Of a stretch of DNA of 64,000 bases, positions 1 to 64,000 are shown one piece after another (position 1 is the first letter of the stretch; each line of letters begins with the position of its first letter). This DNA comes from Hormiphora californensis (taxonomy: Eukaryota; Animalia; Ctenophora), in assembly GCA_020137815.1 (NCBI GenBank), contig CM035353.1:8494001-8558000 (forward strand), written 5' to 3'. The position numbers and the translations under genes were made by a program. Under the pieces are notes generated by a model. The model searched no databases and was not told the DNA's origin. It was given only the letters and a program-made list of their open reading frames with translations.

Positions 1-1009
1 TTATAAGTTTTAGCGGCAAAAACATCCTTGCTTTTTATAGCGGGCGGGGTGTATACATCTATGATTTATAATTCTCAGCCAGTTCGATTACCAACTACAT
101 TTCTTTTCTCAGCAGGGGTTTTTCTCTCCCTCTCTTTCTCTCTGCCCTGTCATGTCCCCTTCATTGACCCCTCACTTTTCCATAAGCCAGTACAGGATCA
201 TGTCTATTGATTGGGAACACACGACGGATTGACGCTGATTGGGAGGAAGTGTGTTACCACAAGTCACAATAGATTAGATCTCATCTTAACAAAAGCGAGA
301 CAGCAGCCACAGCAGGGACGGTTGAATCAGTCCCATGTTCACTGCAGCTGGTCTGGATATTGGATAACCACTTTTAGAGCTATATTTTCAATTTCAGGCC
401 ATATACCATGGTTATCGTATCATGTCCCAAATCGAAACAGCAGCATGGACGGTGGAATAATAACCCATATTTCAAAAAGATATTGGATAACCACTTTTAG
501 AGAAATTAAACACGTGGCTCCAAAAGTGGTTACCCTTGAGGCGATGGTTACCATGGTTACTGTATCATCATGTATACTGTATGTACACTGTAAAGTTTCG
601 AGGCCCCGCAAGACACCAGCAAAGTGGGAGGAAGTACGGGAGGTTCAAACACACACACTGTAAAGTTTCGTGTATATTCGGAAGAAAATGAACCTTCTGA
701 GCCGTCTGTTTCGGGGTCTTACTACCAGGGTCTAACAGGATCACACTAACACCACGCCCCTGCAGTATTATGTTACGGATCTACCAATTTGTTTCACACT
801 GTAACAACCCCAACTAATTGCTTATAAACCCACCTAGCTATGACGTTACACTGCTATACTCTTTACTTTATGTTCAAAGATTGGTATGAATAAGTAATTT
901 CAATCTATGAATGTAATCTAAAATGGATTGAAGGGGGTATTTACGTTTAACCATTTCATTTTCGACTCGACTCAGAGTTCAGACTCTCTTGACCCTGTGA
1001 TGAGAAAAA

Positions 1010-1077
1010 GGCAGAGATAGGGAGAGAGATAGAGCTGGAGATAGATAGAGAAAGAGCGAGAAGGAGAGAGAGAGAGA

Positions 1078-1120
<43 letters not shown>

Positions 1121-1460
1121 TAATATTAGATAGCATTATAGATAGAGATAGGGAGAGAGATGGAGAGATAGAGATGGAGATAGATAGAGATAAATAGAGA
1201 TAGAGATAGATAAGATACGAGATAGGAAAGATAGGAGAGATTTAGATAGAAGAGAGAGAATGGGGGGAGAGAAGAAGGAAATGAGGAGCGTTTAGGGATG
1301 AGTAGAGTTTAGAGATTTTTTAGTAATTATGTTATATAGAATTGAAGAGAGATAGATAAGAAGTAGAAAGATAAAGGGATAAAGGGAGGTAAAGAAAAAG
1401 TTTGATAAAGAAATTTAGATTGGTTAAGATGAAGGGGAAGAGGTAAGAGAGAGAGATCAA
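1010..1460. repeat. (GA)n / purine-rich low-complexity tract
   Basis: GA and GATA runs with AG-rich flanks. Confidence 0.9.
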
Positions 1461-1691
1461 ATGGGGCTAATTGTACAATATATAACAGTCTGTCTAGAAA
1501 GGATGTTGCTTCCTGAATGTCGCGGGTTACATGTGACCCATGCGCGGCTCTCCCTCGCTCTCCCATTGGGTGGGTAGAGAGTCACGTGACCAAGTTATGG
1601 TGGTATTGGTGGGCCCTTGGGCACGTGATGTCTGGTAAGGATGGCTAGTTTGGCACCCTCATATGGTCCACCCTTTAGAGGTAGATTACTA

Positions 1692-1729
<38 letters not shown>

Positions 1730-3296
1730 CCCCTCTCTCTCTCTCTCCCTCTTTTGCACACCATAAAATGGAGAGAAAGCTGGTGCTAAAAATAGCCCAC
1801 GCAGCTGCACCCGTTTACCCATAGGTAACTCTTCTTTGTAGAGACAGGGTCAGTGGTCACGGGGCAAGATTGGAGGAGGGCTGGGGGACTGGGATAAAAC
1901 TATAGGCTGGCCACATCAAATTACTACAAGCTAGAAAGTGGTCTAAAAAGGTTTCTCAATTCCTTTTGACAGACGGACAGCAGGGAGGATGATTTACAAC
2001 TACTTCAATACTATATTGGATTAAATTAACCAGTATCATGGTCATGGTCACAGTTTATCAGAAATACTATACTGGAAAACTGTCCATGTTACTGGATATG
2101 TGGCAAGACAGTAGCTGAACAAGACATCTAAGGATGTCTTCCCCAAACACTAACAAACTACTACTCATGTGTTACCATCATGTGTACTTCTCCCACGTAT
2201 ACCCAGCTGGACACATGGCGGATGTTTAGACAGGGCTCCTTATAACTACCTGCCCCTCTTTTTAAATAACCAGTGGAGGGATGTTTCTAAATCTGGCCCC
2301 ACTTCCGGTATTATCACAGTTTGTTTGTCTTATCCCCCCTCTCTCTCCAACTAACTACCCTCCCCAAATTCCCAAGATCTATAAACCATCTATAACGTGG
2401 CAAAGTGTGTTCCCGAGCTACTAAAATATATATTTTACTTTTTCTCCCAACAGCAGCTCTCCAGCGAAGAGCCCACAACGGGGCTGAGTCAGCCTCGAAG
2501 AAGCAGTTTGTTTACAGTGGAACTATAGGGTGAGGCCCCCATCCTCTACTACCGTCTACCATACATGAGCTGTATTATAGACTCCCTAATTGTTTTCTGT
2601 TAAAACACTCGTGTTTGTATTTGTAATTCCTGATCTATATAGTCTCCCTAGTCCCACCCAACATTTGTTAGAGGTGATTCACACACCCACTACATGTGAC
2701 ACGGAAAAGCCTGCAGTGCCCTAAGGGGGGTGGTGTGTGGTGATGCAACTACAGGATAGGTGCAGCAGCAGTGGCTGTCCCTCCCCTGACAGATTGCTCT
2801 TCCGTCTAGGGGTTGTTAGGACCGCGTCACGGGCTTGTTTAATAAGCTTCAGAGTAGATGAAACTAACAGATTTATAGAATTATTTCACAAATATAATAT
2901 CGAGATAGTAGTTACTAAACAGTAATATTTAGCTATTAAATAATACCAGATGAGTTAATGGTTTGTGAAGGTGTGACAGATCGTGAGAGAGTGCTCCTTC
3001 ATGACTCAAAGTGGCCCGTGAGACGAGGGATCACAGTATTATAGAACGGATAAAGAAAGGAATTTAGAAGGAGCTATAGAGAATTAATGAATACCAGGAT
3101 GTGATAGCTAGCTGAGTGATATAACCGAGTGCTCAATGCACAACAGACCTGGACCTGTCCGAACATTGACCTTACCCTACTATTCTCATTTCTGTTCTTT
3201 ACATGGAGCACGCGGGAACAGCGGTCTTAGTATTGGCCTGACAGTCCTGGAGTAAACGATCCTAAAGTACAACTCAAACCAAAAAGGCCTTCGCTT

Positions 3297-3470
3297 GGGT
3301 TTTGTAATATTTCCCATAGTTATAGCTAGCTTCACCCCCTGATAAGATAGACTTCGAATTTGGAGGTAAGGAAAACTGAAGAACATGATTTTCTTAACTT
3401 AAAATTTAAAGTCTTCCAATTTCATCAGGGGGTGGAGCTATCATGGTCGTGGGGAAGTATCAAAAACCCA
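3297..3470. mobile_element. Degenerate foldback/MITE remnant
   Basis: gggttttgtaatatttccc..agcttcaccccctgat..agacttcgaattt is an imperfect reverse complement of aaatttaaagtct..atcagggggtggagcta..gggaagtatcaaaaaccc. Confidence 0.55.
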
Positions 3471-5540
3471 AGGGTCTGGGTTTTACCACCTTACTTACAA
3501 ACAGGCAGAATTTAACCCAGAAGTCTAGATTATAAATATATTGTAAATAATGGGATCTATCCTATGTAATACCGAACTACAATGTGAAAAACAATAAACA
3601 TGCTCAATAAACGTGTTTCATTTAAACAATAAAGTGATTTGTATACTGCTACTCAAGTGTAATTTCTACACGTGCTCTCTATCTCTCACTCTATCTCACT
3701 CTTTCACACTTTTCATCTCTTCAGTCTTCATCAATATCATTACGTGTTCTCAAAACATTAAACTATTATTGGTGGTCGAGTGAGTAGGCCCGTGCAAAAT
3801 ATGTCTGACGCCTGATCTCTCGTGAACTAGGGGTTTGAGCTCCACTCTCGAGCCTCCTAATTAACCCAACCTTAACGAAAATGAACCAATGTTTGAATGA
3901 CTGCATTGCGAATGTGCGGGGGAAGATTTGGTTCTTTCGGTTTTTTAGCATGATGATAAATCCTAGTGATTTTACTTTTAAAGTCTTTACTAATCAAGTA
4001 AGAACAGTTACACTGAACACAATTGTAAACAAACATACGACTTCCACAAACACTAACAATGGCGAGACAGGGCACAGAGAGAGTGAGTGGGAAAGAGAGA
4101 TAGGCAGAGAGAGAGAGAGAGAGAGAGAGTGAGAGGGAGACAGACAGACAGAGATGAGAAAGAGAGAAAGTAAAAGAGATAGAGATACTGGGGTAGTCAG
4201 ATACAGGGATAGTCAGATACAGGACATCAGAGAATAGCGCCACTCCGATAGTAATACAGTTGACAAAGTATAATAGCCTCAACGGGCCTGGTAACAGACA
4301 GCCTGCTGCAGGTACAGCTGTGCAATTGTGATATTGTGATAATGAGTGGGTTGTCCTATAAAATCAGGACCGACTAGATCGGAGCGAATTACAAACATCA
4401 TCTACCAAAACCTAGATGTACTACTGCAAACTATACATAGGCGTGTAATAATGCAACTCATGTTCAAATCGAATAGACACAATACCTACACAGGTTGTTG
4501 CCAAAAAACTAACCGTATACAAAACAACAGAAGATTTGGTGAACAGTGAACCTGGTTCAAGCATTTTAATATAACATCGTGTATTCATTATAATAGGTAC
4601 CTACCTATCGTGTATTGAATATATCGTTACCTGGGGATTGTTGAAGGCCATCCCTTTCAGTAGGGCTACTCGTGACAGGGCTGCTCGTGACAGGGCTGGT
4701 GGTAGTCTTTAGAAGGAGCTCTTTTACCACAGTCACTGGAAAAGTACAATGTACTTATCATGTGCTTATGTACATGAAGAAAGTGCAACACAGTGACACA
4801 ACACAAGGCAATCAGAGAGCGGCAGAAATGTACTGCCATCGAGTTATCTCTATTGCGCGCCACAACTGCACGTGCATTCTGATCAGAATCTGGATCAGAT
4901 CTGATTGCGCTGACAAGGGACTTCAACATTCTGATCGGTCCACTGGATCAGTTCGCGCTGTGATATTGAGCACTCATATCACTCCATATCATTATCAGGT
5001 TTCGGGCCGGGCGTTGGTTACGAAGTCACCCCTGTTATTATATTGCTCCGTGAGCTATTATAACCCGAAGGGTAATTTCATTACCAAGGCCGGGCGACTG
5101 TTTGCCCAAACTTCTTTACCTAGATCAGTGGTGGAGGGTGCCACCACCAGTGTGGGCTCATTGTACGATAACGTCATGACAGTTACAACTGAGAGTGTGT
5201 TATCAATTTAGCAGCCTCAAACAGGTTGAAGTTTATTGCAATTAGCAAACAACAATCAGGCAAAATAAAATCAGGCGATCAGTAGCAAGACTAAGAGGCT
5301 ACAATTGTGCAGTTGAAGTTGGATTTTAGAGGAGTCCCTGCAATCACTGAGCTGAAGGGACTAATAATTGTAAACATGGAATGGGCTCCTGGTGATTATC
5401 TCTGTATGAAGAGAGAATGAAAGAGAAGGCATGATGAGTTACGGGCCCTAATCAGCTTGAAGGGTACACGCGTAGTCATTACACAACAATCACGTGGTGC
5501 TATTACCCCGTCTTTACCCATGTCGGAGAGTGAATAGAAG

Positions 5541-5789
<249 letters not shown>

Positions 5790-5972
5790 GAGGGGGCTGT
5801 AGCGAAACAAGCACTAAGAGATTATGAGTAGAAATTCGGTACTCGGTACATATTTGAAAGATAATGAGGATAATAATAAATGGTAAATAAAACCGTTTTT
5901 AAACAAAAAAGATAGAAAAATATTTATTTTTCCATGTCCTTTTTGCAGTATATATTTCCATCTCTCTCTCTC

Positions 5973-6758
5973 TCACTCCTCCCAGCACATCAACCTGTTT
6001 CTCAGCCTGGCAGGATTCCTTCCGACTAGTGCCACGTCAGTAACATCGATCCCCTCACACCCATGAAGAGTCCCAACAAGAGCCCCATTGAGGAACACTT
6101 CAGACTGGTTCACAGTGATGACAGGGGTAACCTGGGTACCCTCCAGGTCCACTGTCCATCTCTCCTTATTCCCGGTACAGCTCGTCATGTCAATACTCAA
6201 CTGGAGAGAGAGGATAGTGGAATTACTATGGAGTTTGGGCGAATATTGAATAGCTTTCCTGTGCAGGATCTGTTTATTATCATCCTCCAGAAACAGCAAT
6301 CAAAAACAAACAATTACACACCGATGGTGTTGCTCCGAGTCCTACTCCCACTTCCAGTGTGTAAATCTCGATAAACCCCCAATCAGCTAGCAGGTAGATC
6401 ACTCCAAGACTGCCCTTTCTTGAGGTACCATGTTGACGCAGACTGATCGGCCGATACCTAAAGGACAAGAATAGTACTTGAACGTACAATAATTAATGAT
6501 ATTATTAACTCAAACTGTCATTAACAAGTTGGTATTAAACCTGACGTTGTTCTAATCCTCCTTTACATTCGTAAAAGAGGTTTCGCCTTGCGGGGCGCGG
6601 GAAATAGGGTCGATCAATGCAAACCTGACAGTAAACTCGTTGGGTGTATCCAGGGTGGTTGCACAATCAACTGAATCCTTGCACACAGGGTACCTCTTAG
6701 TACATCCCTCTACCATTACAGCTGATACTGCCAGGATAACCAGAGCACCTAACATCAT
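5973..6758 (-). CDS. Small secreted protein of unknown function, ~3 exons (internal splice junctions uncertain)
   Basis: ATG at 6758 is followed by signal peptide MMLGALVILAVSAVMVEG and Cys-containing sequence. AG|gtttgc donor joins in frame to tttag|G (RYRPISLRQ...). The last exon ends ...RNRLMCWEE* at 5973. Acceptor cccag lies 3 nt upstream of the ATG. Confidence 0.55.
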
Positions 6759-7475
6759 ACTCTGGGAGCGGGCTGGTTGTTATTTTATGTCTCACCGACT
6801 CTTTCTCGTGCGCTTCGAGCGGAGCGAGTAGAATGGTCAGGCATCGCGCTGACAGAAGTGAGTTTAGATTTAGTTAGACAGTTTTTGGTATCGTTAGATT
6901 GTTTGGTGGGACGGAATTGTGAAGAGGACTATTGATCCTTAAAGTTATTGGTACAGCAGCATCAAGCGTGTTTATAGGATACGTTTAACAAATTAAGCAA
7001 CACAAAATTTAAATCGCAGTATCAGTGATACGTCGGTTGATTTCATAAATTAATACAGCATAGAATAAGCTAACACACGTTCATTGACCCCTAATTATTT
7101 TTGTTCAAACAGATCAGAGAGAGGGTCGAAAAAGGCAAATTATCCCTAATTGTATTTTGTTCAAACAGATCAGAGAGAGGGTCGATTCGAACAACATACA
7201 CGTACTGCAATGATCCCTCTCATTTAACATCTCAGAGTTAATACTATTTAGCTGCCGCAACACAAGATAGTTGAGCTTTATACTATCAGGTGTCGAATGA
7301 GTAACTCAATAAAGATCAGGAACTTAAATAAAGGGCCAGTCCTTGAGTCGCGTGACACTGTTTTAGATAAACAAAGTATGGACAGTCAGTCCATCAAAAC
7401 ATGACGGTGACACTACAAGTTCCCGTCTCCCAGTTTACCGAAATCTTAACTTCTATTTGTAGTAATTTAATGACC

Positions 7476-7858
7476 TACCTTACTTACTGTAAATCAGCGA
7501 ACCTAAAATTAAGAATATGGCCAAAAAATATTCTTAATTTTGTTATTCTTAATTTTAGAGTTCCTTATTTTTCTACAATCTGATGAGGGAAAGCGTATCA
7601 TGGAGAGTGGCTAGAGAGCATCTGGCATCATTGATGCGTTGAAGAGTGCACGTAGTGACAGTGTTGTAAATGATTTAGTTGACCCCTTTGCTTCAATCAA
7701 TGACAATTTGAAACAAGTATGGATTGTGTTTTAGCTGATTTTAGCCCTTTAATCCAAATTTTGATTATATTCTTCGCTAGAAAATTTATTCTTAATTATG
7801 TTATTCTTAATTTTAGAAGCGATAATTAACGGTTCGCTGATTTACAGTAAGTAAGGTA
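7476..7858. mobile_element. MITE with 28-bp terminal inverted repeats
   Basis: taccttacttactgtaaatcagcgaacc (7476-7503) and ggttcgctgatttacagtaagtaaggta (7831-7858). Internal ttattcttaatt repeats. Confidence 0.8.
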
Positions 7859-8006
7859 CTCTCAGGCTCAGTAGGATTTGGTTCAAGTTATCATCGCTTG
7901 AAGCTGGATTAAGTGATGAGGATCAGCTGTCTGGCGCCGCTAGATAGAGGATAAGAGACTTGTACTGGCTCAGAGGTATATATGCAGGTATGTATCTCTC
8001 TATCCC

Positions 8007-8640
8007 TCTGTCTCTGTCTCTGTCTCTGTCTCTGTCTCTGTCTCTGTCTCTGTCTCTGTCTCTGTCTCTGTCTCTGTCTCTGTCTCTGTCTCTGTCTCTG
8101 TCTCTGTCTCTGTCTCTGTCTCTGTCTCTGTCTCTGTCTCTGTCTCTGTCTCTGTCTCTGTCTCTGTCTCTGTCTCTGTCTCTGTCTCTGTCTCTGTCTC
8201 TGTCTCTCTGTCTCTCTGTCTCTCTGTCTCTCTGTCTCTCTGTCTCTCTGTCTCTCTGTCTCTCTGTCTCTCTGTCTCTCTGTCTCTCTGTCTCTCTGTC
8301 TCTCTGTCTCTCTGTCTCTCTGTCTCTCTGTCTCTCTGTCTCTCTGTCTCTCTGTCTCTCTGTCTCTCTGTCTCTCTGTCTCTCTGTCTCTCTGTCTCTC
8401 TGTCTCTCTGTCTCTCTGTCTCTCTGTCTCTCTGTCTCTCTGTCTCTCTGTCGCTCTGTCGCTCTGTCTCTCTGTCTCTCTGTCTCTCTGTCTCTCTGTC
8501 TCTCTGTCTCTCTGTCTCTCTGTCTCTCTGTCTCTCTGTCTCTCTGTCTCTCTGTCTCTCTGTCTCTCTGTCTCTCTGTCTCTCTGTCTCTGTGCCTCTC
8601 TGTGCCTCTCTGTGCCTCTCTGTCTCTGTGCCTGATCTGT
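8007..8640. repeat. Compound microsatellite (TCTCTG)n changing to (TCTCTCTG)n
   Basis: A hexamer block switches to an octamer block at ~8205. Confidence 0.97.
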
Positions 8641-9959
8641 GTCTCTGTGCCTCTCTCTATCTCACTCCCCCTCTCTCTCCCCCTCTCTCTCACCCTCTTT
8701 CTCACCCTCTTTCTCACCCTCTTCACCCTTTCTCTCCTAGCCTCTCTCTATACTTCTCTGCTCTGTCACTTCAATATTTTAACTAGTTAATTAATGTCCC
8801 ACTCCCAGAAGCAGTACAGTGTACTCCCAGTTCTAACATTTTATTCTCATAATGCCTTCGGTCATGGTTCATATTCACACATGCTGCATCTTCACACACG
8901 TTCATTTTAACACTTCATCCCTTCATATCCTGTTCATGATTCAACAGATGATCCACATGTTGCAAGGTGTTGCAAAGTCAACAACGGTTCAGCAGTATTA
9001 TGGCATAGTGGCATGCAGCTGTGATTTGTTTGGCATAGGAAATACGTTATACCCTAGTGCTTGAGCAGCTGCTGTCTTTGCAGACTTGGAGCATTTCAAA
9101 AACACGGCTACTGCAGCTAGGGACTGGTATTATAGATAGATAGTAGAAATATCGTGACCCATTATATTTAGTTCTAATTTCCACCATTTTTTGGAGACAT
9201 GATATCTCTGAGATAACATGTGAAGTTTGAGAAATAGAAGGAGGTCTAACGCCAGAACCACGTACTATATTTCGTTCTTTGTGTCTCTGACGCCGTACAC
9301 ACGTACAACTACCCACGTACAACTACCCACGTACAACTACACACTTGACACGTACACCTTGACATCCGAGGACAGATCAAGTGTCCGGATGTCAGTAAGA
9401 TATCTCATATTGCACTGGATATATCTCCCTGAGCTTATCAGTATATAACTAAAAGGGCAGTTGCCGCGTCTCTCGCTTTATTTTGTTCTGTTTGTGATAC
9501 TGCTTTTCATTGCAGTAGGTGACCTCAAGTCGCGTGGCGCTGTCGTCTTCTTATCTTACAATAACTTATGCTCCTTCGTAATAAATTCAGACTTTGTAAC
9601 ATTTCATAGGCTTCCTAGCTTGTTCTCTACCCCTTACTAAACAATTCATAGCTTGTTTGGCTTGTGATAATAGTACCCCCTGAGATAAAGTAAGTGTCGC
9701 TAATTCATTTTTACTTTCCCCCCACTCGCAGGCAGGCTTAGAGAAACCGTTATCGAAAACTGGCAGAAAGAGAGAAAAAGAGAGAGAGAGAACGAGAGAG
9801 AGAAAGAGATATAAAAGGAAGGAAATAGAAGTTCTTCTCGTCAAGATGGGCGACCTGTTATTTTTTGGAAGGCGAGCTTATCTATTGTATCGCGTGATTT
9901 TATGTGATGACCTTTCTACTTCTGCCTCCTTTCCCATTTTTGTCTCAACAGCTTTCTCC

Positions 9960-9990
<31 letters not shown>

Positions 9991-10071
9991 CCCCCCCCTT
10001 TCTAGCTCACTTCAGGGTCAACTTGTTTGTGTTGCGAGTTAGCAAGGGTTGTTTGCGATCCAGAAGGCACC

Positions 10072-13656
<3,585 letters not shown>

Positions 13657-14051
13657 CATTATAGAGACAATTTAGATAAACTGATCTGTTGTTGTTGTTT
13701 TTTTTAATACAGACCAAATTAAGTTCTTTTTAAAGCGAAAACTGGCAATTTTGTAATTACATGTTTATGTGACAGATTAAAAGGAGAAAGATAGAGATAG
13801 AGAGAGAGACTCCGGGAAAAAAACAAATTATTATTTTGACACACGTCTACAGACTGTGTTCAAGTGTCTAACAGTGATCAAGTCTGCGCTGCAGAAAACT
13901 GGTGTGTGCACTATTTTAATTTATATCTCTAGTTCCATGTCAAGACATGGCTTCTGCCGCAGATCGCACAACCACGTCGTGACATCAAAAACTGTGAGAG
14001 CAGAGCTGGAGCGAGAGAGAGAGAGTGCGAGGAATCATTTTTAGTCCGGAA

Positions 14052-15091
14052 TCACTTCTGTCCTCCTCGAGAATTCTTTAACGATCGAGCCTGAAAAGAC
14101 AATTTAAATGTTAGAGTGAATTGCCGGCAATCTCACAGGCTATTAATATTTTGTGTTTGGGTCAGGTTCGAGACCAACCTGGCCCGGGAATTCTTTGTGT
14201 TGTTGTACTATTATGTTCAATATGTTCATTGCTATATTGTGCACTGAGCTGTTATGTATGGTCTCATTATTAATTAAACGTTTGTTACCTGTTTGTTCGC
14301 TTATATGTATAATGATACTACAGGTATAATGTTGATTTGGACTAATATGAGATTATGCAGCTCACACTATGAGGGTTCGGTAGAGCGATCTGTGAGGGTT
14401 CGGTAGATCAAGTATGAAGACGATAATTGTGGAAGCTGTATTATTATACTGACCCAGATGAATATTGTAATAATATTCACTCACACAACACCCGGACACT
14501 CACATGAATAGATCGCTTTACTCTGAATGTTCCCTCTTCCACCTCGCTATCGAACAGATTCACTCCTGAGAGGGGAGGGAGGGTTTTAAAGAGGGAGGTG
14601 AAAAGGGGGAGGGTTGTCGAAAGGGGGGGGGGCCGATGTTGAAAAGAGGGGAGGTGGAGTGTTGAAAAGGGGGAGTAGAAAAAGGGGGATGGAATAAAAG
14701 GTGGGGAATTGAAAAGAAGGAGTAGAATGTAAAAAGGGAGGGGAGTTTAACTGACCGTGCCCAACTTCATCTTTGTTATCCTCCTCGCTGAGTCCGCTCT
14801 TCTGGAAGGGGTCCTGGATCCCTGAGTGGGGAGCTAACGTTGTATGTTCAGTGTTTATATAGGAAGTCATTGGGAAATTGTATTGGCTGCAGGGGGAACT
14901 AATTGTCTAACGCGCCCTAATTATTACATTATGCTATGGCGCTAATTACTGCTTAATTATGCAGTTCGTTAGTAACGGCCCCGATATTATTCTGATGTGT
15001 TCACTATAACAATTGTAATACCATTATACTCACATATTTGGGCGTGAACGTAAACCAAGCAAAGAGTAAGGGCAATCGTCAATCGAAGCAT
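14052..15091 (-). CDS. Putative secreted peptide (neuropeptide-like) precursor; core exons 15091-15034, 14821-14756, 14565-14504, 14090-14052 (74 aa); extra micro-exons possible
   Basis: Spliced product MLRLTIALTLCLVYVHA-QIWIQDPFQKSGLSEEDNKDEVGHGVNLFDSEVEEGTF-RVKR-SIHARSLKNSRGGQK*. Strong donors (gtgagt, gtcagt, gtgagt) and pyrimidine-rich cag acceptors, all phase-compatible. Signal peptide, acidic pro-region and furin site. Confidence 0.72.
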
Positions 15092-17189
15092 AACTTGAAA
15101 TGTATCCCTTTTACTTGGTAACCTTCTATTAATTTCACTAAATTGGGAAATTAAAATGTTAGCAAGTCAGATACATGTATGTAGAGAAACGTAACAGCAT
15201 AGAAGATACTGGTAAATAATAAAGCTACAAAGTTTGTCAAATTACAATAACATATGAAGACAATTATATATCGGCACCTCCTTTATGTGTGGAGGGGTGG
15301 GGTGGGAAGCGGAGGGAGTGGGGGAGGGGTCAGCTGTATATAATTCATGTTACAGATCATGGCTATAGAAATGACTTGTTGTACCTAGATAGTTCTCAAA
15401 TTGAGTAGCATTACATCCCACTCCTCTCTCCCCCATCTATATCTTCCTCTCTCCCTCTATATTTTGATCTTATGTGTGTAATTCTATTGAAGACTCTGTA
15501 CAAGTCCATGCTATAAAAAGTGGGCGGGTCACTTTTGGAGCGTTCTTAACTATTTATAGAGGCAGGAAGAAGGATTTATGGACCTTGTTGGTCTGGATAA
15601 TTGAATTCAGCTAGTACGGGGTTCCCATGGCTGTAAAAACCACCCAAATCTATCTTCTAAGTCGAGTATTTTGTACCTTTCAAGTCAGGGAGTGAAATCT
15701 TGAAAAAACCAATACAAATACGGGCTATAAGCAATATAAATTCGTAGATTTTCTGCTCCGAAGAAATTTCAGGAGTTTTCATCCTATACTATGGATCTAA
15801 TTCAGAAGCTAAACTTTTATAGATGCAAGCTCTTAATTCTGTAGATTCAAGCTATTAATTCCCAGCTAGCTTTCTTGTTTATGAATTACTAAGATTTCAC
15901 AATATAACAATCAGGGCGATTGCTATAGCAATATATATATACTAGCTGAACTATATGACAAAACAAAAAGTTGGGTACATGGGTATAGCGCTACTGCGGT
16001 TTCTATCTTTCTCTCTTTTCTATCTATCTTTCTCTCTTTTTATCTTTCTCTCTCTCAACCTCTCTCTCTTTCTCTCTCTTCCTTGTTGTGTCTCCATCTC
16101 TCTCTCTAATCTCTCAACCTCTATCTTTGAGAGCCAAGTTAGTTATCAACAGCTCCAAGCTAACACAGCAATGCTGTTAAGTGAAGCCTAGTGGTCTTTT
16201 ATCGTGTGTTTATTGTTGACAACTATAACGACGCGTGACTAATATATTATAACGCGTCCATAACTGGAGAGGGAGGGGGAAATAAAGACGGATTCCGCGG
16301 AACACGAGCTAAAGTGGGAAACCGCTAACTGACATTTGATGTGGCGGATACTTAAGTTTTCATGAGCTAACGAGGCAAGGAAAGTGCGTTTTAAAGAAGG
16401 CAGAACAGTAAGAGAGATAGTAGTTAGAAGGAAACGTATTATTGAGTTAAAGTAGCCCGTTTGAGCATCACATACCGATCATCGTCTTCTCTCACAATGC
16501 AATCATATACCGCCAGCTGCTGCATAATACCACCGCATGAGTTAACAACTAAAAAGCTTCCATGTGCAGTGCGCTACAACAAAACACGCCGGCTCTCTAA
16601 AATGCTTCCCTCTACTATAATAGAGGCTTTAGATCTTAAGAGCAGCAAGTCTGAAAATGCGACATAGGTAAAGTTCCCCAAAGTATTTGAGACCAATTAT
16701 CTTCCTTCACTCTGTATAAATACTACATTACAGAGTCCAATAGGTTATCAGAGATGAACCAATGGGAGACATCTCAGGAGGCATAGAGGGGTTTTTTTCA
16801 ACAAGACCCGTTTGTGGTTTCATTTCCGGTTGTCTTGTTGAAAAACCACAGAGCATTGGAGATGTAAATTGAGACATCGAATGCCAACGCAGACGATTTC
16901 TGGGCAATTACCTCGACTTACTTGCGAACTACGTCAACCAAGTTCTAAAAAGAGATGCTCTTTTTCAAACCTGGTTGGTTAGAGCGTGGGGAGAAGCACT
17001 TTATGTGTTACGAAGATATCAGTTGGTTAGAGAACTAAGAGAACTAAGAGAACTACATAGTGGATGAAATCACCCGGAAAGTCTTCGGAATAACCTAGCT
17101 TTAGCATTCCGTGTTTAGAAATGACATCAGAGTTAGAATTAAAAGAAAAACAATAAATAAACTTATCATTTGAATGAAAATGTGAAATG

Positions 17190-20100
17190 TTAAGGTTTTT
17201 GAACAACTTGGATAACATCGACATCATGGATAGACCCCCAGACAGTGCCGGTGTACATTAGTTCATTGCTCAGTGAGGGTTGGAGTGGGGTTGGGACTGT
17301 TCCGTTCCATATCCGAGATGTTAGGTCCTCCTTCTTTCTCTTTCTAGATGGTACCATGGTGTGTTCTAACTCAGCTAGCTCGTGTAGCAGTTGCAGGACC
17401 ATGGCAGGATATATCTCAGCTACATTAGTCCTACGCAGGGAATTTTGATAACGTTCTAAATCTAATTCATACTATGAATCAGTATGAACTATCAGTATCT
17501 TTACTCAATATAAAATTAGAATTTTAGGACTCACGTCTCATATGGATCGTTTTTGATATGGTAAAGTTGGTAGTAGTTGAGGGGTCCTGATTGAATCGTC
17601 TCTTTGTAGGGATGAAACCAATCATTTGGTGGTCCTCCACCACCTAAACAACACATGGTTACTGTTAGAGCATTGGCCTTTCCAGATTCTCATAGCGCGA
17701 GAACTGTGGTCAGAGCATTGGCCTGACAGGATAGTTAGCCATAGCTCCAGAACAGTTTTCTAGATCAAACCACATGTTAATTGTCAAAACAACATGCCAA
17801 AACCAGGCCTAAAAGACAAATCACACTTGTATTTTCAGGCGTGGTTTTTAAAACTTAGTAACTTACCGACGATGAGTTTCCAATTTCCTGATCTAATCGC
17901 TTTGAAAGCTTTAGTAGGGCCACAGGATATACCACCTCTCTTGTTAATATTAATTAGGAATGATCTCCGTTTCCCTGGCAACCCTTTCTTCAGAACCCTC
18001 CAGAACGAGATACCATCTTTTGGTGAGGTGACTGGTGGATCTGAAATAATTGCTTTATATCTAGCTGTGATACTGTCTGGCAGAGGACTGGCCTGGCTGA
18101 GCCTATTCTCGTGGTCAGAGCATTGGCCTAACAAGGGTCTGGTAGCGCCGCGACCCTGCATTGATTAAAGGTCTGACGAAGTACCTATATGAGTGATGTC
18201 ATACTCCCGGACAATTTCCTCGAATGTAGGGTACCAATCCACCAAGTGTACCAAGTCTGATGATATTCTACCTGAAATAGTATAGTAGTTGCCCTATGAT
18301 TTGAGCTACCTTTACCACCGTAACATTCGCGGGTTAACACAGGATATAACGGATGCTTCGTCTATCTTCAAAAGGGAATGTACTGGCACCAAAGGTAGCT
18401 CAAATCATAGGGCAACCTTTCCGGCCTACTAATTTCAATTAGTTTTGGTATAATTTGCATCATTTTTGGGATTTTTAATCCATTTAGATGTAGTAGAACA
18501 GGTACAGAGAGGATGGAATCGCTAAGTTGAAATTTTTTCATTTTTGACGTCATTTTGACGTCATAAAATGACGTCACGACGTTATGACGTCATGATTATG
18601 ACGTCATATGATTACCTAGATGAAGATACTGACCAAGTTTGAGATCGATTGGATGAGATTTGAGTTCGCTATGGCGAAAAAACCCATATCGTCATATCTA
18701 TTTTTAAACGGTCATAACACTTCAGACGCGTTTTAAGACCCTTATACAAGTAGTTTTGAAAATTCGCGATATGGTTTCTGAAAGTTTAGACAATTCTCTT
18801 TTCATGATATAGTCTTCGTTTTTCGATTAGAATCAATCTTGAGGGTGTAAATTGAGCTCAAAGAATTTTGGTCAGAGGCTGAAAAATGACGATCTTAAGA
18901 CGTTCTGTAGGACGTTCCTGGCGATGAAAACGGACCCCACTTCGACTAATGCACACACATCCAGTAGATCTACCAGCTGTGAAAAGAGGAAGTCTCTATC
19001 TCTTTTCGTTTGGCGTCACATTCACTTATAAAAAGCGTCTCTCCTATGCGCGTACGCGCGCGCACATGCCTGTTACCACACTGTTACACTGTTACACTGA
19101 ATTTAGGGCAAATGGGACATGTCTGTAACTTCGGTTCTAGATGAGATAGAGACTTGAAGTCAAAGACCCCAAGCCGGGTATACATTCCAAATTTCAAGTC
19201 AAACAGATGAAAGAGAGCCACGCTATAGCCTTTTGAAATCTGGGTTTTCAGCCAAAACACCCATAAAACGTATAACTGCGTTTCTGGCGGCGCTTTTTTT
19301 GGGGAGGGGGAATGGCAACCTTTGCGCTTGCCAGCGCAGTGATAGACTTGTCTTATACAGCTAATATGTCCAGCGATATCTAGAACCTTCGTCGCCCAAC
19401 GTTCAATAGCTCGCCAACAAAGAATGTGTTCTAACCTGGGTTTCTAATGAGGCCAGGTCCATGAACGAATGATACAAGCCGTATTCCTCCTTCAAAAACA
19501 CTTCTCTTACCACCACGCAGTGGGAAATTACTGCCAGGTTCTCGTCCCTCTGGATTCCTGCATGATACATATTGTCCTATTATTATTAGTAAGGACCAGG
19601 TGCTTATAACAGAGTGACTATATCTACTATTAGTCAGACTGTTAATTCTGTTTTGATTCGACCAATAGCATGTGTCACGTACTCCCCCGTGTAAGAGGTA
19701 GTTTTGCAGTAGCCCACGTTAGCACCATTATCACTGGTAAACACTATCAGGGTGTTATCATACAACCCCTCCTCCTTCAATAGAGCCGTAATGTTCCCTG
19801 GCGGGGAGGGGGGTATCATACAGGAGGCTTCCAATTGCCTCGTAAGGGGGAGGGGGTAATGGTGCATAACAGGTACCAGAATTGCCTTGTTCACCCTGTT
19901 TCACCGCCCCCAAAGTCTAAATGTAAAGGAGTTTTAGAACAGGTTCCCATGACAACATGTTGCTATATACTCACCAACACCCTCATCGATTGAACTCATC
20001 ATTGCTGCGTAATTCCTTCGCTTCCTCCTAGCGTACCCTGACATGTGACTTGTGAACCGCTCCAGATCATCCTCTGGGGCCTAGAGATAGAGGGAATGGA

Positions 20101-22877
20101 CATGTTATAATGCAGTCAGGTGAGGGTCACCTAGCGACCAGGGAGGTCAGGTGGTTAGGTTGATCAGTACACTGCAATGAGGTTGTACCAGGCTGTACCT
20201 TGTTGAGGTATAAAAGTGAACCTACCTGGTAAGGGGCATGGACGTTCATATAACTGAGATACAGGAAGAATGGTTGGTCAGGTTTCCTATTCTTGATGGT
20301 CTCCATAGCATGGTTGGTAAAGACTCTTGAAGAGTACTGACCCGCCAAGTCATACCTTATCTTATCCACCAGCTGCCCCTCACTGCAGCAGTATCAGGGT
20401 GTGTTATTCACACGGAGGGGAGTGTCGTGCTCAACTCAACAGGGTGTGTTACTGCACTTTGGGTACCTTGTGGCCCTGATCTGTGTTCGCGCCCCTCTGT
20501 TTTCATGCCAGGGGTTGCTGTCAACTGTCAAACCGCTGGTAGTGAGACCACTAGCGAAGTATGCGGTCTCACTACCAGAAACTACAGATCTTAAGGTTGA
20601 TTACCTATTCAGATAGTTGTACCTCAGATCGAAATACTTCACTTTCTTGTTCTTGACAATCCCAGACCAGGGAGGCAAACCATTTTGCCTGTTGACTTTC
20701 TTCTGAAGTTTCCTTAAACTTCGCTCCAATTTCTGGCTGGCATCGTAGGCACCCAGACTCCCACAATCATACGAGAAGTGGTCGTGGGCACAGAAGTAGA
20801 AGCCCAGGAAAGTATCAAATCCCCTCATAACGGGGGTGTGCCGCCAAGTCCTCCATCCTAGATGCCACTTTCCTGTCAGAGATCAGAGATGTTTTTGAGC
20901 AAAATACAATTAAAAGCTGACAATTAAAGGTATACTACCTTATAATGGGGGACTACCTATAACAGCTGACAATTAGAGGTGCTACCTTATGGGGGACTAC
21001 CTATGGCGTGGGTAGAGTACCCGTAATGTTGAAACATCTCTCCAACAGTAAACTCATCCGTATCTAATCCCCATAACTCCCCCTGAAACACATTGATGTG
21101 GTCACATTGATGGGGTCACATTGATGTGGTCACATTGATGGGGTCACATTGATGTGGTCACATTGATGGGGTCACATTGATGTGGTCACATTGATGTGGT
21201 CACATTGATGGGGTCACATTGATGTGGTCACATTGATGGGGTCACATTGATGGGGTCACATTGTAGGTCACATTGTGGATCAATTGATGGGGTCACATTG
21301 TGGGTCACATTGTGGATCAATTGATGGGGTCACATTGTAGGTCACATTGTGGATCACATTGTGGATCACATTGTGGATCAATTGATGGGGTCACATTGTA
21401 GGTCACATTGTGGATCACATTGTGGATCACATTGTGGGTCACATTGTGGGTCACATTGTGGATCAATTGATGGGGTCACATTGTAGGTCACATTGTGGAT
21501 CACATTGTGGATCACATTGTGGGTCACATTGTGGGTCACATTGTGGACCACATTGTGGGTCACATTGTAGGTCACATTGTGGGTCACATTGTGGGTCACA
21601 TTGTAGGTCACATTGTGGGTCACATTGTGGGTCACATTGTAGGTCACATTGTAGGTCACATTGTGGGTCACATTGTAGGTCACATTGTGGATCAATTGAT
21701 GGGGTCACATTGTAGGTCACATTGTGGATCACATTGTGGATCACATTGTGGGTCACATTGTGGGTCACATTGTGGACCACATTGTGGGTCACATTGTAGG
21801 TCACATTGTGGGTCACATTGTGGGTCACATTGTAGGTCACATTGTAGGTCACATTGTGGGTCACATTGTAGGTCACATTGTGGATCAATTGATGGGGTCA
21901 CATTGTGGATCAATTGATGGGGTCACATTGTGGATCAATTGATGGGGTCACATTGTAGGTCACATTGTGGATCAATTGATGGGGTCACATTGTGGGTCAC
22001 ATTGTGGATCACATTGTGGATCACATTGTGGGTCACATTGTGGGTCACATTGTGGACCACATTGTGGGTCACATTGTAGGTCACATTGTGGGTCACATTG
22101 TGGGTCACATTGTAGGTCACATTGTAGGTCACATTGTGGGTCACATTGTAGGTCACATTGTGGATCAATTGATGGGGTCACATTGTGGATCAATTGATGG
22201 GGTGAGGGGTCACATTGTGGGTCACATTGTGGATCACATTGTGGGTCACATTGTGGGTCACATTGTAGGTCACATTGTAGGTCACATTGTGGGTCACATT
22301 GTAGGTCACATTGTGGATCAATTGATGGGGTCACATTGTGGGTCACATGGTGGATCAATTGATGGGGTCACATTGTGGATTATGGAGCTACCTGTTGGAT
22401 GTTAGCTTCATGAAATCCAGTGTGTATGGGGTATCTTCCACTAATGAAGGAGGCCCGGGAAGGAGCACACATGGGTTGTCCATAATGTTGGTCTAGTATC
22501 ACACCTATAATCATGGGTGTGAGATGTTACTCACACTGAAACTATGCCCGAGAGGTGTGAGCTACAAACACAACGCAGCTAAATCAGTATCATGTTAAAA
22601 CACAGTACCTACCATTTTCAGCCAGGTTGTCAAGGTTGGGAGTTGAGATATCAGAACCCTGGTACCCCACATCGTTGTACCCTGGGAGGGATGTCAGATA
22701 TGATGTGGTACTGATATTCAAAGAGATAATGAGATCGGGTCACCAGACGCATGTTCAGAGTGCATGTAGAATGTAAATACATAGTATATAGAGTGTAGAC
22801 TACAAAACTGCTGCAGTACACTGACCCAGATCATCAGCGAAGATGAAGATGACCACTAACAACAGAAGTATCAGCAT
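17190..22877 (-). CDS. Arylsulfatase B/I/J-like sulfatase, ~13 exons
   Basis: Motifs FIFADDLGYNDVG, formylglycine signature CAPSRASFISGRYP, GKWHLG, RGFDTFLG, PFFLYLSYMNVHAPYQ, NTLIVFTSDNG, NFPLRGGKRSVFEGGIR, HLVDWYPT, AIRSGNWKLIVG and QLYHIKNDPYE across GT-AG exons. Confidence 0.92.
18288..19345 (+). mobile_element. Helentron/HINE (DINE-1)-like non-autonomous element in an arylsulfatase intron
   Basis: 5' 26-bp inverted pair gttgccctatgatttgagctaccttt (18288) / aaaggtagctcaaatcatagggcaac (18391). The 3' ggcaac is followed by hairpin tgcgc-ttgcca-gcgca, and the same 3' motif recurs at ~33607-33632. Confidence 0.55.
21090..22380. repeat. Intronic minisatellite, 12/13-bp units (GGTCACATTGTG / GGTCACATTGATG) with higher-order blocks
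   Basis: Fills the arylsulfatase intron from ~10 nt inside the donor to the acceptor. Confidence 0.95.
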
Positions 22878-23707
22878 GTTGCTGGCGAGTGTCTGCAGCA
22901 ACCTGGTAACCACTAATCTGGAGTAGTAGTAGCTACTGATGGTATAGTTGCATAAATCAACTTAGACCCTACACTGGCACTGCAGAAAGATGGAGAGAGA
23001 GAGAGAAACGGAAAATGTGTAGACTATAAGAGAGAGGGACAATAAAAAAGGGAAATAAAAGGTATAAATGACTCATTTTGGTTCCCATTTTATTTACATG
23101 CTAGGAACTATAACAGGAGTAGTGTCGACGTCATGCAGTGTCAACTCTAAATATAAAGCAAAAGAGCTGCAGCAAATTATATGGAGCTGAGTTGGTGTAG
23201 AAATATGTGTTATATGTGTGACGTATTTTCCTTATATGAGGGGTGATGATTTGATTATGCAGGGGTGAGTTAACATCAAGACAAGGAACAACATGTGTTG
23301 GGTAATCGATAAATCCGGGTTTACATGATTTAATGTACTTGTAGCGGATCACCCGTCTGGGTAATGATTCGCTAATGCTGTCCGACCTAGAGGTGGGAAT
23401 CGGGAAAGGCCTGTTTGGCAGTACTGAGTACAGAGTACAGACCCGATCTGAGCACACTGAGAATCAAAAGACAGGGTGAGGGAGGGACATGGTAAACAAC
23501 CCAGCCGAATAAACCTAAATCCAGAGTTTATTGATAACAAATCACAGCGGTGGAAAGTGAAACATATTTGCCCGCTATCTCTGACGTCGAATTATTGATT
23601 TACTTTTAGGTTCACCGCCCTCAACCTCGGCCTGGGAACTGCGCAATTACGTTGAATAGACCATGCTGTCACGTGGATCAGGGTCGGTGTGGATCTTCTC
23701 CGCGTTT

Positions 23708-24272
23708 GAGGCGATCAGATCGGGTCGGCATCTCCAGACAGAGCGACACTGTCAGGCCAATGCTCTGACCACAGTTCTCGCGCGAGGCCGCGAGAGAAAT
23801 GAGAATAGGGTCAGGTCAATGCTCTGACAGATCGACAATGCTCTCAGATCGGGTCGGCACCTCCAGACAGAGCGCTCAGATCGGGTCGACACCAGCTCCA
23901 GACAGAGTAACAATGCGCTCAGATCGGGTCTGCACCTCCAGACAGAGTAACAATGCGCTCAGATCGGGTCGGTACGTCCAGACAGAGCGACAGTGCGCTC
24001 AGATCGGGTCGGTTATACCTCCAGACAGAGCGACAATGCGCTCAGATCGGGTCGACAGCAGCTCTAGAACGAGTGACAATGCGCTCAGATCGGGTCGACA
24101 GCAGCTCTAGAACGAGTGACAATGCGCTCAGATCGGGTCGACACCAGCTCTAGAACGAGTAACAATGCGCTCAGATCGGGTCGACACCAGCTCTAGAACG
24201 AGTAACAATGCGCTCAGATCGGGTCGGCATCTCCAGACAGTGCGCTCAGATCGGGGATCTGCACCTCCAGAC
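23708..24272. repeat. ~41-bp minisatellite (caatgcgctcagatcgggtcg..ctc[c/t]aga..gag), ~12 copies
   Basis: Conserved core gcgctcagatcgggtc with variable flanks. Confidence 0.9.
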
Positions 24273-25493
24273 GACCACCAGACAACCCCAAGTAGTAGCG
24301 TCCCCAACATCAAATTGGTTACATGTGTAACCCTTTCCTTTGCACACCGCCAGGGGCATAGTGATTACCATCCACCATCCATCATCCAACAAAGTTTAAA
24401 CAAGTTGTTTTAAAATGCTCTAAGCTTGATTACTAGTAATTACTACCATCGGAATACATTCACAATAAATTCAATATTTTCAAATATTAGGTTGTCCCAT
24501 ATTAAGGTTTTAGCAGACGTGTGTTTACACCAACTTTTGAAGAGTAAACTTTTACGACTCCAGCAGTGCTTTACTTCAGCAACAAGGGGAAATGTTGATG
24601 AGATCTTAACTTGAACGATCTCAACGAGCATTTTCATTCAATATATGGGACAGCCTAATATTATATTCCAAAACACACAAATAATTATAAACATTGCCAG
24701 GCCTGGGAGATCAGACCACCAGCAGGCAAGATAAAGGTGTTCAAGTGCTGCTCTTAATTCAATATAGCCAATGTCATAAAATATACTACCTCTTCACAAG
24801 TCATTGCGTTCCCTCTCGATCAAATATACTCGGACTATAAAATCTACAGCTTCTGATCTGACAACTGATGGCTCATACAGTCTGATCTGACAACTGATGT
24901 GTGGACTGGCCAGCAGTCCAGTGACCCAGCTACAATTTGGTTACGAACTAACCCCTTCGCGCGCTGGCAAGGGTTACCCAGCTACAACACGGTATATTTC
25001 ATGGAGCGTTCACAGTAATCATAGGTACACACACGGTAATAGAAAACACTAAACGCAATACACGGTCAGACACTCACACACAAGGCTCAATGAGAAAAAC
25101 ATTCACACACCAACATTCACACATTCACAGAAACACGGATAAATATCTACTAGTGCTGCAATATTTCAATTTCAGGGCGTCATTTTTTACAAATCGTATG
25201 GTTTCTACCGATGTCACAGCATTACAGATCTTTAAATATTCTACAACGCGATATACACGTCGCTAAAAAATGATAAATTTAAATATTTTAACCCATAAAT
25301 ATTATTATTACCCGCTACGATCACATATAATACTACTTCCACATTCAAACTACTTGTGCACCTCAAATATGTGCTATTATGTAACAGCTCCTGGCTAGAG
25401 TCCCACTTTATAAACGTGTCTATATATAAAGTGTATCTCCCACAGTATATTCACATGATGACCCTGCTCTATTCACACAGTGTCCTAGCTATA

Positions 25494-28400
25494 TCACATG
25501 TATTTCTCATCATCAGACGTGTCAGAGTCCACACAGGGGAACTCAGGACTACTCAGACAAATACTACTCTCATCGTCACTCGTTGTGTTTTCACGGGAGT
25601 CAGGGCGAAGGAGATGTTTCCGGGGCTTATCAAGGCTCATCCGCTCAAAGGCTGTTAGGATTCGATCACAAATGGCACTCCCGTCAGATGTTCGGAACAT
25701 GTATGGTTTCACCTGAAGGAGGATATATTAATTAGTTACATTAAGTTAATTAATTACACAATTAGTTACATTAAGTTAGTTAATTACATAATTAGTTAAA
25801 TTGATAATTAGCCATCTAAACTGCATTATTACAAGATTGGCAGCTATGTGGTGTATTACCTGTCCATTAGCTATCAGGGCATCTAGGGAGATGGAGTCCT
25901 TGTTCCTTGTTACCCGGAATATCTGACACACTGGGATCACCGTCTAGAGGGAGATAGAGAACTGGATTATAAATGGGGATAACCGTCTAGAGGGAGATAG
26001 AGAACTGGGTTACAAATGGGGATAACCGTCTAGAGGGAGATAGAGAGAGGGTTATAAATGGGATAACCGTCTAGAGGGAGATAGAGAGAGGGTTATAAAT
26101 GGGATAACCGTCTAGAGGGAGATAGAGAACTGGGTTATAAATGGGGATCACCGTCTAGAGGGAGATAGAGAACTGGGTTACAAATGGGGATCACCGTCTA
26201 GAGGGAGATAGAGAACTGGGTTATAAATGGGATAACCGTCTAGAGGGAGATAGAGAACTGGATTATAAATGGGATAACCGTCTAGAGGGAGATAGAGAAC
26301 TGGATTATAAATGGGATAACCGTCTAGAGGGAGATAGAGAACTGGATTATAAATGGGATCACCGTCTAGAGGGAGATAGAGAACTGGGTTACAAATGGGG
26401 ATAACCGTCTAGAGGGAGATAGAGAACTGGGTTACACACTGGGATAACCGTCTAGAGGGAGATAGAGAACTGGATTATAAATGGGGATCACCGTCTAGAG
26501 GGAGATAGAGAACTGGGTTACACACTGGGATAACCGTCTAGAGGGAGATAGAGAACTGCAGGTTACACACTGGGATAACCGTCTAGAGGGAGATAGAGAG
26601 AGAGTTGCAAATGGGGATAACCGTCTAGAGGGAGATAGAGAACTGGGTTACAAATGGGGATCACCGTCTAGAGGGAGATAGAGAACTGGGTTACAAATGG
26701 GGATCACCGTCTAGAGGGAGATAGAGAACTGGGTTACACACTGGGATAACCGTCTAGAGGGAGATAGAAAACTGGATTATAAATGGGATAACCGTCTAGA
26801 GGGAGATAGAGAACTGGGTTACAAATGGGGATCACCGTCTAGAGGGAGATAGAGAACTGGGTTACAAATGGGGATCACCGTCTAGAGGGAGATAGAGAAC
26901 TGGGTTACAAATGGAGATAACCGTCTAGAGGGAGATAGAGAACTGGATTACAAATGGGGATCACCGTCTAGAGGGAGATAGAGAACTGGGTTGCAAATGG
27001 GGATCACCGTCTAGAGGGAGATAGAGAACTGGGTTACACACTGGGATAACCGTCTAGAGGGAGATAGAGAACTGGGTTATAAATGGGGATAACCGTCTAG
27101 AGGGAGATAGAGAACTGGGTTATAAATGGGGATAACCGTCTAGAGGGAGATAGAGAACTGGATTATAAATGGGATAACCGTCTAGAGGGAGATAGAGAAC
27201 TGGGTTATAAATGGGGATAACCGTCTAGAGGGAGATAGAGAACTGGGTTATAAATGGGGATAACCGTCTAGAGGGAGATAGAGAACTGGGTTATAAATGG
27301 GGATAACCGTCTAGAGGGAGATAGAGAACTGGGTTATAAATGGGGATAACCGTCTAGAGGGAGATAGAGAACTGGGTTACAAAAGGGGATCGAAAACAGA
27401 TCACATATCATTACTAAGGTTACATGTTTGATTGTTGTTTACTAATTACCACGGGCTAATCACTAACTAATTACCGTTTCTGTTGGGAATTTCAGCTTTA
27501 CAAAGTCCTGTGTAATCTCTATCTTGACGGTGATGTCAGTGTGGTTGTAAACCTGTACCTCATACTCAGCCGCTGAATCCTGGTAGTGGGAGAGAGATGG
27601 AGTTGGGTTAGACATATAGCATGGGTAGTTGTTAATGGGAGAGAGTTAGAACAGGGGGAGAGAGAATTGGGTGACGGAATTGGGAATTAATGGGGGAGAG
27701 AAGTTGGTTAAAGAGACTTGGGTTAGAACACATATATCGAGAAGGGACGTTGGTGGGATCAATTGGAGATATGAATAGCAGAAAACAACAACTACAACTT
27801 CAAGTACTCACCTTTTTGGTGACAGTTGAATCTGTCTTTTTGATCCGTTTGAAGCTCTCCTTTATTTTACTATATGCCTCAGCACTCTGAAAAGTTGATC
27901 ATTTCTTTTATAGTTCATGAATATATTCAGACATACATGATATGGAACATTGTATTGACAAATAAACGGAGTGTAATATCAGTCAACTAAAATACGTACC
28001 TTTTGGCTGCAGAACTGAATTTGTGTGACAGGGGAATGATTTGCACCAGTTAGTACCCACAGGGATATTATCTTGTACTTTTTACTGAAACTCACTCTCC
28101 TAACGTCCTCCAGGAAATACCGCTCTTTTATTGTCATGTTGTTGGGGGACCGGATAAAGATGGCTTCCGAGGAAATCTGTAGAAATGGGAGAATGGTTGA
28201 GAAATTGTTAATAGGAACAACTGATAAAACCCAATTACGTTTTCAGGCGCCCCGAAGTTATCTAAATTGGAGAAATAACAGCCATTTCAAATCCTAAAGA
28301 TCTACCTCTAGCAGCAAGGTATCTCCTGAGAGAGTGGTCCCTTGGTGAACAAGATATGAAGTTCTGGGTAGTTGAGATCTCAGAGGTTCCAGTGTCAGTT

Positions 28401-31400
28401 GATTCTTCGTAAGGTGCGGGAGGTGCTCCTTGATGGTCCGGATCCGGGGATTAAAATGTAGGCCAATATGAGTCTTGCCTGTGGAAGGGAGTAGTCATTA
28501 CAGTGTTTTGGGAGAGGGGGCAGTTATTACAGGTCCTGATCCCGAATTGTATTGAGGTGAAGCGGGTCCCCTCTCAGTGGGGCAGTAAGAGCATTAGGAC
28601 CTGATTATCACAATACGACACCTACCCTCTAGTTTGCTGACCAGTTTCAGGATGGTCTTGTAGTTCACCTCCAGTGCTACCATGAACCCAACTATATTCT
28701 TAATACACCCATACAGAAGTTCATCCTCGTCTTGCTCTATTCGCTCCCTACCACGCTTCGAGTGTTTTGCATACCTGTAGGAGATTAAATAAGGAATTAA
28801 ACCTGTAATACATGACTGTTGATTGTTGAAATGTGCCAGGAAACTTTCTACAAATATTCAAACAGTACAATGAGCACCTCGATGAACCACTCATTCAGCT
28901 GCAGAATGTCAGTTACAATTGTTACCTGTCCTGCATCTCCTGGGGGCACCTGTTCATACCAAGTGCCTCCCTCTCTACATGGACAGCATCGTAAAACACA
29001 CCCTCCCACATCTCATCTCGGTCCCAGATGGGTGACCGGTTCTTGCCCAGTAACTCCTCGTACATGTAGCGCCGTGCAATGTCCGTGTCGGGTGGTTGGT
29101 GAAGTAGTGAGGAAGCGAGGGATATGATACTGGTGCTCTGGTCGGGTGAGGTCCCTGACTCAGGGGTACCTGCAGGGAGAGGGAGATTGGGAGAGGGGAT
29201 TACAGAGGGAGATTGAAAGAGAGCTAGGGAGAGGGAGATGTATAACCCTCAGTGTCCCTAGATTCACTAAGTATCATCCTTGCCAATCACCCTAGCACAC
29301 CACCAACTACATTTGTAAGCACCCCTAACACAACTCAGTCGATGATACCTGGAGGGTTTGGACTACGTTGAAGTATGGTTTGTTGGCCACCACCACCAGG
29401 CTCACTTATATCACTCTCCGAGGGGGGACGGGCCGATTTCACTAGTGTCACTTGTGGTACTGTCTTGGAATCTGTGTAGCAGGAGATGTATCATTAAACT
29501 CACAATATCACACACTGCTCAAAATCAAAACTCATCCAATTCAGAAGGAAATCAATCTAAATCGTTGTTAAATCGTTACCTGTAGTGGTGGTGGTGGGGG
29601 CAGGGACAGCTGGTGGGGGTGGGGTAGTTCCATTTAGTAACTCCCTTATCTCACCGATAACTGGGGACTCTAGGAGGGGCGAGGAGGGGGGTTTACTAGG
29701 GGGTTGTCCCGGAACCCCACAAAACACTATTCCCAAAAGAAACAAAGAGTGTCCCGTTACACAACACACACGAAACACAACACACACTAGTGACACAATA
29801 AAGCCCCCTATTATACACGTGGTATATAACACACACATTGTAGTGTACTTGCAGGCTGTCTTGTAAAGCGGAGTATGGAGGCGGCAAGGCCACCCGGTAC
29901 ATAGCTCCTATAATACCCTAGTGTGGTACTGTGGTATGTAACTAAATACATAGCTCCAATACCCTCCACGGAGAGAGAGAGAGAACAAGGCAAAGTGGGT
30001 ATAAAACTGTTATTGGAGCTCGTTCAGTCTATCTCACACGTCAGGTATAATACTGTCGGGCAACTCCATACAATACCTGATGTAGCACTAGCGGTACTGG
30101 TAGTACTGGCTCGTTTTGATTTGCTATCCCCTCGTGACGGGGCCGTCTTCTCAACTGTGTGGGATGATAATGTAGTCAGGTCATAACATTAGTGATGTTT
30201 AATAGTCAGGATCTGGCACATCTGATGTTATAGGGGGTTGATAGCAGAACTACATGCCTTACCGTAAGCCCCAACATGTCGAGTGTAAGCAACTTGTAGC
30301 AAGGTAAACAGACTGCCTATACTAGTGTTGTTCACCCCTTCCCCACTCTCCACCCCTCGTGTGCAATGACGGAGCAAGGTACTGAGCCCCTTGTAGACCT
30401 CAGGCGACACTTGCTGAAACATGGGTAACAAGTTATAAAAAGAGATGTCGAGATGTACTGCAGGAGATTAGAAAGAGAGAGGTACCCAAGCATATCTTCT
30501 AGCCAGATATTGTATAAAATGAGGTATATTATCTTCTAGCCAGATATTGTATAAAATCCTTATTATAATTTGCAAATGAACGTCGAAGTGGTGGCCGTTC
30601 GTTCAGCGGTATCTAAGCGACAGTGCTCCTTCATAAAACACTTCATATGACGAAAGCTGTAAAGCTGTTATTCACACTTTCTGAAGTTCCAGTGGAAGTT
30701 TCTTAATATTTCGAATGACTTTTAACAGGCCATTCCCCATAGTTACCAATTCAGTTGCCATGGCAACCGTTGAAAGGGGCAAAAAGAACCACCCGGCGAA
30801 GCCGGGTGGGTTATCAAAAAGCCCTTACTTGAGGCGCACCCAATGGGTGCGCTAGTCTCTATTATAATTTGGAGATGAACGACGTCGAAGTGATGGTCGT
30901 TCGTTCAGTGCGTTTCTACGCGACAGTGCTCCTTCATAAAACACTTTATGTGACCAAAGCTGTAAAGCTGTTACTCACACTTTTGGAACTTCCAGTGGAA
31001 GTTTGTTAATATTTTCGAATGACTTTTAACATGCCAGTCCCCATAGTTACCACTTCAGTTGCCATGGCAACGGTTTTATTGACGTTGAAAGGGGCGAAAA
31101 GAACCACCCGGCGAAGCCGGGTGGGCTATCAAAAAGCCCTTACTTGAGGCGCACCCAATGGGTGCGCTAGTGAGGTATATAATCGAGATTAGCTGGACCG
31201 GTACCTCATGAACTATGAAGTCCTGGGTATGAGTCTTCTTGCTGGTTGTACCACTAAGAGCTCTGTTAGCGACTAGGGTCCTGTAAAAGACATTATCTTG
31301 TTAATACTAGTATTATTGTGTAGGGATTTATCCGAGCCAATTGTTTCTCTAGCGAGCTAGATCATCAATTTCATTGAAGTACCTGAGTGACTCATCTTGT

Positions 31401-34400
31401 AACAGTGTAGCAAGTTTCTTGTTTTGATACCAGGGAATTCCTAACCCATCTAGTACATTGTTTATCATTTTACTGCGGTGAGATATTAATCAGATATAAA
31501 GCTACTATAGCTAAGGCCTAAGCTAACCATCAAAATAAAATCAGTTCTTTCCCAGCTTGTATAAATTGCGCTTGAACTGTCCCGTAAGAACTAAGAGTGT
31601 TATAGCTATGTGAGATATCTCTCTCTGACTAACCTGACGAAAGCAATATCCTCACTGGACGATGTTTTGAGGGGTCCATCTCCATTAGTTCTCCCAGTAC
31701 CTCCCCCATTATTACTCCCTCCTCCCCCGCTGGTGGAGCCCCGGGGCTCAGTAGGGGCGAGAAGGGACCGCCGCTGCACCACCGGGCTCGAGGTGTTACT
31801 TGTCGTGGGTGAGGGGTAGCCTGGTGAGATATAACACGTTACAATCATTTACAGTTATTACAATATGTACCACTACTATTTAGTGTTTACTGTCACAATT
31901 GATTCTCTCTGTCCCACATAGTCTAGTGCCGCACCCATGATCACTAAGTGCTTTTAATTGGTATATAGTTACCTGATGAATGAGATGAGCGAGGTTTTGA
32001 TATCCTCGTATTGTCAGTATCGTCCCCCAGGTCAATTCGGTAGGATGGGGTATCTTCTGGTAGTCCTAATCCACCTCTATCAGGGGGAGATCTTGTGTGA
32101 GGAGAGAGAGAGGGGTTGTGTGAGGTAGACAGCCACCAAAGTATATATTATAGGCTGTTAATGATATAATGCGATGCTATTGTAGTGTTAGGTGTATTAC
32201 TATTAGGGGACGTGGTATATTGGAATGTTAAGCATCAGCTGCTGCACTATACACGCGGGATAATCATACTATTATTAAAGCAAATAGGGAAATCCCATGT
32301 CCCGTTTTTTTAACCAAATATGGCACAAAATTCCTGGAAATGGCCTTTTGCACGTGTTGTCCCTAGAGGGACCCTGGCAACCTGCCAGCTTGAGCCTTAA
32401 ACTGCACGTGCATCCTTGATTCATCTCTCTGCCGGTTGTGTGATTGATCGTTTGCTCGATTTGATCTGTTCACCACGTTTCGTGAACATGACTACTCAAC
32501 TTCAACACAATCGCCAGCGAGTTTGGAGGAGCCATATGTCCCAAACTGGCGCTGACGCCTATAGACTACGTGATAGAATCCTACAAAAGAGGTGATTATT
32601 ATTCAAAAAAAGTTGTCAACACACGTAATAACAAAGTATCAATGGCACTAATAAGAAATGACAGTAATACGTGAAAGTATTTCCGGGAAAAGATTTTGCC
32701 AATGTACTCCTTCATAAAATACTTCAGGACCTGGCAAAAGAGGACCCGTGGTTTTTCTGTCGAAAGAATCCCTGTGGTTAATTTACCTGATAAATTTACT
32801 GATTTTAAAAATTTCAAATGATTCTACACTATTTGCTCAGTTTACTGTATGACCATCCCTGACATTCGCCCGTAGGGCGAGCGGGCTTACTAGTAATAAT
32901 AATAATAATAATAAAGGGTTTTTAGTATACTGCTCAGTCCAGACAGGGCTGGATCATTGACATGAGTCCAACACTGCCCAGATTCAGAGCGGTACACCAA
33001 GATAATAAAACCAAAATCATAATAGAGGTAGCGTATTATGGGGCATTATAGGGTAATATTGGTAGCGATATGTATAATAGCATGCTAAAACTGTGTTTCC
33101 ATGTTTTTCACGCACACACACGATTTAGAGTTTAGCTGCTGGAGATCAACTCTGCATCAAATTCAAGATCTGATGATAGCTTGTATGCGAGAGAGAGAGA
33201 GAGAGAAGGCCAGATTTAATATATAACGTGGTATACACTGCTTCACAACACATTAGTATAATTCGTACTGCAACTGAAAAGTTGATTCATCCGAATCAGA
33301 TGATGAAAAGTCGTCCTCCATCCTTTGTTCCACCTTTACCACGTGTTGCTTGGTAGGTTGGACACCACCACCCTCTTGTTCTGTGATGGCAAGACTCCCC
33401 TTCCTGGCCGCTTCTTCTAGCTTTATTGCTCTGGTATGGTGTGATCACGTGTGTATATTGTACGAGGGGTGCACCCAGAAACACGTTCTTCCCATTATAA
33501 ATCCCACCATCATGGATGCTAATTATAGTCAGACCCCGATTTAATTTATACTGGGAGGGTAAACTTCCCCCGAAATATTTTGGCGGTTGATGGAAGCTAG
33601 GGATGGTAACCTTTGCGCTTGCCAGCGCAGTGATTATTCTAAAATGCAAAGAGTTTTTATGTAAAGATGATAGAGATATGCTAAAATATCGTTGGGTGTA
33701 TATAGCTATCGCGAAGAATATCACATGTTACCTACTAAATGCAATATAACTGTATATAACAGTTCGGTCTCAAGCCTCACTGATCATTTCAATGTTTTAT
33801 ACCCCTTATAGCGAGTTATAAATGAAGATATAAATATATTTCTAGCGGTTGAGTGCTATATAAGAGATGCCCATGCCGAAGAGACGCCCATGCCGAAGTA
33901 TAAAAACCATACATATTTTTATCAAAAAACATGTTTCGTGATCCCTCTTGGTCATATTAAGTGGTTGACTTCCACCCTGACCACATTATTCATGGTTTCC
34001 ACGATGGTGCTTTGGTGGTCTATCATGGCCCTCTGTGTTACAGCAAACGGGGAATATCCTATACAGGCTCCTCCTGATGGGGCATTTTCTAGGCAGGCTC
34101 CTCCAGATGGGGCATTTCCCAGGCAGGCTCCTCCAGATGGGACATTTCCCAGGCAGGCTCCTCCTGATGGGGAATATCTTAGGCAGGCTCCTCCTGATGG
34201 GGAATATCTTAGGCAGGCTCCTCCAGATGGGACATTTCCTAGACAGGCTCCTCCAAATGGGGCCTGGTCAACACCACCAACAACAAGTATAGGAGACTGG
34301 TCAACACCACCAACAACAAGTATAGGAGACTGGTCAACACCACCAACAACAAGTATAGGAGACTGGACAACAGATCCAACAACAAGTGTAGGAGACTGGT

Positions 34401-37400
34401 CAACACCACCAACAACAAGTATAGGAGACTGGACAACAAATCCAACAGGAGCCCGCGTCCGCGACTGCCAAATTATAACCTACAACGGATTCCTCAAAGA
34501 AAAGTGTACAGATGAACGTTTTTACAATGACGCCTTTCGGTGTGCATCCTCCAGGAAGGTGGTTTACAAAATAAATGACCGGCCATTAACACTGGGGTTG
34601 TTTGTGCCATATATGCGGTATACTATGCAAATTCAATATCGGTGCCAGAGTGATGATGGGTTCTACCAAATGTGTGGTTTGGTCCAAGATTTTGGAGTAT
34701 CTGTCTATACGGTGGGGTCAGATGGGAGTATTGCACTGTGCGGTTACCAGCTTTGTGAAGAGACACCCGACCGATGGCTCATTTGCCCCCCACCCACTAC
34801 AGATGAAGGAACTTGTGATAACTCCTGTGACGATAAGACTGACTGCCAAGACGAATCATACTGCAACGGTGTTCAGTATGGGATCTATTGCACCCGCAAA
34901 AGGGAGCATAAAGTGCGCTACTTGGATCCTTCAAAGGTACGTTGTTTTTTATTTCACAAACAATATACGGGGGGGGGGGGGGGTACATTTGGTACAAATG
35001 TCACCAAATGTCACCATATCAGACACACCCCCACTCTACTAAAATAATGCGTAATATGAATAATTATTGTTTCAGATGTGCGCCCTTGTACCATATTGTA
35101 GGGATAAAAGTGATATAACGAACTGCTTTGTCGATAAGGGGACACCGGGTTCTTGCAAGCGCACCTATTCAGTGTTAGTAATAGGGATTATAACTTGCCT
35201 CAACCAATAAAACCCCATTAGATGGCATCAAAAGCCTTTTATTGGTTAATTTTCCACCTAACCGTCATAATGTTAATAAGCTAACATAACCTATAAAACT
35301 CCCATCAGCAATCCGGAAATTTTCATAATCCCTCGCCCGGAAATGCGATGTAGCACTCCGAATAACGGCTACTTTAATCAGCGTACATCCGACATTTCCG
35401 AAATTTTCATTGAGCCTCAAAAAACATTGTGCAGTGAGCCCCTTGGCATGGAACATACGAACTGTAGTGATCCTGATAGGATCTCAATTCTAGGGTAAGT
35501 AGTGGTGAAGCAGTTATAGTCCCTGGAAAATGACTAAGTCGGTTCAAGGTGCCCACCGTGCATTTTTTTGCAAATTTGATCCGCCTATTAATGTGTCCCA
35601 ACATCTAAAACCAACCCATTCGCACACACTGGAAGCATTGAATCACTTGTAACTCGCGTTTCCTGCTTGCTATGCTCCTGAAACTACCGGTAACGTGCTT
35701 AAGGGATCGCCTTATCCATTTTCCGTGGACTATAGTACAGCTTGGCGCTATCCTGATGCTCAAGTTAAAGTAGTGATTTTATCGTGGCCACATTCTTGTA
35801 ATTATAATTCGCCTTTATTTGTAGGTGCACGATGAACAACTACCCAATAACCGTGTCTATATTTGGGTACTGTCATGATTATCCACTCTGCGATGACAAC
35901 TACAACAACATATGCCTCTCGGTAGATACAGACTGTTCAATTCACAAAGGGCAGCTGTGCGATGGCCGCAAAGATTGTAGCTCCGAGGTTGACGAAGAAC
36001 AGTGTGTAGGGATCACAGTTCAGTTCGTTTGTGAGAGAAGGTTCCATACGGTGTACAAGGAGAGGCAGCCTCTCGCCCTCCCAATGTCTTGGGTGATGGA
36101 CGGGGCCGTAGATTGTCTGGATGGTAGGGATGAGAATGAGACTATTTGGCTGTCTTGTGGTCACGATGGAGAGTACAGGACATATTTAGAGCCCCTGAGT
36201 GGAAATACCTGCCAGGACGTCCTGATTTGTCCTGGTGATGGTGAGACCTTTATTCCGATGAATGAGCTATGTGACAGGATAAATACCTGCTCTTTCGAGA
36301 ACCAGTTGTGTGATGCAGCCATAGGCAGGGAGGTATTGGCTGTAGAGGCAGCTGTCAGCCGAGGTGAAATATGGACGGAACACTGTTTTCCAAATCCTGT
36401 GTACGACTTGGAATTGCAGTTGGGTAAGTGTCACCGTGTTGAGCACATGGATGGTGGTATGGTCAAAAGCGTTTTTGATGTCCATAAGCCGGTCATGGTC
36501 ACTCTTCCTACGCTAAAAACCAAAGAATGCTCCTATTTATTTGGAGAGCAATACGTCTACTCATCGTGCAACCACCGCTGTGCGAATGCCAAGTGTCCAC
36601 TGCGACCAGCCACTCGTGACACCTGCACCAACTATGGGATACAGCGAGTCCTATCTTTAGCTGACACTTTTCCACCCGATCTGTTGCCCTTGTTGAAAGT
36701 CCCTGGTGCACTGGGCCAGTATGAGAACCGGTACTTCCCGTGTGCGAACAAGAGGTGCGTCTTGTACAGGGATGTGTGCAACTTGAGAGACGACTGCAAG
36801 GATGGATCTGACGAGGAAAACTGTATCAACCACTTTAAGTGCACAAGAAGTGGCGTAAAACTTCCCAAAACCTCCGTGTGTAATGGAAAAATTGAGTGCA
36901 GTGACTTATCGGATGAATGCCAAGATCAATGCCCTAGCACAAACAAAAATATCTTAGCCAGCGGCTATGTCAGATGCTCCTGTTACATATTTGGAGCTCT
37001 GGCCACCCTGCTTAACATGGTAACTGTTTCTCGATCGATGTGGGGCTGCTGCAAACAAAAGAAATTGGAAACTTTAATGAATCAGGTCACCATACTTCTA
37101 GTTAGTATGGGAGATATTCTTATTGGCTTCTATCTCATCGGGATATCGGTTGAGGATCATACTCAACGAATGTCAGGGGACTACTGTGCGAAGAGATTTC
37201 AGTGGCTAACCTCTAAAGATTGCATTGTACTCGGTATTATCAGTACCATTGGCTCGCAACTATCACTTTTTGCGATGACTCTTCTGAGTTTAGTCCGCCT
37301 CAGAAATTCTTCAAGATGGATTAAAACAGGGTTGCGATCTGTCAAATCGATTTTAAAGATCGTTCTGTTGATTCTTACACCCATTCTGGTTAGCATTGCT

Positions 37401-40400
37401 GTGGCGACGGCCCCGATCTTGCCTATTTTCGACGATTATTTTAACAACGGACTTTACTATGAAAAATCACCACTATTTTTGGGACCGATTGACAAGGCAA
37501 GACATGTAGCGACATTCAACGCAAGGAGCCCGGGACACCCAGTTAAGATGACTTGGAGACAAATTCGTGAGGCAACAAAAAATATGTTTACTGCTGATCA
37601 CGGAGGTAAGTTGGAACTAGAGTTAGATTTATAACAATTTTGAGACCAAATCCAGTTGTAAGCTGATGTTGTTTAACAGTTATCAACATTTCCAGGTGTT
37701 CCAAGTGCAGTGCTGAGCTTCTATGGTAATGATGGGGTGTGTATCTTCAAGTACCTTGTCACGAGAGATGATCCCCAATGGGCCTTCTCAATGGCCATCA
37801 ATATAACCAACTTTCTATGCTTTGTGTTCATTGCTGCAAGTTATATTGGCTTGGCGATCGAGAGCAAGAGGTCTGCTAGAAACGTGGGACAAAACAACAA
37901 AGTAATCAGGAGGAATCAACAAACTTTACGAAAGAAAGTCACGGCTATCATAGTAACTGATTTCTTCTGCTGGATCCCTCTCTGTATGGTTTCATTTCTA
38001 CACTGGGGTGAGGTGATTGATGCCTCCCCTTGGTATTCATACTTCGCTACCTTCATTCTCCCCATCAATTCAGTCATCAACCCTCTGCTGTACGATCGGT
38101 TTATCTTTAAATGTGCCATCAGCAAACCTATCCAGGGATTGCAGAATTTGAAGATGAAAATCTCGAATCGTTTCAGGACTCAGGTACACCCTCTAAGGCA
38201 GGAGATGGTTATGGTCAACATGCAACAGGAGCCGCAGATGGGAGTGCAGCAGACAACCGAGATGGGAGTACAGCAGACAACCGAGATGGGAGTGCAGCAG
38301 ACAACCGAGATGGGAGTGCAGCAGACAACCGAGATGGGAGTACAGCAGACAACCGAGATGGGAGTGCAGCAGACAACCGAGATGGGAGTACAGCAGACAA
38401 CCGAGATGGGAGTGCAGCAGACAACCGAGATGGGAGTGCAGCAGACAACCGAGATGGGAGTACAGCAGACAACCGAGATGGGAGTGCAGCAGACAACCGA
38501 GATAGGAGTGCAGCAGACAACCAAGATGGGAGTGCAGCAGACAACCGAGGTGGGAGTGCAGCAGACAAACGAGATGGGAGTGCAGCAGACAACCGAGATG
38601 GGAGTGCAGCAGACAACCGAGATGGGAGAACAGCAGACAACCGAGATGGGAGTGCAGCAGACAACCGAGATGGGAGTGCAGCAGACAACCGAGATGGGAG
38701 TGCAGCAGACAACCGAGATGGGAGAACAGCAGACAACCAAGATAGGCCAAGTGGGAATCTGAAGTAGAAGGTTTACAGATCAAGATGGAAGGACCAGAGG
38801 TATGATACCAGAACTAACAGCAGTCTTCAAATGAGAGGGCAATTGACGAGATATAGAGGAAGAATAGATAGGACAATGGAGAGCTAATGTGAGAATGGGC
38901 CATGACAGAATATGCCTTGTTTTTCGCTCATTACATTATGCTCATAGCAAGAGACTGAATTATAGAAAAATATTTTCCCTGTGCCATGGCTGTTTAACTT
39001 TTAAACTAAAATATGATTTGAGTGTGGATTATATGAGAAGTATGTGCCAAATTTATTTGGCTATTTAAATTTATTGCTTGTTTGTATTTTATGCTCGTTT
39101 TCTATCACTAACAAATTAAAAATCGCCTATCTTATTTGAATTATATATAAGAAATCTAGTTGAAGAATATTGGGGTGTTCGTTACACCCTAATGGCCGAT
39201 AATTGATCACACTGCAAAGAGGGTTTAGAAACGGGCATGACGGGCTCCCTTGCACCTATAGGAGAAGTCATGACCTAACTGGTTGGACGCCATGCCAAAA
39301 TGCTTGCTAACTGGTCAGTAACCCACTAGGTACCCACCCCTAACTGGCCATATGGCGTCCAACCATTTAGGTCATGACCCCCACTCTCCCTATCTTCCTC
39401 TTCCACTTCCCATCTCCCTGCCGATCTCCCTCTCCCACTTCCCAGTACCTGTACGGGTTGAGATCTCCCTCTCCCACTTCCCAGATCTCATACCTGTACG
39501 GGTTGAGATCTCCCTCTCCCACTTCCCAGATCTCATACCTGTACGGGTTGAGGTCGTCCACTATGGGGTTTACAGGGGTTATCTGGAATGAGGTCTCCGC
39601 TGAGTCAATAGCAATATCACTAATATTAGTCCCCCTACCGTCCTGAGAGGTTGGACCCGTGCTTACAGCTAACTTAGCTATCTCTGCTAGAGTTTTACCT
39701 AGGGAAGAAAAGGGTGGAGATTAGGATTAGGGATTGCTGAAAACGAGATAAAAAAGTTAAGCGGATCCATGATCCGGGGAGGGTACCATACCCCCCATCT
39801 ACCGGGCAGGGGGTTGGTGACAACCATGTACCGGGGAGGTGGTCACCATGGCAACCATGTACCGGGGAGGTGGTCACCATGGCAACCATGTACCGGGGAG
39901 GTGGTCACCATCGTAACCATGGTAACCATGGGTACCTTGCATCATGTTGGAAGACTTTTCATCTGTAGTGGAGGGGGCAGTGGTGGATGAGAGGTCAACA
40001 GTAGAATCCCCAGCAGTGAGGGAGCTCACAGTAGAGGAGGGTCGTGGTTTAGTACCAGTGTGAGGTAGCATCTCTATACCGAGGGTGTTCCCAGCTGGAC
40101 ATATGTTGTGCTCAACAAACTCTACCTACAACACAGCTGGTGTTAATTTGACCATTTGTTATATTTGAAATATTAATATCCAGTAGTTGCCCGCGAGCTC
40201 TGCATACAAATGTAAAGGAGGGTTAGAACAAATCCAGTAGTACCTGATCACTATACCAGATAAGTTTATCTCCAATAAGAGAGGGATCAGTCACTCCATT
40301 TAGAATGCGTTGTACCACCGTGTTACGTGGTACCACTTCAGCCTCCCCGAACGCCTATAAAAATGTCGGAAATTTGATATTATTGGAATTCAGAATAATG

Positions 40401-43400
40401 ATTAATTTAGGAAGGAAATAGTCTCATTACATTCCTCCCGCTGGATTGTTGAAACCCAAAAAATTAGTAACTGGACGTTACCAACCTGAAGGCAGCTAGT
40501 TTCAACTAGTCTCTGTAGAAACAGGGATGGTTTTCCCGTGGTACAGTTCCTTAGAAACATGTTTGTCTGTAGGATGGTGATAGGTCGGGGAAATAACTTC
40601 ATGATTCGGAGATGCTGCCGGTACTTTCCTGGGGGTGACATGATGTTATAGCAACTATAATGTTGGGGGTGACATGGTGTTATAGCAACTATAATGTTGG
40701 GGGTGGCATGGTGTTATAGCAACTATAATGTTGGGGGTGACATGCTGTTATAGCAACTATAATGTTGGGGGTGACATGGTGTTATAGCAACTATAATGTT
40801 GGGGGTGGCATGGTGTTATAGCGACTATAATGTTGGGGGTGACATGGTGTTATAGCAACTATAGGGGGTGACATGGTGTTATAGCAGCTATAATGTTGGG
40901 GGTGACATGGTGTTATAGCAGCTATAATGTTGGGGGTGACATGGTGTTATAGCAACTATAATGTTGGGGGTGACATGGTGTTATAGCAACTATAATGTTG
41001 GGGGTGACATGATGTTATATCAACTATAATGTTGGGGGTGACATGGTGTTATAGCAACTATAATGTTGGGGGTGACATGGTGTTATAGCAACTATAGGGG
41101 GTGACATGGTGTTATAGCAACTATAGGGGGTGGCATGGTGTTATAGCATGTAGGGAGAGAGAGGGGGTTAGTTTTATGAAAATATAACGTAATGTATTTG
41201 ATAGAGTCGAGTGGCATACATTTCATTAGGGCATTTTACTTTAAACCCATTTTAGTTATAACGGTAAGACAGAAGACTAAAAGAGGATAACTTAGAGACT
41301 CTTTATGTCTTAATTTGTAGTTGAAATCAAATTAAGATTTCTCACGAGTGTATTCTAAAAGCATGGGGATCGTGTGTGACTCAGTATCTACCAGGACTTT
41401 TTACTTTTAGGAATAATTGACTAGAAAAAAGAACGATGAAAATTGAGAAAATATAGGAGACTTTATTATGGCGAGGTTTTAAAAGGTGCACTCTAAAATG
41501 GTGATGCATTCTAAACGGTACGTTTTGGGAATATCTTACCTAATAACGTTAGAGCTCATAAAGAACTTAATCATAGCCACCCTCAACTCCACATCGATGG
41601 TATTCAAATCTCTGGCACCCCCAGGTAGACATTCTCTGGGGTTCCGTCTGGAGTAGAGGAGCTGGAGACACTGGGGGAGTTACAGAATAGAAGTTATTAC
41701 AGGAGTATGTGATCCATCATTTGCAGAGCGGCATTGGTATTACTATAATTATTATAGATATTTTGGGTAATGGGAACCCAAAACGCGGTTAAACGACAAG
41801 GTCTCAGCGCTGGTCTGAACCACGGATGCAGTTGATCAGTGAGATAAACTGCAGCAGTAGAGCTGTAGAGAAGCGCGCGTGATTCGGCGCGCCTCTTAAT
41901 TTACACTGGCCTACAAGTGAGACTCCGCGCCCTACGCACAATACCACACTATGTGTGTATGTGTGTCATCTCGCTCAGTGTATGTGAGTCTTGGTAAATC
42001 TTGGTTTTGTAAATATTTCAAAATACCTTTCTCAGTTCCTGGCTAAGCTCTGATCCGTGTGGTTCGGGAAGTGTAGGAAGGGGCGTCTTTCTCACGATCT
42101 TAGGGTGGATTTAATAGTTTGGTTAAGTAGTTTTGGAACTATCAGGGCCCAGGCAGCACACAACACCCCTAACTATTTATATAACTAGTGGATAACTTTA
42201 CCTTTCCTGTGTCAATGTTAACAAACACGATATCATCAGGAATTTCCATTTTGTTAACCTCAAAGAAGGAAGATGGGACACCAAACATAAAGGGCATAGG
42301 AGACCGGAGTATCTGAGGGGTGCATTGTTATAAATATTATTAAATCAACTTGCCTGGACGGGTATTAACTCACTGATTCGTACTACTACTTGACATATCT
42401 AATCATAACTTCAATCCCTTGCTCGACCCTCTCTCCCCGTGAGAATATAACAACTAGACTATGTCTATCTCTAACTTTCACTCTCACCCGGTCCCCTAAT
42501 CCATGTCCAAGTACCTTTCTCTCTTTCTCTTTCCCATCCCTTGCAGTGATTGACAGTTTCCAATCATGTCCCCTCCCCCTCTCTCTCTCTCTCTTTCTCT
42601 CTCGCACCCTGATGATGTAAATAACCCACATCTCCTTACCTAGAACACAACCATATATGGTCATGAAGTCCCATAATACACCCATATATGGTCATGAACC
42701 TACCTCCCCGGTGACAGCTCCTGGCATTGTGACAGGAAGGACAGGTATCAGGTTGTAGATATACTCAAGGGGGTATAGAAGTGAGACCAGGGCGAATACA
42801 CAGGTCGTGAGGTGACTGTAGTTTTCACTTGTAAGAACCACCTGAAATTATTAATTTCTTATGCATTATGATAACATGAAGGTAATTTTACGAGAAGCAA
42901 AGTTGGAAATGAGACTCCAAAATAAGAGACGGAAAGTCAACTTCAACTTCCAAGATTATGTAGATAAAAAAAGAGCCATTTTTAGAAATATTTATTCCTT
43001 AGCGGTGTGGCATAGTATGGCGCCAACTTAGAAATATAGTCCCCTCTTCGAAACATAGTGCCGGTATGAAGTGTTGCACTATTGTTTGGAATGGTAGTAC
43101 ACACGAGTAGTACATTCTGGTGCTGAGGAGAGAGAGAAATAGGGAAAAGAATAGGGGGAGATATAAGGCAATAGGATTGGAATGAATTTGAGAGACAAAG
43201 AGAAGGGAAGTGAGGAAGAATATTACAGAAGAAAGAGAGGCGAGAGAGATGCCAGAATCAAGAGATTGGGAGAGAGAAAGAAAGAGGCATATTTTGTATA
43301 TGAAAGAGAGAAAGAAAGAGAAAGAAATAAAGAGAGGGAGAAAGAAAGAAAGAGAGAGTGAGAAAGAATGAAAGAAAGAGAGAGATAGAGAGAGAGAGAG

Positions 43401-46400
43401 AGAGGGGGGGGGGAGAAAGAAAGAAAGAGATAGAAAGGGAGAGAGATGGTAAACCATATATCGTAGTACAAAGATTAATTTTGTACACTCTAAGAAACCA
43501 CGTGTGCCTTTGAACACTGATCAATTTGGCATCTCTCAACCATCTCTCAAAGATCACCGCGATACACACACACACACACATGCATCTCCGGCTGCTACAT
43601 AGTATAATTGTATACAGACACAGTTCCATAGCTCTATAAATCCATGATAATAAGGAGTTACCTGAACGTATCACACCTAGATTAACTACAATCTACATAC
43701 AACTAAGAATAGGATTGTACATAATGTGTACACCTCTAACACACACACACACACACTAACACATACCTTCTGTTCCAGTAGTAAACAGGTAACGAGCTCC
43801 AGGGTCCCCTCAACTCCCAGCAGCTCCAGTGGAAGGTGTACACAGTACTCAGAAAATGGGAGTCGTGAACTATCCGGATAACAAAAGTTTATGATGGGTG
43901 ACACTACGTAACACTTGTTAAATAGCCGCAGACACAATCTCTCCCCCTGGGTGAAAATGGTAGTTAGTGGGAGGCAGAATAGTGGGAGACACAATCTCTC
44001 CCCCTGCAGGTGGATAGAAAGTGGTAGTTAGTGCTCACAATCTCTCCCCCTGGGTGGATAGAAAATGGTAGTTTGTGCTCACAATCTCTCCCCCTGGGTG
44101 GATAGAAAGTGGTAGTTTGTGCTCACAATCTCTCCCCCTGGGTGGATAGAAAATGGTAGTTAGTGCTCACAATCTCTCCCCCTGGGTGGATAGAAAGTGG
44201 TAGTTAGTGCTCACAATCTCTCCCCCTGGGCGGATAGAAAGTGGTAGTTAGTGCTCACAATCTCTCCCCCTGCAGGTGGATAGAAAGTGGTAGTTAGTGC
44301 TCACAATCTCTCCCCCTGGGTGGATAGAAAATGGTAGTTTGTGCTCACAATCTCTCCCCCTGGGTGGATAGAAAGTGGTAGTTAGTGCTCACAATCTCTG
44401 GGGGGGGTTCAACCTAAAAATTTCCATTTCCATTTGCCAAAATCCGGGTATCGATGGAAATTTTTAGAAATTTTTAGAAGTTTTTAGAAATTTTTAGAAG
44501 TTTTTAGTACTAAAAATTTCCAAAAATTTCTAAAAATTTCCAAAAATTTCCATTAATTTCCAAAAATTTCTAAAAATTTCTAAAAATTTCCAAAAATTTC
44601 CATTGACCAAGAAAAGAAAAATTAACAAAAACTTGAAAATATATAAACACAGTTGTCGAAGAACTGGTTCCTTTTCCTTACCTCTTGTGACAACTGAGCA
44701 TCAATAAGTTATTGAATGATAGATAAGACATCGATATCATATATTTTTGGGCAATCCATACAATTTCTTCAGAAATCATAGCTTCATTGGACAACTAAGT
44801 TACCAAATAGCACCTTATATAAGTACATAAGGTATCTTGTGCTATTTGGTAACTTACTTTTAAATATTCCTTCGGACGGGTCCTTTTACCATGACTAATG
44901 CTTAATACCGTAGTAGATCAGGTTTCTTAGCATACAATATAGAAACTTAAACTCTTTTTAAAACTCGATAAGGGATATAGCGAGAATAAGTACTAACTTA
45001 CTGTCGAAAACATGCATAGATTACCTATCATTACCTTGGAATTGGGTTACCGACGAACTTATATAAACTTCTAAAAGTTTCTAAAAACTTCTAAAAATTT
45101 CTAAAAATTTCTAAAAACTTCTAAAAATTTCTAAAAATTTCCATTTACTAAAAACTTCCAAAAATTTCCATTGTCCATAAATTTCTAAAAATTTCTAAAA
45201 ATTTCTAAAAATTTCCAAAAAATTCTAAAAATTTCTAAAAATTTCTAAAAATTTCTAAAAATTTCCAAAATAAAATTTCCATTTGCCAAAAAAGAGGGTA
45301 TCAATGGAAATTTTTAGGGTTGAACCCCCCCCCATCTCTCCCCCTGGGCGGATAGAAAGTGGTAGTTAGTGCTCACAATCTCTCCCCCTGGGTGGATAGA
45401 AAATGGTAGTTAGTGCTCACAATCTCTCCCCCTGGGTGGATAGAAAGTGGTAGTTAGTGCTCAAATTTTGGGTAACGGGGCTATTATATGGGGTATATCA
45501 TAGGGGGTCCGGGGTAACCAGTAGTATACTATAGGGATTAGGGGGTAGTATTATAATACTAGGAGTGGGAGGCAGAATAACACGCAGTGGAAATATTCAA
45601 AATATAAGAATAATTTCAGTATACCTAAAGATAATTTCAGTATACATACACCTCTGTCTCTCTCTTCTTCAGACCCCATCTCTCTAAACAATTACCTCTG
45701 CTGAAGGTGCAGGTGATTTGATGAGGTTTGACAGCCACTCCTGTAACTCCTGACAGATGTCCAGTGTAGTGCATGCCTCTATATCAAAACCTGGAAATGT
45801 ATTGGGATAATGATACAATTGGAACAGTCAGACAGACCCGCTGATAATGCTATAAATGGGTAACACTTGTACCAAACAACAATTGGATAGCCCCGGGTCC
45901 CTAGATATAGAATTGGTACTAGTTTCTCTTTTTTGTATCCTCCTTTCTGCCCCGCGGCCCGTAACCATAGATAATTCCGGAAACTTTAGGATAGGGGAAC
46001 CTATTCTCAAGTTAAATTCAGTGTGTGCAGGGTTGAAAAAAACACTCCGAAATGGTGCACAGTACGTTGCAAATTTTGTGCAAGGTGCACCCTTGTAACA
46101 ATTGTGAGATGTTTGGGGAAGTCTCTAAATTCATAAACCATAGGTACAAACTCCAAAAAGGTGGACTTTTGTTCCTTACACGAAATAATAATAATAATAA
46201 ACTGAATATATTCAGTTGATAGTGTATTAGCTGAGAAATATTGATTTCTTGAATGACAATGTGATAAATAATGCCTCTATTGTCCGTGATACTAAATACA
46301 AAAGGGGGGAAGATTCTATATTATTTAGCTCCGTTCCCTATAACATGAGATATATCGTTCATGTATAATATTCCTCTTTATATTTCTATCTCGAGATATA

Positions 46401-47959
46401 AATACATATAGGGTTAGGTAACTACCTAATATTATTATATGTTGACAATAGAGAGAGAGACCAAAGAGAGAGATAACTAGAGTTATTGTAAACAAATAAC
46501 CTGGTATGTACATTTAGTTCAGACTCTCTAACAATAAACCCTAGTTCTCACCATACTATGTACTAATACAAGTGGGACACCCTGTACAATAAACCCTAGT
46601 TCTCACCATGCTATGTACTAATACAAGTGGGACACCCTGTACAATAAACCCTAGTTCTCACCATACTATGTACTAATACAAGTGGGACATCCTGTACAAT
46701 AAACCAGTGGGAACCTTGAGATTGTTAGGTCACTGGATCTAGTAAGGAGCCAATATGACACAACATGGTGACTAACCGACCTGTGAGGGGGTTATCAAAG
46801 GACACACATCACATGCTGACTAACCGGTGGGGTGAAAGTCAGCAGGGTAGAAAGAGAAACTCCAGGGGATTGAGTTGCGGAATAACTCCTTCTCATTAAC
46901 CGCAGCACCCATTTGCTGAAATGATATTAGATAAACAACAAGTTTATAGAGTGAGATAGAGAGGGGTGAAGAGAGATAGAGATAGACAATAGACAGATGT
47001 AATATAGATCTTATTACTTCCCCCCTTTAAGTTAATAGAAAGAGTATCAAGTGTCTATTATATCAGATACATTAACGGAATATCACCACACAGAACACCC
47101 CCCCTTACCTTCATAAACATTAGTTTGAAGGCATGGATACACTCCTTAGAACTGTTGAAGAATGTGTGATGTGATATCAAACAAAATGTGGTCAACATGA
47201 ACGCAACAACTGGTTTCTCCGGGTGATTCGATACCTTCTGCTTCGCCAAAATGGGTCGGTAAAACTGGACACACACCCCAAATCTGTTGGGTAATGAGAT
47301 AAAGAGGGAGATCGTTTAAAGGGTAAAGAGAGGAAGGAAACGGGTTTAAAAGATAATGAGAGAGAGGGAGAGGGTTGAAGAGATACAAATAGGGATGGAA
47401 TTACGGAGGGAGTTGAAGAGAGAGATTCAACCTACCGTTTCACATTATTTTTAAGGTCAGTTAACATGAATACAAAGTTAACAGATTCCTTCGGCAATGT
47501 CTCCAGTGGTCCAAGGACTGTACATCCTTCTGGCTGGGCGAAAAACTCAACATCTGTAGAAATATACAATGTTATCACGTGACGCCCATATATGGTATTG
47601 TCACGTGATGCCCATATATGGTATTGTACGTCATGTGATGCTACCTTGAGGTAGAGGATAATCTTCGTGGTCTTCTTGGGGAAATCTCCACAGAACTTTG
47701 GGCCTTAAAGTCTCATTTCCTTCGTCTAGTAATGGTATCTCACCGCTGACCTGAAATAAAAATGAAATTTGTGAGAGTCCCTACAACATCCTGAATCACT
47801 GCAACCTACACAGTTTGAAGCTAGGATGATTTGAAGCTAGTTTGAAAGTGCAGAAACAATGGAATAATTTGATGAACATTGAAACAGTGTAAATTGTAAT
47901 GTGATACTGACCACTAGAAAATAATCGAAGAGCCGCGGACAGAAAACTGATGGTAACAT
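25494..47959 (-). CDS. MADD: MAP kinase-activating death domain protein / Rab3-Rab27 GEF (uDENN-DENN-dDENN), multi-exon
   Basis: N-terminus MLPSVFCPRLFDYFLV (cf. MADD FCPRLLDYLV). Also RFPQEDHEDYPLPQDVEFFAQPEGC, HLPLELLGVEGTLELVTCLLLEQKVVL, YPLEYIY, DVELRVAMIKFF, KLFPRP, DPSLIGDKLIWY, NVLDGLGIPW and IEQDEDELL. Last exon ends SDDEKYM*. Confidence 0.9.
25932..27391 (-). repeat. ~43-bp minisatellite (~34 copies), each a copy of a MADD 3' splice site plus exon start
   Basis: Unit on the - strand: ..taacccagttctctatctccctctag|ACGGT[G/T]ATCCC. The real exon 25943-25860 starts ACGGTGATCCCAGTG. Confidence 0.95.
30557..31170 (+). mobile_element. Head-to-tail dimer of a ~300-bp non-autonomous Helitron (30557-30855, 30856-31170)
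   Basis: Both copies have a 5' TC, a 3' CTAG and hairpins ccacccggcgaagccgggtgg and gcgcacccaatgggtgcgc. Inserted between A and T, with the empty site tataaaa|tgaggtata preserved just upstream. Confidence 0.9.
32264..32893 (+). mobile_element. Non-autonomous Helitron
   Basis: A|TCatactattatt ... hairpin tcgcccgtagggcga ... CTAG|T, inserted in a taataat tract with no TSD. Confidence 0.8.
33992..38762 (+). CDS. LGR/GRL101-like rhodopsin-class GPCR with multiple LDLa-like modules, nested antisense in a MADD intron; exons ~33992-34936, 35076-35173, 35825-37605, 37696-38762
   Basis: Signal peptide MVLWWSIMALCVTANG. LDLa motifs CDGRKDCSSEVDEEQC, DGAVDCLDGRDE, CNLRDDCKDGSDEENC, CNGKIECSDLSDEC. 7TM region with GDILIGFYL, WLTSKDC, GVCI, TDFFCWIP and LPINSVINPLLY. 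Confidence 0.88.
38238..38745 (+). repeat. Coding 24-bp minisatellite (QQTTEMGV x~21) in the GPCR C-tail
   Basis: In-frame repeat preceding the stop codon at 38760-38762. Confidence 0.95.
39405..39555 (-). repeat. 45-bp tandem repeat triplicating a MADD 5' splice site
   Basis: CTCAACCCGTACAG|gta occurs at 39538, 39493 and 39448, spaced exactly 45 nt apart. Confidence 0.9.
40631..41148. repeat. 34-bp minisatellite (~15 copies) abutting a MADD acceptor
   Basis: gggggtgacatggtgttatagcaactataatgtt units begin immediately at the acceptor AG (40629-40630). Confidence 0.93.
43933..45463 (-). repeat. ~44-bp minisatellite (~13 copies) copying a MADD acceptor plus exon start, interrupted by a MITE
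   Basis: Unit on the - strand: actaactaccactttctatccacccag|GGGGAGAGATTGTG. The real exon begins at 43946 with GGGGAGAGATTGTGTCTG. Confidence 0.93.
44400..45333. mobile_element. MITE with poly-G/poly-C termini, TIRs and subterminal AAAAATTTCT arrays; 6-bp TSD atctct
   Basis: Ends G8ttcaacctaaaaatttccatt / aatggaaatttttagggttgaaC9. atctct is duplicated at 44394-44399 and 45334-45339. Confidence 0.88.
46532..46705. repeat. ~55-bp tandem repeat x3 in a MADD intron
   Basis: aataaaccctagttctcaccatactatgtactaatacaagtgggacaccctgtac repeated. Confidence 0.9.
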
Positions 47960-48124
47960 ATCATTCCGCTATGGGGACAAAGAAGGTGATTTGCAAGTAA
48001 AGCGATTGGAAATAACTGAGATTACCAAGATGGGTATATAATATTTAATTCATTAAAGTTATACACCTTTTAAAAGATAAAACTTGGTAAAATTCTGAAG
48101 GGTACAAAAACACAATACAATACA

Positions 48125-48624
48125 TCACTCAACATCGTTTTCATCTGAACTCTCGTTATTATCACTGTCCTCTACCGGGACTACTTTCTCTCGATAATCT
48201 GTTGTATTTTTAACAGATTCTGAGTCAAGTTTCACCGCACACTCCCGTAGCATATCTTTTGTTTCAGCTAATGATAATATCGTTAACAATCGCTCCGGCT
48301 TTGACGGCAATGCCTTTTTAGATTTAGCCTCATATGGAGAGAACTTCCGTTCACCAATCACGGGATGTGTATTAGGTTGAGTTTAGATAAAGCAATATCA
48401 AGATCACTGACATTTTCCCGAGACTCAATTATTGCTTTTGCCTTTTCTATACAGATTTTCAACTTGTCTCCAGTTATCACTTAACTTGAGGTAGTTCAAG
48501 AGTTTGGTCTGCCGATCTATCAAGCTCCAACAGCTCCTCGTTTGATTGTTTTTCAAGGGATTTTAGCTGGTCACGGTGTGGACTTAAGCAAGGGCAGGCC
48601 GAGCGTTTTGCTCGTTATTTCCAT
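48125..48624 (-). pseudogene. Frameshifted GRINL1A/POLR2M (Gdown1)-like sequence, intronless
   Basis: Pieces in shifting frames read LEKQSNEELLEL / IDRQTKLLNYLKLSDN / GDKLKICIEKAKAIIE (cf. Gdown1 ..RQE.LL...LPDKG.KI). The C-terminus reads KFSPY..LSLAET..DYRE..SSDE. At least three single-base frameshifts. Homology is recognised from memory, not searched. Confidence 0.6.
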
Positions 48625-49575
48625 ATTTCAAACAAGCGATATGTCACTCAAATGAAAATTATCCCACGGTCAGAACTCAGATCCCTGCGACGAACTGCTA
48701 AGAAAAGTTTAGCAATCAGCGGATGAAGTCGATCAGAAAAGCGAGGTCAGAGAATCTTTCAAGTTCCAGTGAAAATTCGCTTTCTAAGAAGAAAAAAAAT
48801 CAGCAGAAAAATATTTTTTAAATTTTGCTTCGTTCGGCGCGGTACGGCATGGCGCGCGAAAAGTTGCGAAAAGTTGCGCGCAAATAAAGCGCGCGCGAAT
48901 TCATCTGACTTCATCGATTGTTTGCGGAGTGATTCTACCAGTCCTGCAGGACCTGTCACTTCTTGATTGATCACTTCATGACGGTTTCTAATTTCCCTCT
49001 ACGTTGTTTTTTTAACACGGCCGCTTGTTATATGATAGCTCAACAAACAGCTATCTGGCGGCTTCAGCTTCAGACCCCAATTTGACAGTGCAAGTGCGCT
49101 CAGATGGGGTCGGCGGCGCCAGACAGAAAAGCAGGGACCAGGGGGATAGGTAACTATAATTAGTTAACTAATTAGTTGAGGGTACGCCTCAATTATAATT
49201 GGGGCTGATGACAAACCCACATTGACATGTCCCTTGTCTGTCAGCTCTCACACCGGGCCGAAGGGCCGGTGTGAGCTTTCAGCTTACGCGAGCCCGAAGT
49301 GCCGAACAGACAGACTGCGTAGCATGGCAAAACCCACCCGACTCCGCGCCGCCGGTTGGCTCTCTTTAATATCATTATTCCCCAATTCCCCAATTCCGCC
49401 AATTTCTACTGTTGACATCAGCCATGGCAACTGTATCGGTAACCATGAAGAGTGAAGACTGAATCGCTTAAATATTTTCTGAAATCACAAACTCCCAAAA
49501 GAATAACAGCTTTACAGCTTTCTGCTTTGGTCACATAAATGTGTTTATGAAGGAGCAGACTGTCGCTGAACACAC

Positions 49576-50804
49576 ATTTGCGCTTTCTAAACAATGGCTT
49601 TTTCTGATGAGAACAACACCTAATGTCAAGGAAAAGTTTGAGCCACTAGAAAAGTGCATTAACGAAGTGTTTATCCCACGGATATTTGGACGACCAGTCA
49701 ACACATTAATCAGGGAAATAACAAAGCTTCCGACAAAATACACAGGACTCAACATTTTTGATCCAGTGGAAATCTCGACCAGAGAATTTCAAGCTTCGAA
49801 AAATGCTACAACGTCTCAAGTAAAAAATATCATTCAACAAAAACTTGAGATAAACGATGTGGAATGGGCAGAGCAACAAGAAGAAAAACTATTGGAAAAA
49901 CATTATCTCCGAAGTCGATGGACCACTCAGACGCCAAATTGAAGATCTCAGGCAACCGGGAACTTCTAGTTGGCTCACCACTCTGCCTATCAGAGAGTAT
50001 GGATTTGTCCTGAACAAGCAGGAGTTCAAAGATGCGTTAGCCATAAGGTACATGCTCCCACTTGCTGATATCAGTGAGACATGCGGCTGTGGGGAATCAG
50101 CTACTATTGAACACTTGTTATCGTGCATGCGTGGTGGATACACAAATGCTAGACACAACCAGGTCCGAGACATCACCGCAATAATGATGAAAAATTCCGG
50201 ATGCGGGGACGTAAAGATCGAGCCAACACTGTTGCCCCTTACTGGAGAGGAACTAAATAAAAACAGCAACACTAGGGAAATGGCAAGACTGGACGTGTCT
50301 GGAAGAAATTTCTGGTCTAAGGGAGACAAGATCTTTGCGGACATCCGTATATTTAACTCGTTGGCACCAACAAATCAAATTAACACCATCGAGAAAACTG
50401 CGGAGATCCATGAAGGTCAGAAGAAAAGGGCCTATGGGGAGAGAATCCTAAATGTGGAACGAGCTACCTTCACCCCACTTGTGTTCTCAACAATCGGAAC
50501 ATTCGGACCAGAAGCAGAGCGGTTCTACAAGCGTCTGGCTGGCTTGTACTCGGTTAAGTCGAAACAAAGCTATAATGACGCCATTAGATACATTAGATTA
50601 CGATTATCATTTTGCATCCTCAAATCATTACTCATTCAAATTCGAGGCTACCGAGGGTCTCTACCATTCTATCCTGATCTAATAGATATGAATCTAGTAC
50701 CTTTATTCCTTTTATAAATCACGTTATTAGTATAACCTATTTCTATATATTTTGCGAGATGTTTTATAACATGACATTATAAATTTGTTCTATCTTTTCC
50801 CAAT
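49576..50804 (+). mobile_element. 5'-truncated non-LTR retrotransposon with zinc knuckle and restriction-like endonuclease (CRE-like clade), one frameshift
   Basis: CGCG..IEHLLSC..GG..RHNQVRD, RLDV..IFADIRIFN, EGQKKRAY and FTPLVFSTIG motifs. 10-bp TSD ctgaacacac (49566-49575, 50805-50814). Absent from duplicate copy B. Confidence 0.88.
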
Positions 50805-50842
50805 CTGAACACACGCTGAACGAACGGCTTCGACTTCGACAC

Positions 50843-51097
50843 CATGACGCATGTAGGGGAAGTTAGGGTGGGGGGCAGGGTATGCCATGGCCCCAGTATT
50901 TTTCAGGAAATGGCCCCTGTACTTATCATGATAGACAAAAAATACAACTTTTTGGCCTAAAAATTGAAAAATTTTCTCGGGCTCCGCTGGCACTCCGCCC
51001 AATGCGTACAATTTTGCAATATAAAATTCTATGCATTACATATCACGTGACCAAAAAAATTGGCCCCACCACTTTCAAAAGTTCCCCTACATGCCTG
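50843..51097. mobile_element. hAT-type MITE
   Basis: TIR ca..gcatgtaggggaa / ttcccctacatgcctg and 8-bp TSD ttcgacac. The empty site is present in copy B. Confidence 0.85.
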
Positions 51098-51455
51098 TTC
51101 GACACGACAACTCCAAATTATAATTAAGGATTTCTCACATTTTACTGCACAGGTGCAACTACTAGACAACAAAGAGAATCTGGGTACAGTAATCTTGTTC
51201 ACTCCGAGGGAGAGTGACGGGCTCTCATCGAATCAGGTTTGTTACTTTGTGCAGTACTAGTGTTAAAATCTTGTGTGAGTTGACCGTACTCACTGGACCA
51301 TCAGCCAGCAGGTCCACGGCAACGGGACTAAGCCCTGATACCCCAACATACAGATGGGAGATCAGGGCTTAGCTGGCACGAAGAGCTCATTTCTGAGCTC
51401 CCCCCGTTGAGCTCACCTCACACACACATCACACTACACTACACTACATACACAC

Positions 51456-52021
51456 TCATTCCATATCCAGCACGACATAGTCTGTCTGTGCTGCACGGTG
51501 GGAGCAGGGCACCGGTTCAGTTTGGTTGGCAGCATTGAGTCCGGTGATGGACGGCCCAGCTCCGTTTCGAATCATTTCGAAACTTATGTTCATCTCCTGA
51601 TGAAGTTTCTTGATCTGATGAAGGATCCCTCCCTGTCGAGAAGCCAGACCGAGATTGTGTTCTACCATGGTGTGTCCCAGGACCTGAAAGTATTCGTGAC
51701 ATTAGTTTTGATATGCTAAACTAATACATATATGCGCCTGTATGAATTGAACTGGGGATTGTGAAGGCCAATTTATCACTCTGATCTTACCTTGTTCTTG
51801 TCAAGGATGGTCCTGAACATGGGACCTAGTTCTGCGGCGAGGGGCTCCATTAGAGATACCATCCGTTTTAGTTGTCTTTGTGTTTCAGCTGCCTCGTACT
51901 TCAAGCCTTCCTCAGTTCTCCCTATCATCTTGGTGAGGATGAACACGGCTATAATCCCCAGGAGCAATGTTACTATCGGGATGATCTGCATGGCAAACAA
52001 GGTAGGGGCGTCTAGTTCCAT
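51456..52021 (-). CDS. Unrecognised 152-aa single-pass membrane/helical protein, copy A (exons 52021-51791, 51683-51456)
   Basis: AAG|gtaaga donor and tttcag|GTC acceptor join the 81-aa and 70-aa ORFs in frame. N-terminal hydrophobic helix IIPIVTLLLGIIAVFILT. ORF conserved in the paralog. Confidence 0.7.
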
Positions 52022-53869
52022 GATTGGTGTAATTGCTTGGTTGTTTGGTGGTTAGTTTTTAAAGTGTAACGAGGCAAACAAAGCAAACGAATCTTCCCGG
52101 AGGGTACTGCACGTGCAAATAAGTAGCGACTATATCCCCACCCGGTTACCATAGTTACACGTGCAGTGCATCACCTCACTCACAAACACTAAAACTAGTT
52201 CAAAAAGGTACCTGCAGTAGGTGTGTAACTCATGCTTGACCTCGATACAGGAACGTTTGAGGGTAATGGGAGAGTTAGTAGATCAGCTGACTAGACCCGT
52301 TCTGTTTTGTTCCCCTGTGACGAGACTGGCACTACTGTTAGTAACCGTTAACTCCGATCGCTATAACCTGGGTATGTCAATAACTATTCAAGGGGTAGGG
52401 GTTCTGAATTCTGATAACATAAGTTGAGAACATGAATCATGCTGCCAGACCAAACCCAAAGAACCGAGACAAACCCCGCAAAACCAACCTCCAAACCAAA
52501 CAACCAGCAAACCTCCACCAAACCTCCAAACCTCCACCAACCTCCAAACCTCCAACAACCTCCAAACCTCCACCAAACCTCCAAACCTCCACCAACCTCC
52601 AAACCTCCAAACCTAAACGCAACCTTAACCACACCTAACGCCGTCAAACACCAAGAGATCCGGAACAGCGGAAAGACCGAGACCCTCCGTCCACTAAGAT
52701 GGTAAATGTGGACACTCGCCAGAAACCGAGACTCAGAACGAACTCATCAGCCGTAAACCTGACACCGTTTCGGGGCTTTAATTCAGTACGGGTACACAAG
52801 GTACTAAGTCAGGCGCCCCGGCAATCTCGATAATCTGAGACCACCGTTCGATCTATACCCAGTTGCCCGGAATGAATGTGTCGACTGGGGTCCCTCACTG
52901 CCTCCCCCTTTGACAGGTTTATGTGTTGTTTCTGGGTTCATTATCATACCATTGAGCACTTTAGCTCCAATTCTGTTGACTTTCACAGCGTAATTCGAGA
53001 TTCAAGTCTCACTTAATTGGGAGTTGGCGCTGTATTCATTATATAATTTGTTTGTACCCCTATAATTCCAACTTCGGGTCGGACGAGGGGAAGCTTGCCT
53101 TTTGCGAACATAATTAGTTAACTAATTAGTTGAGGGTACGCCTCAAGTATTGGGGCTTGCGACAAACCCGCCCGACTCTGCGCCGCCACTCGCCAGTTGG
53201 CTCAATGGCTCTCTTTAATCTTTATTCACCCTAACGCCAATTTCTACTGTTGCCATGGCAACTGTATCGGTAACCATGAAGACTGAATCGCTGAAATATT
53301 TTCTGAAATGATCACAAATTCCCAAAAGAATTTTTAATTGTTCTTCCAAAAAAGAATAGCAGCTTTACAGCTTTCTGCTTTGGTCACATAAATGTGTTTA
53401 TGAAGGAGCAGACTGTCGCTGAACACACGCCGCGCTGAACGAACGGATTCGACTTCGACACGACAACTCCAAATTTTACCTATGCTTTTAATAATATAAA
53501 ATTGTAAATTGCCATTGTAAAAAAAATAAATAATTAAGGATTTCTCACATTTTACTGCACAGGTGCAACTACTAGACAACAAAGAGAATCTGGGTACAGT
53601 AATCTTGTTCACTCCGAGGGAGAGGGATGCGCTCTGCACTGATCGAATCAGGTTTGTTACTTTGTGCATGCAGTGCTACAAATCTTGTGTGAGTTGACCG
53701 TACTCACTGGACCATCAGCCAGCAGGTCCACGGCAACGGGACTAAGCCCTGATACCCCAACATACAGATGGGAGATCAGGGCTCAGCTGGCACGAAGAGC
53801 TCATTTCTGAGCTCCCCCCGTTGAGCTCACCTCACACACACATCACACTACACTACACTACATACACAC

Positions 53870-54444
53870 TCATTCCAGATCCAGCACAACATAATCTGTT
53901 TGTGCTGCACGGTGGGAGCGGGGCACCGGTTCAGTTTGGTTGGCAGCATGGTTTCCGGTGATGGACGGCCCAGCTCCGTTCTTTATCATTTCAAAACTGA
54001 TGTTCATCTCCTGGTGAAGTTTCTTGATCTGATGAAGGATCCCTCCCTGTCGAGAAGCCAGACCGAGATTGTGTTCTACCATGGTGTGTCCCAGGACCTG
54101 AAAGTATTCGTGACATTAGTTTCGATATATGCTAAACTAATACATTATGTGCCTGTATGAATTGTGAACTTTGATTGGGGATTGTGAAGGCCAATTTATC
54201 ACTCTGATCTTACCTTGTTCTTGTCAAGGATGGTCCTGAACATGGGACCTAGTTCTGCGGCGAGGGGCTCCATTAGAGATACCATCCGTTTCAGTTGTCT
54301 TTGTGTTTCAGCTGCCTCGTATCTCAAGCCTTCCTCAGTTCTCCCTATCATCTTGGTGAGGATGAACACGGCTATAATCCCCAGGAACAATGTTACTATT
54401 GGGATGATCTGCATGGCAAACAAGGTAGGGGCGTCTAATTCCAT
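53870..54444 (-). CDS. Unrecognised 152-aa single-pass membrane/helical protein, copy B (exons 54444-54214, 54097-53870)
   Basis: Same exon lengths (231+228 nt) and splice sites as copy A. Many differences are synonymous, and indels are confined to non-coding sequence. Confidence 0.7.
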
Positions 54445-55276
54445 GATTGGTGTAGTTGCTTGGTTGTTTGGTGGTTAGTCTTTAAAGTGTAACGAGGCAA
54501 ACAAAGCAAGCGAATCTTCCCGGAGGGTACTGCACGTGCAAATAAGTAGAGACTATATCCCCACCCGGTTACCATAGTTACACGTGCAGTGCATCACCTC
54601 ACTCACAAACACTAAAACTAGTTCAAAAAGGTACCTGCAGTAGGTGTGTAACTCATGCTTGACCTCGATACAGGAACGTTTGAGGGTAATGGGAGAGTTA
54701 GTAGATCAGCTGACAAGACCCGTTCTGTTTTGTTCCCCTGTGACGAGACTGGCACTACTGTTAGTAACCGTTAACTCAGATCGCTACCTGGGTATGTCAA
54801 TAGTTATTCAACTGAAGGGGTGGGGGATCTGATAATAAATTGGTGTGTTGTTTCTGGGTTCATTATCATATTGAGCACTTTAGCTCCAATTCCGTTGACT
54901 TTCACAGCGTCATTCGAGATTCAAGTCTCACTTAATTGGGAGTTGGCGCTGTATTCATTATATAATTTGTTTGCAGGTGTTATCCAAGCTGTGTGTGTGT
55001 GTTTGAAACCCAACTCGACTGATAAGACATCTGACATGCACTCCCCTCCTTCAATATAGTGTACTGCCTTCCAGTGAAAGGTACACTTTGGAGCTGTGTG
55101 GTATATAGCGTGTAATTGTCCAGATCATTTACCATCAAGCAGTCTTCTTTTTGATTTCTGCTCTATGAAAAGTAGACTGTCAAAGATATTCTCAATTGAT
55201 CACACGCCGCAGTTCGTAGCGAGTGTACTTTTTCTTCACTTTGCTGTCACTATTAATGTTTCCTTTCAAGAATCCA

Positions 55277-58065
55277 ATGGAGAAGTTCATTAAGCTGAGA
55301 GAATCTAATGCAACCTCTAAAAAGAGAGTGGTGAGTCATTTCGTTTTTAGTACTCCACCTTTTTATCTTGCTAACTTGCTTTAAAACCCAACTGAAAGAT
55401 CTAACTTGCCCTGATTATCTTTACTGCTGCCTTGTCTGACTGTAACCAGCAACCATCCCCACCCCTTCACTCAATCAGTAACACTCCCAACCAGGCAGCA
55501 TCCCCAATCACTCACTGTACTTATTGCAGGAGTATGAGAGCATGTACGAGGATATAATGGTGAATGAGCGCTTCTCCAATGCCTGGAAGGATGCTAAGGA
55601 GGACGCCACATATGACAAGTAGGCCACCACTTATTGGATAGGATAGGATTTGTTGAATAATTGTGCAGTGGTTCAAGTACCCGAAACATATGACAAGTAG
55701 GGTATTTGTGGGTAATTCCAGTACCCGAAATAGATCTTTGTCACTACTCGCTGTATGTTGGGACAATTTATCAGCAACAGTTAGTTATGTTTTGTGTTTT
55801 ATGACATCCTCACTGAGGATTCCTCAGTTATGATGACTTTGTGTACGAGGAAGAGGAAGAGGAGGATGAGTACGAGGATATTGTGTTCTTTCAATCCAGT
55901 AGTACAGCAATGTCATTGCCTCCCCTTCCAGAACCAGATGAGGATATCCCAGGACAACCACAACCATCATCTCTCCCCCTGCCACTTCCACCGGATACCA
56001 GTGAGTAGCAATATGCCCCGCCCCCTAAATTACGTTATTTATGTCGTGATTTTCACAGTATTTCACAGGGCGTCTCAGACTGAAACCCACTGCCCCCAAT
56101 CAATCCAATATCTTTCTCCAATATCTATCTCCCCCTACAACTCCCTATAATCACAGGTGATCTGCTTGCACCAGTGTACTCTACAGTGAAGAAGGAACGT
56201 CCTACATCCCTTAAATCCACTAAACAGGGATCACTACCAAGGAACAGCCTTGCTAACAGTCTTGGTAGCAGGTTAGTGAGGTACTGACTGTAACATCGTA
56301 CACGCTTCGGCCCGGTGCGGAGAGGACAGTATTTTATGAGACAAGGGGAGACAAGTTAGAATCTTCTTTATACCTGTGGATACAAATACAGAAGGTGATG
56401 CAAATCAGATACAGAAGTTTACTGACCAATATTTATTTCAAGATTGGCGTCTCTGGGAACGGATTCCAGGAAATGTCAGAGTCTCCCGCGGAATGCCTCA
56501 GGTCACAGTGTGGTAATGAAGGACGTGAGGAATCCCCTATTTACACCCTCCCCCGCTGGGTAACGAACTATTAGTTGTTGTACTAGTTTGAGCACTCTGT
56601 TGATTTTGGATCAAGGGACATGATATCTATCTAGTCAATAATCGCTGTAGTTTAGTTTAGATCAAGTTGACAGCTCATGTCCCAACAGGAGTCCTGTTAC
56701 AACAAGAAAGGTCTTCACTCCTGTCGAGGCTGAGGAGGAGGAGGATATCTATGATACACCAAGCAGCATTCAGGTATCCTTCATCTCTATTGCGTCACTG
56801 TTTAATGTTTAGATTCCCCCGATAATCTAGACGTGTTTTCAGTTTTAGTATTTCTATATCCCTCCTCTGTTTTTGCAGATGCCCCCGGTTCTGCCTCCCA
56901 AGAAAAAGTCCCTGAATAAGAAGCCAGTACCGTCCCGTGCCAGTAGTGGGTCAGTTATACCCTCCAGAGCCAGCAGTGGGTCAGGGGCCTCCTCATTCAC
57001 AAGACAGCGTGTTAACCGCTATTCCAGTGTCGATAGTTCGGTATGTCATCTTGATGTAAGCTACTTTCATTCATAGTAACTAGTTTCTAATATCAGAAGA
57101 TAAAACTACTTGTTCCTGTTATAGAGGTCTACTACAAGTGGTACCAATGATGACGAGTGTGTGGGCTCTCTCATTGCACGGAGCTCTAAAAGTGACAAAC
57201 TGGAGAAGAGACTCAGTAAGAAAGGTATTTCCCCATTATGATTCCCTGAAGTTGGAATTGTTCCCTAGCTAACAGCTATATCCCGGTGTTTCAGGTGTGT
57301 CAGGAAGTGATGCCTTCAAAAGGAGGAGTGTGAACCTCCCTGTAACAGGATCTGAGGAGGATCAACTCAGAAAGTCATCTCTAGCCCATCGTGATCTGAG
57401 TAAGATTCCCTCTTTATATCAATACAATGTTGTGTTAGCCTGACACTGCCAGGGTTATAATTATCTCTTTATGTTAGTGTCATGTGGTAATATTTAGCTG
57501 AGAAAGTTCCTCAGTCAGACTGAGGAACTTTCTCAGTCTCGTGGCGAGCTTCTGGTTCATGAGATGTTAGTTATACCCAGATCAAATAAGATGCAGCTGC
57601 TAGGTAACTGGACAGCTAACAGCTAATACTCCCACTTGCACTCTAGGGTAACTGTGTTTAACAGCTAATACTCCCCCATTCTAGGAGATGACTGGAGTGA
57701 GATAGACGACATTATGTCAGCACTAAAGATAGATATAGATACAGCCCAACAGAGAAGATCCACCACCACCAGGATCCCAGGTTAGTGGTGCCTTGTGGTA
57801 TCCCGTCCACGCTAATATTCTATCACTATTCAAATCTTTCTGGCTGTCCCTTCTAGTTCTGGCTTGGTTCACCACTATCTCAGATAGTGTTGGGCACGTC
57901 ACACCATCCCCTGTACGTCGCACGCGACCGACGTAGTTGGCTGCCAAACATCTATGAGAAATATTTATCTCTTTTTTACGCAGTCTTTGACTCTCCGAAT
58001 AGAATTAGAAAGAAGAAGAATAAAACTATTCCTTATCCCCATGTCACCTCTCCCCCCCCCCTCTG

Positions 58066-58160
<95 letters not shown>

Positions 58161-60446
58161 TTATTCCCGCATGCCAGATCCAATTGTTTACATAACCCAT
58201 TGCCTTGGTTTTATATGTTGAAAATATTCCCTTCCTTTTGTTTCGCAAGCTTTGTTCCTTATTCTATACAGTAGTAGAGTCGGTTGTGGGAAGTTGGGTC
58301 TGGAATTATAAATTTGACTTGCTGATATGTTTAGTGGCTCTATAAAAAGTCCAAAGCACCATCCCATAGGTCTCTACCACCCCCGGTTCACTAATTATTC
58401 GTAATTATGTGATTTATGACGTTATGGCCAATTAGCACTAATAATACCAGTTCCTGGCCACTTATAGCTTAGATTTTGATACCAGATGATAGAGGATGAC
58501 TAGATTAGTGGGCATACAAAATTTGAGGTCGATCGGATTTATGGTCGAGGAGTTATAGCCGTTTTTCCGTTTGGCTGGCGGTTGGCTGGCACCACGTGGG
58601 ATTACGGGTTTAGGTCGTCGTAGGAGGTCGTGGTTGGTCGCATTCGATCGGGCTTGATGAGGTGATCAAAACCTAGTGGGGCCAGACCTTGGCCCCACCC
58701 CGTTCTGGGGTTATTAGGCTTTTTCGGTTTCCCGCCAAAATATTTTCCCGCCAAAACCAAAAAAGCCTAATAACCCCAGAACGGGGTGGGGCCAAGGTCT
58801 GGCCCCACTAGGTTTTGATCACCTCATCAAGCCCGATCGAATGCGACCAACCACGACCTCCTACGACGACCTAAACCCGTAATCCCACGTGGTGCCAGCC
58901 AACCGCCAGCCAAACGGAAAAACGGCTATAACTCCTCGACCATAAATCCGATCGACCTCAAATTTTGTATGCCCACTAATCTAGTCATCCTCTATCATCT
59001 GGTATCAAAATCTAAGCTATAAGTGACCAGGAACTAGTATTATTAGTGCTAATTGGCCATAACGTCATAAATCACATAATTACGAATAATTAGTGAACCG
59101 GGGGTGGTAGAGACCTGTGGGATGGTGCTTTGGACTTTTTATAGAGTCACTAAACATATTAGCAAGTCAATTTTAAATTTCCAGATCCGACTTCCCACAA
59201 CCGACCCAACTACAGGTTCATCTAAGAGCGATAAATTGTTATCCATGCTGTTATAATACTACTCAGTGGAAATATTACAACTGATTTGTAGTTGATGTTT
59301 GTTTATCACTATACCTATCTATATAGGGTCCTCTAAAGCAGTAGGAAGCACACTGTCTGAGTGTCTGATCGTGCTTCTTAAAATCATTCACTCTTCCATC
59401 TTTCCACCTTGTAGAGAGAACACACGTACTATCTAGTCAACTATAAATTGCAACATTGACAGACAAATCTTAATTCCACTGTCCTGTGTTATCTTTAAAG
59501 ATGGGCTCCAATTATCTCCACACTCCAATGTGACAGTTCCATAGACGTGTTAGATACGTGTTTAGTAATCGTCCTGAACCACAATGGTAATGTACACGTG
59601 TGACAGCTTTCCATGTGGTATTGAATGTGTGTGTGTGAGTTTTATAGAAACTCAGTTAAAGGGTATAATTCATTTCCCGGAGGGGACATTGTTAGTGTAG
59701 AAACACAAATATAATTCATAATTCCCGTTGATCTGCTGGACCGCACCCTCTTTCTTTGCTTCCTAACAGACATATTATCCTGTTGTGGTAGACTGGACAA
59801 TATCATAGTATAATAATAATATCACAAAAAAACGTTCTGTTTTCAAATCATTTCATTCACAATAGTTGTGTTGATAGGCAAGTTGTGAGCTGCTCCACAT
59901 ACCTGATCTTGATCCGTTATATACTGGTCAATCTATTTAAAAGTGACACCACACAGTTACTTATTGGTTGGGCACTAGGGTGGGGCATCACTTGAAGTTT
60001 TAATTATATACGGAACGCATTGCTCAACCGTGGAAGGGAATGAAGTATGATTTAGTGCAGTATTTTATATGATTTGCTTGGTTCCTCTTCTGTTTCAATT
60101 GATGTGATCATTATTGACAGATCTCTCACAGAGACAATTCAACACTAATTCCATTACTATCTGATCCGCATATTCAAAGTTTACCACATTAGATATAATA
60201 TTCCCGCATGATATATGTTTATGTAATAACATGTCGTAAAATATATATTCCTTGATCTCTCCCAATGATTATTGTTGCAGTAGAACTATAAAAAACACGT
60301 CGTGGCAGTTCTGTATGTGATTTGACGCTTGAAAGGAATGGGAATGGGAATGAGGTTATTGAGTAAGAGGAAGGGATATTATCATGATTATATAGAGAGA
60401 TCAGAGAGTGAAAAAAATGAATAGAGGACAATATCATGTAGATAAT

Positions 60447-60485
<39 letters not shown>

Positions 60486-63400
60486 GAGAGAGAGAGGACA
60501 TATAGTAGTAAACAGGTAAAGGTAGGCCGACTCTTATATATTGTGTGTAGTTGTATTGTCCTCCTTTTCTCTCTCTGTTATTGTGTTCTACTGTGCTGGT
60601 CCTCGGATCTGAAGAGCTATTACACCCCACTGAACTCTTCTTCACTCTTCACCGAATTACTCTGTGTACTTGGAAATAAACAGGGAACACGTGTGGACTT
60701 GGGGAACATTAAACAAGCACCAAGTGGAACAGTTCTGGAAGTTTTCAACAAGTTTGAACAGCTCCTTGTGTACCACATCCACGGGCCAGAGAGAGTTATG
60801 TTGAAGTCACGAACAAGCTTTGTCATTGACGGCCGTAAAATGAAGGACACAGTACAGCTAGGGAACAAAGGTAAATTGTGTGTGTCTAGACGCAGTATGT
60901 GTCTTGTGTTTATACTTGCTCCCCAGTCTCCTTAGACAAGATAAATTACTGTTCACAGACCCAAACTTAGCGTACTCGGAGTCTGGCGCTGCTAGACAGA
61001 GATCTTAGGAGTTAGGTTGGACTATATCAACGTCTGTATACGGGTTATATGATCACCATTCACCCTCGTCCTAAATATTAGGGATTATGTCACAGTATAT
61101 TATGTAACACCCATAAATAGAGAATTGTAACCATTACTATGTAGCCTGCTGAACATTTAGCTTCCTTTATAGCCTGTATTTTCAACATGGCGTCATCCAG
61201 TCCCTCTGTATAGCAAGAAGGTCCCACGCTACCTCAATATACCCCCCCCCCTGGTTACATCAACACTGCTGGCCCTTGTTGTTACTCAACAAGCTGCTGG
61301 CCCACCTTTAATAATAATTTATTAATATTTACTCTATGCTTAGTTTATTAAGTTAACAAGGAATGTTCCCAGTGTTACTAAATACATGTGTGTGTGTATG
61401 TGTGTGTGTGTGTGTGACCTGCTATAGTAGTGTAATGTTGCTAGGCGGGGCCTCGAGTTATTGAGTTTTGGAGTTGTAAAGAAGATCACTGAAGCAGAGA
61501 GAGTGGATTGAGGGAGTTTGGGAATGTGGAAATATAGAGAAAGATAGAGGATTGTAGAGAGAAGCTGAAAATGCTATTTGTAACACTACCTTGTGAGTTG
61601 GGGTTCTTTATATATACCTTTATATATACCTCAGTAGGCAACATCACCGATCTGGCGATCAGTTAGGGAGAATTAGAGCTTGTTTCTTTAGCTACAGTCC
61701 TTAGTCCTTTAAATGGCTCGGTCTTACTGCATGATAGATAGCTGATATGATACTATTGTCTGTACACGATTTTAAATTTTGCAATTTTTCAGGTTCTTGC
61801 TTTTCTCTACCTAGTTCTCTTCATTTTGCAATGGTTTTTAGATTTAGTTATTGGCATCCAGTTTCTAAATACTAGTATATCTCTGCTCAAGATGGCACTA
61901 GTTGAAGCAACATTCCACCCCACCACAATCACTGAAGATGGGGGTGGTGCAACATTCCACCCCACTACTGAAAGTGAGGGTAGTCCAGGGGAGGGTGGAT
62001 TAGCTGAGGTGTCCATTCTTAGTGATCTTACTGAGACTGAGGAGGATTATATTGGTAATAAACTAGCGGAGAATATATATTATATGATCTCTGCCGGAAT
62101 TGTTGTTGTGTGTTTGGCCCCTCGATCAAAAAACGGATAGGAAACTGTTTAATTAGATTCCATATTAATGTAATTTTATGGATCTAACCCTGTCCCCCTC
62201 TCTCCAGATAAGACCCTGCTGCCCAAACTAACCCTGTCCCCTCTCTCCAGATAAGACCCTGCTGCCCAAACTAACCATGTCCCCTCCAGATAAGACCCAG
62301 CTGCCCAAACTAACCCTGTCCCCCTCAACAGATAAGACCCTGCTGCCCAAACTAACCCTGTCATCCTCTCTTCAGATAAGACCCTGCTGCCCAAACTAAC
62401 CCAGATCCCACTCTCCAGATAAGACCCTGCAAGATTGGTTGGACAGGCTGGAGATGGGAGAGCTAAAGCCCATGCTGGAGCTAAACGGGTGGGATCACAT
62501 CGAGTTCATCAAGGGTGCCATGGGCAAGGAAGATATAGTGGCACTTGGTATCAACAATGAACGAGTCAAAAAGTACGTGATGTTATATCGGAGAAATCAA
62601 AATGATTGTTATAACAGTCGGACCCCGATTTACCGGAACCCCGATGTACCGCGCAAAATATCCTTTTCCCCTAGTATCCCGGTATATCGGGGTCCGACTG
62701 TACAATGGTTAACACAGTTGGTGTCGTCATGATACCAAGATATTTATTTTAGGAAGTTGCTTGACTCAGTAGAGGTGGATCTGGTATCATTTCAACACGG
62801 CAGTATACCAGAGACTGTAGAGGAATGGTTAAAAGAGATACGTCTCTCCAAATATCTCTCAAAGTTTATCGCTCAACGCATTGGTTAGTTTATTAACCCT
62901 GTCAGGCAAATGCTCTGACAGTTTCAACCACAATCTTACCGATCTTCCCTCTCCTTTTTCTACAAGGCCCATGTCTGTTCCTTTCCATTTACTTCCCACC
63001 CTGTTATATCTTTATTATCCTTCTGTTATCTCCTCCCAACGGTCCAACACCCTCCCTTCCCAGGCTCCATATCGAGAGTGCTGGCTATTTGGGAGATAGA
63101 GCTCACTACTATTCTTGGCATTGAGCCCATCGGTCACAGGAAGAGGATTATGAAGAGTATTAAGGATCTGAAGTCACTACAGAAATCTCTTGACGAGGCC
63201 GAGAAGAACAAGGTTTGAAATTCTGTAACTCGTAGTTTGAAAGGTTGTATTTCTCCCGTGACAGTTCTGTCATTGTGAGGGAAACTGGGAAAGTGTCAAC
63301 TCAAAACGACCATTGGCTTGGGCACGTCGCGGCCCTCTGTGTTTGTGGCCGTCTGTGTTTGTGGCCGTCACATTCGGAGTGGGGCAGCTACCCAGCCAAA

Positions 63401-64000
63401 CATAATCTCAGCTCTTCTTTATTTCCAACTTCGACCATGTTTTCAGAAACGATCCCCAGCTACGAAGGATGCTTCAACTGGGCCTCAGCAATTCCACACC
63501 CGGGCTGAGTTGGAGAGGGGTGTCGACTATGAGGTCAGATATCTAGGGTGCAGCAAGATCGCAGGGTCGGGGAACTCTAAGGAGACTGCTGCTATTTGCA
63601 ACAAGTATGTTCAATGATTGGAGATATTTGAAAGAGAGCTCTCTCACATACTCTCGAGAGGAAGATCTCTCTCACCCCCTCTCTCTCCGACAATGATCTA
63701 TCTCACTCAGGTTGCTTGAGAAAGGAGACCAGAAGGTTCCCGAATATAGATTGAGAATAGCAGCAGAGGGGATCGAGTTTATTGATAAAGTTTCACAGAG
63801 AAGCGTCTGTAATTACCCCATTCAAGGTACAGCAGGTTTTTACGTAGTATTGCCCATTCGATAGTTAGAAACTATAATAGATGCTGAATTAGTAATGATC
63901 ATTTGCAACGAAAGGACTAATTTTGTGAGAGGAATTGAAGATCAATTTATGGCTAATTTATTAATCCCCCCACCCAGATATCTCATTTGTTTCGCGAGAC
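55277..64000 (+). CDS. ANKS1 (Odin/AIDA-1)-like SAM-SAM-PTB adaptor, 3' end beyond the window; no ankyrin exons seen
   Basis: Pre-SAM motif [12 protein letters not shown]1 [19 protein letters not shown]; SAM2 [39 protein letters not shown]; [34 protein letters not shown]. Upstream GT-AG exons are mostly phase-consistent. The start codon is tentative. Confidence 0.82.
58271..59213. mobile_element. ~940-bp foldback element (~450-bp inverted arms, ~35-bp spacer) in an ANKS1-like intron
   Basis: 58271-58724 is the reverse complement of ~58760-59213. Confidence 0.92.
62184..62430 (+). repeat. ~40-bp minisatellite (~6 copies) copying branch point, acceptor and first 12 nt of the SAM1 exon
   Basis: ctaaccctgtcccctctctccag|ATAAGACCCTGC. 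The real exon starts at 62419 with ATAAGACCCTGCAAG. Confidence 0.92.
62615..62700. mobile_element. 86-bp Tc1/pogo-like mini-MITE
   Basis: TIRs cagtcggaccccgatttaccgg / ccggtatatcggggtccgactg, with TA on the right flank. Confidence 0.75.

What the first reader, a model, noticed from the sequence alone, without database searches (positions are those of the whole stretch)
20940..62430. Recurring pattern: intronic tandem repeats built from the adjacent splice site
Seen: in three unrelated genes the intronic tandem repeats contain the splice signal plus terminal exon bases. Acceptor arrays are at 25932-27391, 43933-45463 and 62184-62430; donor repeats are at 39405-39555, 20947-21004 and 55607-55702. 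Other repeats abut junctions (40631-41148, 39825-39935, 25730-25810, 12375-12856, 21090-22380). Each unit is locus-specific, so they arose independently, and copy number runs from 2 to ~34. Inference: a mutational process nucleates duplications at exon-intron boundaries (possibly splicing- or transcription-coupled), and the spliceosome must cope with dozens of look-alike sites. This could be an undescribed route of intron expansion, intron gain or splice-site selection.
Basis: partly seen in the sequence, partly recalled or inferred. Interest (0 to 1): 0.85.

Follow-up and report, generated by a model that had tools for sequence, protein, structure and literature searches.

The report
Comb-jelly splice-junction "mirage" repeats
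In three genes of a comb jelly, six exon-intron borders have been copied into the neighbouring intron (2 to 34 copies), a repeat type already known from lancelets and a human gene, and likely a tolerated by-product of frequent local DNA duplication whose spare splice signals would mostly be skipped.

Summary
The window is ctenophore DNA: its MADD gene is 74% identical to Mnemiopsis MADD. Six of 138 modelled splice sites lie inside local copies of themselves. The acceptor arrays hold 34, 13 and 6 sites and the donor repeats 3, 2 and 2. Homology and one RNA contig show that the copy next to the exon is the working one. Four repeats recur in contigs of two samples, so they are not assembly artefacts. 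The feature is already described: amphioxus 'mirages' (PMC3087553, PMC3902484) and the human F7 VNTR (PMC1557585). The scan noted it before in other windows of this genome and in at least 20 genomes. With short introns allowed for, junction enrichment is only about 2-fold: straddling 6 of 21 vs 4.4 expected (p 0.26); straddling or within 10 nt 11 of 21 vs 5.6 (p 0.01). Best reading: slippage or end-joining duplications at GC-rich junctions, filtered by selection. Unexplained and post hoc: all five tandem straddling units are 43-45 nt and carry at most 18 exon bases, which leaves a fixed-size, junction-targeted lesion open. No intron gain was seen.

The parts
25932..27390 (-). A1: acceptor array in MADD intron 29; 34 acceptor sites (33 decoys plus live 25943); unit about 43 nt = 25-32 intron nt plus 11-18 exon nt
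   Evidence: junction colinear with Mnemiopsis P0161 and by eye with relative P0002
43930..45463 (-). A2: acceptor array in MADD intron 6; 13 sites (12 decoys plus live 43946); unit 44 nt = 30 intron plus 14 exon nt; last decoy 57 nt upstream and in frame
44400..45333 (.). 934-nt element with about 15-nt terminal inverted repeats and a 6-nt target duplication (ATCTCT), inserted into one A2 unit after the array formed
   Evidence: target duplication read from the printed flanks
62184..62430 (+). A3: acceptor array before a SAM-domain exon; 6 sites (5 decoys plus live 62419); unit 39-44 nt with 12 exon nt
   Evidence: RNA contig joins the exon ending 57780 to 62419, and DNA contigs of two samples cross units
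39423..39552 (-). D1: donor array in MADD intron 15; 3 donors 45 nt apart; first copy (39539) live; use of a decoy would add 15 or 30 residues in frame
20945..21004 (-). D2: duplicated first 44 nt of arylsulfatase intron 4 with 4 exon nt, in a 128-nt intron; decoy donor has the same score as the live one
55608..55701 (+). D3: displaced 16-nt copy of exon end plus donor, 78 nt downstream, in a 209-nt intron of the SAM gene
40630..41148 (-). 34-nt array (about 15 units) of branch-point and pyrimidine-tract sequence ending 1 nt before the live AG at 40628 (MADD intron 11)
39821..39935 (-). 31-nt array starting at the donor of MADD intron 14; units open with a weak donor look-alike
21089..22380 (-). 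12-nt array (about 105 units) filling arylsulfatase intron 3; not a junction copy
12374..12856 (+). (ACAG)n microsatellite filling intron 9 of the amino-acid transporter gene; not a junction copy
25730..25798 (-). 30-nt AT-rich repeat ending 17 nt upstream of the last MADD acceptor
25494..47959 (-). host gene MADD (DENN plus death domain), 31-exon model, 982 of 1330 residues identical to Mnemiopsis leidyi P0161; one 1-nt frame break near 41547
55530..63826 (+). host gene with SAM domains, 14 exons modelled; four downstream introns confirmed by an RNA contig
17230..22877 (-). host gene arylsulfatase, 13 exons modelled in open frame

Best explanation
These are 'mirage' minisatellites: tandem copies of an exon-intron border that likely arise by ordinary slippage or end-joining duplication at GC-rich junction sequence, likely grow by unequal exchange, and likely persist because the copy next to the exon stays intact and would be the one the spliceosome mostly picks. 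Shown: the anatomy, that the exon-proximal copy is the working one, and that this genome duplicates short stretches everywhere. Inferred: the repair route; selection against copies reaching far into the exon; choice of the site nearest across the exon, with decay of rare mis-spliced messages.
For: Local duplications occur in every compartment: 21 non-simple intronic loci, about 10 outside modelled genes, and coding repeats whose periods are all multiples of 3 (30, 33, 24, 42; 30), the mark of a selection filter. Introns are short (median 161 nt; 52 of 69 under 250 nt), so random placement on collapsed introns already predicts 4.4 (all introns) to 5.9 (own intron) straddlers against 6 of 21 seen (p 0.26 and 0.58). 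Echoes end just inside the exon: 0 of 395 exon positions at 20-40 nt have a local copy, against 1.3% in intron interiors. Repeat-bearing sites are richer in GC (0.50 vs 0.41, p 0.004, 6 sites; 0.49 vs 0.41, p 0.0001, 13 sites) and in G/C runs (p 0.048 and 0.005). A1 has 10 of 13 matching bases between its 5' flank and the live exon on the 43-nt diagonal; D1 and A2 have only 2-4 nt. Live copy: MADD junctions 6, 11, 14, 15, 29 and 30 align to Mnemiopsis without extra residues, and one RNA contig of depth 2 joins 57780 to the last A3 copy. Precedents: lancelet mirages reported not to disturb splicing, the most upstream F7 donor is used, and an exon-centric proximity rule holds for long human introns.
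Against: Some enrichment remains: straddling or within 10 nt 11 of 21 vs 5.6 (p 0.01); junction echoes 2.3-2.8-fold over intron interiors (p 0.06-0.10); if only overhangs up to 17 nt are tolerated, 6 straddlers vs 2.3 expected (p 0.02). All five tandem straddling units are 43-45 nt while 29 other periods spread from 12 to 123 (resampling p about 1e-4, post hoc); plain slippage does not predict this. A3 has no flanking microhomology and an 8-nt filler, and the A1 match could be a truncated unit rather than a seed. D2 and D3 sit in introns under 250 nt, where the human proximity rule would favour the decoy. Raised GC could be a result of recombination rather than a cause. RNA evidence is one low-depth contig from a seawater run that is only guessed to be RNA.
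Confidence: 0.6

Rival explanations
1. Junction-targeted mutation of fixed size: a lesion tied to the exon edge (a spliceosome or polymerase pause, a nucleosome linker, or paired meiotic breaks) would be repaired as a duplication of about 43-45 nt, and selection would then trim the set.
For: Five of five tandem straddlers are 43-45 nt. The three acceptor units begin at or just upstream of the branch-point-like motif and end 11-18 nt into the exon. About 2-fold excess near junctions. Spo11 double cuts peak near 32, 43 and 53 nt in mouse (10.1101/2019.12.18.881268, passages), and double cuts can yield tandem duplications, shown there between hotspots at larger scale (10.1101/2020.06.23.168138, passages).
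Against: n = 5 and post hoc. Over all periods of 20-80 nt there is no 10-nt ladder (14 of 27 end in 2-5, 10.8 expected). A 43-nt array also lies outside modelled genes (23715-24255). Strict straddling is not above the null. G-rich RNA, which R-loops favour (recalled), fits D1 but not the C-rich acceptor units.
Confidence: 0.25
2. The arrays are kept for a function: decoys would send a share of messages to decay or add in-frame peptides, or the added length would push a short intron into exon definition.
For: Decoys score as well as or better than live sites (A3 up to 14.3 vs 11.4; A1 9.5 vs 8.8). D1 decoys (+45, +90 nt) and the last A2 decoy (+57 nt) keep the frame without a stop.
Against: Units are unrelated between loci and differ between samples. 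A transposon-like element sits inside A2. No decoy-derived residues appear in Mnemiopsis MADD. No RNA contig showed a decoy in use (one junction covered; none laid).
Confidence: 0.07
3. The repeats are delivered by mobile elements that insert at splice sites and duplicate the target.
For: The window is rich in small inverted-repeat elements, one inside A2. Summed contig depth is very high at 39888-39951, beside the 39.8k repeat.
Against: The units of A1, A2, A3, D1 and D2 are built from each locus's own exon and intron bases and show no shared element. The A2 element interrupts a unit, so it came later.
Confidence: 0.05
4. Assembly artefact: junction sequence repeated by the assembler.
For: One 1-nt frame break in MADD near 41547 may be a consensus error. 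A1, A2, D2 and D3 were not checked in reads. One of the two samples may be the source of the assembly.
Against: Contigs from two samples cross unit borders of A3 (X1 62334-62605, X5 62247-62358) and D1 (X1 39478-39552), and depth rises on the 39.8k and 40.6k units. A1 shows 11 variants in the first 18 nt of its 34 units. A2 holds an insertion with a target duplication.
Confidence: 0.03

Closest known systems
Amphioxus 'mirage' minisatellites (Adh3, globins BflGb6/BflGb9, troponin C, PGBD5). Seen: PMC3087553 passages and section 16; PMC3902484 passages. The original Adh paper (PMC117041) is not held and is known only through these two.
   Same: Tandem copies of intron end plus exon start, or exon end plus intron start; both borders affected; units carry AG or GT; unit lengths within the reported 10-160 nt; normal splicing apparently kept; origin stated to be unclear.
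   Different: Ctenophore rather than cephalochordate. Five straddling units cluster at 43-45 nt with at most 18 exon nt, against 150-160 nt in the globin cases. Up to 34 sites against 3-7 units in the globin and PGBD5 cases. Copy-number polymorphism and somatic instability were not shown here.
Human F7 intron 7 37-bp VNTR (PMC1557585; abstract and Discussion read)
   Same: The first unit holds the real donor and identical donors follow; the most upstream one is used. D1 has this layout.
   Different: F7 is one donor locus tested in cells. Here the largest arrays are acceptor arrays, where the last copy must win, and nothing was tested in cells.
Intron gain by tandem genomic duplication (Rogers model as summarised in PMC3087553 section 16; PMC4974935 and PMC3443670 seen as search listings only)
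   Same: Duplication of sequence that holds splice signals.
   Different: That route makes a new intron between copies inside an exon. Here the copies land in an existing intron and the protein is unchanged.

Membership tests
amphioxus-type mirage repeat | tandem, minisatellite-like duplication that spans an exon-intron border | tested here: met
   A1, A2, A3, D1, D2. D3 is a displaced copy; 12.4k, 21.1k and 25.7k do not span a border.
amphioxus-type mirage repeat | units keep AG or GT splice signals | tested here: met
   decoys score within the range of the window's 69 real sites
amphioxus-type mirage repeat | the exon-proximal copy is used and the normal message is made | tested here: met
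   protein colinear with Mnemiopsis at A1, A2 and D1; one RNA contig at A3. How often decoys are used was not measurable.
amphioxus-type mirage repeat | copy number differs between haplotypes | tested here: inconclusive
   base and indel differences inside A3 in sample S2; contigs give no copy number
amphioxus-type mirage repeat | somatic length instability (Adh3 case) | not testable with these tools
   no raw or long reads offered
intron gain by tandem duplication | a new intron or exon made from the copies | tested here: not met
   no added residues at MADD junctions 2, 5, 6, 8, 11, 14, 15, 29, 30; intron positions in relatives could not be compared
element-delivered junction copies (introner or MITE type) | one dispersed element shared by the loci | tested here: not met
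   units unrelated to each other; the one element in A2 is a later insertion

The most novel reading that the evidence does not exclude
Comb-jelly exon edges suffer a fixed-size lesion, repaired as a 43-45 nt duplication that runs from the branch point to about 14 nt into the exon (or the mirror image at donors), so the units record the footprint of a junction-bound machine or of paired meiotic breaks. The decoys in short introns would also force exon-side splice-site choice in an early-branching animal.
Probability: 0.15. Interest if true: 0.7.

Novelty: new member of a known kind. Interest (0 to 1): 0.3.

Why it matters
The feature is known but its origin is not. A genome where about 1 junction in 23 (6 of 138) carries exact decoys is a natural experiment on two questions. 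First, do duplications form preferentially at exon edges? Second, how does the spliceosome of an early-branching animal choose among identical sites? The donor duplications in 128- and 209-nt introns and the 34-site acceptor array give opposite predictions under intron and exon definition. The arrays also account for much of the length of several of the longest introns here and can mislead gene annotation.

Tried and rejected
No whole genome is held, so no genome-wide test was possible. No listed run is on record as RNA; this says nothing on expression. X9 matched only a dispersed element on 60500-64000; X7 and X8 laid nothing on 38800-40700, which is no proof of absence. Homologue searches with single exons found nothing for the MADD C-terminal exon and the SAM exon; the HMMER search and one search did find MADD relatives. 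A metagenome scan for MADD loci found none (192 pattern hits, 0 confirmed). A scan with a dispersed-element motif gave 4 contigs of 1.1-1.5 kb with no junction-type arrays, too short to test unit sizes. Rejected: (a) a working acceptor inside the last 40.6k unit, because Mnemiopsis places the junction at 40628 and the frame break is on the donor side near 41547; (b) a candidate MADD exon at 33430-33269, absent from Mnemiopsis and dropped from the model; (c) recursive splicing of the acceptor arrays, because no GT follows the AG in A1, A2 or A3 units; (d) a general 10-nt ladder of unit sizes; (e) purine/pyrimidine skew as a predictor of repeat-bearing sites (p 0.08-0.09). The idea from earlier notes that decoys differ from the live exon by silent changes could be tested only weakly: one informative position, in A1 (GTT in 23 of 34 copies vs GTG). 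Rows left out of the count of 21: simple repeats, repeats inside the A2 element, a (CA)n pair, coding repeats and a 13-nt donor echo near 46.8k that fell under the score cut. Literature searches for a ctenophore case listed none; the Hormiphora genome paper (PMC8527503, passages) showed nothing on such repeats in the 12 of 18 places displayed. Most subscription papers are not searched. Supplements of PMC3087553 and PMC3902484 were not read and may give unit sizes and exon overhangs for comparison.
Full report
Source and genes. No genome is held. The window is intron-rich animal DNA. A MADD exon found a Mnemiopsis leidyi protein at 83% identity, and a 31-exon model aligns to it at 982 of 1330 residues, so the animal is a ctenophore. 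The genus Pleurobrachia comes only from earlier scan notes and was not tested. I modelled five genes by hand: an amino-acid transporter (+10072-13656), an arylsulfatase (-22877-17230), MADD (-47959-25494), an LDLa-domain GPCR-like gene nested on the other strand of MADD intron 15, and a SAM-domain gene (+55530-63826). All 69 introns are GT-AG, median 161 nt, minimum 70. Frames are open except for one 1-nt break in MADD near 41547. Only MADD was checked against a full homologue; the others rest on open frames, Pfam hits to single exons and, for four introns of the SAM gene, an RNA contig.

The observation. The six named repeats are present and hold the live splice dinucleotide with exon bases. 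A1 has 34 acceptor sites, A2 13, A3 6, D1 3 donors, D2 and D3 2 each. D3 is a displaced 16-nt copy. A1, A2 and D1 are in one gene, MADD. Of the five 'abutting' repeats, the 40.6k array copies the branch-point and pyrimidine region and ends 1 nt before the live AG, and the 39.8k unit opens with a weak donor look-alike. The other three are not junction copies. A further degenerate acceptor duplication lies at 57617-57684.

Reality of the DNA. Contigs of two samples cross unit borders in A3, and sample S2 differs by bases and indels inside it. An X1 contig crosses a D1 unit border, and summed depth rises many-fold on the 39.8k and 40.6k units, though the tool warns that this is no copy number. 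One sample may be the source of the assembly. A1 has 11 unit variants in its first 18 nt, and A2 is split by a 934-nt element with terminal inverted repeats and a 6-nt target duplication; neither is expected of an assembler error.

Which copy works. MADD aligns to Mnemiopsis without added residues at every repeat-bearing junction when the last acceptor or the first donor is used. A second relative, P0002, reads through the A1 junction in the same way. For A3, one contig of depth 2 from a seawater run guessed to be RNA matches 62415-62510 and continues upstream in sequence of the exon that ends at 57780, so it joins to the last copy; another confirms three downstream GT-AG introns as joints and skips a fourth. 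Local strength does not explain the choice: with matrices built from the 69 introns, decoys score equal to or above the live site at A1, A3, D1, D2 and D3. Most decoys examined would shift the frame or add a stop; D1 (+45, +90 nt) and the last A2 decoy (+57 nt) would not.

Is it more than chance? I searched for local duplications without regard to splice sites (shift 10-200 nt) and kept 21 non-simple intronic loci. The null places one unit at random on introns with arrays collapsed, allowing overlap into the exon, since such a duplication always leaves one intact junction. Straddling: 6 of 21 against 4.4 (p 0.26; own-intron null 5.9, p 0.58). Straddling or ending within 10 nt: 11 of 21 against 5.6 (p 0.01; own-intron 7.8, p 0.07). 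For the 8 loci of three or more copies: 4 against 1.8 (p 0.07). If only overhangs up to 17 nt survive, 6 against 2.3 (p 0.02). A separate automatic test found junction-centred 12-16-mers with a local copy at 3 of 134, 4 of 136 and 5 of 137 sites, 2.3-2.8 times the intron-interior rate (p 0.06-0.10), and 0 of 395 at 20-40 nt inside exons. The window was picked for the pattern, so these p values are optimistic. The excess is about 2-fold and is not firmly established from this window alone.

Anatomy and mechanism. Coding repeats all have periods divisible by 3, which shows a general duplication process under selection. Exon overhangs of the five tandem straddlers are 4-17 nt by the finder (p 0.01 if uniform), and up to 18 nt in five A1 units. 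Repeat-bearing sites are more GC-rich and richer in G or C runs than other sites of the window. Flanking microhomology is clear at A1, short at A2 and D1, and absent at A3. I infer duplication by slippage or end joining, growth by unequal exchange, and loss of copies that reach far into the exon. For site choice, F7 experiments show that the most upstream of identical donors is used (PMC1557585, Discussion), and human data show that sites nearest across the exon are favoured when introns exceed about 250 nt, while short introns favour sites nearest across the intron (PMC9225289, passages). Applying this to ctenophores is inference. It fits the long arrays, and D2 and D3 in short introns are the awkward cases.

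What stays unexplained. The five tandem straddling units measure 43, 44, 43, 45 and 44 nt, while 29 other periods range from 12 to 123 (resampling p about 1e-4, post hoc). A lesion of fixed size at exon edges would explain this. Spo11 double cuts near 43 nt are one candidate, but no 10-nt ladder appears over all periods, and n is 5.

Comparison with what is known. Amphioxus mirages are minisatellite-like tandem duplications of either border, carry AG or GT, vary in length, appear not to disturb splicing, and were proposed as a route to intron gain; their origin is stated to be unclear (PMC3087553 section 16; PMC3902484 passages). The present repeats meet the features I could test. Searches listed no ctenophore case. 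Earlier scan notes report the same thing in other windows of this genome and 117 findings in at least 20 genomes; these are unchecked leads and not support. I had reached the mirage reading before opening them; they added the PGBD5 paper.

Verdict. A real feature and a new member of a known kind. Interest 0.3.

Noticed in passing
window 58271-59213: 943-nt near-perfect palindrome (96% self-identity on the opposite strand) inside the long SAM-gene intron; a foldback-type element.
   Followed up: no
window 51120-52407 and 53530-54832: Direct duplicate (95% identity) of a small spliced gene on the minus strand with a hydrophobic N-terminal stretch.
   Followed up: no
window 49854-50717 (+): 287-residue open frame that looks like the cysteine-motif and endonuclease end of a non-LTR retrotransposon (recalled resemblance); no Pfam hit.
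   Followed up: partly
window 33992-38762 (+): LDLa-domain GPCR-like gene nested antisense in MADD intron 15, with three in-frame coding repeats (30, 33 and 24 nt units).
   Followed up: partly
window 61892-62054 (+): Open frame with ATG and a phase-1 donor that could serve as an alternative first exon spliced to 62419 over a 364-nt intron; a further exon-like frame at 60621-60870 had no Pfam hit.
   Followed up: partly
window near 41547 (-): One extra base breaks the MADD frame at the end of exon 11 relative to Mnemiopsis; an assembly error or an allele; not covered by laid reads.
   Followed up: partly
window 46825-46777 (-) and 42704-42640 (-): A second strong donor follows an AG 44-64 nt into two MADD introns, giving small GT-AG stretches at the intron start that resemble recursive or microexon layouts.
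   Followed up: partly
window 62614-62702: Very high-copy short element (summed depth over 60,000 in X1), also present in marine metagenome contigs L001, L003, L004.
   Followed up: partly
window 23715-24255: 43-nt tandem array outside the modelled genes, made of a motif that recurs elsewhere in the window.
   Followed up: no
window 7989-8656 (+): A 650-nt (TC)-rich microsatellite starts just after a strong donor-like motif upstream of the transporter gene; possibly an untranslated exon.
   Followed up: no
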